From NCBI GenBank assembly GCA_001179505.1, contig CDMY01000287.1, positions 69,598-133,597 on the forward strand: a stretch of 64,000 nucleotides of DNA, in the 5' to 3' direction. Below are positions 1 to 64,000 of the stretch, in pieces (the first letter of the stretch is position 1; every line of letters begins with the position of its first letter). The notes beneath the pieces are model-generated. The model was not told the DNA's origin, did no database searches, and saw only the letters and a list, made by a program, of their open reading frames with translations. A program made the position numbers and the translations under genes. Origin of the DNA: Vitrella brassicaformis CCMP3155. Taxonomy: Eukaryota; Protista; Chromerida.

Positions 1-2527
1 TGACGGTGGCTGACGCCGACAGGCGGTGGACAGGCAAGACCGCACGGCGAGCGGCGTTTGCCAAAGGCTTCCTGGACGTGCCAATCAAGCAGCCACAGAG
101 AGAAGGTCAGGCCAACCGACCACTGGCAGTGTCACACACACATACACACAGATGGATGGATGGATTGATGGGCGAATGCATTCACACCTGTCTGTCACAC
201 TACTGTGTGGCTGTGTGTGTCAGGTGTGATGCCGTCAAAGCAGAGGCAGCAGCTGCCACCGAGGCGCAGGCCGTCAACCACCACCCCCACTCCCACTCAC
301 CGCAAGCCACGACAACAACCAAGACAGACACACCAAGAACGACTCATGGTACACACACACACACACACACTCCAGAACAGACAGACAGACACACACTTCA
401 GACAGACATTCATCTCATCTGTTGGTTCCCTCCCTCATCCTGCCTGGCCTGCAGAGGACATTTTCCCCGTCTGGCCATCTGGAGGCGTTTGCCGCTGCCC
501 CTCCAGGGCTGGAGGAGCTGGCGCGGCGAGAGATCAGCGGCATTGTTGCCGAGGAAGGGGCTGTGGGTGGGGTGGAGGCGTTGGCTGGAGGCGTGGCCTT
601 CAACACTGACCTGCAGGGGTGAGGGAGGGAGGGAGGGAGGGAGGGAGGATACACAGGGTGTGGTGTGTTGGATGCACACGACTGTGTGCGTGTGGGTAGG
701 TTGCTTCGCTGCAATCTGTGGAGCAGGATTGCCACCAGGTGGGAAATGGGAAATGGGAAATGATACCACGATAGGATAGGAGGCTGGGCTGACTGCCTGG
801 GCTGACTAACACCGGTGTGTGCCCCTCTCCCAGGCTATTGGTGCGGGTGGGATCCTTTCGCTGCAATGGCTTCCGCGACCTAGTCGAGGCTGTCGATGCG
901 GTCGACTGGGCGCCCTTCGTCCCTGTGGGAGCCCGAGTGCGTGTGCGGGCTACGCTGTCCGGTTCGGCGCTGTACCACCAGAGGGCGGCCGAGCAGAGAG
1001 TCGGGCAGCGTGTGGCGGAGAAGACTGGTCGGTGTGTGCGTGTCCGTGTCCACTGGTGTGTGTGTTGAAACACACGGGGTGTGTTGTGTTGTGCTGTGCT
1101 GTGCTGTGCTGTGGGTGCAGGGGCGGTGTTTGTGGAGGGTGCGAGTGAAGATGTGGAGGGAGAAGAGAGAGAGGAGCAGCACATTCTGCTTAGAGGCAGG
1201 GTTTCACGCTGAAACCGGAAGGGACTGTGACCTTCTTGTGTGTGTGTGTGTGTTCGTGTTCGTGTTCGTGTGTGCAGTTGAGAACAACTGGGCCACGCTG
1301 AGCATCGACTCATCGGGACCCTCTCTGTCCAAACGGGGATACCGGTGCGCGAGTGGACACCTGACAGCACAGCACCACACATACACGCTCTCCCCCTCTC
1401 TGTCTCTCTCTCTCTCCCCAGCCTCTACAGCGGCAAGGCGCCCATCCGCGAGAACCTCGCGGCGGCATTCCTGACCCTCTCTGGCTGGACATACGAGTGG
1501 GACGGGGAGGGTAGTGAAGCTTCGTCAACGAGTGGCCAGTGCGAGAGGGTGCTGTACGACCCAATGATGGGGTCGGGGACCATCCCTATCGAGGCGGCCA
1601 TGATTGCCATCAACAAAGCTCCCGGTGGGTGGGCCACGCACCAGGAGAGCCGTCATATCTGCCCCTGTTATCTCTCTCCCTCTTTCTCTCTCTCTCCCTC
1701 TGTGTGTGTGTGTATAGGTCTGGATCGTTCCTTTGCGATGGATCGGTGGCCGTGTGTTGAGCCCACCGGGCTGCCAGCATCCCAGCGCGACGAGGCGATG
1801 GGCCGTATGCGGCCTGTGGATGACATCCCGCCCATCTTCGGGTTCGACCGCGATATGGGCGCTGTCGATAACGCTCAGGTGGGCCCTCCTGCACTTCTTG
1901 CACTGACGGATGGAGGCGTATCCACGTGTGTCCGTGTGTGTGTCGGGATGGGTGTCAGGCCAACGCTCGTCGCGCAGGTGTCTACGGGGATGGCGGCAGC
2001 ATGTGTCTGGAGCACGCCGCCCTCAAAACAAGTGCCTATCGGATGGCGGCCGACGAGAGGGTCATGGCGGCGGCAGGGGACCGGCTGATGGTGTGCAATC
2101 CTCCCTACGGCACACGATTCGGTGTGTGAGCGCTTGTGTGTGGTGTGAACAGACAGACACACTGATGGATGGATGTGTGTGTGTGTGTGTGTGTGAAGGT
2201 GCGGCTGACGAGCGCAAGGCCGAGCTTCAGTTCCGCGACCTCTACGATTCCATCGGCAACCTGCTGCAGCCAAACAAACCGCTGCACAGGTGGTCAGTGG
2301 GCCTCGTCTGCAACAGCAATCGGCTGGCGAACCGGCTCCGTGTGCCGCTGCGGACGGCCACGCCGCCCGTCGACTCGGGCGGGGCCAAGGTGCAGCTCTT
2401 TGTGAGCGATAAGACTGCATCTGCAAAGGCAGCAGCAGCAGCTGGAAGGAAGCCGCGAAGACGGCGGCTGACGGTCAAGAGGGAAGGGGCAACAGAGGGA
2501 GGGAGGGAGGGTAGCAGCAGCGGTTGA
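1..2527 (+). CDS. RlmL/YpsC-like THUMP-domain rRNA (guanine-N2) methyltransferase, multi-exon, 5' end probably outside the window
   Basis: Spliced exons give [79 protein letters not shown] and MVCNPPYG, the motif order of the N-terminal (RlmL) half of RlmKL. TGA at 2525-2527. Confidence 0.85.
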
Positions 2528-3221
2528 CTGATCTGATTTGTCACTCACACGAACATGCAGGCAGACAGACAGGCAAGCGCGTCTGCTCGTCAATCCACGG
2601 ACGGCTGAGATGGCATGAGTGTGTGTATGTATATACGCACACACACGAGTCGAAGGGACGACATGCAACGCAGAAGCGAAGCGGACAGGCAGCGCGAGCA
2701 CATGCAGAAGGACTAGGCAGGGAGGGAGGCAGGGAGGTACCCAGTTAGGCGTGTACCTAATTCACGATATCATAGCCACATCGGTGCGTGTGTACGCGAC
2801 ACTACGTACGAAGGAAATCAACGCATCGCATCGCATCGCATGAAACAAGGCGGATGAAGTCAGTCAACGCGCAGCGAATGAATGCGATCATGGATCCCCT
2901 CCCACACACCACACCGCCCCGCCTCATATGCACACACACGCACTTCCACATGGACAGGCAGACAGGTGTGGACAGACAGACAGGCTGTGTGTGAATTAGC
3001 GCTGTACACCCAAACCTACACCGATATATGGGCGTGTGAGTGACTAAACTACCGGCGGCGGAAAAACCCCAGTAAGTACACACACGCATACACACAGACA
3101 TGCTCACATCGTAGTGATACCACACCACACGCCTCACACCACAGACGGCTGGCTGGCTGGCTGGCTGGCTGGCTGCACATCTCTCTCTCCACGCCTGAGC
3201 TCATGTGTGTGTGAGGATCGA

Positions 3222-3383
3222 TCACGGCATCTTCGTCTTCAGGGCCTCAACAACCGCGGCGTACATGTCGGTCTTCTCCCCGTTGTCGTCATACAGCAAC
3301 GGCCTCTCGACGTCCCCACCCAACTTGTCGTCACGCAGCCACGAGTCTGAGTTCCGCACACCCCACACACCTATCGCTGCACA

Positions 3384-3421
<38 letters not shown>

Positions 3422-6400
3422 CATCATGTGTGTGTGTGTGCTGGGGGCAGAGGGGGGGGNNNNNNNNNNNNNNNNNNNNNNNNNNNNNNNNNNNNNNNNN
3501 NNNNNNNNNNNNNNNNNNNNNNNNNNNNNNNNNNNNNNNNNNNNNNNNNNNNNNNNNNNNNNNNNNNNNNNNNNNNNNNNNNNNNNNNNNNNNNNNNNNN
3601 NNNNNNNNNNNNNNNNNNNNNNNNNNNNNNNNNNNNNNNNNNNNNNNNNNNNNNNNNNNNNNNNNNNNNNNNNNNNNNNNNNNNNNNNNNNNNNNNNNNN
3701 NNNNNNNNNNNNNNNNNNNNNNNNNNNNNNNNNNNNNNNNNNNNNNNNNNNNNNNNNNNGTGTGTGTGCTGGGGGCAGAGGGGGGGGGGGGGGCTGGCAG
3801 GGTGGTGAGATGCCTGTGCAGTTCGGCTGGGCCAGGCAGATCCGGACCATCATCTGCCACGCTATCTTCTGCACCCACCCCCATCCACACACACACACAC
3901 TTGGACGGGCGAGTGGGGGGTGGCCGTGTGTGCGACACGTACCAGGTCGTTCTTCCAGGAGCTGTACTCCCCCCGACTGCACTTTTGGAATCCGCTGGCC
4001 GTGAAGCCGCCGCACGAGATGTCGAGCTCCGTTATGTGCACCTCCAGCCCTAGCCTGCCCAGCTGGTCCATCTGCTGCCTCACCCCTGCGCACATCAAGC
4101 CCGCCACTGCGCCAATGTGGGGGAGGGGTGGGTGTGTGTGTGTGTGTGTGTACCGTCCCAGTCGTATTTGTCAATGTTGATGTGGCACTGCAGTCCGACG
4201 CCGTGCAGCACCACGCCCTTGTTGAGCAGCTGCTGGGCGTAGTGGTACATCGCATTGGCCTTCTTGTAGATGCCCTGCACCCACCCCCCCCACCCCACCC
4301 CCACACACACACCCCACACACCGTGTGCGCGTCTTCGTGTTGGTGTGTGTTGGAAGTTACATACACAGCAGGTGTCGATCGAGTTGATGGAGTAGTCGTT
4401 GATGAACAGCCGAATCTTGTCGCCCCTCCCCGCAGCGACAGCCATCTCATGCGTCTTCCTGCCACACACCAGACACACATATGCGCCGCGCCCCCACACA
4501 CATACACACATACACGTCTTTCTCACTTGAAGGCGGCGGCCACCCAGTCGCTCGGTATGTCGCCCCAGTAGCCCGACCGCAGCTTCGGGCTAGTGGGGTC
4601 GTTCTGCACGTCGTTCAGCACTGCACACACACACATGAGCACATGAGCACACCCATACGCATCCACCCCGCCCGGCCACCCACACCCACCGCACCTTCGT
4701 TGACGACGTCGATGCACCAGAAGAAGGCGTCGTTGACGAACTCGTCCATGTTGGCCTCGATGTGCTTGAGCATCATGTCCTGCCGCTGGCTGACGGGCTT
4801 GTTGAGCATCCACCCCGCCATCTGCACAACCACACACACAGACACACACAACCACACACACACTCACACAGAGAGACGATGGCGGCATGATGGCCGTCCG
4901 ACTGTCAAGCGTGCGCACCGATGTGTGCCAGACGAAGGTGTGGTGCCTGAATTTGAGCTGATGGTCGTTGGCGAGGTCCATGATCTCCCGGCAGCCCCCG
5001 CCGCCGCCCTCGCCAAAGTAGGGGAAGTTGCCCTCTGTCGGCTGCACCATGCCCATCTTACCTGCACACACGCACACGCACCAGTGTGTGTGTGTGGGTG
5101 TGTGAGGGAGAGGGAGAGGGGTTACACTCATTCTCCGCCACGATGTAGCTGCCCTCCTCTGTGAGGATCTTCGTGACCTTGGGATTGCCAAACTCCCACG
5201 TCTGCCGACGTACACCACACACATCCACCACACCGAAACACATGGATGGACGGACACACACCCGGGCCCGTGCGGCCGACCTCACCTCTCCAGCGTATCC
5301 AAAGTACATCTTCGCGGCGTTCCCGTAGTCAGGGATGCTCCCTGACACAACACACGCCAGCCAGCCCACCAGACACAACACACAACACCAACGCCCCCCC
5401 CTTCTGTCCATGAGAGTGCCCCGCAAGTCGGTATGCACACACACACACACACACACACATTCGTTTACCAGCGACCACCGGGTCCTTGGCCACAAAGTTC
5501 TGCTTGAAGTCGTGCACACCGTCGCCGTCGTCGGGCGGGGGCGAAACCGTCGAAATGATGGGCGGCTGAACGGGGGGCACCTGACACACACACACACACA
5601 CACTCGTCTCAGGGCCCCACGTGTGCTGCGCATCAATCTCTGTCTGTCTGCCCCTCTGCCAAGCGACCTCTGTAGGTGTCTCAGTGGTGGGCAGGAAGGC
5701 TGTTGTCGACACAATGGGGCCGCTCTCCGTTGGCGTCACTGTCGGCGCGCTCTCTGTCGGGGCCATTGTTGTTGTCGGCATCATCGTCGTGGGCGACCCG
5801 GTTGGAGGCGGCGCTGTCGCAATCTGACCGAGCAATCACCACCAACACGCCCCCAGACACACAGAGAACGCCCCTCTCCCTCGTGTGTGTGTGTTCTGCG
5901 TGGATCAGACTCAGTCACTCACGTCAGATGGGCCGAGTGACGGCACACCCCCGCCACCATCGCCACCCCCAGAGTAGTCCCGCTCCCTCGACATGCACGG
6001 CGCCCATGCCGGTAGCTCACACGTCGGCGTCTCGGGGTTGGCCGCGATTTGGCTGGGGCAGCAGTTCTCGGCGCCGCCGTCGCGGTCCTCACAGCCGTCG
6101 TCTTCACACGAGCCGCACATTCGCATGCAACACGCATTGGTGGCGGCATGGTAGGAGCCGTAGGCCACGTGCTGACGATGGACACACACATGTGGGGGGA
6201 GGGGGGGAGGGGGCTGAAGGGGGAGGGCTTATTACTGACTTTGCAGTATTGCTCTTTGGTCAGCTCGAAGAGGCACGGCAGGGGCGCGTTCGTCTCGCAT
6301 TTTGGCCCGTAGTTCTCAAACTCCATTGGGCTGCACTCACCCGACCAGCCACACACATATGCGTGTGTGTGTGGGTGTGGGTGTGTGTCTGTGTTTGGGT

Positions 6401-7848
6401 GTACCAGCAGATGTCCTTCTGGCTGCCCATGCAAGCGTCATTGCCGCCGCAGTCGTCCCCGCACGACAGAGGGCAGCACGCCTGCTTGTCGGGGTTGAAC
6501 TTGCCCATGAGCTCTTCCTCACACAAAGCTGCCACCACGACGCACCCACACACACACACACACACACATCGACGATGGGCGTGTGTGGGAATGTCTCTGC
6601 CCACGTACCTTGGTTGCTCAGCTGAGCCTTCTGCGGCACATTGCTGCTCACAGCAGCCGCGGTGGTGCCGAGCACCCTCACCGATTCCCCCCTCTCCAAC
6701 TGAGCCACCATGCTGTCATCCACAGTGCAGGGGGCCGCATACGTCATCGAGCAATACCCATCCACACCCCGCTGCTTGATCTCCTTGCTGCAGCACAGGT
6801 CGGGCCGGCCGTCCGCTCGGAGGGCGCACCCCTCCCCGCCGCAGGTGCCGCACTCCCTGGGGCAGCACACCCCCCGTCGTGTGTGGAACACGCCTCCCAG
6901 GAACTCCTCGCACACGCGGCGCCGTGGCCATCGCTTTCTTATCTGAGGGCTGAGCCGGTCGCCCATCAGACAAGGGGGCGTTGTGGTGGAAGCGGCATCA
7001 CACGACAGCAGCGATTCCTTGCCCCCGTCTGTGGCACATGACGTCACGGTGTCGATGTGGTCTCCTTCTGGACCTTCTGGACAGCACACCCCGCTGGCTT
7101 GGTCGTAGGTGCCTCCGAGGAAGCGCCGGCAGAGGGTGCGCTTCTCGTGCAGCGTGGCGGTCGGGGCTTTGATCACGAGGAAGGAGGATGGCGTGACGAC
7201 GCACGGAGGGCCTTGTGTGAGGCTGCACGATTGCTGCACATACAGAAGACACAACACACAGAAATGAGGCTTCTCTGGGGAGGGGTGGGTTTGTGTGTAC
7301 GGGGTCGCTGGCTCTGACGCCAGTAGAGCAGCACTGGGTGATGTCGCCCCTGAGCTGGTCGCACGCCACCCCGCCACATCTCCCGCACTCGTGAGGGCAG
7401 CACAAATCCGTCCCGTCAAAGAGCCCGCCCAACTTGTGCTCACACAACGCCCTGAACACACCACACACACGCCCATATCTCTACCTCTGTATGTGTGTGT
7501 TTCCGCGCCTCACCGTGGGGTCTCAACGAAGGCGTCCTTGGCCGCGTCGTCGACGATGCACGGCAGCGAGTCAGCCTGGCTGCAGTAGGGGCCGTCAGAC
7601 ATCACCCGACCCGCCCCATCACCACGACCATCGCACCCCTGATCTGCCGATGGGCAGCAGATGGTTGACCGGTCGTCGGTGACGCCGCCCAGCCGCGAGC
7701 AGAGCGACTGCCGTGCTGAGGCGGGCAATACGAAGGCCTCCTGGTGTGCCGCCACGTCGGCTCGACGCCAGGGTGTGTAGAAGTCGATGGGGCTGCCGAT
7801 GCTGACCGGCGAGAGAGCGAGGGGTGCCAGCCATGAGACGAGACGCAT
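3222..7848 (-). CDS. Secreted glycoside hydrolase family 10 (endo-beta-1,4-xylanase-like) with N-terminal Cys-rich repeats and a Thr/Pro linker
   Basis: GH10 motifs: FRHHTFVWH, WCIDVVNE (acid/base Glu near 4700), RLFINDYS, GVGLQCH, VHITELDI (nucleophile near 4025), PLLYDDNGEKTDMYAAV. Linker PTTMMPTTTMAPTESAPT at 5650-5820. Likely start MRLVSWLAPLALSPVSIG at 7848. Confidence 0.88.
5990..7700 (-). repeat. Six protein-level Cys-rich repeats of about 60-65 aa (C-x3-4-GG..CCPxxCGxCGGxxC..CC..C..PC)
   Basis: Examples: VCEEFLGGVFHTRRGVCCPRECGTCGGEGCALRADGRPDLCCSKEIKQRGVDGYCSMTYAAPC; LCEHKLGGLFDGTDLCCPHECGRCGGVACDQLRGDITQCC; ACCMRMCGSCEDDGCEDRDGGAENCCPSQIAANPETPTCELPAWAPC. Confidence 0.8.
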
Positions 7849-7971
7849 CTTGTCATCGGGCACGGAGTACACCAAGCAGATGGCGTCACGGTCACTGAGA
7901 CTTGCGCCACTATTTTGCCTGTCCCATTGTTTCTGCCGGGCAGCCTCCCCCCGATGAGTGTGTGTATAAAG

Positions 7972-9134
7972 ATGAGAGCGAGGTGTCTCAGGGTGCTCTG
8001 GACGTCTGCTTCCCTCCTTGCCGCGTCAGCCGCCCTCCTGCGAACAGACGAGGACACGCTGAAGCAACGGACCCACCACCACCACACAGGCACGGGTCGT
8101 GTGCAGGGGCTGAGCCCGCTGGACGAGGCGATCTTGGCTGAGTATGGCGCGTACCTTGAAGACTGGGAGGACGAGTTTCGCAAGGAGAAGAGCCCGATTG
8201 CCGACGAAGAGATTGAGGAGGGAGAGTACCCCCTGAGTGAGCAACCACACACAACACACACAGCACACACCGGTGCTCGACGTTGCTGGTCTGTCTCCCC
8301 GTCCGTGTGTGTGTGTGTGTCTGTGTGGTGTGGTTGACAAGGCTATGACATAGGGGGTGTGACCAAGGGCGGCGCGGTGCTGCCCCTGCTGGGCGAGAGG
8401 GAGGGAGACCTGGACGAAGATCAAGACGACGACGAAGGTGAAGATGCAGATGAAGATGCAGAATCTGAGCTGGACGAGGAGGACCTTATCGAGTCGGAGG
8501 CAGACGACGAGACCGACACAGGCACGGACACCGACACTGTGACGACAGAGGAAGACATGTATGACGACCTGGATACTACTATAGATGGGCAGAGCGACGC
8601 GGTGAACGGCACCTGGGTCGTGGCCGAGGGCATCGAGGATGACCCCTGGGAGGACCCCAACTTCTGGGTCAACAAGACGGAGGAGGAGAAGGAGCAGATT
8701 CTGCTCCAACAGGTACCACCCTATACCACCTCCCCCCTCAGCCACACCAACCCCCCCCCCCTTTCTTATATCAGGCTGACACCGATGAGCTGATGCTCAC
8801 TGACGAGGAGAGAGAGGAGCTTGACGAGGAGATTGCGGCCAACAGGGAGGCGCGCGAGAAGGAGGAGAAAACGGGCAAGACGAAGAAGAAGCGGGGGTCG
8901 ACGTCCGCCAAGCCCAACTTCATCATCATGTTCTCGGACGACCAGAGATGGGACGCTATCGGTGCGCACGTGGCCACACAGACTTATGCGCGTGGGCCAT
9001 GGGATGGATGGATGGATGTGTGTGTGTGTGCAGGTCTGATCCAGCAGCGGCTGTCTGGTGAGGACCGTCTGTACCCCTTCTTCATGAACGAGACCCCCCA
9101 TATGGATCGCATGATCAAGTCAGCACAGCACCTG

Positions 9135-9169
<35 letters not shown>

Positions 9170-12100
9170 CATCCACAGAGGAAGGAGGTTTGTCTGTGTG
9201 TTTCTCTCCCTGCTGCGTAGGGAGGGCGTCTTCTTTGAGAACGCCTTCGTCACGGCGCCGCTGTGCTCGCCCTCCAAAGGAGCCCTCATGAGTGGTCGGT
9301 TCGGCAGCACTACACAAGCACAATCCGCACACACACACACAGACAGCCATGGTATGTGTGTGCATCTCTCTGTGTGTGCAGGCGAGTACGAGCATTTCCA
9401 CGGTAAGTTTGCAGACAGAGAGAGAGAGACAGAGAGAGAGAGAGGGCGGGGGAGAGGTCAGTGTGTGTGGTTGTGTCCCCCACGTGCAGGTGTGTTGTAC
9501 AACACGCTCAACTACGCGGTGCCGGGTGAGGGCGACAACGTCACGCGCAACAACGACAACACAATCGGCGACATCCTCTCACAACACGGCTACAACACCG
9601 CCTATATGGGCAAATGGTACAGATAGACGCACCCACGGGCCATCGGGGCGGCTGTGGATGTGGGTGTGCCATCTGTCGCGCGTGTGGGTGTGGGTGTTTG
9701 TTTGTGTGTGTTTGCAGGCACATGGGCTCACAGCCGGAGCGGCCCGGGTTCAATTTCAGTGCCTCCTTCCTCCACCAGGCAAGTTGGGCGCACGTCGGCC
9801 TCTGTGTCTGTGTGTGGCTGGGCGTCACACCCACACCCACCATGTGTGTGTGGTGTGTGCAGGGCTCGTATTACGACGAGTATCAGTTCTACATCAACGA
9901 GGAGGAGCGGCCTGACGACCAGAGAAAAGGATGGGTCGACGGTAGGCACCTCCCCACCACCACCACCTCCCCTCTGTCTCTCTGTGTGTGTGTTGGTGGT
10001 TTATAGATCTGTCGACGAGCTTTGCATTGCGCTACCTGGAGAAGTACAGACACGAGCCGTTCTTCCTCGTCATCGGTCTCAAGGTGACGGACAAGACGAC
10101 AGGCACCAGGCACACACACGCGCCGCGCCCGACCGTTGTCATCGTGTGCATGTGTGGATGGATGTCAGGCCCCGCACGAGCCGCGCTCGCCTAACGGCAA
10201 GACGCTCGGCATGTACAAGCACACCGAGTTCCCTCCGATGCCTAACGAACACACGACGCCCGAGTGGTGCGGACACACCCACAATCGCATATGCGACCAT
10301 TGTGAGTGGGGGGGTCTGTGTGGGTTAGGTATATTGAGGGCAAGCTGCCTCACCGCGAGAAGGAGATCTACTTCGAGACGCTCAAAACGATCGACGACAA
10401 CATCGGCCGCGTGCTCAACAAGCTCGATGACCTCGGTACCTCCCTCCCCCCCCCCCCCANNNNNNNNNNNNNNNNNNNNNNNNNNNNNNNNNNNNNNNNN
10501 NNNNNNNNNNNNNNNNNNNNNNNNNNNNNNNNNNNNNNNNNNNNNNNNNNNNNNNNNNNNNNNNNNNNNNNNNNNNNNNNNNNNNNNNNNNNNNNNNNNN
10601 NNNNNNNNNNNNNNNNNNNNNNNNNNNNNNNNNNNNNNNNNNNNNNNNNNNNNNNNNNNNNNNNNNNNNNNNNNNNNNNNNNNNNNNNNNNNNNNNNNNN
10701 NNNNNNNNNNNNNNNNNNNNNNNNNNNNNNNNNNNNNNNNNNNNNNNNNNNNNNNNNNNCCCTCCCCCCCCCCCCCAACACACACACCGCACTCCACACA
10801 CACGTCTGTGTGCGTGCAGATTTGGCCGACAACACGGTGGTGATGCATTTCTCCGACAATGGTTACTTTCTGGGCTCCCACGGCCTGAAGGACAAGAGGC
10901 TGCCTTACGAGGAGTCGATCCGTATACCGCTCATCGTCCGATACCCCGACATGATCGAACCAACACGTACGTGACATGCACATTCGACCGACCACACACG
11001 GGCGACGGTGGTGCCTGCCTGTATCGCTCCCTTTGTGTGTGTGTGTGTGTGTGTTGTGTGTGTGTGCTGGCTGTGCAGCTGACACCGGGCGGTTTGAGAA
11101 GGACCTCGTGCTTCATTTCGACATCACTGCAACGGTGCTCGATCTCGCCGGCATCGAACGGCCACCCTACTACCAGGTCCTCCGCCCCTTCCCTCTCCAC
11201 CCACACCACACACACCCGATTGTATGTGGTTCCATCAGGGAAAGAGCCTCCGGCCACTGTTCGAGAAAAGCCCAGAAGACCCCCCATTGCTCGACGACTG
11301 GCGTGACGGCGTGCTGACCAACTACCACAGGGACCCCGTGTGGCACTTCTGGCCGACCTGGTTCTCCTGGCGCACCCAGACGCACAAAATCAACGAGTAC
11401 CCCCGCGACAAGCACTGGACCGAGGTGTTTGACCTGACGAAGGACAAGTATGAGATGAACAACTTGGCCAAGGAGGACAGCGACGAGAGCCGGGAGCTGG
11501 TCGAGCAGATGAGGGCCACACTCAACACCAAGCTCTACGAGGCCGGGTGAGTAGGTGACAGACATTCCACCATACACGCACACCACACCACACACACATC
11601 TCTCTCTCCCTCTGTCTGTCTGTGTGTCTGTCAGTGTGCCACACCGAATGCCGTGGTTCCGTGGCACACCCATCAAGCGCCCCTACCCGTTCGAGGCACG
11701 CAAACACACCCACTCCCCCACCCGCACTCGCCCGCCACACCCCTCTCTTGTCTGCAGGTGTCGCTGTGGGTCTTTGACAACGAGTCCTCTCGCGACCTCC
11801 GCAAGACCAACGACGGACGGCTGCAGGGCGGCGCCGCCATCACCACAGACAGGCGGGGCCCTAACGACGGCCATCTCGTGTTGGAGCAGGGCGGCGGGGG
11901 CTACATGGACGTGTCGCACGAGTCGTTCGGCAAGGCCGTGGTCGACCGCACTGTGTCGCTGTGGTTCAAGGCTGATGACCCGCTCATGAAGGACCCACAG
12001 ACGCTATATGCTGAAGGGTGGGTGATGTCGCACAGAGAGGGGGGGCGATGCGCGGACGCCTGTGTGGTGTGTGGGTGGTCTTAGGGATGAGGAAACAGGT

Positions 12101-14120
12101 GTGTCGCTATCCATCAAGGGCGGCCTGCTGGAGGGCTACATCGCGTCAGAGGGCCGCAACGCCACCATCCTCGTCCACATGGCGAGCGCCGAGTGGACCC
12201 ACGCGGCCGTGCGCTTCCTCGGCGGCGACCGAACCTTCTGCCTCTTCGTCAACGGCAAGCTCATCGCCACAGAAGAAACCGAATTCGATGCCATCGCCGC
12301 GAAGTCCGACAACGCCGCTTTCGGGGCCTACCTCCCGGCGTCTCCCTCTGCCGATGGCCATGACCACGAGCCGTCATCTTTCTTTTCCGGCCTGGTCGAC
12401 GACGTCCGTGTCTACGCCTTTCACGAGACCATCCACGACGACGTGCTGGCGTCACAGGGGCGGCTCCTCGCGGAATGGACGTTCGATGACACCTTCAACG
12501 ACACCAATGCGGAGACAAACGGCACTCTCAAGAGGGAAGGGGAGAAGGAAGAAGCCGATGAGGAGACGGACGATGCACAAGAGACGGCGTTGAGTGAGGA
12601 CGCGCCTCAGGGTGCGAAGGCGGTCGTGCTGGACGGGGAGAGCACCTGGATGGACATCAGTGGGGACCTCATTACGCGGCGATTCTCCGCCTTGTCTTTG
12701 GCGTTTTGGATGAAGCCTGGAGGGGAGGACGGATTCATTGCAAGGGTGGCGAAGTGGAATGAGTCCATGGTCATATTTGACCAGGGTGGCGAGTCTGCAG
12801 GAGTGTCTGTGCGTCTGGTTCCCATCAACAACACTCTCGACGCTGCCATCTCAAGCTCAGACGACGACCGGCACCTCCTCTCTGTCCCCTTCACCATCTC
12901 CCTCTACCCCTACGAGCACACCCCGGGGTGGACACACGTCACCGTCACCTTCGACGGCACCAACAACGGCCTCTTCGCCATCTATATCAACGGCACCCAG
13001 GCGGCCAGCGTCGAGACGGGGCTCGACATGGTCCCCCACTCCGACGAGAACAACAGTGCCATCGGCAGGGCGCATGGCACCACGGCGTTCGGCCCCCTCT
13101 ATGAACCGTACGAGGTGCGAATGGCGCGGCAAGAGCTGGAGAGGCTGGCAGAGCTCGCTGAAGATGAAGACGAGAATGGCGACGAAGGCGAGAACGAAGA
13201 CGAGGAAAGGAGAGAACTTGCGCATATCGCAATCGGTACCCCCTCCACCCGTCCCCCCTGTCACGCAGACACCCATATGTGTCGGTTCGATTCATGTGCA
13301 GTGCCCGAGGAGGGGGAGCACGACAGAGGCCCCAGCCACCCCAGTGGCGGCAAGCACACAAACGAGGCGGCAACAAGCGACAACGACACCATCGCGGTCA
13401 ACAGCACGTTGGTGACGGTTGAGGGCGAGGAGGCCGAGGACCCGTTGCCGCCATGGGGGTTCTATGAGGGGCTGCTGGACGACGTGGCTCTGTGGGACAT
13501 GGCACTGCCCGAGTCGGCGGTGGCCGACCTCTATGCCAATTCACTCATCCAAAAGTATGCTGGTAGGCCAGGCCATTGACGCACAGACACACGCATACAC
13601 ACATTGGGTGTGTGTGTGTGTGTACGTGTGTGTGTGTCCCTCTCTCTCTCTGTGTGGGTGTTGGTGCGCAGGGCTTGAGTGGGACCTGCCCGGCTTCCAC
13701 TGGACACAGAAGTTCACCTACCGAGCGAAGAGGCAACAAAGAGAAGAAAAGAACAAGACCCACACGGACAACCACACCCACACCCACCCCTCCCTGACAA
13801 ACGACACAACACACCCATCCGAGCGCGATAAGAACAACTCCTCACAGCCGACTGGCTTTGCCCTGCTGCTGCAGCAGACGCGGCAACGCGCTGACAACAA
13901 CGGCTCCCATGTGCATGGGGGCGGTGGGAATGGTAGCGAGACACATGCTGTTAGTAATACTAAGAGAGGAGGGGTGATGGTCGATGCGGGTATTGGTGGT
14001 GGGGGTGGTGGCGGCGGCGAATTCGGCGGTGCGTGTAGGTGTAGGTGCCGCTGCTGGAGGGGGGGCAAGCTCTTCGGTAGTGTGTTGTTAGTACTAGCGC
14101 TTCTGGTAATGTCTGTCTAG
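7972..14120 (+). CDS. Family S1 (formylglycine-dependent) sulfatase with signal peptide, acidic spacer, two LamG/concanavalin-like domains and a C-terminal hydrophobic anchor
   Basis: [23 protein letters not shown]; [15 protein letters not shown]; [24 protein letters not shown]; [10 protein letters not shown]|HMG; [16 protein letters not shown]; [39 protein letters not shown]; GKSLRPLF; [15 protein letters not shown]; ends [17 protein letters not shown]. Confidence 0.88.
11757..13560 (+). other. Two tandem Laminin_G_3/concanavalin A-like lectin domains inside the sulfatase gene
   Basis: [32 protein letters not shown], and [48 protein letters not shown]. Confidence 0.75.
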
Positions 14121-14655
14121 TGTATGTGTCTGTAGGTACCTCTGTATCTCTGTATCTCTGTGTTTGTGTCCATCTGTACTTGTCTGTATTTCTGTGTGGG
14201 TCCATATTTGTCCACTATATATAGGTCGGTCGTCGGCTGCCTGCGGGTCGGCCTCGCTCTCTCTCCCTCTCTCTCGGCTCTCTCTCTGCCTTTTTCTGCT
14301 CTGTCTTTTTTTGTCAAGAGCCGTCCACGGCAGTCAGCCTTTTTCTTGGCAATTAGTGGATGGATGGATGGATGGATGGATGTGTTGCCTCCCTGCCGAT
14401 TTGTTATTACGCATGGAGTCAAGACAGACGGTGCCAGCCAAGGTGCATAGTGAGTGAGCTGCATGTGCATGACGCTTTATTATGGGTCTCACATGACGCG
14501 ACAATTAACAGTTCTAACCGCATGAGCCGTCCGTCCCCTCCGCCCCTCACACAAACCCGCACAGGCAAAAATTCTCTCTCTCTCTCTCTCTCTCTCAACC
14601 TCATTGTCAGACCATAGACCAACACACCCACGCCCGACACTCTCCTTGCGACAGA

Positions 14656-15773
14656 TCATCTCTTCTCGCGGTAGACCTCCGGCTCTTGCAAGCTCTTAAG
14701 AATGCCAAGACACACTGAGCACCCCAGCGTCGCCTGCGGACACACACATAACCCCAACACACACCCATGTTGATGAGCGAATCGTACAAGCGTCCATTTG
14801 TGTGCGAATCGTACGATTAGCGACGGTGTGAGAAGCGGCACGATGTACTCGTCGATGGAGGCTTTGACGTTGGCCGGCAGGTCCGTGCCGGTCGCCACGG
14901 CATAGGCCTCCACACCCACACTCACACCCCCCAATATCAACGCCACGATGCCAGCCAATATGCCTCCACACACACACAGCAGGAGCGTCAGAGGTACGAC
15001 ACCTCGGCGCACGCTCCATGTCACGCTCACCAGCGAAGAAGGTCCCCTCGGCCGCCACTTGGACGGGGAAGGGCACGTAGTTGTCGAGCTTGAATCCTCC
15101 GCCCCCCTCCCTGCTCTCTCTGAATATGTTGGCGAGGTACTTGTCCTCACTCCGCTGCACAGCCTGCCGCCTGCCCCGGGCCTCCTCGGCCTCGTCCTTC
15201 AGCACACCATACTTCTCAAATATCTTACGCTCGCTGTCCACAGCAGCACTGGCAGGGGGGTCTTCCGCTGATGGGTCAGAAGGAGAGGGAGGAGGCGATG
15301 GCGGGACGGCTGTGCCTGGTGGTGGGCGGGGCTTGGAGGCCTGTGCTCGCCGCCTCTCACGAACGCGACTGCATTCAAACAGACAGCAGGCACGCAACAT
15401 ACAGATGCTGCATTCGTTCATGATCGTCTGCCGCTCACTCCTTTGGATCTCGAAAGCCTCTCTTGCCACCAGCCCCGGGTGCCCTCGCCCTCCTGCCCCT
15501 GCTCTTGCCGGCCTCCTTCTCGTCCACCACATCTCGTGTGACAGTGGCCTGCTCGCCCTCCCGAGCAGCTGACCAGCGACGAACACTCGCAGCACGCGGC
15601 TGCTGCAAAGATGGCAATACAGATAATGGCTGGAATGCGGTCCTCGATGGGGATCTACGCAGGGCGGATGAAAGACATAGGGACTGCGGCAGGGATAGGG
15701 GCAGGAGCAGCAAAGGGAACTGCAGCATTGCCAGGAAAGAGCCAAACAGGTGCTGCTGCTGCAGAGCCACCAT
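14656..15773 (-). CDS. Hypothetical membrane protein with a probable bipartite plastid-targeting leader
   Basis: Hydrophobic N-terminus (MVALQQQHLFGSFLAMLQFPLLLLPLSLPQSLCLSSA) followed by a Ser/Arg-rich transit-like stretch (RRSPSRTAFQPLS). In-frame splice PKD|RVRERR. Hydrophobic segments GILAGIVALILGGVSVGVEAY and LGCSVCLGILKSLQ. Confidence 0.55.
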
Positions 15774-15922
15774 CCTACGCCGTCCGGCACGTGTACCTGC
15801 ACACACAAATGAAAGCACGCGATAATTGCTGATGGATTCGCATTGTGCATTCGAGCAGGCGCTTCGTGTGCCTCTCCACCTTTTTGGAGAGGGTTCTTCC
15901 CGCCCTCGCCGTCTGCGAGCTC

Positions 15923-15959
15923 AAACCCGAAAACCCTGCATATCTAAACCCTAAACCCT
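15923..15959. promoter_or_regulatory. Telo-box-like (AAACCCTA) cluster upstream of the plastid-protein gene
   Basis: aaacccgaaaaccctg...ctaaaccctaaaccct, about 150-190 bp upstream of the ATG at 15773. Confidence 0.3.
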
Positions 15960-16299
15960 TGACTCGAACAAATAACACACACTCGCTCCCCGTGTCTTCC
16001 CCTTGTTGGAAAAGACCAAACATCCAGTTCTGGATGGCCGAGACATGTTTGGAGGCTGCATGTCGACACTCACCCCACCCCATCTGCTCTCGCTTCGCTG
16101 TGTCTCGTGTGCGGTAGGGGAGAAAGTTGTGTGTTACGGCGGCAAGGAGATGAAACAGAGCCGTAGCAAAAGGTCCTGGTACATGAACGCCACACGAAGG
16201 CATCGGATATGATCGACTCACAAGGTGTGTCTTAGTGTCCAAGACGCATCACGACAGTATTCACACTCAAGCCACAAAGGCATGAACGCATCAAACCAC

Positions 16300-16806
16300 C
16301 TATGTGATAGATGCATACAATGGACAGACCCGTTGCAAAATAGCCAAGCCAACGATATAAAATGTAGGCAACGATTGCCTGGTTGTTCTTATTCCATAAT
16401 GAAACACCACTTGCACAAACTCGCCCTGGACAAGTCGGATCTGCACACACACACACACATGAACAGAGGAATTTGAAGTTTTTCCTTCGCCTTCTGTCTC
16501 TCTGGGTGTGTTGGGTACATACCTCTGCAGGGTCACAGGTTCTGCAGATGTTGCTGACGTGGGCCAAGGTGTACTGGCGGTTCCTGAAGGTCATGGTGCT
16601 CATCTTGGTGTTGAGGAGGATGCACAGCGCGGCCGCATTGCCCGCCGGGGACAGCCTGTCGATGACCACGTCCAGGCTGGCAGCATGCTGGGCCAGCAGC
16701 GAGTCTTTGGCGCGCAGCCACTTGACGAGGCTCTTGGTGTTCTCTGACCCGCCCTTCATCTCGAGGATCTTCTGCAGGACGACCTCGACAAACGTGTCAT
16801 TCATGG
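16300..16806 (-). pseudogene. Truncated COP9 signalosome subunit 3 (CSN3)-like N-terminal fragment, fused to upstream exons
   Basis: MNDTFVEVVLQKIL..SLVKWLRAKDSLLAQHAASLDVVIDRLSPAGNAAALCILLNTK..HVSNICRTCDPAE|IRLVQGEF resembles the CSN3 N-terminus (LLAKNLSHLDTVLGAL..FISTCNGEQIRY, from memory). Stop at 16300-16302; no PCI domain is visible. Confidence 0.6.
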
Positions 16807-16889
16807 CTGACGCGCACAGAGACCAGGGACCGACAGACAGATCAGTGTTCTGGCCTCGCTTCCCGTCCCAACACCCCACACAGCACGGT

Positions 16890-18855
16890 CCTCTACGTAC
16901 CGTGCTGCTGCTGCTCCTGATGGTGCCCGTGCTTGTGATGGTGCCCGTGCTTGCTGCACACCACAACATACACACCCACCCACACACACACCAGGCATGT
17001 GCACTCATTCATCCCGATTCCACCCCAGGGTGAGCGTGTCTGGGCTGTCTGCCTTTCTCACCTCAGGAAGCTACGATATAGCTTGGACTTCGGGTTGTAC
17101 AACACCATTGTGCGTCGTCGTGCTGCTGCTGCTCGGGCCTGGCGCGTGGGGGGCTGCTGGGTCTCGCGCGATGGCTCAGCGGCCTCGGTTGGCGACGATG
17201 GCTCAGCGGCCTCGGTTGGCGATGACAGAGCAGCCGCGCCGCGCTCATTTGTGTCCAATGGCGGCCGTGGTGGTGCAGGCGGTAGTGGGGTGCAGGCGGT
17301 AGCGGCGCCGCCGAATCCGCCCGTGGGAAGAGGGCACCGGCGGCTGCACCGAAGCTATCCGTGCATCCAGATGTTGTGGTGGTGGTGGTAGCTGTTCTGG
17401 CGGCGGCGTGGGGATGGAGGAGGGCGCGGCGGGCGGAGCTGGAGGTCCAGGACGACGTTGCAGGCTGGCGGGCGGAGGCTCGACAGGCTCCCAGAGCTCA
17501 GGAGGAATCGCCACGTCGCCGTCGTCTTCCTGCAGAGGCACGGAGAGACTTGCATGTTGTGTGCCCTCCCGAACCGTGCATGGTGTCGTATCCTTTGGTA
17601 CCGGTTCAGATGGATCGAATGTCCAAGGCGACGTGGGCGTCGCGGTGGGCCAGGGCTCTCGCGCTGGGGTAACGATGATCTCGGGGGGGTTGAGCCTCTG
17701 AGCCACACACACACACACAGCACAAACAAATGTTTCGATGAAGTCTGTCTGTTTACTTTGAGCGCCAGCAACTCCTCCCGATACACGTTGAGCTCCATGC
17801 TGTGGACATGCACCCACGCACGCGACACACGGGTGAACGCATGTGTGCCAATTCGAGTGCACCCACTTACATGAGCAGGTCATTCTTCATTTGGCTCTTC
17901 TCGAGTCTCGCCTGCAGGTCCACCTGCTCCGTCGCGCACCCCTGAGTGAACACACGATAGGCACGCCCACACACAGCATTCCCTCACTCGTGTCATTCGT
18001 GTGTTTATGCTTCTGTGCTGGCTGAGTAGATAAGTCGACTTACATCCCTCTCGTCGATCTGCTTCCTTAGCCGCGAGATGTCCCTCTCTGCCTCCTGCAC
18101 GTAGCGAAGGAAGTGCCTCGTCAGGTCGTCAATGACACGTGACCTCATGGCGTCCTTCGTCTCGTACTCGGCCCTCTCGGTCTCGAGCCTGTCTTTCTCT
18201 ACGGGCCTACAGCACAAGCATGCCATCTTCTGCTTGGAATTCTAGATCTTTGCTGCGCTCCAACCGACGACGCAAGAGACAACATGCCGTGTCGATGCAT
18301 GCAAGCAGGGCGGTGCCTCTCACTGACGCCCAGCGAATGTCTTGTAGCGCATCGTGGGGAAACCTCCGCCCGTCGCGTCCGAAAGAAGGCGTTGACATCC
18401 TCTACCTGTCTGCAGTCAGCTGTAAGGCTCAACTCACTGCTTACCACTTTTGAAAGGTCCGTGCGCGAGATTTAAACAAGAGGCCCAAGGATATAAAACG
18501 TAGGCAGCAATTGAGCGGCCTCAGCCGCCTGCACAAATGCAGACAGGCAGAATCATCGATGCGCTAAGAAATCTGGACGTAGCGTACCTGGCTCCCCAGG
18601 AGCGAAAACGTCGATCCACGCATCGAAACTCGCCCGTACTTGTCCTGAATACGTCCAAGTAGTAACAGCCACAAAGCACTCCGCATTTTTGTAATGCTGC
18701 ACAGATGTACACAAACCGTGACGGCGGTGCTCGCCAATGATGCCTGCATCACACAAGAGGATCGGCACGTGTGTTATGGTTGCGTAGGCGGGCGGGGTGT
18801 GCCGATGTGCATACCCGTCGTGCTTCGGCATCCTTCTTTTTCTTCTCCTCGTCGG
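16890..18855 (-). CDS. Hypothetical coiled-coil plus Pro-rich multi-exon protein (gene A), possibly frame-disrupted
   Basis: Exons EKDRLETERAEYETKDAMRSRVIDDL..ISRLRKQIDERD, GATEQVDLQARLEKSQMKNDLL, MELNVYREELLALK, RLNPPEIIVTP, EDDGDVAIPPELWEPVEPPP, MVLYNPKSKLYRSFL. Paralogous exons at 54300-56220. Confidence 0.45.
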
Positions 18856-18929
18856 CTGCAGTGTCATAAACAAACACACACAAAGAGATAAGTCTGTGTT
18901 GAGCCGCCTTTGCCTATAAGCACATACCC

Positions 18930-19990
18930 TCTCTGGCCAATTGTTGTTGCTGCTGATGCTGGTCCTGCTCCTCCCTCTGCTTGCGCCTGGCCTCTGCAGA
19001 GAGAATCAATCCCATGTGTGTGGGGAAAGAGGTGCGTCTTGTTATTCTCTCACGTACCCCTCTCCTCCAGCTGCCGCAGCCACTCCCTCTCTCGCCGTCT
19101 CTCCTCTGCACACCATCCATCCATCCATCCATCATAAAGAAAACAATCTGCATGTGTATGCATCCCTCCTGACCCACCGGCCTCGTGCTGCACCTGCTGG
19201 ACCTGATTGACAGATGACAGATAGACATACATGGGGAGGGGCGTGTGTGCAGTCGAGTTGATGATACATACCTGGATGGCCGCCGGCTGGTGCTGGTCGT
19301 CCTGCTGCTCGTCGTCCTGCTCGTGCTGGTCGTGGGGGCTGCTGGTTGTCTTGGGGCGAGGGTCGAATATATGGGTCACAGGATATAAAATGTAGACGGC
19401 GATTTTCTTCTGAGACCATATGAGCAAACATATACGACCGTCGACAGGATGTTTGTGCACACATTGGGGGCCTGTCTGGTCACTCAGCCACACGTACCTT
19501 GCTGCCCCTCCTCCTGCTCCTGCTGGCCCTCCATCTGGGACTCGGCCTCCTGCTGCTCCTCGTCTGCAGACAGGCCAGACACCCAATTTCATTTGTGTAA
19601 CAGCCGTCCGTATCCGTCAGTGGGCCCACTGACCGCTGCCGCCGGCGAAGGGGATTTCATCGCCGTAGTTGCCCAAAAACCAGTTAGGGTGGCTGTGGAC
19701 GGGGTGGGCGTATTGCTGGTTGAAGCCCACCCACCAGATGTCTGCATCAATCGGTACACACAGCCCAACACACAAGGGGTGTCTGCGTGCACAGTGATGT
19801 GTCGCCCCCACACACACAGACATACCCTCGGGCTCTTCGTCGGTCCCCTCCCGCTCGGCCAGCTCCACGGCTGCAGCACCATAGACACAGTGAGCACATC
19901 CATCTCTGCCGTGTACGATGATCACTGATTGATTCCTCCTACCAGCTTGCATCTTGGCCGTCAGGCAGGCAGGCAGGCAGGCAGGCAGAG
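18930..19990 (-). pseudogene. Micro-exon family unit (middle cassettes only, including the Trp/His cassette)
   Basis: Exons AVELAEREGTDEEPE, DIWWVGFNQQYAHPVHSHPNWFLGNYGDEIPFAGGS (19634-19741), DEEQQEAESQMEGQQEQEEGQQ, ..QPAAIQ. No terminal CC exon is seen. Confidence 0.55.
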
Positions 19991-20345
19991 AGCCAGACAG
20001 ACAGACAGATAGACAACCNNNNNNNNNNNNNNNNNNNNNNNNNNNNNNNNNNNNNNNNNNNNNNNNNNNNNNNNNNNNNNNNNNNNNNNNNNNNNNNNNN
20101 NNNNNNNNNNNNNNNNNNNNNNNNNNNNNNNNNNNNNNNNNNNNNNNNNNNNNNNNNNNNNNNNNNNNNNNNNNNNNNNNNNNNNNNNNNNNNNNNNNNN
20201 NNNNNNNNNNNNNNNNNNNNNNNNNNNNNNNNNNNNNNNNNNNNNNNNNNNNNNNNNNNNNNNNNNNNNNNNNNNNNNNNNNNNNNNNNNNNNNNNNNNN
20301 NNNNNNNNNNNNNNNNNNCACACAGCACAGCGTCACACAGCACAT

Positions 20346-20924
20346 TCATCGGCAGCAGCTCTTCACCGACGGCCCTGGTCACAGAGAGAGAGATGAACAG
20401 AAGGGACCGATACAAATCTACCCCTCAGTAAATGTGCCCGTGTGTCTGGACATCTTACGGCGACGTGCAGCGGGCTGGATAGGTGAGGGCCCGACAGCCT
20501 GACAGACAAGACACCAGGCACAGAGAAACAAACATGGCTGAGATGCGGACACCATTGCTGAGCAGTTCCTCTGGTCACTCCACCCACCAGCAGCCGGTAG
20601 CCGACTGTGCATCTGATGGTCCGCTGACAACACACAGCAGGGAGCAAACGCATTGATGAGAACATCAGCCATTGATGCATTCACAGTGTTCTCACCACCA
20701 TGGTGGGCGGGCGCACCTCCGTCCACGCTTGGCTCCACAGGTACATGTACACCTTGGGCTGCACAGACCGACAGACGACAGATGGATAAACATGGAGGGA
20801 GGGAGGGAGGGAGGGAGGGGCGTGCGTGCAAATGGGGGGATACCTGAGTGGAAGCCGGCTGCTGCTGCTCGTGCTGCTGCTGCTGCTCAACGGCCTGCCT
20901 CTCCCTCTCGGCCGCCTCCTCTGC

Positions 20925-20955
<31 letters not shown>

Positions 20956-22860
20956 GACCATACGAACAAAGAATTTCGACAGGGTTTTTGTGCACACACA
21001 TTCGGCCAGCCCGTGTGCTTGCTGGTCGTCCTGGGGCGCGGGTCGAATATATGGGTCACAGGATATAAAATGTAGACGGCGATTTTCTTCTGAGACCATA
21101 TGAGCAAACATATACGACCGTCGACAGGGTGTTTGTGCACACATTCGGGGTCTCTCTGGTCACTCAGTCACACGTACCCTCCTGCCTCTCCTCCTGCTGC
21201 TGTTCGTAGTGCTCCTGCTGGGCCATGCGCGGCTGCGGCGCTGCTCATCCTCCTCGTGGGCCATCGCGCGGCGGTGCTGCTCGGCGGCCTCCTCCTCGGC
21301 CATCTGGCGACGCTGCTCTCCTCCTCGTGGGCCATCGCGCGGCGGTTCTCCTCCTCGGCCATGAGGCGGCGCTGCTCCTGCTCGGCGGCTTCCTTCTCGG
21401 CCATCTGGCGGCGCTGCTCCGCCTCTTCCTGCATGCGGTGGCGCTCGGCGGCCTCCTGGTCCTCGTCTGCAGACACGACAGCCGACAGCCACCATGGCAC
21501 GTGTCCGTATGTGAGAGCTGGTATCATTGGCATACCAGCTGCGCCCTTGATCTCGCCCTCTGCAGAGAGAAGACGGCACCAGAGTGACACGCAGCACATG
21601 TGTGTGGGTTTGTCGATATTCATGTGTGGCCTCGCACCCACCGTCGTTGAGCTGCCCGCCCTCGTGGTCGGGGATGTCTCCCCGCTCCTCGAACCACTGT
21701 ACGAATTCACCTTGATCCTGGCGCTGTTGCTGCACCTGACCAACCAGCCACACACAGGCCACAAAAGGGCAATGTGTGTGTGTGTGTGTGTGTGAGTGTG
21801 TGTGTTTGAGTGCGTCACGACAGTGCTGATTCTCTCGTGTGTGCATACCTTGGCCTTGGCGGTGGGCGAGGCGGGGAGTTCCCTAAAAAAAAAAAAAAAG
21901 GGCGGGGAGGGACTCCTGCACACATGGGAGACAACGGGACGATCGTCAGAGTGTTTGGCTGCCCTTCTTGTCATTCTGGCTCACGTACCTTTGTCGACAT
22001 CGTCCCCATCGCCCCCTGCACACACACGACAACACACGCAGACAGCAGCAATGGGTACCTGACTTGTTTCAGATTTTCTTTTGTTCCCGAACCATTGATG
22101 GCTTGTCCTTGGTGGTGTCGTTGGTGGTGTCGCCCTGGCCTGCACACACAGCCACACCCCACGCACATCCATCCATCCGTCCATCCATCCATCCGTCCAT
22201 CGACAGCTGCATGGTTTGTGTATTCACACCTGCTGCCTCCTGCTCGTCAGCATCCTTGTCAGCTGCACAAATGGAAGCACACAGCAACCACAACGAGTGT
22301 GTTTGTCATGTGTGGCTGGACTCCATATCTCTCACCCGCTCCGCGCTGGTCCTGTTGGTGCTTGATGCCGCCGAACGCCAGCACCTGCTCCATGCGGTGG
22401 GCTGCATACAGTCACACAAACGAATACCGACAGACAATCTCCCGCACTCCACAGCACGCACACATACCGGCGGCTTCCTTGTCGGTGTCCTGCTCTTGAA
22501 GGGCCATCTCGCCCTCCCGCAGGTAGGCCCAGATGGGCCCGCGCTGCTCCTCCTCCTCGTCGGCCATCGCGCGGCGCTCGGCCGCCTCCCGCTCCTCCCC
22601 TGCAGACAGACACGACAGCCACCCATTATGACACACCCCAGTATGTGAGTGTTCGTGTTCCCCTCACACCCACACATACCAGCGGCCTTCTTCTTCTTGA
22701 TGGCTGTATCGGTCGGCAACACAGACAGGTGCCACATGCGCACACAGCCATGGACACGTGTGTCTGCGGCTATGTGGTCACGCACTAGACGTACCTGCCT
22801 GCACCTGCTCCTGCTGCTCAGCCGCCAGTTGCAGCGACGCCTCATAGTGCTCCTCCTCTG

Positions 22861-22892
<32 letters not shown>

Positions 22893-22950
22893 ACAACCGA
22901 GCCGCTAACCATCACGCGCGTCGCTCTCTCAGTGTTTGTTCGTCCCCGTC
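20346..22950 (-). pseudogene. Micro-exon family unit with long Glu/Arg repeat, tail ending SVKSCCR*
   Basis: Tail exons PKVYMYLWSQAWTEVRPPTMV|RTIRCTVGYRLL|AVGPSPIQPAARR|PSVKSCCR*. Frameshifts lie in the repeat exon and at the poly(A) insertion. Confidence 0.6.
21870..21909 (+). mobile_element. Minimal poly(A) insertion with a 9-bp target-site duplication
   Basis: GGCGGGGAG-ttccct-A15-g-GGCGGGGAG. Paralogous exons near 35340 and 63680 carry a single copy of the site. Confidence 0.6.
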
Positions 22951-23560
22951 CGTTTCGCACCGAGCTGCTTAGACCGCCGGATCATGGCCCTCTGACGGTC
23001 CCTCTCTGCAGACAGTCGTGACAGCCGCACACCATGACATGACAAACGTGTGGATAGATATCATAGGCCTCTGTCTGTTTGCACCCGCATCGCATACCTT
23101 CTGGCGTGCCCTCGCCACGCACCAGCGACTTCAGCGCTTCCCAGGCTGCATGCCATGCATGGGTCGACAGACACAGGACAGAAAGAGACGGCTCTGTGTT
23201 TGCTGTCGACCCTCTCTGTGGGGGGCGGGGGGGGGGGGGGGNNNNNNNNNNNNNNNNNNNNNNNNNNNNNNNNNNNNNNNNNNNNNNNNNNNNNNNNNNN
23301 NNNNNNNNNNNNNNNNNNNNNNNNNNNNNNNNNNNNNNNNNNNNNNNNNNNNNNNNNNNNNNNNNNNNNNNNNNNNNNNNNNNNNNNNNNNNNNNNNNNN
23401 NNNNNNNNNNNNNNNNNNNNNNNNNNNNNNNNNNNNNNNNNNNNNNNNNNNNNNNNNNNNNNNNNNNNNNNNNNNNNNNNNNNNNNNNNNNNNNNNNNNN
23501 NNNNNNNNNNNNNNNNNNNNNNNNNNNNNNNNNNNNNNNNNGGGGGGGGGGGGGTACCGG

Positions 23561-25200
23561 GGTCACGCAGTTGGCCGAACTCCCTTGCTGCGTCCAAGCA
23601 CAGCAGCCAAAGGGTGACAGTCATGTGTGTGAGGGAAGCTGCCTGTGTCATTCGCACGTACCCTTTCGCCCTCCCAACTTCCAGTCCTTGGCCGCAGCCT
23701 CACCTGCCTCCCCAGCTGCACCAAGACAGACACATGCAGCACACACATATGACGCGTCTGTGGTCCCATCCATGTACTGCACGTGTTGGCAAACATACCG
23801 GCCAGGCCCTCCGTCACCTCGCGGGCCTCCTCACCTGGATCAGCCACGCACACACACAGTTCCCATCAACGAATGTGCATTTGTCGATAATGTATTGCCC
23901 CCGCACCCACCGTCGTCGTCCTGGTCCCCCTCGCCCTGCTGGAGGTCTCGGCGCCGGTCGAAGTGCTCGGCGAACTCCGCTGCAAATGCACAAGAGACAC
24001 AACACGTATCAGCCTGACCGTGATGGCGTACATGTGCCAATGTCACCTTCGTACCATCATGCTGCAGGCGCGTGATCCCATAGGCACAAGCACGGCAGCT
24101 GTGCAGATGCCGAAGGCGCGAGTCGAATGAAATATAGGCTACATAGACGGCGATTTGCTTCTGAATGGCAACACAGACGGGAGACGGAATGCACAGACAG
24201 ACGGAGACATGCAATGCANNNNNNNNNNNNNNNNNNNNNNNNNNNNNNNNNNNNNNNNNNNNNNNNNNNNNNNNNNNNNNNNNNNNNNNNNNNNNNNNNN
24301 NNNNNNNNNNNNNNNNNNNNNNNNNNNNNNNNNNNNNNNNNNNNNNNNNNNNNNNNNNNNNNNNNNNNNNNNNNNNNNNNNNNNNNNNNNNNNNNNNNNN
24401 NNNNNNNNNNNNNNNNNNNNNNNNNNNNNNNNNNNNNNNNNNNNNNNNNNNNNNNNNNNNNNNNNNNNNNNNNNNNNNNNNNNNNNNNNNNNNNNNNNNN
24501 NNNNNNNNNNNNNNNNNNGGGGGGCTACCGGGGTCGCGAAGTTGGCCGAGTCCTCTCGCTGCGTCCAGGCACAGCAGCCAAAGGGTGACAGTTATGTGTG
24601 TGAGGGAAGCTGTTTGTGTCATTCGCACGTACCCTTTCGGCCCCCCATCTTCCAGTCGTCCCTCCAGTTGCCGGCCGCAGCCTCACCTGCCTCCCCAGCT
24701 GCACCAAGACAGACACATGCAGCACACACATATGACGCGTCTGTGGTCCCATCCATGTACTGCACGTGTTGGCAAACATACCGGCCAGGCCCTCCGTCAC
24801 CTCGCGGGCCTCCTCACCTGGATCAGCCACGCACACACACAGTTCCCATCAACGAATGTGCATTTGTCGATAATGTATTGCCCCCGCACCCACCGTCGTC
24901 GTCCTGGTCCCCCTCGCCCTGCTGGAGGTCTCGGCGCCGGTCGAAGTGCTCGGCGAACTCCGCTGCAAATGCACAAGAGACACAACACGTATCAGCCTGA
25001 CCGTGATGGCGTACATGTGCCAATGTCACCTTCGTACCATCATGCTGCAGGCGCGTGATCCCATAGGCACAAGCACGGCAGCTGTGCAGATGCCGAAGGC
25101 GCGAGTCGAATGAAATATAGGCTACATAGACGGCGATTTGCTTCTGAATGGCAACACAGACGGGAGACGGAATGCACAGACAGACGGAGACATGCAATGC
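23561..25200 (-). repeat. Near-identical direct tandem duplication of about 650 bp of family cassettes, separated by an N gap
   Basis: 23561-24218 matches 24525-25198 (AEFAEHFDRRRDLQQGEGDQDDD and GEEAREVTEGLA exons with identical introns), with a few differences. Confidence 0.7.
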
Positions 25201-25203
25201 ACT

Positions 25204-25575
25204 GGTGCTCTCTGACCCGCCCTCCACGCCTAGGATCTTCTGCAGGACGCTGTCGAGGAACGTGTCACTCATGGCTGCCGCGCACAGAGACCAGCGACAG
25301 ACAGACAGATCACTGTTCTCGCCTCGCTTCCCGTCCCAACACCCCACACAGCACGGCCCTCTGCGTACCGTGCTGCTGCTGCTCCTGATGGTGCCCGTGC
25401 TTGTGATGGTGCTCGTGCTTGCTGCACACCACAACACACACACACACACACACACCAGGCATGTGCACTCATTCATCCCGATTCCACTCCAGGGTGAGCG
25501 TGTCTGGGCTGTCTGCCTTTCTCACCTCAGGAAGCCCTTGTACAGCTTCGATTTGGGGTTGTACAGCACCATCTT
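25204..25575 (-). pseudogene. Second, shorter copy of the CSN3-like fusion segment
   Basis: Duplicates about 16735-17105: MVLYNPKSKLYKGFL exon, His-rich exon, then MSDTFLDSVLQKILGVEGGSEST, after which the homology breaks. Confidence 0.6.
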
Positions 25576-25899
25576 GTCTGGCTGCTGTGTCGCACAAGGG
25601 ACGGGAAGGCTTTGAGCAGCAACAGGTAGACGAGCAGCCGCACGCGACTACCGAAGAAGAGCACGAGAACGAGCAAGGGCAGCTGGAACGGGAACGGGTC
25701 GGGGCACACCGTCACACGTCGATGCGAACGAGCGTATCAGCCGCTCTGCTGAACCTCTTGGCGCTCAGCTGCCTGGCACTGCGATGCGAGGCTCTTCGGT
25801 TCCGTGTCGGTGCTCTCCTCGGCACCAGATGACTCTTGGCAGACACACAAGACATACAACACGTATACGAGAGTGCCGAATGGTGCTCTGTGTCACCTG

Positions 25900-28860
25900 C
25901 GACTTACCTCCCGTTGGCCAAATAGGGCAGCTGCATCCAGGCCGGAGGGCGAGGGTCGAATGAAATATGAGCCACAGGATATAAAATGTAGACGGCGATT
26001 TTCTTCTGAGACCATATGAGCAAACATATACGACCGTCGACAGGGTGTTTGTGCACACATTCGGGGCCTCTCTGGTCACTCAGCCACACGTACCTTCCTG
26101 CCTCTCCTCCTGCTCCTGCTGGTCCATCTGGGGCTCGGCCTCCTGCTGCTGCTCGTCTGCAGACAAGCCAGACACCCAATGTCATATCTGTAACAGCCGT
26201 CCGTATCCGTCAGTGGGCCCACTGACCGCTGCCGCCGACGAAGTGGCTGTCGTCGCCTTGGTAGCCCAGGAACCAGCTGGGGTGGCTGCGCACTGAGTGG
26301 GCATATTGGCCGTTGAAGCCCACCACCCACCAGAATTCTGCATCAATCGGTACACACAGCCCAACACACAAGGGTGTCTGTGTGTGCGTTTGTCGATAAT
26401 GTATTGCCCCCGCACCCACCGTCGTCGTCCTGGTCGCCCTCGCCCTTATCGCGGTCTCCCCGCTGCAGTGAGTGACTGAGATTGTGAGTGTGTAGCATTA
26501 TAAGCTGACATCCATCCATCCATCCGAAGGGCGAACGAAACACCAAACCACGCACTGAGGGAGGCAGTGAGGGAGCGGGGGAGTGAGTGAGTGAGTCGGG
26601 CAGGGAGAGAAGGGCGCGGCGCAAAACTGGCAGGCAGACAGACAGACAGATAGACAGACAGACAGACAGAGAGCCAGCCAGCCACACAGCACAGCACAGC
26701 GGCAGCAGGCCTTCATCAGCACCGGGTCTGTTCACACAGAGAGATAACCAGAAGGGACCGACACAAATCTACTCCACACAATGTGTGTGTGCGTGTGTGT
26801 GGACATCTTACCACGATGTGCAGCCAGGTGTGTGTGTGCGGGCCCAACGGGCTGACAGACAAGACACCAGGTACAGAGAAACAAACATGGCTGAGATGCG
26901 GACACCATTGCTGAGCAGTTCCTCTGGTCACTCCACCCACCACCAGGCGATAAGCGACGGTACGTCTGGTTGTCCGCTGACATGACACACAGCAGGAAGC
27001 AAATGCGTTGATGCGAACATCAGCCATTACGTAATGCATTCACAGTGTCCTCACCACCACAACGGGCGGGCGAACTTAAGTCCAGGACGCTTGAGCCCAC
27101 AGGTACACATACTGCTTCTGCTGCACAGATGGATAAACATGGAGGGAGGGAGGGGCGTGTGTGCAGTCGAGTGGATGATACATACCTGGATGGCCGCCGG
27201 CTGCTGCTGGTCGTCCTGCTCGGCCATCTGGCGGCGCTGCTGCTCGGCGGCCTCCTCCTCGGCCATCTGGCGGCGCTCGGCCGCCTCCCGCTCCTCGTCT
27301 GCTGCAGACAGGCAACACACCCGATGTCATTTGTGTAACAGCCGTCCGTATCCGTCAGTGGGCCCACTCACCGCTGCCGCCGGCGAAGGGGATTTCATCG
27401 CCGTAGTTGCCGAGGAACCACTGCGGGTGGCTGTGGACGGGGTGGGCGTATTGCTGGTTGAAGCCCACCCACTAGAAGTCTGCATCAATCGGTACACACA
27501 GCCCAACACACAAGGGGTGTCTGTGTGCACAGTGATGTGTCGCCCCCACACACAGACATACCCTCGGGCTCCTCGTCGGTCCCCTCCCGCTCGGCCAGCT
27601 CCACAGCTGCAGCGACACAGACACAGTGAGCACGTCCATCTCTGTCGTGTACGATGATCACTGATTGATTCCTCCTACCAGCTTGCATCTCCGCCTCTGT
27701 GACGAAACGGCACGCAACACATGCCATGCCGTGGAGCATACTTATCGGCAGCAGGCCTTGACCGAGGGCCCTGCTCACACAGAGAGAGATAAACACGAGG
27801 GATCGATACAAACTACCCCACACTCACCATATAAATATACATGTGCATGTGTGTGGACATCTTACGGCGATGTGTGGCGGTTTCGATGTGTGAGGGCCCA
27901 AAGGTCTGACAGACAAGACACCAGACACCGAGTAACAAACATGGCTGAGATGCGGACACTATTGCTGAGAAGAACCCACCAGCAGCCGGTAACCCAACGT
28001 CCGTCGCATCGTCCCCTGACAACACACAGCAGGAGGCAAATGCGTTGATGCGCCGCGCCCATCAGCCATTAATGCATTCACAGTGTCCTCACCACCACCA
28101 CGGGCGGGCGCACTTGAGTCCACGCCTGACCCCACAGGTAGACGTAGGTCTTCTGCTGCACCGTCGCCGCCTGCTGCTTGAGCTGGTGGACCTGATTGAC
28201 ACACGACACACATGGGCGGCCTAGGGGCGTGCGTGCAGTGGAAGGGATGATACCTTGATGGGGGCCGGCTGCTGCTCGTGTTGCTGCTGGTCGTGCTGCT
28301 CGTCAGCCGCCTCCTCTGCAGACAGACAGACAGACAGACACACAGACAGACAGACATGGACCGCATGAGCAAAGAATGTCGACAGGGTGTTTGTGCACAC
28401 ACATTCGGGGCCTGTATGGTCACTCAGCCACACGTACCCTCCTGCCTCTCCTCCTGCTGCTTCCGCTGGTCTTCCATCTGGCCGGCGTCTGCCGCCTCCC
28501 TCTCCTCGTCTGCAGACAGGCCAGACACCCAATGTCATATCTGTAACAGCCGTCCGTATCCGTCTGTGGACCCACTCACCGCCGCCAGATGAGTTGTCGT
28601 CGCCTTGGTAGCCCAGAAACCAGCTGGGGTGGCTGTGCATGGGGTGGGCGTATTGCCGGCCGAAGTCCATCCACCAGACGTCTGCATCAATCGGTACACA
28701 CAGCCCAACACACAAGGGGTGTCTGTGTGTTCATTTGTCGATAATGTATTGCCCCCGCACCCACCGTCGTCGTCCTCGTCGCCCTCGCCCTGCAGTAGGT
28801 CTCCCGCTGGTCGAAGTGCTCGGCGAACTCCTCGTTGTCGGGCCGCTGCTCATCTGAACA
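25900..28860 (-). pseudogene. Three consecutive micro-exon family units, each with a Trp/His cassette
   Basis: W cassettes at about 26226-26339, 27370-27479 (TGG>TAG) and 28576-28679. Terminal exons SVKACCR* (TAA 27742-27744) and LMKACCR (stop mutated TGA>TGT near 26695). Confidence 0.6.
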
Positions 28861-31649
28861 AACAACAGACCGGTACAGTGCACCTGCCTGCCTGCCTGCA
28901 TGCCATCCATCCATCCATCCATCCATCCATCCAATGGCGCATCCATCGACCAATACGTACCCTTCTTGGCGGCCTTGGCGAATCCCTGATGTGACTCGTC
29001 CCCTTGCTGACCAAGGAAGAGAGAGAACGAAGCGAAGGCGTACCTGCGACGACACGCCGCAGGATTGTCCCAAAGACCAAAGCAGACCACATGTGTATGC
29101 AAGCTGCTTTGCTGTCGTGCATCCCGACCACAGGTTGTGTGACATTCTGACCTCGGACCGTTGCCACACCATCTTGGCAGCCAAAGGCGCGCGAAGGCCT
29201 CACAACGCTCCATCTGGACGCAACACACGAATGACCACACATACAGGATAGGGATGAGCGAAGGAATGGGCCCCGTCTGCCTTTCCTTCCCTCAGAGAGC
29301 TGTCCGGTGGCTGGCGCCCGCTATCGAGCTTGGGCTGCACCTGAATTCAACAAAAAGGACAAGTGCAGTGCCGAGGGTAACGTCGCCTTCTCAGTCGCCA
29401 TCTTAGTGGCGCTGGGGGTCCATGTCGGGTGAGGGCGAGGGTGCGAATGGGCTTCGACGTGAAGTTACCTCTCGTGACCAAACGGAAGGCCCACGGCCCC
29501 AACTGCCAGGCCCCAAGTAAACTTGCCCTGTGGCGAGGGGGGGAAGGAGATGCGAAGGGGAGGCGGCAACGAAGCTGGAATGGAAGCGGTTTGGAGCGAA
29601 CAGATTGTTCTTGAAACGGTTTCTCGCGCGTCTCCGCCGAGAAATAAATTTCTCGCCGGAACGCCGTGTCGCCTCCATTACCCGTTGGATTCAGCGACGC
29701 AGGCGGGTCGGCGATAGACGATGAGTAGCCTGCAAGAAACCAGAGACAGAAGAGAACGTTTTTGCCGATACGGAAGCCAGGCAGCCGCTAGACGCCGTGC
29801 TTCTCTCTCTCTCTCTCTCTCTGCGATAAGATCTCAGGACTCGGAGGGTTGACGGCTTCACCGCAGGGAAGACCAGCAAGGCAAGGGGTCCAACAGCCTG
29901 GAATCCAGTGGGCCGGCGTTGCTGTCTGAAGGAAAAGACAGAGAAGACAACGAACGGAGACAAGAACCTCTTTCTTTTCGTCTCCCGTCTCCAAAAGCGG
30001 CGGGAGGAAGCGGCGGGAAACCTACCAAGGCAAAGCGCTTGCCTGACTGTCTTTTACGACCAAACATCTGCTCCCAATCCTCATTTTATTCGACATCGAC
30101 GGGGAGCGGGCTGTCTTGAAATCTGACTAGAAGACGACAACATTGAAAATTCCAAGTCGGATACCATGGGGAGACACCATTTGCAGGGGCGTGCAGGTGG
30201 CTTACACCCTACACAGCGCATACACATGTCAGCGCACTCGCACTCATCAACTCGCGCACTCATCCACTCACCTGTCACTGAGAGGTGGTTGGCCGACTGA
30301 CCAACGAAAGAGCGCCTCTCGCACGAGCGTGCCGACACCAGCGGGGCATTGCCGCCCTTCACTGGTAAGCCGAAGGAAGAGGACGGCTGCCGACGAGGGC
30401 ACAAGTGGCGAGTGGTCACGAGGGAACGGACGGCCAGGGAGGGCCATGGGAGGCCGAGGCGGGGCGAATGCGGCGGGGCACTGAGGAAGGCGACACAAAC
30501 CGAACACAAAGGAAGGGAGCGGAGAGCGGGAGAAGGCAACGAGGCTGGATGGAAGCGAATGGAGCTGCGGAATAAAAAGATTTGCGTCGCGCGTCTCCCT
30601 GAGAATTTACATTCTCGCCTGCTTTCCCCTTCGCCCTTTCGCCCCCAATTTCCACACTGGAAAAGGGCCATCCAAAGCTTTGTGCCCCATCTGGGCAAGA
30701 CATGGCCCGAAATAGGAGCGTACTGCAAGAGGGAGGCGTGGCTGCCCTCTTGTCTGTGGCTGGTCTGCGGTCTTTCTTTGTTCGCCATCCAGATGCGGAT
30801 AAATCAGTTCGACTCCAAAGGATTTGGCAGAGCGTCAGGCCCTCATGCATCGACATACACACGCCACACGCGGCAGTGGACAGATCGGAGGACAAGTCCG
30901 CAAAATGTTCATGGTGTAGAGAACTTAAGTTGTCAACAGCACGCAAACATACAGGACACAGCAGCAGTGAAGGTCAGCTACTCGCACTGATTATGCAACT
31001 AGCCAGTCGAGGGCCAGGCAGTCAGTCTAGAAATGGCGTATGTGGTGCACACACAGCGTGTCAGCCGATGACGTGGATGTCTGTGAGTCTGTGTGTGTGC
31101 ATCAGGTAAGCCAAATGAGCACACCGTGCAGTCCACCCACCCACCGATTCACCCACCCCCACCCAGTCGGTTACGCAGTCGCGCCGTCAGGTCAGTGAGT
31201 GCACAGGCCACCATTACAGGTACATGACAGCAAATCAGTGTGTGGAACCGGTCAGGTTATGTGTGTGTGTTGGGTGTGTGTTGATCAATGAGGGCAACAG
31301 CATTCATCGCCACACACGCCAGGGAGTCAGTCAGTCGCTGAGCGAGCCAGCAAGTGAGAGGAAACATGGGAGGGATCACATACATACAAACAGCTAAGGT
31401 GTGCACCAATCGGCCGGTCGGTCAAGGAGGTCACGCGGTCGCTGGCCGGCGAGTCAGACAGATAGCCGGCCTCACACACACACACACACACGCAAAATGG
31501 ATACGAGGCACTGCGGTGATCATCCACCCTGCCCGCCCATTATTGTGTACATGATGCCCGCAAAAACAAGAGCAAGACAGAGAGGCAGGAAGGCCCGCAG
31601 GCGGACAGACACACATAACCCAGCAAAGCGACTCACTTTCAGGAATGCA

Positions 31650-34600
31650 AGAGCTAGTCTGTCTACCGGTTTGGTATCTATTGCTGTGCGGCACGTGAAG
31701 TGAAGAGCAGGTCGTGTTGTGTCTATTCGGTCACTGAGTGGCTGGCGAGCCACCACTCACACCGCACACGAACACACACACACTCATCCTGTCTGCCGGT
31801 AGCTAGCTGACTGAGCGCTGCGGCCCCAGACCTGTGTGGGTGTGCGTGTGTGGCAACTACAAACAAAGGCAGGTCAGGACGCCACACTTGAGTTGACGTC
31901 CACATCAGTCCATCCACACGGACCCGAATCCTCATTGCACACACACGCAGGCCACACCCACACATACGCGCGTATGTGTAGCCAGCCAAGCAGCCGCCAT
32001 CAGAGTGGTCCAAGCAAGGCTCTCTCTTGTGTTTGTCTGTGCACCCAGCATACGTATACATACTCCATTCATCGATTGACCGATCAGTCACGCACGTCGA
32101 GTCGACTGCACACCACACACTGCCCCCACGGCAGCCATCGTGTGGCCTCAAGATGACCAACAACACCCTGTCCTCTCCCCCGCCAGGCCTAGGTGGATGG
32201 ATGATGGATGTGTGTGCATCAAACGTGACCAGATCGCACTCACTGACAGCCGGCCCTTGGCCCATCCCTCAACCATATGTGGGGACGGACACATCTATAG
32301 CTGTCATGGATGACTGGGGGCCCGGTGGGGGGGGTAGATTGAAGAAAAGTAGCGACAGACAGAGAGAAAAACCGAGCGACGCACATGCGTATGTATGTGT
32401 GCATGTGCACAAACCAGCCAGACAGACAACACACCAATCGCCCCTCCCGTCCGTCAGTCCCGCCATCCAGGCACTCCTTTGAGTACGTGTCTGTCTGTGT
32501 GTGTCCAGAGTAGCAATCTCTCACGCGAGTCACGCTTGTGCATCAAGAAAAGTCATCTCAGTCGCCCCCTCACACAGTGACGGTGTGGTGTGGTGTGTCC
32601 ACGTGTGCGCTGGCTGGGGCGGCCGAGACAGACAGCCCAAAGGTCCGTTTGGCAGTCACGAGAGTCAAGAATCAAGGCATCCATCACGCAGCAATCTTGC
32701 GGCCATGCAGCCGAGCTATAGGTAGAGATAGAGGGGTAGAGAGAGCGAGATGGGATGTGGTGTGGACTGGAGTGGACACCTCGCTCACTCGCTCACTCCT
32801 TGTGCGTCCATCCGTGGAGTACACACACGAACTTACCGACGCACACATAGATACGTACGTACGTATGGAGTGGAGTGCAGTGCAGTGCACCACTCCTGAC
32901 TGACTGACATGTGTGTCGTGTGTATGTGCGTTGCATGAGTGACGAAAAACCAACCAACCGACCACGCCACGTCCATCCCTCCATCCATCCCTCCATCAAG
33001 AATATATAGATATCATGACCCGATCCAGTCAGCCATGAGATAGATAGCATTCCATGGACGGTCGAGTCAGTAGGGATTAGGAAGTGAGTAGGGGGTGATG
33101 GTGGCTGGGGTGGTGGTGACTGATGTGATGTGTGGTGGACGGACAACTTATGCCCCTCTCTCCCCGATAGTCAGCCAGCCATATATATTCACCATTCCAT
33201 TGATACGATGACATCACATCAACAACACACACAAAACAAAGCAAAAGGCCGAGCGATCACATCAATTAACACATCCATCCATCCAGCCAGGCAGCGAACA
33301 CACTCGTACGATCATCGTCATCCATCCACAAGCCTCATGGATGGCATGGCTCCCATGCCATCCATGCCATCCGTCCACTCGACACGCCCCCCACGGCACA
33401 CCACACTGCGAAAAATCAAATTCATAATCAATCGGTCATCATCATTGTTTGTCATCATCCCCAAGATGATGTCATGTCATGCTAAAGCACTGTACACCAC
33501 CGCACGACGGACACACCATTAGCCGCTGCCCCTCACACTCAGACCACAGACACCAGCCGTCAACCCACTGCATAGCCACACGTGCGCGCGTGTTATCGAT
33601 CAATCAGACTGAGTGGGTGGGTGGGGTGACTGAGAAAGAGCTGGGAGGACGGCCGAGCCGAGCCGAGCCGCGTGTTTGCTGTGGGTCGGTCGTCGAAAGA
33701 AAAAGACGATATATATACGGACGGCGTGGAGGGGTGGAGAGGGGAGAAGACAGATTACGCTTAGATAGATTACGGCCACACGTGGGTGGGATGACTGAGA
33801 GAGACCAGCCACCCAGGCAGGCAGGCCGGCCAGTCGTCGTCCAATCGCACCACACACACCAAGAGCACGCAGTGAGTGAGGGAGGGAAGTCATCAATCAT
33901 CGGCAGCTGGATTTCAGGGTCGGGCCTGCACACGGTCAGTCAACAGCAAGGGTCAACACACAATTAAGTGTCTGTCCGCCTTATTCGCCGCACTCGTGTA
34001 TATATGTACGGTGAGTGCATCTCACGGCGGTGGTGAGCGGCTGGCGGCGTCATGGTGGGCAGCGGCAGCGACTGACAACACACAAAGCACCAGGGAGATC
34101 CCTCATGAAGACCTCCTCCCTGACGTCCATCCATTCACCCACCGGCTGCGTCAGCCAGCTCTGTCTCAGGATGGTGGGCGAGCGACTGGGCGAGGGCACG
34201 AGCGCCTGACGCACCAGGCACACAGAAACAAACACAAAGCGCGAGATGCGGACACACATCAGTCCATCCATCCACTCATGTGTGTCGCTCGCGAACCACC
34301 ACTCTGTAGCCAATGGTTTTCGTGATGGTGCGCTGACACAACACAGCAGGAAGCGACAATGGGTGTGTGTACGTATGGACACACTGATGATGCGCTCACC
34401 GTCGCTATGACCGCTCCCGGTGTCCACTCGAGGCTCTGTGGCACGTGCACATCCTGGTCCTGCTGGTCCTGCTGCTCCTGCTGCTGGGGCGCCACCTCAG
34501 CGATCTCCGGCGCCTCACTGTCGCCCTCAGGCCGCACGTCGCCCTCTGCAATCCATCAGTGGGCGTACACGCAGAAAAGACATCCGTTGACTTGACATGT

Positions 34601-35420
34601 GTGTGTCTTCATGCCCATGCGGTGAATACGTACCTGCCGCCAGCTCAGCACCGTCGTCAGGTCGCTGCTGCTCGTCTGAACCACCCAAGGCAACAATGGC
34701 AAGGCCTTTATCCTTACCCTCTCAGACATCAACGCACAGCACTCTTACCGTCGCCGTGGCAGCCTGAGAACCACTGCGGGTGGCTGTGCACAGTGGGGTC
34801 GTGCTGTCGCTGGTGGTCATCTACCCATATGTCTGTATCGATACACACAGCCCAACACACAACGGTGTGTGTGTGCACAGTGATGTGTTGCCCCCACACA
34901 CACAGACATACCCTCGGGCGGCTCCTCGTCGATGCCCTCTCGCTCGGTCCGCTCCACGGCTGCAGCAGCACAGACACAGTGAGCATGTCCATCTCTGCCG
35001 TGCGATGATCACTGATTGATTCCTCCTACCCGCCCTCTGCGCGGCCGTCGCGTCGTCTTGCTCCTCTCCTGCAGAAATGACATGAGACAACGAGCAGGGA
35101 GGCGCCCATGTGCTATAGGACAGATGTACGCGTATCTCTCTAGATATTGACGTAGTACCTTCTGGCTGGCTGTGGTCGTGGCTGCCGTCCTGCTGGTGGG
35201 CTGGCTGGGCCTGCTGCTGCACCCAACCAACCACACACGAGAAGGGTAATGTGTGTGTGTGTGTGTGTGGTTGTGTGCGTCACGACACTGCTGATTCTCT
35301 CGTGTGTGCATACCTTGGCCTTCGGCTTGGCGGTGGGGGAGGCTGGGAGGGACTCCTGCACACATGGGCGAGGCTGTATACAACCATGACAAGAAAGAGC
35401 GACACGTGTGACTTAGAGGA
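31650..35420 (-). repeat. Left arm of a diverged inverted duplication; contains a family unit (33897-35520) ending LKSSCR*
   Basis: 31650-31950 matches rc 43130-43430, 33800-33870 matches rc 41690-41790, and 33900-35420 matches rc 39860-41390, in mirror order. Confidence 0.7.
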
Positions 35421-35705
35421 GACAGACGGACACAAAACCATCCTTGGATACCTGGGTGGCTGACTGGTGCTGGTCCTGCGTGGCTGATGTTGCCACCTCC
35501 TGCTGCTGCTGCTGCACACAAGTATCACACAACATCACAACACACACACGGGAATGCACGACAAGTCACGACCACCAATAAGAGGCGTGTGTATATGGGC
35601 AGGCCACCATAAGTGTGTCATTTCTTCCTGCGTACCTCCGTCTCCTGTTGCTGGGCAGTGGGGCCGGGCGACGCTTCCTGCACACACACACATGTACAAG
35701 AGATG

Positions 35706-37210
35706 TCATGACATTCTTCGTTTAGCGTCCAGCACGTTTCTCGCCTGGTGCGAGTCCTGCTCTTCATCATCATCATCGCCGTCGTCGTCGTCGATGTCGT
35801 TGTCGTCGTCGCCGCTGTCGTCAATGTCCCTCTCGAGCTTTTGCTCATCGCCGAAGTTGGACGCAACTGACAGCTGGTCGAGTTCGTCCCCCTCCTCCTC
35901 TCCCCCAGACGACTGCATACATACAGCCAAAAGATGGACCTGCTATGCACTGCTCATTTATTCAACTCAGTACTACCAGGTTACCTCGGCCTCCTCTGAC
36001 TCCCACTCGGCCTCCTCCGGCTCCGAGTCCTCCTCCTCCCTCAGCTCCCTGTCCTCACCGATGGACGGCATGCCTGGGTGCCAGAGGTTCTCCTTCTGCA
36101 CGCAACCAACACAGCACACACAAGAAGCGACGTGTGTGTGTATCCATGTGTATGCTGTGATAGCTAGTACATACCTTGCTGTCGCGTCGGGTGCTCGAGG
36201 ACGCCGCCACGCCCTGCATGCACACATGCATGCACATGTCACATGACACACTCCTGTGAGCAAGTGCGTTACCGTAGGCTCAGGCAGCTCGGTGTCGTCC
36301 CCCTCGCCGTTGTCTGCACACAGACAGAGAGAGGCAGGAGGCAAGGAATACCCATGCACGCATAGAGGGAGATGATTGTCGTTTGAGTGCGCGAGTACCT
36401 ACCGTCGTCCCCAGACTCGCCTTCGCTCTCCTCCTCCTGCTCCTCGGCATCGTCGGCAGGTGCTTGAGAGGCCTGTTGGACACAACCAGATGAACGAAAC
36501 ATTCATTTATTCATTCATTCACTCACTCACTCGCAAAACGACTTACCTCATCGTCTTGCGAGTCGTTTTCCATCGGCCCGTCCTCGATGGCCGCCACCGC
36601 CCCCTGCTGCTGCACCTGCACACAATCAGCAGAGGACGCAAAGGGAGCGACGCGTGTGTGTGTGCGTATGCAATTGGCAAGACACACGACATGGTGCGCT
36701 GTCGTACGTACCTGGGCGGCTTGTAGCCGGTCCATCGATGCGAACAGTTCCTGTACACGCGTGCACACCCATGCCAGCAGTCGGGTGAGAGACCCCCGAG
36801 TTTGCAAATAGGTACCCTACCGCTGCGTCGGGCAGCTCGAGCCCCTCATAGTCACCATCCTCCTCATCAGCAGCAGCTGCCTGCTGTTGCTGCTGGTGGT
36901 GGTGGTGTGGCGGCCCCTGATGCTGTTGCTGCTGCGGCTGCACATAGCCATCAACAAGCAGCAGCATGTGCGTATGCATATCGTGGGGCGGGCGGGTGGC
37001 TACCTGGGTGCTCTCTTGCCGTTTCCCTGGAGCCTCCTGGATATGATGTGTGGCACCAGGACACATACAAACGAACACTCTCCACCATTTCACATGACAC
37101 ATCGGTGGGCTGATGGCCTACCACTGTTTGGACGGGCTTCCTCTTGCCCTCCCCCTCCTCATCAGCTGCCGCATCAGGCGGCCGGTCCCTCCCTCGGAAC
37201 TGAAACACAC
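35706..37210 (-). CDS. Hypothetical Asp/Glu/Gln-rich low-complexity multi-exon protein
   Basis: Exons such as QQQQQAAAADEEDGDYEGLELPDAA, VQQQGAVAAIEDGPMENDSQDDE, EDRELREEEDSEPEEAEWESEEAE, DELDQLSVASNFGDEQKLERDIDDSGDDD. A related exon lies at 56652-56790. Confidence 0.4.
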
Positions 37211-37851
37211 AACCGAATTTGGATCTGGATCTGGATCTGGAGCGGTCGCATTCTTTCCTCCCTCCTTACAGCGCTGGGCCTCCAAGGTCGTCGAGGGGGT
37301 GACGGGAACATGGCTCACACACACTGCTGTTGCTCTCAGTGTGTCACCTGAGGAGATGCAATCATTCATTCTTCTGGTGAGACTCATTCACGCTCACCTT
37401 GTCGAATATGATGACGCACTCGGCAGACAGAAACGCTCTTCAGCTTCCTGTCAAGCCAAGCTCGCAACCAAAGCTCGCAGCTGCTTGGCGAATTTCATAG
37501 CAGGCGGAGCAAGCGAAGAGAAGACCTGCACTAGGTGAGTCGGTGGGCACGTCACTCTCGCACCTCCTCGCCATGTCGGTGACCATCTCGCAGATCAGCC
37601 TGTGCCACGGTCACTCACACCCATCTGCACGTCAGGGCAGGCCACGGCAGCGAGGCACGACAGGACAGACAGAAAAGAGCCGAAAAACGGGGCGCCAATT
37701 CACTTGAGGTGTCGATCTCTGTGTGTGCAGGAACGGGACTCTTCTGCACACACATACGCACACACCGGTAAGCATGACATCAGCCGGCAGGAAGGAGAGT
37801 CGGAGGGGGTGCCCGAGACATAGTGTCTCTGTGTTTATTCACTCAGGCATC

Positions 37852-39225
37852 ATGAGTAGCACTAACGAGCACTGCCTAGGTGGGCACTCTTGATACATGG
37901 GATGTCGCATCTGAGGCGTATCTTTCTGTTTGTTCTTCGCCCCTCCCTCAGTTTTCATCGCAGCCCTCGACCTGGCTCCCCACGGCGGACCGGTTCACGA
38001 CGCGCAGCTGGACCACCACGGCAAGCGGCTGGCGACTGCGTCGGCGGACCAGTCCATCCGGATCTGGGACGTGTCGACGGAGAGGCCGTCGTTCGTGGCG
38101 GAGCTCAAGGGCCACGCGGGCCCCGTGTGGCAGGTGACCTGGTCGCACCCCAAGTTCGGCAGCTGCCTGGCGTCGTGCGGCTCCGACAAGAGGGTTCATC
38201 GTGTGGAAGAAGGAGATGGGCATGAGCCACGAGGGAGGGGCAGACGGCGGGCAGGGCGAGAACTGGCAGCTGGTCTACGAGAGCCAAGACCACGGGGCGT
38301 CCGTCAATGGGGTGGCCTGGGCGCCGTGGCAGTACGGGCCGTATCTCGCTTCAGGTGAGTGACCAACACTCGGTGACCGACCGACAGAGAGAGGAGAGGG
38401 AGATCTGATGACGCATTCGTTTTCTTCTCTCTCTATGTGTGTGTCGCAGCGTCGTCTGACGGCAAGATCGGCATTCTGCATCACAGCCCCGCCGACCAGC
38501 AGTGGGTGCGCACCGAGTTCCACGCCCACACCAACGGTGTGAACGCCGTATCCTGGGCCCCCAGCGGCCCCGCCACACACGGGCCATCACTCGGTCCCAT
38601 GAGGATGGTCAGCGGCGGAGCCGACAACCAGGTGAACGAATGGGCGATGGACGAGGGGAGGGAGGGAGACCACTGGTACATCATAGGTGTGTGGTAGAGT
38701 GTATGTCGTGTGTGTGTTTAGGTGAAGCTGTGGCAGTACGACGACCGGTCCCAGAAGTGGGTCGAGCTCGCGGGCATCGACGCGGAGAACGGCCACACTG
38801 ACGTCATCAGGGACGTGGCATGGCGGCCCAACATAGTGGGGGCCCCCAGCAGCACCATCGCCTCATGCTCAGAGGACAAGACGGTCATCATTTGGACACA
38901 GGTGACACACACACACACACACACATATATACACACAGCCCCCTATAGGCACCAATCACTGCATGTGTCTGTGTGTGTTAGGAGATGGAGGGTCAGCCAT
39001 GGAAGAAGGCCCAGGTGATCCAGCTGGACGGCCCCGTCAGGCGCGTCGACTGGTCCGTCTCCGGCAGCCTCCTCGCCGTGGCCTGCGCCGACAAGCAGGT
39101 GCTCCTCTACAAGGAGAACCTCCAGGGCAAGTGGGAGGAGATGATCACCAACCTCAGCCACACACAAGCGCCACCACCTCTACAGCAGCAGCAGCATGGC
39201 CAGCCGGAGGAGCTCCTCCCGGCAG
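37852..39225 (+). pseudogene. SEC13: Sec13 (WD40, COPII/nucleoporin) with a +1 frameshift and no stop of its own
   Basis: HGGPVHDAQLDHHGKRLATASADQSIRIWDV, LKGHAGPVWQVTWSHPKFGSCLASCGSDKR, then a frame shift at 38194-38197 to IVWKKE..HGASVNGVAWAPWQYGPYLAS; SSDG; HAHTNGVNAVSWAP; SGGADNQVKLW; GHTDVIRDVAWRP; IASCSEDKTVIIW; VDWSVSGSLLAVACADKQVLLYKENLQGKWE. Confidence 0.88.
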
Positions 39226-39299
39226 GTGTGCACAGGACAGCAAAGAAAGAAGTCACACACTCGTTGCTTCTCACTCTCCGTCATCTTATGTTTGTTGTA

Positions 39300-41389
39300 G
39301 CCCCGCCTGAAGGGTGGCTGCCGGGAGACGAGCGGAGGGTGCCCATGTGGGCCTATCTAATGCGAGGCGAGAGGGACCTACGAGATGGCGACACCGACGA
39401 CCAAGCGGCTGGTATGTGTGTGTGTGTGTGTGTGTGGTGGAGTGGAGTGCGGGAGATTGTATGTGTCCGTCCGTCTTGTTTGTTTTGTCTGACTGTATGC
39501 AGCCCATCGCATGCAGCAGGTCCTGGCCTTCGGCGGCGTCAAGCTACAACAGTCAGAGGACACTGGAGCGGGTAACAGATATATATGGAGTCCAGCCACA
39601 CGTGCCGCGCACACTCATTGTGGTTGCCGCTTATATGTTGTGTGCAGGCCGGGGCGACACCAACACCAACGACGACGACACCAACGACACCAAGCACAAG
39701 CCAGCAATGCTTCGGGGAGAAGAGAAGTCTGACACAACTAAGGTCCATTGCTGCTGTCTGCGTGTGTTGTCGTGTGTGTGTGCAGGGTGTCGCCATGGGG
39801 ACGATGTCGACCAGGGTACGTGAGCCAGAATGACACGAAGGGCAGCCGAACACGCCGACCATCGTCCCATTGTCTCCCATGTGTGCAGGAGTCCCTCCCC
39901 GCGTCACCAACGGCCAAGGCCAAGCCCAAGGTATCCACACACGAGCAGCAGTATCGTGACGCACACAAACACAGACACATTGCCCTTCTGTGGCCTGTGT
40001 GTGTGGTTGGTCGGGTGCAGCAGCCTGCCTTCCACGCCCAGCCAGCCGAGCAGCAGGAGGACGACCAAGAGGACGACCACAGCCCAGAGAAACAAGAAGG
40101 TACTACGTCAATACCTAGAGAGATACGCGTACATCTGTCCTATAGCACATGGGGGCTTCCGTGTTCGTTGTCTCATGTCATTTCTGCAGGAGAGGAGCAA
40201 GACGACGCGACGGCCGCGCAGAGGGCGGGTAGGAGGAATCAATCAGTGATCATCGCACGGCAGAGATGGACGTGCTCACTGTGTCTGTGGTGCTGCAGCC
40301 GTGGAGCGGACCGAGCGGGAGGGCATCGACGAGGAGGCCTCGGATGACCACGAGGGTATGTCTGTGTGTGTGAGGGCGACACATCACTATGCACACACAC
40401 ACCGTTGTGTGTTGGGCTGTGTGTATCGATTGCAGATGTCTGGGTAGAGGATGACCAGCGACAGCACGACCACACTGTTCACAGCCACCCGCAGTGGTTT
40501 TTGGGCGGTCACGGCGACGGTAAGAGTGCGTTGATGTCTGAGAGGGTAAGGATAAAGGCCTTGCCATTGTTGCGTTGGGTGATTCAGACGAGCAGCGGCC
40601 TGACGACGACAGAGCCGAGCTGGCGGCAGGTACGTATTCACCGCATGGGCATGAAGACACACACATGTCAAGTCAACGGATGTCTGTTCTGTGTGTACGC
40701 CCACTGATGGATTGCAGAGGACGACGAGCGGCCTGAGGTCGACAATGAGGCGCCGGAGATCGCTGAGGTGGTGGTCCAGCAGCAGGCCCAGCAGCAGCAG
40801 GGCGAGCAGCAGCAGGACCAAGAGGAGCAGGCGCCAGAGGCCGTTGGATGGACTCCTGGAGTCGTGCTAGCGACGGTGAGCGCATCATCAGTGTGTCCAT
40901 ACGTACACACACCCATTGTCGCTTCCTGCTGTGTTGTGTCAGCGCGTCATCACGAAAACCATTGGCTACAGAGTGGTGGTTCGTGAGCGACACACATGAG
41001 TGGATGGATGGACTGATGTGTGTCCGCATCTCGCGCTTTCTGTTTGTCTCTGTGTGCCTGGTGTGTCAGGCGGTCGTGCCCTCGCCCAGTCGCCCGCCCA
41101 CCATCCTGAGACACAGCTGGCTCCCACAGCCGGTGGGTGAATGGATGGACGTCAGGGAGGAGGTCTTCATGAGGGATCTCCCTGGTGCGTTGTGTGTTGT
41201 CAGTCGCTGCCGCTGCCCACCATGACGCCGCCAGCTGCTCACCACCGCCGACGTGAGATGCACTCACCGTACACATATACACATACGAGTGCGGCGAATA
41301 AGGCGGACAGACACTTAATTGTGTGTTGACTGACCTTTGCTGTTGAATGACCGTGTGCAGGGACAAGCGTCAAGGCCTGCTGCCGCTGA
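39300..41389 (+). CDS. Plus-strand micro-exon family unit ending TSVKACCR*, spliced onto Sec13
   Basis: Exons PMWAYLMRGERDLRD, GVAMGTMSTR, ESLPASPTAKAKPK, a diverged W cassette (DVWVEDDQRQHDHTVHSHPQWFLGGHGDG), GWTPGVVLAT, RHHENHW/RxITKTIGYRVV-type exon, and a terminal exon with TGA at 41387-41389. Confidence 0.5.
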
Positions 41390-43430
41390 TCACTCGCTCA
41401 CTCCACCGCTCCCGCCCTCACTCACTCACTCACTGCCTGCCTGCCTGCCTGCCTGACTCACTGTGTGGTCAGCACCTGCCTGCGGTTTCTCGGTGTCTCT
41501 CAGTCTGCCGCTCTCTCCCTCCCTGTGACGCGTGTGCGGGTGATGCATGGTGGGTGATGGATGGTGTGGTTGGGGAAATTGGGTCAAGGCCATGGAGAGG
41601 GCGCACACACACTCACACAAAGACACTTACACGCATTGGGCTGGTCGAGTGGATGGGTAAGTGGGTGGATCCAGATTTGGCTCGTGAGATGCGTGCTCTT
41701 GGTGTGTGTGGTGCGATTGGACGACGACTGGCCGCCTCGATTGACTCCTTCCTTCCTCTTGACTGCCTGCCTGCCTGCCTGGGTGGCTGGCCGATTGGTT
41801 CATCCTTCCTCCCTCCCTTCATCTGTTCGTTTTTTGGCCTTTTGCGCGACCGACTGACTGACTAACTGACTGACTGATTCCATAGCCTACTCGTCTGTCG
41901 AAGTGGAGGAGAGGGAGGGAGGGAGGGGACACGCCTCGTGGCACGCATTCTATCTACTGGCGGCGGGTCTGGAGGGGAAGGGCTGCTCTTCTACAGTGAC
42001 TGACTACTCGCTGACTCACTCACTGCATCACTCACTGCCCCATGCGATTCGCTGGCCTACATGTCTGTCGGTGCCATCGTCTCGCCCGGCTGCCTGCCTG
42101 TCTATCTGCCTGTCGATCTACTCGCCCGCCCGCCCGCCCGTCCGTCTGTCTGTCTGCCTGTCTGCCTGCCGAACGAACGAATTGAGAGTCTGGCTGCTGC
42201 ATGCTGCATGAATGGCTGACGTGGGCCACAATGGGAGGGAGAGAGAGGGAGGGTGGTGGGGGGAGAGGGGCAGAGGGACAGGGACAGGGAGAGGGACAGG
42301 GAGAGAGAAGTGCCACTTCTCTGGGATGAATGGCTGGATGGCTGGATGGTCAATTCATGGCTGCCTGCTTGATAGACAGACAGACAGGTCGATGAGCTGA
42401 CGAGCGAGCGAGTGAGTGAGCGATGTGTGTGGATGCTCCTGCAAGAAAGAAAGGGCCGCGACGAGCACTCTCTGGCGGGGAAATGCCTGTCAGATGCTTC
42501 ACCTCTTGTGGTGTGGTTGTGTCTTCTCTCTGTGTGCTCTCCCGAGCTCGACATCGCTGCACCGGTGGTGTGCGGCGGCGAGAACCGAGAGAAGCACACA
42601 CGATGACACAGACGCTTCGCATGTATGGCTGGCCGACCACCACACACACACACACACACACACACATGTACTCTTATGCAGATAAGATCTGTATCCGTAG
42701 TTTTTTTTTTCATTTTTGCGGCTTACTGGCATGGCATAAGATGGCAGTTGGGCATGGCTGGCTGGCCGGCCGGCCGGCCGGCCGGCCGCCACACAGCATA
42801 CATACCATCACATGAGCCGACACAGACAGCACAGCACGCTTTTGTCTGGGAGTGTGGGTTATTTTGCCGTCACCAGGGAGATAGGCAGGCAGCCAGTTGG
42901 TTCCGTGACTCGTGTGGCGACACTCGCTGGATGGATGGATGGCTGTGGTGTGGGTGTGTCTGCCGCGACCATCAGGGTTATGACCGTCATCATCATCATC
43001 ATCACTACGATGGTGCGTGAGGCGTGGCGACGGTCGTACTTCGTGTCTATCTCCTGACCACCAACACACAACACAACACAACACACAGCATGACTCTCAC
43101 GTCTGCCTGCGTGATGTGGTGGGTGTGGGTGTGGATGTGGCCTTCGTGCGTTTGCGATGAGGATTCTCCGTGTGGACTGATGTGTACGTCACGTCAAGTG
43201 TGGCAAACCTTTTGTACTTCTCACACGCACACACACACACACACAGAGGTCTGGGGCCGCAGCACTCAGTCAGCTAGCTACCGACAGACAGGATCAGTGT
43301 GTGTGTTCATGTGCGGTGTGTGTGGTGGCTCGCCAGCCACTGAGTGAGCCAATAGACACGACCTGACCTGACCTGCTCTTCGCTTCACTTGTCGCACAGC
43401 AATAGATACCAAACCGGTAGACAGACTTCA
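39860..43430 (+). repeat. Right arm of the inverted duplication
   Basis: Mirror-order homology to 31650-35420. Confidence 0.7.
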
Positions 43431-43843
43431 TGTGCATGTCCGTTTCAGGCCGTCATGAGGATTGGCTTGGGAATTGACATTTGTGTACTGTGGGGTGCCG
43501 TGCACGTGGAGACAGATATGCTCATTTGCTTATTTGGTGTACTCACACGCACGGACACACGCCTTTGGATACTCATTGACGGGCGAACATGTCAGCGGCA
43601 CTTGACAAAGGGCGCATCGCGCGCTGTGCATGTCACTGAGAGTGATGCCCATCCGACGAGGACGTCTCACCAAGTGTCTCAGCCACCCAAAACAGAGCAC
43701 AGGGATGTCAGATCAGGCTACATGACAGACTCAGGCGTCGCAAACAGAGCAGAGAAACCAATCACCAAAATGCCAGACACACCACAGCCGAGTAATCCCC
43801 CCTCCCGTCCCTCCTATCAGACGCAAGGCAGGCATTGGTGGCC

Positions 43844-44880
43844 TCACTTGGTCACATGCAGCACCTCTATCTCCGTCGCCGTGAAGGCAATGGCCCCCCC
43901 AAGCACTGCGTCACCGTCCCGATCTCTCTCCCCGCGATAGCCGTCCGGCAAATTGTGCTTGCATGTGTACTGTCGGCACTCACATATGCTGCCAGCCGGC
44001 GGGTTGCCCACACCGCCATCGCCAAGCGACAGGTGCACTCCGATGACCACATTCGCCGCGGACGCGACGTTCTTGACTGTGCCCGTCGTGAAGACGAACT
44101 GGTCAGCCCGGGGCATTTCGATCTTAGTTGGGCGGGTGTAGTGGCCTGCCAGTGAGAAGTGCCACACGTCACTCGCGTAGCGGTGGCCGCCGAAGGTGCC
44201 GCCTGGCAGCTGGAGGCCGCCACCGATCGAGCAGCCGAATATGGTCTGCTCCTTGTGGATTATGAACACCAGGCCCTTCTTGTTGCCGACTCGGAACAGT
44301 AGGTCGCCATAACTGTTGCCGTGGATAGAGGAGCTGCCATGTTGTTGCCACAGACACAGAAACACCGCGTCAATGTGGCGTTCTGGCGGCCTGTCTTCAG
44401 ACCTACCGGTAGAGCGACACGAGTTTGATCTTGCTATCCCCAAACAGGTGGAGCAGCCCATAATACTGTGAAACCGAGAGGGACGTGCTCGCGCACACAG
44501 CAGGCTGTGTGACGACACACATACAAAAATACAGATGATGCCAGGGGCATTGCGAGTCGTCTTTGTCTATGTGTGGACACACCAGAGGCGCGAGTGATCG
44601 CTTTGAAGCAGTGTCGAAGTACAGGTCGCCCACTTGTCGCTCAGCCCTGCAACCCATCAGCAAGACATCAACGAGGAGCATGCCTGGATGGTGTGCTATG
44701 CATTCTCACTCACCGTGTGATTTGATCACGTATTGTCTGCCCTCCTCCCATGGCGCTAGGGGTGGTTGCGTGGACCAACTCCCACTGCTGAAACACGGCT
44801 TCTCTGCCCATGTAGTTGTCCTTCACGTACAGCTCGGGCGTAACGACCCTGATCAACCCACGCCCCACGCACAAATGTAT
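43844..44880 (-). CDS. TLDc-domain protein, copy 1 (apparently intact)
   Basis: KLVSLYR|SSIHGNSYGDLLFRVGNKKGLVFIIHKEQTIFGCSI..VWHFSLAGHY..LGGAIAFTATEIEVLHV. Upstream exon YVKDNYMGREAVFQQWE. Confidence 0.75.
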
Positions 44881-45959
44881 AACCCCCTGCCAATCTGCCA
44901 TCCATGTGTGAGTCACTTTGTGTGCCGGCGGGTGTACCTGCAGATGGGACAGGGGCACACCCGATGCCCAACAGGGTCCTGGCGGTAGACAGCTTCGCGG
45001 GTCATGATCTCATGAATGCACTGACACACACACCAAAGCAACACACACCGATGGAAGGCCTGACACTCTCAGGCCGTCAGCAACATTACCCCTGCGCAGA
45101 ACGAATGGCCTGAATGAATGAGAATGGACAAAGCACAGTATGTGGGCAGAGATAGATGAAACTCTCCGCATGTGTTTTGCTGCCGTACCATAGATAGGGT
45201 TCCTTGCACACAGCGCATTCCGTGATTCTGGACGCCATCGAGGGGTAGATCTACTGCAGATCTCACCCAGAAGCTGAAGACAATCGAGGTCGCTTGGTGA
45301 TGAATCACAGAAATTCTGACTGTCGGCTCTCTTACCTCTTCTCTTGCACCTCAGATCACACTTCTCAGATCACACCTCTTCTCTCATCCCAGGGCTCCTA
45401 CGCTTAAGATCCCCATTGTAAGCTCGCATTTGGGGAAACGGTCGCTTATGACTGCAGGTCATACGGCGAGGACAAGAGGCGCCCGGCCGGACGCACATCG
45501 GCATGTTTGTGTCGTCGCGTCCACTCATCGGTTCGAAGGCCGCGCCGGTCGTCTGCACGTGTGGCGTGTATGAAGAGGAGTACCACTCCCATGGCGAGAA
45601 GGCACCAAAGATACTCAGATGCGGTCAGCGAATGTCTGTGTGTGGGGGGCCTTCGTGTGGGGCAACCTTGACGGGCTTGATGATGGTTTGTTTCTTTGTT
45701 GGTTCTCAGGTCACTCGTCCTGTTCGAAGGTGAGGGAAAACACCGCCGCTCAGCCCCTCCCTCTCTGTTCCTCAGTGTGTATATATTCGTCTCACTCTGT
45801 GTCTCCTGTATCCATCTGATTTCAGTGTATTGGCAAACTGACACGGCCCAATGCGCAGGGCGAAAGGGCGGTCATCTGCCCCACATGCAGGTAAGCAGAC
45901 ACTGCACAGCAGCCGATCACATGTACGGCGGCATTTAATTGTTTGTCTGTCTATCAGAG

Positions 45960-47006
45960 TCGAAACGATAAAGGTGGACGTTCGCAGCAACTATATGGGT
46001 CGAGATGCGGTCGCCCAGCAGTGGGAGGCCAGGGACGATCTCGTCATGAGAATCAACACGTATGTAAGACAGAAGCGGAGGGAGACGGTATACTGCGTAG
46101 CAAAAGCGTGGTAATAAGAGGGTTATGAGTGTTCATTACTCTCTTCTTCTGTATTGTTTAATCGGCTGCAGTGTGGAGCGCAATGTCGGCGACCTGGCGG
46201 TCACGGCATCCTGATCGCAATGCCTTCTCACTCCCCTGGTATGCAAAGAGAGATCATCCACACAGCAAGCTGAAAAGTACTCTATCATGTGCTCGTGCGT
46301 ACCGTCTTTGCAGCCGCGTGTACCGAAGACTCCGCCTGTGGGCAGCTCCCTTCGTTTGTGGGAGTATGAAGGTTTCTGTCTTCTGCTCGGTGACCGCCAG
46401 AAGAAACTGGAATCGCTCTATCGGTAGGCAAACAGATCATGTATCCCTCACTCATGTCTCTTTAGTTGTGTCTCTCTCTGGGTTTTCTATGTCATTCCAT
46501 GCAGTGCATCAGTGCATGGTTCAGCGTATAGAGATCTGCTCAGGTTGGTCGGCAACAAGATCAATCTCATCGTGCTGATCCGCAAGGACCGATATGTCTT
46601 CGGCGCTTACACGAGTAAAGGACTGCAGCCGCCGGCCGATGCGACCGGCTCCAATTTGTATCGCTGCAATGTGTGGCCCTACTCGATGATCGGGCACTTC
46701 GGCAAAGTCACCAAGATTTTCATTCCACGAAAGCACCAATTGGTGTATGTGGACGGCCAGTCGGGGGCCGCGGGCGGCGTCGCGCACATCAAGATCGGCG
46801 ACTACGTGGCCGATCACTTCCTGTGGCTGGGCTATGACGGGCAGGGCAATGGAGCTGCTGCCGATATCCGCAGCTGCGGGCAGCGCAGCGCCCGTCAGTA
46901 TGTGCCTGATGGCTTTCGAGGGAAGAGGGACGATAAGGGGAGGGCGCTGTTTGGGGGCAGTGAGTTGTTTGTGGCCGATGAGCTGGAAATTCTGCATGCT
47001 TTTTAG
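45960..47006 (+). CDS. TLDc-domain protein, copy 2 (apparently intact)
   Basis: KLESLYR|ASVHGSAYRDLLRLVGNKINLIVLIRKDRYVFGAYTS..FLWLG..LFGGSELFVADELEILHAF*. Upstream exon DVRSNYMGRDAVAQQWE. Confidence 0.78.
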
Positions 47007-47289
47007 TGGTGAAGTGGTGAAATGGCTGCTCGCATTTCTCATTGACTGTTGTGCTGCTTGACATGTCTCTTCTTTTTCTTGCCGACATTGCATTTCTGCG
47101 ATTCATCATGTGTCAACGACATCAATATATTGACGTCTTTCGATGCACGCAAGGGTCTCATCGATCAAACAAGTCACTGACTGTCCAATATAAAATGAAG
47201 GCAGCGATAAGAAAACCATCTCTATCACTTCCGCCGTGTGTACGCATACTGTCATACTGTCATGTCATAGACCGCTTCAGCAAGCCGAC

Positions 47290-47550
47290 CAATTGATCAA
47301 ACGTGTTGATGAGGGCCGACAGACACTGACCGCTTCGGCAAGTCTTGCTGATTGATGAGAAGAACCACACGGTCGTGCTGTACGTGTTGGTGGCGGTCGC
47401 GTCGGCGGGGGGCTGCAGGCCCTCGTGGATGTAGGCGCCGAACACACTGCGAGTGGAATTGGGACGGCGGATGAGCAGCAGCAAGGGGCTCTTCTCGCGA
47501 ACTCGCTACAGCAGCACGGCAAAGCCACCACCGTGCACGGTGGCTCTGAC
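47290..47550 (-). pseudogene. TLDc fragment, copy 3, with an in-frame TAG
   Basis: ATVHGGGFAVLL*RVREKSPLLLLIRRPNSTRSVFGAYIHEGLQPPADATATNTYSTTVWFFS; TAG at 47506-47508. Confidence 0.65.
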
Positions 47551-47909
47551 ACAGCACAATGCAACATCTGTGGTGGGGGGGATGCGTGTGTGCGTGTGTG
47601 CGTGCCTGCCTGCCTACCGATAGAGCGATTCGAGGCTTGCTCTGCGGTTGCCGACGAGGAAATTCAGCGCCTCGCGCTCCCACAGTCGCAACGAGCTGCC
47701 GACAGGAAGCGGCAGCGGCACATGTGGCTGCACCCATTACATAACCCACCCACACACACGGAATGAATATCAGGCTTCCTGTCGACGTGTGCGAACAAGT
47801 GCTACCAGGGGATTGAGGAGTTCCTACACCGATCTGTTGAAGAGAGGCCCCACGCTACGCTCCACACTGCACACGACAGCACAACTCGATCGGCTCGTGC
47901 CTATCGAGA

Positions 47910-48143
47910 TCACTCACATGGCGATTCTGACGCGCAGCTGCTCTCGAAGTGGCCGATGACAGAGAAGAACCACACTGCGGTGCGGTAGACGTTGCTGGTG
48001 GTGGTGTGGGCGGGCGGCTGCAGCCTTTCACTCGTGTAAGCGCCGAAGACATATCGGTCCTTGCGGATCAGCACGATGAGATTGATCATGTTGCCGACCA
48101 ACCTGAGCAGATCTCTGTACGCTGAACCGTGCACTGATGCACT
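47910..48143 (-). pseudogene. TLDc fragment, copy 4, an inverted near-identical duplicate of the 5' part of the main exon of copy 2
   Basis: ASVHGSAYRDLLRLVGNMINLIVLIRKDRYVFGAYTSERLQPP matches 46502-46635 almost base for base, then truncates. Confidence 0.7.
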
Positions 48144-49279
48144 GCACGGAAGAGAGACATACACAGGGCATCTTTGTCACTCAGGCGAAGCTCTTTATGC
48201 CTTTCACCTTATGCAGAGGCGAAGAGAATAAGAAACCCACATCATGAGTTGGGCTGCCAAACAGCATGTGGCTGGGTTGAGCTTTGCATGGACGGCTGGC
48301 CTGGACGCATCTCATGCCAATGACGGCTGTGTCTGGTCAGCAGGTAACTCTTCTCCAGCTGCTGGCTGTACCGTGTATGCCTGCCTGCCTGGCTTTCTTC
48401 TTTCGCTGACCCCGGTGGGTGACCAAGCGCGGCGCTGTGAGAGCATGAAACGTCGAAACTACACGCACCACAAACACAAGACGCAAGCATTCTGGTCGGT
48501 CAGTGTGTGTGTAGCGGCCTCGATGCTCTTTCTTGTCCGCTACTTGCGCTCTGAGCTTGGTCATGTGTACGGAGGTCGCACTTGCCTCCTCTCGGCTGCA
48601 TCCATCCGTCGACAGCAGGACAGACAGACAGACAGACAGACAGATAGACACAGGCCATCTGCTGATCTGTACACGACATGTGTGCCCTGTGCCCGATTGT
48701 ATTACCCTTCCTGCGCAACTCGTCATGGCGATTGCGAATGACGGCAGTGAGTGCTGACTGACAAAGACAGACAGACAGACAGACAGCGGAAGCGTGAACG
48801 AAGGGAAGGTATTCATAAGTCTGGGAAGCATTTTCAGTCAACTCTCACTCCTCAGTTTCCGTGACGAGCCGCGTCACCGTCTTCTGCAGCAAGTCCTGCT
48901 TGGGCAAGGTGACCTTTGAAAAGACACACAGCACGCAACACCAAAAAAGCGTAGTTCAGTCTTTCTCTCTTTCTCTCGTTATGTGTGTGTGTGTCTTCGC
49001 AGTCATCCGCGTCGTCTTGGTCATCTTCTTTGCCCTATCGCAGGAGAGACACAACCACACACAGAGAGACGAGTCAGACGACGTGGTTTGGAGGCTAAAG
49101 TCACCTTGTGGGACGAGACATGAGCCGAGAAGCCAAAGAGATATGAGACCGCCAGATGTAAAACTCAGCAAGCAATTCCTGTAACCTCTTCATCATCCTC
49201 AGCCGCTCTGAAAGGTACAGACACCCCACACAAATGCAGACAGCACAGAGCCTCACGTCTGTTTCATCTTATTCATGCC

Positions 49280-51245
49280 TTACCCAGACATTTCCCGTCG
49301 AAGGTGCAAGCAAGTCGAGGAGACAGGAGACCACCAGATATAAAATGTAGCCAGCGATATCTGCATAGACAAACAGTCCTTCTTTTCCCCGCCCACTGAT
49401 CTATCGGCGCAAAGGTACGGACCCTTGCGCCGCTCCGCCGCCTTGAGCGCAGCGGGCTGGATGGGTGCGGGCCCAACGGCCTGACAGGGAAGACACCAGG
49501 CACAGAGCAACAAACATGGCTGAGATGCGATGCGGACACCATTGCTGAGCAGTTCTTGTGGTCACTGCACCCACCAGCAGCCGATAGCCTAAAGTTCGTC
49601 GCATCGTCCGCTGACAAGACACACAGCAGGGAACAAACGAGTTGATGAATCCACCAGCCATTAATGCATTCACAGTGTCCTCACCACGACGATGGGCGGG
49701 CGCAATTGGGTCCAGGCCTGGCTCCACAGGTAGACGTACTTGTGCTGCACAGATCGACAGACGACAGATGAATAAACATGGAGGGAGGGAGGGAGGGGCG
49801 TGTGTGCAGTCGAGTTGATGATACATACCTGGATGGCCGCCGGCTGCTGCTGGTCGTCCTGCTGCTCGTCGTCCTGCTCGACGGGCCCCTCCCGCTCGGC
49901 CGCCTCCTCTGCAGACGGACAGACAGACAGACAGACAGACCGACAGGGAGAGAGAGAGAGCCAGTAGCCCGTCAGTCAGTTAGTCAGTCACCCCATTTGC
50001 CCCCTCACTCATACACACACACATGCAGGTTGGCACAGCACAGCACAGCACAGCCCCCTCAGCGGCAGCAGGTCTTGATCAGCGACGGCCCTGCTCACAC
50101 AGAGAGAGATAAACAGAAGGAACCCATACAAATCTACCCCACAGTAAATGTGCCCGCGTGTGTGTGTGTGGACATCTTACGGCGATGTGCAGCAGAGTGG
50201 ATCGGCACGGGCTCGACCGCCTGACAGACAAGACACCAGGCACAGAGAAACAAACATGGCTGAGATGCGGACACCATTGCTGGGCAGTTCCTGTGGTCAC
50301 TCCACCCACCACCAGGCGATAAGCGACGTTCGTCTCGTTGTCCACTGACAAGACATAGGAGGGAGCAAATGCGTTGATGCGAAAATCAGCCATTAATGCA
50401 TTCACAATCTCCTCACCACAACAACGGGTGGTCGAACTTGGATCCAGGCCTCACTCCACAACTGGACGTACTTGTGCTGCACCTGCTTGCCACACGGCAG
50501 GCAGATGGACACACATGGACAGAGGGACGTGTGTGCAGTCGAGTTGATGATACCTGGATGGCCGCCGGCTGCTGGTCGTCCTGCTGCTCGTGCTGCTCGT
50601 CGAGAGCCTCCCTGTCCCTCTCGGCCGCCTCCTCTGCAGACCGGCAGACAGACAGACAGACAGAGACCCCATGAGCAAAGAATGTCGACAGGGTGTTTGT
50701 GCGCACATTCGGGGCCTTGTCTGGTCACTCAGTCCTGCGTACCTTGCTGCCGCTTCTGCTCATGCTGCTCCTCCTCGGCGGCCTCCTGCTCGGCCACCTC
50801 GCGGCGCTGCTCCTGCCCGGCGGCCCTCAAGCGGCGCTGCTCCTCCTCCTTGGCGGCCATCTCGCGGCGCTGCTCTTCCTCCTCGGCGGCCATCTTGCGG
50901 CGCTGCTCCTCCTCGGCGGCCACCTCGCGGGCCTCCTCACCTGGATCAGCCACGCACACACACAGTGTCACACACAGTTCCCATCGACGAATGTGCATTT
51001 GTCGATAATGTATTGCCCCCGCACCCACCGTTGTCGTCCTGGTCGCCCTCGGCCTGCGGGAGGTCTCCCCGCTGCTCGAAGTGGCGGGCGAACTCATCTG
51101 AAAAAACGACAGACCAGCAGGGCATGACCATGAGGCAGGCGCGCTGAGACCAGGCACACTCAAATGGTACCTGCGTCCTCTGCATCGTCTTGGTCGTCCT
51201 GCTGGTGCTCCTTGTGGGCGTGGTGGGCCTGCTGCTGCACAGCCA
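49280..51245 (-). pseudogene. Two micro-exon family units (one ending LIKTCCR*, one with a replaced 3' end)
   Basis: DEFARHFEQRGDLPQAEGDQDDN, GEEAREVAAEEEQRRKMAAEEEEQRR.., VQHKYVQLWSEAWIQVRPPVVV, stop at 50059-50061. A 1-nt deletion lies in the RTTRRTV exon near 50325. Confidence 0.6.
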
Positions 51246-51794
51246 ACCAACCACCGTGCAGGAGTGGCCAGACACGCAGCAGACAGACAGACATGTGCAC
51301 TGAATGAATCGAATGGACCAGTGGCCTGCCTGGCTGCCCTCACTCACCCCTGTGTGCTGGCACTGTGTGCTGGCTTACTACGAGACACACGTCTGATCGT
51401 CTTGAGCAGAACCTCCTCTGGGGGAACCAACACCACACAGCTGCATGCGGAAGAGTGTCTCTCTGCCCCCGTGTGATGAGTTACGCGCCCTCTTGGCTGC
51501 GGCTCGTCACCTCTGGCCTATTGGTGCTGTGTGGGAAGCTCCTCACCTGCCTTGTGGTGGTTCTGGTGACGTCAATGGCCTTGAGAGATGTGAATCGGCA
51601 GAGATGGAAGGCGAAAGGGCAGAAGTGGACGCTGAGGATCGTTGATGCACCACCTGGCACCGGGTGGTGCAAAAAAAAGAAAGAAACCGGGAGAAAAACA
51701 ACACCAAATGAGCTCGTATAACCCTGCGGCCGACCTGGATGGCCCTCGGCCACCGCCCAGGCGGTGAAGCGTCAGCATCAACAGTAAATTCGTC

Positions 51795-53005
51795 TCAGGA
51801 TAAAATGTAGCCAGCGATGTCTGAGGAGACACGAGTTTGTAAGCTTTGAGCTTCGTCCCACGGGCTTGCTCCTACCGTTTCTCCCTCCCTCGCATAAAGG
51901 TTTGCAGCCTGCAGGCGCGCCTCCGCCGTGCCGGGGGCCACCTTCTTGTCCTCGCCACCGTCATCCTCGAACGATGCCTGCCGCTGCATGAACACACACC
52001 ACGACACACATGGGAGGGCTTCACGCGTGTGGATGAGATTAGAGGGAGAGATGCCACACACTCGACTTGTGGGTACCCTCTTCCCGTCGTGCCCCGCTAG
52101 GCTATCGGCAGCACACCTTCTTCGGGACCATGCCAGCTGCATGCAGCGACAACAACCGCACGTCCACGTAAACGCGTCCATCCATCTACAATGCAGCTTC
52201 TTACCGTGTGGCAGTGTGTGTGGGGTGCTGATGGGGGGCGGTCCCAGCGCGCGGACCTGATGGAACGAATGGACAGCACACACACTCTCTGTTGTGTGTG
52301 GTGTGTGGTGGGTTTGTTGGCTTGGCTGTCTATGGACGAGTCCATTTACCTTGGCGACATACGTGGCCTGGATCTGGCGCATGTTCTTGGTGTACTTCGC
52401 CTGGCTCTCGGCCATCATGAACGCTATCATTGACTGCTTGATCTGACGACAGAGAAGAGGTGACGCAGACAGCTTCAGCGTGTACTCATGCACCATCCAT
52501 TTGCGCGCATTCACGCATCTTACCGCCAGCATCTGCGCGAATGGCGGGGCGAGTGGCGCGGGTGCCGGCCACGCACTCAACACCGGCACGGGCGCAATCT
52601 ACCGAACACCACACGCACAGGGAAGGAGGGAGGGAGGTTTGCGCAAGACAACACAGGGACACCGCACGCACTCGTGCGTACCTTGTTGGTGGGTGTCGTG
52701 ATCTTGGTCTGCTGCTCCTCGTCAACGGCATCAGGAGGCGATGGCGTCTCCTCTGTTTGCGCCTCACTACTCTGCAGACACACAGAAAGGAATACAGAAA
52801 CACAGAAACCGATGAAAGTGACAGACACAGAGGTTCTCCCGTGGCCTGCCTTCCCTTCCTGCTCACCTCAACAGCGACGACATTCGTTTGGGTCGAGGCG
52901 TGACCCTTGCCCATGCCCTCGTCCCTCCCCATCGCCTCACTCGCAGCCTTGAGGCACTCGTCCCTCAGCTTGTGCTGCTTGGCGTCGACTGGTAGCAATC
53001 CCTGC
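51795..53005 (-). other. Mosaic of short coding-like exons, product unknown
   Basis: GT-AG-bounded exons GLLPVDAKQHKLRDECLKAASE, IAPVPVLSAWPAPAP, IKQSMIAFMMAESQAKYTKNMRQIQATYVAK, RQASFEDDGGEDKKVAPGTAEARL (paralogue at about 60290-60350). Confidence 0.3.
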
Positions 53006-53531
53006 ACGCACACACGCAGACACGCAGACACACACATGAAGGACGATCACGAGAGAGCTTCAGTGGGTGTGCGGGCCTTCAGTGGATGACGCACCTGAGT
53101 CGTGAGGAGAGAGGTATATATATCCCACTTGGCTGATGAACAAGGACGGTTCTGACCGCTGGTTGCCTACGTTTAAAGACCTGGAACGCTGCACAACCAG
53201 CACACATTTTCAGTGCAGACACGGGATGGGTCGGTGTGTACGGTTGATACCTGTTTGTGTGTAAGACTCTGCTCACGTTCACCTTAGATCAGGGTCCCCG
53301 GCTGCCTGCATACAAAACAGTGTCTCACCATATTCATGTCTGCTCCATCGTTGTGCATACCAGGATGAAATCACCTCGGAGATTTAATATAAGGCGCAAG
53401 ACCAGGGAGACATAAGATGCCTCGGGATATGAAATGTAGGAAGCGATATCTGAGACACCGAACACATCTTTTACCGATTCCGCGCTCCCAACTTTCCTAC
53501 ATCATCATACCTGCCCCTCCCTCCTCTGCGT

Positions 53532-54145
53532 CTAGCCGCAGCACTTGGCTGCCGGGTGGCCTGCACACATGCACATATAAACAACAGAAGTCAATAGGAC
53601 AAAAACGCTCGACACTTATGTGTGTGGGGTACGCATCTTACGTGGGGCAACGCCCACGGGATCAACACGCGTCAGTGTGGTGATGCGCCGGGAAACCATC
53701 TGACCGATGACACACAAAGCACGAACCACAGAAGGTCAGTGTGGCATCGCCCGTTCGCCCACACGTGAGGAGCACTACTAGGTTTCTGTTTGCTCACCTT
53801 GGGCGGCAGGTAGTGTGACGTGATGCTTGTCCGCAGCAGCTTGACGGCCTTCACACGCTGACAACACACAGCAGGAAGCACAGACATGCTTTGCTGCACA
53901 CGTGTGTGTGTGTGTGTGTGAGTGAGTGTGTGTGGGCACACTGATGATGTCCTTACCTGGCTAACGACAGGGAAACGCCAGTCATACGGCACCTGCTGAA
54001 CACGACATACGCCATAGATGTTCGCATGACAAGAGAAAAACACCGCATGTACTTCTGCACCCATGTACCTTTGTGCCTGGCGCCAATGCCTCCCGTGCCG
54101 ATTGAGCAGGTACACCTGCTCCAGGCGGAGGTAATGCTGGGTCTG
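53532..54145 (-). CDS. Divergent subfamily-2 tail ending HPAAKCCG*
   Basis: QVPYDWRFPVVSQ|RVKAVKLLRTSITSHYLPPK|MVSRRITTLTRVDPVGVAP|RHPAAKCCG*; TAG at 53532-53534. Confidence 0.5.
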
Positions 54146-54299
54146 CAGACATGCAGTCAGTGCACACAAGAAGGAACACATGTGTGTGTTGATTGACAGG
54201 TGTTAGGGGCTCGCTCACTGACGTCTGCCCCAACCGAGGCCATAAAGCATGTATGTCTCAAAGCACACACCTCAAGGCGTCAAAGTACACCCCATCCTA

Positions 54300-56220
54300 T
54301 AGACTAAGCGCTCTTGTCCAGCGAGGAAGCACACACCTCTCGTCAACGAGAGCAAGAAGCGACGGAACTGCACGAACACATGAACGACAGGGGATGGATG
54401 GACACTGCAGTGGTGTGCTCTTCCTGCCTGCGTGCCTGCCTGTTTGAGTGCCTGCATACCTCCGTTTGCGGCGGGAGGGCCGCGTGTTGTGGTGGTGCCT
54501 GGTGTGGTGCCTGCGGAGACTACAACACGGGCTGACATGTGTGGCTGCTGTGGTGGTGGAGGAATTGGCGAGTGTGAGGGGGCGGTGGGCTTGGTAATGG
54601 TGGCGGGGGGGACGGAGACAGCGGCCGGAACCGTGGAGGGTCGATGGGCTCCCACAGCTCATTCGGGATGAACATCTCGCCATCGTCATCCTGCAGAGGC
54701 ATGGAGAAGGAAAGGTGGATCAAGTCTGCCATTGTAGACACGTCGGGTGTCTTTCTTGTGTACCCGAGCTTCTGAGAGAGAGGGCCAGAGTGGCTGGGTG
54801 GCGTCTTGTGTTGGTGATGTTATCGTGATGAAGGGCGGGTGGATCTTCTGATGATGAGACACACACACGCACAAGAGAGACGTTCCACGGTTGCAATATT
54901 GTTTTCCCCCTTCTGTTTGTTTGCCTGAGATGTACGTGAAGCCGTGCCCTGCACACATACACACACACACACACACACAATGGACGCGGAAAGAGGTGCA
55001 CGCCCTTTCCCGTGCCGCTACATACATGAGCAAGCCGTTCTGCCACTCGCTTCTCTCCAGCCTGGCCTGCAAGTCGACCTGCTGCGTCGCACACCCCTGA
55101 GTGAACACACAATTCACATGCCCGCACACACCATTCCCTCAGCCGTGTGCTTCTGTATGTCCGTCAGCCGTGTGTGCACAGAGCTCCGCACACCTTCCTC
55201 TTCCGCTCGGTCCAGATTGGCACAGATCGGCTGGCCTGGACGCACCTCATGCCAATGACGGCCGTGTCTTGTCAGCAGGTTATTCCTCTCCAGCTGCTGG
55301 TAGTACTGTGTCTGATGGCACAAAGTGTATGCGTCCGCACTATGAGCGAACAGCGGTTTATGTCTGCCTGCCTGCCTGGCTTTCTTCTTTCGCTGACCTC
55401 GGCGGATGACCAAGCGCGGCGCTGTGAGAGCATGAAACGTCGAAACTACACGCACAAACACAAGACGCAAGCAGGCAGTGCCGTTCCTGTCCGTGTGTCT
55501 GCACGCACGCCTGCATACCTGCAAGTGTGGGGGGAGGACCGTGTGGTCTTCTGGTGGGGCCAACCTGGTGAGCGGCGGATGCACGTTCTGATGACAACAC
55601 ACACACACACACACAACAGGCGTATGTTATTGCCATTGCCACCAGCAGTAGGAGGGGGAATCTGTGTTTGCCTTGAGTGTCAGCAGCTCTTCGCGATAGA
55701 CATTCAACTCCATCCTGCACAGAGACACACACACACGGATGGACAAGCGAACGAACGCATTTGTGCCCATCGAAGTGCCCCCCTCCGTACATGAGCAGGC
55801 CGTTCTGCCACTCGCTCCTCTCCACCCTGGCCTGCAGATCGGCCTGCTGCGTCACGCATCCCTGAGTGAGTACACAATACACATGCCCCCACACACCAAT
55901 CCCTCAGCCTTGTATTTTCACGGGTCTGCGTGGGTATCGACTCACGTCTCGTTCATCTATTTGCTCTCGCAGCCGCGAGAGGTCCCTCACTTGCTGGTGA
56001 TGTACTCGGTGATGCGTGAACTTCGCGCCTCCGCGCTCTCGTGGGCCTCCCTCTCCTTCTCCAGCAGCTCTTTCATCCTGAGGGAAAAGACGACAACACG
56101 AAACACACAACATGTAGGTGTGCCATGGTGTGTGTTCTCTACCCTCTTACTCTGCGACGGTGTGGCGGTTCTCCTCGGCCTCTGCCTCAAGCTTGAGGCA
56201 CCTCTCCTTCTCGTCCCTGC
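54300..56220 (-). pseudogene. Paralogue of gene A (gene B) with an internally duplicated QARLE exon
   Basis: LSRLREQIDERD, TQQADLQARVERSEWQNGLL (about 55790-55863), TQQVDLQARLERSEWQNGLL (about 55025-55098), KIHPPFITITSP, DDDGEMFIPNELWEPIDPP. Confidence 0.45.
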
Positions 56221-58744
56221 AGAAGTTGAAGAGAGGATAATGCAAACCGAATCTTCCGTCGATCAGTGGACGCCTCACTGGAGCTCACAGAGTCGGTCTT
56301 CCTTGTCCTCCCGAAGACGCCTTAAAACACACACATTCCGGTCACAGTGTAGTTGGCGACGTGATGGCGATTCTGCGTGCTTACTCGCATTCAATGAGCA
56401 GCTCGTCCCGCTCCCGTCGCAGGCTGTCCATCTCGTGTTGCTGCTGCTGCCGCTCGGCCGCCCTATTTAGCTCCTCGAGGGACCTGAGACGGAGTAGAGA
56501 GAGACAGAGACGCGTGATGGCGTGAAGGTGTGGCTGAGTGACAGATCTTGGTCATTCTGAGCATTGGCTTGCTTATTCGCTGACGGACAGACAAGAGAGC
56601 ATCGCATTTGGTCGTGTGTCTCATCCATCGCTGTGTTTGTCTAATTCATGCTCACGCGATGGCCATGTCTGCCTCCATGTCTTCCTTGTCCTCCTTGTCG
56701 TGCGGCTCCTCCGGCGGCTCTCGATCTTCCTGCTCACCGTCGACAGCGGCATTGGATAGCTGCTCCAGGTCCTCGCCAGTCGCGTCGGGCTGCATACAAC
56801 CAAACCAAATTATTTCGAAAGGATCCGTGGTTGTTCCTCTCCGGCGGATACCTTTTCGTCTTCCTCTTCGTTGAGTTCCTTGTCCTCTTCGTCGATTGCC
56901 GCCACCGTCTCTGAACATCAACAAGGAGCGATGCGTCTGTGTGACACGACATGCTGCAATACGTACCTCGGTCCGGCGCTTGCTGGGCGACGACGCCGAC
57001 ACGTCCTGCATACACACATGCACCACACACATGCGTCTCCTGTTCATGGCCCTGCCGTCCTTTGCTCCTTTATGGCGTCTTGGATGTGCGCGCTGCAATC
57101 AAAGGGGCGCAGACAGACAATGCCGTGTGGATGATGCATGTAAAAAAGTTGGCAGCCCATACTGACTTGCGGGGCCCTTCGCCCGTAGCGTTGGGCATCG
57201 GGCGTTGACGAGGTTTCGGCCCCTTCCACCTGTCTACAATTTGACAATAACGAATTGAGCTCAATGCCTACCTGTCTGTGCGCCTCCGTGCGCGAGAATC
57301 GGAAGAAGAGACCCCAGGATATAAAATGTAGACAACGATCGACCACATTGACAGCTCAAGCTGCTCAAGCTGCCACATTCATTCACACACACATCACCAC
57401 ACACATTCATCCGGCCACGTATGTGAATGCATTTGCATAGCCACCTACCGGCGTCGACTGTTTGTTGTCGTCTCGAATCGTGATGGATACGACATCTCCC
57501 CCTACACAAATACGTGGGAGAGACATATGAATAAATGTCTATATGTCTGTGTCTGTGTCTGTTTGTCTGCTCGCTCCCGTACTTTGGCAGTGTTCTTGGT
57601 CGCCAGAGCGGTTATGATATTGTCAATGCCGACGCGGTCGGCCACCGTCCCTACAACTGCAGCCTGCATGTTGGAATGAATGGTTGCAGGTTGCCATCGA
57701 ACGAGCCAATGAATGGTGTTTTGGTTGTGCTATGTCGATCTGTGCAAGCGTGTATACCAGGTTCTCCTTTGGTGTGATGTCTATGTCTCGAATCGGATGG
57801 AAATCGACATCTCCCCCTACACAAACACTCGAATGGTCCTTGATTGCCACTATTCTCTGGGGGCTTACACGTTGGGGGCGGGCGGGTATCTGCTTCTCGC
57901 CCTCCTCGATGTTGTCCTGGGTGTCATTGGCCGCCTTGGCTTCTTTACACCACACAAACCAACAGCAGAGAGAAAGCATACGTACATCTGATGCAGTCCG
58001 GCCGAATGCCTACCGGTCTCGTGCCGCTGCTGCTGCCCCATCCCCTGCTTCTGCTCCTGAGAGTCGGTCTCCCGCTGGTGGTCTTCCTCTTCCTCGGCCT
58101 CCCCCGCGTGCTGCAGCCCGCGTGTACAGGACACAGACAGACAAGAAGCACCGAGTGCAATATAAAGAGGGAGATACCACACACTCACAGATACCTGTGT
58201 GGTGGCTGGTTGCTGTTGTTCCAGTCCTTGTTGCTCGTCGTCCTGTTGTCCTCTCCTGCAGAAGGGCACATCAAGTCGATACACAACCGTACACGTGCCC
58301 CGCACCGTGCTTCCTACCAGGCCCTCCCCCCCTTGTCCCCTATTGCGGCCTGCATAACAGAGACGCATGGATGCATCCCTCCCTCCCCCACAGATGAACA
58401 CATGTTCTCGTGCTCAGCTCACCTCGGCCGACCTTCAGCCTTCTCCCAGCAATGTCGTCGAGGAGGGTGGTTTCCAGACGCGTCGACATGATCCACAGAC
58501 TGTGCACGAAGAGAACCACCCTGAAGCAGGAGGAGAACCATCCTGCTGCCTGACAGACAGGCAGATAGACATACAAGCAGACCGACTGAATGAGGGGAAG
58601 CGAATGCAAGGACCTTTCTCACTCCGTGGGGTGTGCTGCTGCTGCTGCTTCTGCTTCTACAACCCTGAAGAAAAGGCAGACAAATGTGATCCTCAGTTGT
58701 GTGGCGAAGATTCTGACTGAAATCACCGCGGAGACTATGCGCAA

Positions 58745-60000
58745 GACCAGGGAGATAAAAGACGCCTCGGGATATAAAATGTAGGAAGCGATATCTGAGA
58801 CACCGAACATCTCTTTTTACCGACTCCCAGCTCCCAACTTCCTACATCATCATACCTGCCCCTCCCTCCTCTGCGTCTAGCCGCAGCACTTGGCTGCCGG
58901 GTGGCCTGCACACATGCACATATAAACAACAGAGGTCAATAGGACAAAAACGCTCGACACTTATGTGTGGGGGGTACGCATCTTACGTGGGGCAACGCCC
59001 ACGGGATCAACACGCGTCAGTGTGGTGATGCGCCGGGAAACCATCTGACCGATGACACACAAAGCACGAACCATTGAAGGCGAGTGTGTCACCACCCATT
59101 CGCCCACACGTGAGGAGCATTACTAGGTTTCTGTTTGCTCACCCTGGGCAACAGGTAGTGAGAAGTGATTTTGGTCTGTAGCACCTTGACGCTCGTGACA
59201 CGCTGACAGACACAGATAGAAGCACAGACATGCTTTGCTGCATCCGTGTATGTGTGTGTGTGTGTGTGTGTGTGGACATCTTACGGCGATGGGTAGCGAG
59301 GTGGATCGGCACGGGCCCGACCGCCTGACAGACAAGACACCAGGCACCGAGAAACAAACATGGCTGAGATGCGGACACCATTGCTGGGCAGTTCCTGTGG
59401 TCAATAGTACAAATACTCCCCACACTTAGGTGTGTGAGTGTGTGTGTGCATCTTACGAGGGGCCACTTACGAGGGGCCACGCCGAGAGGTCCGGCAGGTG
59501 CGAGTGTGGTGATCCGACGCGCCACCATCTGACCGATGAAACACAAAGCACCGAGTGTGCCATCACCCCTTCAGCCTCCTATGTGCTCACCCTCGGCAGC
59601 AGATAGTGGGACGTGATGTTAGTCCGCAGCAGCTTGACGGCCTTCACACGCTGACAGACAGACACAGCAGGAAGCACAGACATGTTGCACACGTGTGTGT
59701 GTGTGTGTGTGTGTGTGAGTGCAGGCACACTGATGATGCCCTTACCTGGCTAGCGACAGGGAAACGCCAATCATACGGCACCTGCTGAACACAGAACCGA
59801 CATACGACGCAGATGTTCGCATGTACTCAGCACCCATGTACCTGGCAGTGGATGGGTCTCTTGTGCTCCGCCTCGTCGACGCCGGTGTTCATCGGGAACG
59901 ACACACCCCTACACGGACACACACGCCAAAACAGTGACCATCAGCCAGTCGGAGGCATGGATGTCTTCTGGGGCTCTCCAGCCAGTCGGGTGACAGACCT
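58745..60000 (-). pseudogene. Second subfamily-2 tail (ending AAKCCG*), interleaved with subfamily-1 exons
   Basis: 58745-59240 is a near-identical direct repeat of 53395-53895. TAG at 58877-58879. The subfamily-1 exon AVGPVPIHLATHR is inserted at about 59290-59330. Confidence 0.55.
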
Positions 60001-60349
60001 CACCTGGCTCATGAACGTCGACCTATGACCGAAGAAGACCGACCCCTGCAGCCAGCAACAAACAGAGAGAGCGACCAAGGCCATTTGGTGGCTTTGGTTT
60101 CGTCTTTCATCCATCGACCAATTAATACACCCACCTGGGATCGTAACGAGTGGTGGCTTCCGAGAACTGCAATGTGAAAGGCAGACGTACACCCCCCCAC
60201 ACACATACGCAGACAGAAACATGATCATACGAACCGCCCGCCAGTGTCTCTGTGAGTGAGTGAGTGTGCTTACACGGCGGGCCTCTGCTGTCCCCTCAGC
60301 GACCTTCTTGGCCTCGGCACTGTCGTCGAACGATGCCTGCTCCTGCAGA

Positions 60350-62110
60350 CAGTGCCGAGGAAGAGATGCCTACCTCTCAGTGTGTGGATGAGATGCCAAG
60401 AGAAAGAGAGAGAGATGCACACAGACTTGTGGCTGCATACCTGGATGGCAGCCTGCTGCTGCTCCTGGGTCTCGGTCTCTCGCACCGTCACGAACTGCTG
60501 GTACGAGAACGCCAGAACACACCACACATGTCCACGCATTCATGTGTGTGTGTGTGTGTGTATGCGCATACCCTCTTACGTGCGGCAACGCTGACCGGTC
60601 CGGCAGGTGCGCGAGTGCAGAAGTAGTGCAGACAGGCCAGACACCCAATGTCATATGTGTAACAGCCGTCCGTATCCGTCAGTGGGTCCACTCACCGCTG
60701 CCGAAGTGGCTGTCGTCGCCTTGGTAGCCCAGAAACCAGCTGGGGTGGCTGTGAAGTGGGTGGGCGTATTGCCGGCCGAAGTCCATCCACCAGAAGTCTG
60801 CATCAATCGATACACACAGCCCAACACACAAGGGTGTCTGTGTGTTCGTTTGTCGATAATGTATTGCCCCCGCACCCACCGTCGTCGTGGGGCTGCTGGT
60901 TGTCTTGGGGCGAGGGTACGAATGAAACATGAGCCACAGGATATAAAATGTAGACGGCGATTTTCTTCTGAGACCATATGAGCAAACATATACGACCGTC
61001 GACAGGGTGTTTGTGCACACACATTCGGGCCCTGTCTGGTCACTCAGCCACACGTACCTTGCTGCCTCTCCTCCTGCTGCTTCCGCTGGTCTTCCATCTG
61101 GCCGCCGTCTGCCGCCTCCCGCTGCTCGTCTGCAGACAGGCCAGACACCCAATGCCATATTTGTAAGTAACAGCCGTCCGTATCCGTCAGTGGGCCCACT
61201 CACCGCCGGCAGATGAGTTGTCGTCGCCGTAGTAGCCGAGCACAGCACATTCATCCGCAGCAAGTCTTGAGAGACGGGCCTGCTCATACACACAGAGAGA
61301 GATAAATAGAAGGGACCGATAGAAATGTACCCCACACACTGTGCGTGTGTGTGTGTGTGTGTGGACATCTTACGGCGATGTGTGGCGGGTTGGATGTGTG
61401 AGGGCAAAAAGGTCTGACAGACAAGACACCAGACACCGAGAAACAAACATGGCTGAGATGCGATGCGGACACCATTGCTGAGCAGTTCCTGTGGTCACTC
61501 CACCCACCGGCAGGCGGTAGCCGACTGTGCGTCTGGTGGTTCTCTGACAACACACAGCAGGGAGCAGATGCGTTGATGCGCCGCGCCCATCAGCCATTAA
61601 TGCATTCACAATGTCCTCACCACCACCACGGACGGCCGCAGCTCTGTCCACGATAGACCCCACAGGTACATGTACACCTTGGGCTGCACTGGCGCCGCCT
61701 GCTGCTGCTGTTGCTGGTTGATCTGATTGACACACGACACACACGGAGGGAGGGACAATTGGGGAGATGCGCGTGTGCAGTCGAGTGGATGATACCATGA
61801 TGGGGGCCGCCTGCTGCTGGTCGTCCTGCTGCTGCTGGTCGTCCTGCTCGTCAGCCGCCTCCTCTGCAGACAGACAGACAGAGACCCCATGAGCAAAGAA
61901 TGTCGACAGGGTGTTTGTTCACACACATTCGGGGCCTGTCTGGTCAATCAGTCCTGCGTACCTTCCTGCCGCTTCTCCTGCTGCTGCTGGTCCACGGCGC
62001 CGCGGCGCTCGGCCTCCTGCTCCTCGTCTGCTGCAGACAGGCCAGACACCCAATGTCATGTGTGTAAGTGACAGCCGTCCGTATCCGTCAGTGGGCCCAC
62101 TCACCGCCGG
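60350..62110 (-). pseudogene. Two partial micro-exon family units (one ending SLKTCCG*)
   Basis: W cassette at about 60694-60797; PVQPKVYMYLWGLSWTELRPSVVV; stop at 61251-61253. Confidence 0.55.
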
Positions 62111-62288
62111 CAGATGCGTATGTCTGTATGCATTTGTATGTATGGGTACACTTATGCAATGCATCACATAGTACTCAGTAAGTCTGGTGAGGGAGTTAGC
62201 CAATGAGGGAGTCGGCAGCCGGGCAGGCAGACAGACAGACAGGCAGCCAGACAGCCAGACAGACACCCACCCACACAGCGCAGCACAG

Positions 62289-63800
62289 TCAGCGGCAGCA
62301 CGTCTTCGCCAGCGACGGGCCTGTTCACACAGAGAGAGATGAACAGAAGGGACCGATACAAATCTACCCCACACAATGTGTGTGTGTGTGTGTGTGTGTG
62401 GACATCTTACGGCGATGTGTGGCGGTTTGGATGTGTGAGTGCCCAAAGGTCTGACAGACAAGACACCAGGCACAGAGAAACAAACATGGATGGGGTGCGG
62501 ACACCATTGCTGAGCACTTCTTCTGATCTCCACCCACCGGCAGGCGGTAGCCGACTGTGCGTCTGGTGGTTCTCTGACAACACACAGCAGGGAGCAGATG
62601 CGTTGATGCGCCGCGCCCATCAGCCATTAATGCATTCACAGTGTGCTCACCACAACAACGGGCGGGCGCAATTGGGTCCAGGCCTGGCTCCACTGGTAGA
62701 CGTACTTGTGCTGCACAGATCGACAGACGACAGACAGATGGATAAACATGGAGGGAGGGAGGGGCGTGTGTGCAGTCGAGTGGATGATACATACCTGGAT
62801 GGCCGCCGGCTGCTGCTCGTCCTGCTGCTCGTCGTCCTGCTCGACGGGCCCCTCCCTCTCGGCCGCCTCCTCTGCAGACAGACAGACACACAGACAGACA
62901 GACGCAGACCATATGAGCAAACATATACGACCGTCGACAGGGTGTTTGTGCACACACATTCGGGCCCTGTCTGGTCACTCAGCCACACGTACCTTGCTGC
63001 CTCTCCTCCTGCTGCTTCCGCTGGTCTTCCATCTGGCCGCCGTCTGCCGCCTCCCGCTCCTCGTCTGCAGACAGGTCAGACACCCGATGTCATATGTGTA
63101 ACAGCCGTCCGTATCCGTCAGTGGGCCCACTCACCGCCGACGAAGTGGCTGTCGTCGCCTTGGTAGCCCAGGAACCAGCTGGGGTGGCTGCGCACTGGGT
63201 GGGCATATTGGCCGTTGAAGCCCACCACCCACCAGAAGTCTGCATCAATCGGTACACACAGCCCAACACACAAGGGTGTCTGTGTCTTCGTTTGTTGATA
63301 GCGTATTCCCCCACCCACCGTCCTCGTCCTGGTCGCCCTCGCCCTGCTCGCGGTCTCCCCGCTGCTCGAAGTGCTGGGCGAACTCCTCGTCGTCGTGCCG
63401 CTCGTCATCTGAACAAACATCAGACCAGCAGGGCATGACCATGAGGCAGGCGCGCTGAGACCAGGCACACTCAAATGGTACCCGCGGCCTCTTCGTTGTC
63501 TTCCTCGTCCTGCTGGCGCTGCTGGTGGGCTGGCTGGGCTTGCTGCTGCACCCACCCAACCAACCGCACACAGGCGACAAAAGGGCAATGTGTGTGTGTG
63601 TGTGTTTGGGTGCGTCACGACACTGCTGATTCTCTCGTGTGTGCATACCTTGGCCTTGGCCATGGCTGTCGGTGAGGCCGGGAGGGACTCCTGCACACAT
63701 GGGAGACAACGGCACGATCGTCAGAGTGTTTGGCTGCCCTTCGTGCCATTCTGGCTCACGTACCCTCGTGCTCATCGTGTTCATGGCCCCCTGCACACAC
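62289..63800 (-). CDS. Micro-exon family unit with an intact in-frame splice path (5' end uncertain)
   Basis: Manual splice: GAMNTMSTR|ESLPASPTAMAKAK|QQAQPAHQQRQQDEEDNEEAA|DDERHDDEEFAQHFEQRGDREQGEGDQDED|DFWWVVGFNGQYAHPVRSHPSWFLGYQGDDSHFVG|DEEREAADGGQMEDQRKQQEERQQ|EEAAEREGPVEQDDEQQDEQQPAAIQ|HKYVYQWSQAWTQLRPPVVV|RTTRRTVGYRLP|TFGHSHIQTATHR|RPSLAKTCCR*. All junctions are GT-AG with compatible phases. Confidence 0.65.
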
Positions 63801-64000
63801 AGACGACAACACAGGCAGACAGCAGCAATGGACCTGGCTTGTGTCAGACTTCTCTTCTCCCCGAACCATTGCCGGCTTGTCGGCGGCGTTGGCGTCGTTG
63901 GTGGTGGTGCCGGGTCGATTAAAATGGTAAAGAGACGGCTCTATGTCTGCTGTCGACCCTCTGTGTGTGGGGGGGGGAGGGGGTGGGGGTAGGGTATGGG

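Follow-up and report, generated by a model that had tools for sequence, protein, structure and literature searches.

The window analysed here comprises the terminal 64 kb of a scaffold of Vitrella brassicaformis CCMP3155 in which a multi-exon module is repeated in about 15 units, complete or partial, most of them on the minus strand. An earlier note on this DNA had counted about 13 repeated units, and the repeats proved to be real. Exons recur together with their introns (exon sizes 21-105 nt, one of 198 nt; Blast E-values 1e-20 to 1e-70), which supports the copying at DNA level proposed there. Intact copies are limited to one alpha unit (62289-63869) and two diverged beta copies, the remaining units being broken. 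The sole intact alpha unit, U1 (62289..63869, minus strand), consists of 12 exons with AG/GT at every internal splice junction:

63869-63834, minus strand: E0, with the ATG
63790-63764, minus strand: E1
63690-63649, minus strand: E2
63545-63482, minus strand: E3 (phase 0-1)
63408-63319, minus strand: E4 (phase 1-1)
63239-63135, minus strand: E5, the Trp/His exon (phase 1-1)
63064-62993, minus strand: E6 (phase 1-1)
62871-62795, minus strand: E7 (phase 1-0)
62710-62651, minus strand: E8
62573-62538, minus strand: E9
62450-62411, minus strand: E10 (phase 0-1)
62320-62289, minus strand: E11, with the TGA

The twelve exons total 681 nt, that is 226 codons and the TGA without an internal stop, and the introns are 43-170 nt long. 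The phases described earlier were matched in U1: a 0-0 head, one 0-1 exon and a middle formed by 1-1 exons, then a single 1-0 exon ahead of the phase-0 tail. Exon E1 also bears an ATG and was considered for N-myristoylation at its 'MG'; this was dropped, since an acceptor site and the in-frame exon E0 lie upstream.

The intact unit would encode a protein of about 226 amino acids, and the intact units are presumably expressed. The predicted U1 product (pI 4.7) has a short head, a strongly acidic Glu/Asp/Gln-rich middle (net charge -26) made up of paralogous phase 1-1 exons, a Trp/His exon whose HSHPxWFLG motif is invariant, and a basic tail that terminates K-x-C-C-R. Kyte-Doolittle hydropathy revealed neither a leader nor a membrane segment and no hydrophobic segment in the U1 product (15-aa maximum -0.13 in the first 50 residues, 0.29 overall). 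The product is predicted to be disordered. For the public model P0008, which contains a beta copy, the ESM Atlas's own model has a pLDDT of 0.37, and single-sequence AlphaFold2 yielded a pLDDT of 44 and no fold; no usable look-alike came from the ESM Atlas.

A genome-wide search located the family in this window and on two small scaffolds, C885 and C1009, only, so that instead of a large repertoire there is a single local array. An E5 profile run against 1.84 billion representatives recovered no relatives, and neither did the scan of metagenome contigs or two word searches, one of which used the public model P0001 and returned only P0001 itself, with low-complexity words crowding the candidate list. 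The open frame containing E5 likewise gave no candidate in a word search. Pfam searches of single exons, public models and neighbouring ORFs gave no match for the family; the U1 product was searched exon by exon, and its joined sequence served for codon count and composition.

The other units of the array are as follows:

61251..62124, minus strand: U2, headless, with a 12-nt E5 remnant and then E6-E11, all open
60627..61240, minus strand: U3, fragments (3' end of E5 and E6, breaking off into a repeated 'ENRR' element; then the last part of E4, and E5 at 60797-60696)
58890..60520, minus strand: gamma-like tail gene, more diverged, ending in KCCG and a stop (read by eye)
50059..51234, minus strand: U4, with E3, a short E4, E6, E7, E8, E9, E10 and E11
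49452..49908, minus strand: U5, with E7-E9 and a partial E10 that leads into diverged sequence
27742..28853, minus strand: U6, with an E4 of 89 nt (frameshift) and E5-E11 open
26695..27688, minus strand: U7, a pseudogene with an ATG mini-exon, AVEL (27606-27562), E5, a fused E6/E7, E8 and E11
26094..26467, minus strand: U8, with a partial E4, E5, E6 and then a break into the ENRR element
23542..25210, minus strand: two copies, 99% identical (short E4, short GEEAREV exon and others), split by an N gap (24219-24518)
20346..23160, minus strand: U9, with extra upstream exons including homologues of the beta exons X1 and X2
19260..19952, minus strand: U10, with an ATG mini-exon, AVEL, E5, E6 and a partial E7

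Of 70 exon copies, about 60 are open. The three units named in the earlier note (62-64 kb, 50-51 kb and 27 kb) have the cassette contents given there, but the fixed head and tail it described were not confirmed: apart from the intact copies, the units, among them those at 27 and 50 kb, lack the head, break off within exons, or carry frameshifts or stops. The positions of exons E1-E3 are limited to about 63.8, 39.8 (plus strand), 35.3 and 22.0 kb, with E3 alone at 51.2 kb, and non-module exons precede the module in both beta copies, U9 and U6. Nor is GEEARE a separate cassette; instead, E6 is enlarged by internal 30/33-nt repeats, reaching 198 nt in U4 (50940-50743). The same unit has a frameshifted E9 of 35 nt and is without E0-E2 and E5. 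In U7, E5 (the Trp exon) carries a TAG and E8 a TAA, and E11 has no stop. The E0 of U9 is frameshifted to a TGA, its E2 has a T-run insertion and a stop, its E6 is repeat-expanded, and E7-E11 are open. U2 begins about 165 nt past the U1 stop codon, several units break off within E5, and in the gamma-like gene an alpha-type E10 (59324-59285) lies between two E9/E10-like repeats. Public gene models join units to each other or to unrelated upstream genes; P0002 extends U10 into further Glu/Arg-rich exons to about 18475.

The scaffold was assembled from short reads and contains gaps, and part of the family lies on the two small scaffolds. The N gaps (20019-20318, 23242-23541 and 24219-24518, the latter two adjoining poly-C runs) all lie between units, and none of the exon chains used spans any of them. 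The 99% identical pair may be a single copy scaffolded twice, and some linkages, for example U2 versus the C885 unit, could be assembly chimeras where units are near-identical. Since the genome was assembled with velvet at k=75 (PMC4501334), collapse of introns of 70-95 nt flanked by divergent exons is unlikely.

Two diverged paralogues lie in inverted orientation to each other within the window, close to a copy of another gene:

39303..41389, plus strand: beta(+), intact, with exons in the order X1, X2, E0, E1, E2 (39889-39930)
40021-40099, 40190-40228, 40299-40355, plus strand: beta(+) exons after E2
40436-40519, plus strand: beta(+) Trp/His exon
40588-40629, 40718-40875, 40943-40978, 41070-41132, plus strand: beta(+) exons after the Trp/His exon
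41204-41252, 41361-41389, plus strand: last beta(+) exons, ending in KACCR and a stop
33897..35355, minus strand: beta(-), inverted partner of beta(+), seen in inverted-pair matches
37852..39224, plus strand: SEC13 (WD40) copy that lacks its own stop codon and has its frame disrupted near 38.2 kb

The exon junctions set manually for beta(+) are those of the public model P0016. A public 668-aa model fuses the SEC13 copy in frame with beta(+), and the 513-aa model P0008 fuses beta(-) with an acidic upstream gene (about 35.4-37.2 kb). Two more SEC13 copies are present on other scaffolds, and a CSN3-like ORF is also found in the region.

Across the array, introns are 89-99% identical and the exons between them 71-83%. 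Mean pairwise identity in the tail is 89% for the intron before E9 and 93% for that before E10, against 76%, 75% and 71% for E8, E9 and E10. In the middle, two introns reach 99.2% and 93.8%, and E5 and E6 82.8% and 80.5%; all divergence values reported here come from a small number of sites (36-105 nt per exon), and E6 and E7 are of low complexity, with soft alignments. Examples of the strongly conserved intron segments are:

63065..63134, minus strand: intron E5-E6, 89-96% identical to seven other copies, all in the array
62451..62537, minus strand: intron E9-E10, mean pairwise identity 93% versus 75% and 71% in the flanking exons; its 3' half is kept in beta too
63240..63282, minus strand: 3' half of the intron before E5, 99.2% identical in six copies, whether the upstream exon is E4 or AVEL

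CpG decay was rejected as the source of exon divergence, because at non-CpG sites exons still differ by 24.7% and introns by 6.4%. The inverted beta pair bears on the direction of the effect. Its exons differ by 14.4% (dS 0.275; dN/dS 0.47) and its introns by 5.6%, whereas the distal arms are only 83% identical or unalignable, which indicates that the introns were held similar and not that the exons were hypermutated. Exon-targeted hypermutation is therefore unlikely. That the introns are conserved for a function of their own, in splicing of the 32-40-nt exons or in cassette choice, and not by conversion, appears rather unlikely to us. The 3' halves of several introns are kept between alpha and beta where the exons are only about 55% identical, and the intron before AVEL is 89-90% identical between the two, both as expected for such a function; however, intron E9-E10 has no Rfam family match and only a weak consensus fold without covariation. 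Complementary pairs of the docking/selector type known from Dscam were likewise absent: within a unit, only GT/CA low-complexity inverted matches and no covarying structure were detected.

The tail exons carry marks of coding selection. Divergence of E9+E10 by codon position is 24/17/39%, and dN/dS in the tail exons is 0.1-0.5 (0.76 in one pair), which indicates that these exons are of old origin and have been under selection for their coding function; in E5, divergence is nearly equal across positions (17/15/20%). The tail is thus under purifying and not diversifying selection, and its dN/dS is not near 1, a value that the earlier note had held to speak against its own reading. The codon-position signature and a dN/dS below 1 extend across many units, including headless ones, and argue, together with the high proportion of open exon copies, against the idea that one or two working genes lie among debris whose mosaicism reflects decay and chimeric short-read assembly without exon exchange. 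Such an origin would fit the restriction of intact copies to U1 and beta, the breakpoints of U2 and U3 inside E5, the N gaps with a duplicated block adjoining one of them, and the public model P0001, which reads around stops. Misjoining, however, cannot yield the contrast between exons and introns, and k=75 restricts chimeras to at least 75 identical bases, so we regard this explanation as unlikely.

Exon types assort mosaically according to the distance matrices for each exon, and breakpoints are located at intron-exon borders. The intron before E5 is chimeric, as expected for the proposed remodelling by intronic recombination: its 5' half tracks the type of the upstream exon (E4 or AVEL) and its 3' half tracks E5. 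Between U2 and the C885 unit, the maximum chi-square test puts a breakpoint at 62450, the first base of E10 (differences on its left side 16/478, on its right side 49/175; p<=0.001). The comparison of per-exon trees suggested earlier gave incongruent segment trees (AU tests, p 0.013, 0.0018 and 0.0005, for clades chosen after inspection of the distance tables and sequences from a short-read assembly).

Taken together, we consider it probable that the locus is an orphan, Vitrella-specific tandem array that evolves by birth-and-death with intron-anchored recombination. Unequal crossing-over, partial duplication and decay would shape the array, and short-tract recombination or gene conversion ending in the short introns would be superimposed. 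The combination of a few old exon sequence types with introns nearly identical across units suggests that whole exons were exchanged together with half-introns, which would give units with differing exon types and cassettes. Conversion would keep the introns alike and leave the exons as islands of divergence, although in a single genome conversion and direct selective constraint on the introns look the same.

A spread by a mobile element or by intron-generating elements (introners) is extremely improbable. Fragments of other genes, the SEC13 copy and the CSN3-like ORF, do lie in the region, but no transposase domain was detected in the ORFs scanned and the units are tandem and in one orientation. 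Introners were rejected, as the conserved introns match 8 and 9 sites genome-wide, all of them homologous positions in the array.

It seems improbable that the near-identical introns act as adapters for exchange or cross-unit splicing of old phase-compatible cassettes, with the array generating variant acidic proteins and the headless units serving as donors. A working diversification system, in which truncated units supply donor or alternative cassettes by cross-unit splicing or by conversion into an expressed copy, is quite improbable. The phases would permit in-frame joining of E10, a phase-1 donor, to E5, E6 or AVEL, and P0001 uses such a join; open exons are kept in headless units, and one intact unit stands at the end of the array. 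Against this, the product has no leader or membrane segment and no obvious surface target, the tail is under purifying selection, the organism is free-living and the array is small. The sole instances of cross-unit splicing are in public gene models of the Augustus type, which bypass stops.

Several known systems resemble the array in part. Schistosome micro-exon genes (MEGs) have exons of 3-81 bp, introns of up to 5 kb and a signal peptide, and vary by exon skipping (PMC10526429). Both families are lineage-specific, place short phase-symmetric internal exons between ordinary end exons and have disordered products, here by prediction. However, the exons here measure 21-105 nt, with E4 (90 nt) and E5 (105 nt) above the 81-bp limit (PMC10526429), the introns of 43-170 nt include no long ones, and there is no leader and no sequence similarity. 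The VSG, vlsE and msp2 cassette archives serve antigenic variation; they likewise show an intact copy beside many truncated ones, conserved blocks flanking variable segments and mosaic sequences, but the array has no predicted surface or secreted product and no known expression site, belongs to a free-living alga, and its conserved blocks are introns. In the genes for snake-venom PLA2 and conotoxins, introns are more conserved than exons; these toxins are secreted, and their dN/dS is close to 1 or higher. The array shares an intron divergence well under exon dS and dN; in contrast, its tail dN/dS and that of the beta pair do not amount to accelerated evolution, and the beta flanks indicate introns held similar rather than accelerated exons.

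A parallel to the preferred reading is offered by paralogues that undergo interlocus gene conversion and retain islands of divergence, exemplified by MHC intron homogenisation. Another case is that of GOT1p1/p2 in Tigriopus (PMC3728101). As in these paralogues, coding islands of sharp divergence interrupt the high identity, new combinations arise through rare exchanges, and mosaic genealogies and breakpoints accompany the high-identity blocks with their diverged segments. In the array, however, almost all the short exons of a gene with 12 exons form such islands, across about 15 units that are mostly broken.

The array is at present an orphan family with most of its copies broken. On intron-anchored recombination, the locus would represent exon shuffling among paralogues caught in progress, in which each exon moves along with the adjoining intron halves, and intron conservation exceeds that of the neighbouring synonymous sites several-fold. 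If confirmed, it would offer a compact model for how intron identity channels recombination, and for asking if such remodelling of gene families extends across the genomes of chromerid algae.

The repeated alpha module lies on the minus strand as units U1 to U10, of which only U1 is intact. The exons of U1 (E0 to E11) have the phases 0-0 (three times), 0-1, 1-1 (three times), 1-0, 0-0 (twice) and 0-1, followed by a last exon with TGA, and they sum to 681 nt of coding sequence (226 codons) with no internal stop. Since the AG/GT borders, the phase series and the open 681-nt frame can all be read in U1, the exon-phase scheme proposed in the earlier note is right. The ATG exon of U1 carries an acceptor site, and upstream of it is another exon, E0, which is in frame and has an ATG itself. 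The middle cassettes are of phase 1-1 as had been described; the supposed separate cassette GEEARE is E6 grown by 30/33-nt internal repeats. The middle exons E4, E6, E7, AVEL and GEEARE resemble one another. Copies of an element roughly 180 nt long, which reads ..ENRRLHFIS.. in P0001 (a public gene model), stand at 19340-19522, 21020-21202, 25936-26118 and 60898-61080. Their junction is always at the same point of the E6-E7 intron, and the element behaves like a further cassette. The state of the other copies was determined by projecting the U1 exons onto all of them.

Copies of the family in the window
62289-63869, minus strand: U1, 12 exons, AG/GT at every internal splice junction
U2, minus strand: 12 nt of E5 at the start, then E6-E11, every exon open
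U3, minus strand: fragments only
U4, minus strand: without E0-E2 and E5; E9 of 35 nt, frameshift
U5, minus strand: E7 through partial E10 only
U6, minus strand: E4 of 89 nt, frameshift
U7, minus strand: TAG in E5, TAA in E8, stop of E11 lost
U8, minus strand: partial E4, E5 and E6 only
U9, minus strand: E0 frameshifted; E2 with a T-run and a stop
U10, minus strand: ATG mini-exon, AVEL, E5, E6, partial E7
39303-41389, plus strand: beta paralogue, diverged, intact
33897-35355, minus strand: inverted partner of beta
58890-60520, minus strand: tail gene more diverged than beta, ending ..KCCG*; two E9/E10-like repeats flank an alpha-type E10

Apart from U1, the units are thus headless, partial, frameshifted or stopped, and beta and the tail gene are diverged, so that the fixed head and tail assumed previously are not valid; two of the three units cited as examples are broken. 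The 3' end of the tail gene has a 96% identical copy at 53494-53793.

The main new observation is that intron identity exceeds exon identity, both in the tail (eight aligned tails) and around the Trp/His exon E5.

Mean pairwise identity
Intron before E9: 89%
Intron before E10: 93%
E8, E9, E10: 76%, 75%, 71%
Intron before E5, 3' half: 99.2%
Intron E5-E6: 93.8%
E5, E6: 82.8%, 80.5%

A CpG effect was rejected as the source of this contrast: with CpG sites removed, exons still differ by 24.7% and introns by 6.4%. The exons are old and selected as coding sequence, because divergence in E9 and E10 is 24, 17 and 39% at the three codon positions, dS ranges from 0.2 to >1, and pairwise dN/dS, a check on the tail exons that had been suggested before, is 0.1-0.5 with one pair at 0.76. 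In the inverted beta pair, exons are 14.4% different (dS 0.275, dN 0.13) and introns 5.6%, and the arms outside the genes are 83% identical or unalignable. The introns are thus held similar, and exon hypermutation is unlikely. The conserved introns are confined to the family, and direct constraint on them is a possible rival explanation; they matched no Rfam family, and neither a covarying fold nor complementary pairs were seen in them.

The tail exons occur in two to four types each, and the combinations of types vary among units. U2 and a unit on the small scaffold C885 differ at 16 of 478 sites as far as the 3' end of the intron before E10 and at 49 of 175 sites once E10 has begun (maximum chi-square for a breakpoint at the E10 start, p<=0.001). 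The segment trees, whose incongruence the earlier note had proposed to examine, conflict across this point: for clades that were named once the distance tables had been seen, {U2, C885} is supported at 99/97 left of E10 and rejected right of it (p 0.013), and {U4, C885} and {U1, U2, U6} agree with the right segment but are rejected by the left one (p 0.0018 and 0.0005). A chimeric intron precedes E5: the 5' half tracks whichever exon lies upstream (E4 or AVEL), and the 3' half tracks E5. Judged by sequence comparison, this mosaic pattern is as expected from an exchange of exons together with half-introns, and a working diversification system is a possible rival reading of the array.

The assembly was generated from Illumina reads with velvet (k=75) and scaffolded with SSPACE; gene calling was done in Augustus, guided by intron hints from RNA-seq (PMC4501334). 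The window, eukaryotic GC-rich DNA with many introns, is the terminal 64 kb of a 133,597-bp scaffold and contains five runs of 300 N, three of them inside the array and all three between units.

Gaps within the array
20019-20318: between the U9 stop codon and the U10 ATG mini-exon
23242-23541: upstream of U9, with poly-C runs on either side
24219-24518: separates two 99% identical blocks

The blocks flanking the last gap may, from their sequence, be a single block placed twice. Poly-C runs (63929-64000, 23183-23241, 23542-23560 and 24519-24521) adjoin the scaffold end and two of the array gaps, and probably caused the assembly breaks. Ahead of both U1 and the extended U9, poly-C is followed by a conserved stretch of some 38 nt, which may represent a unit boundary or promoter. 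Simple decay combined with misassembly is another possible rival account of the array, and the assembler could have misjoined sequences that are near-identical over 75 nt or more; the exon/intron contrast cannot arise by misjoining, and none of the exon chains used here spans a gap.

In the whole genome (72,700,666 bases, 1064 scaffolds), the Trp/His exon, head and tail matched only in the window and on the small scaffolds C885 and C1009, whose copies may be a continuation or alternative assemblies of the array. C885 carries two or three further alpha units, including one that matches U2 at 97% identity as far as E10, and C1009 (6335 bp) a repeat of the inner ends of the inverted beta pair. 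A profile built from six E5 exons and searched against 1.84 billion representatives returned three Vitrella models only, word searches returned only the models P0008 and P0016 (668 aa), and no relatives came from metagenome contigs, Pfam (single exons, public models and neighbouring ORFs) or the ESM Atlas; the exons of U1 were queried one by one. Exact look-up gave the public models CEL99732.1, CEL99734.1 and CEL99735.1 (Vitrella brassicaformis CCMP3155). P0001 strings U6, U7 and U8 together, reading around their defects, and P0002 fuses U10 to further exons rich in Glu/Arg. P0008 combines the minus-strand beta copy with a very acidic gene upstream of it; this multi-exon gene with Asp/Glu runs (35400-37200, minus strand) supplies the N-terminal 330 residues of the model and has no Pfam match. 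P0016 fuses a SEC13 (WD40) copy to the plus-strand beta, with junctions exactly as read by eye. In this SEC13 copy (37852-39224, plus strand) the frame is disrupted by one base near 38.2 kb, and there is no stop codon of its own; P0016 omits the damaged blade and continues into the repeat family. Two other SEC13 copies, on scaffolds C165 and C1036, show 98% and 88% identity over one exon. The ORF 16235-17008 (minus strand), immediately downstream of the array, weakly matches COP9 signalosome subunit 3, in the N-terminal helical repeats of that protein (PF22788, E 3e-5, which falls short of the curated cut-off).

The U1 product has a pI of 4.7 and lacks any hydrophobic segment; its middle carries a net charge of -26, its tail is basic, and it is predicted to be disordered. 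From the acidic middle and the basic tail, a nuclear or chromatin-associated role can be guessed, and S-acylation at the C-terminal Cys-Cys is similarly conjectural. The best-supported reading is that of an orphan tandem family, in which the array would change by birth-and-death and also by intron-anchored recombination or conversion, leaving the exons as islands of divergence, for which the system of PMC3728101 serves as comparison.
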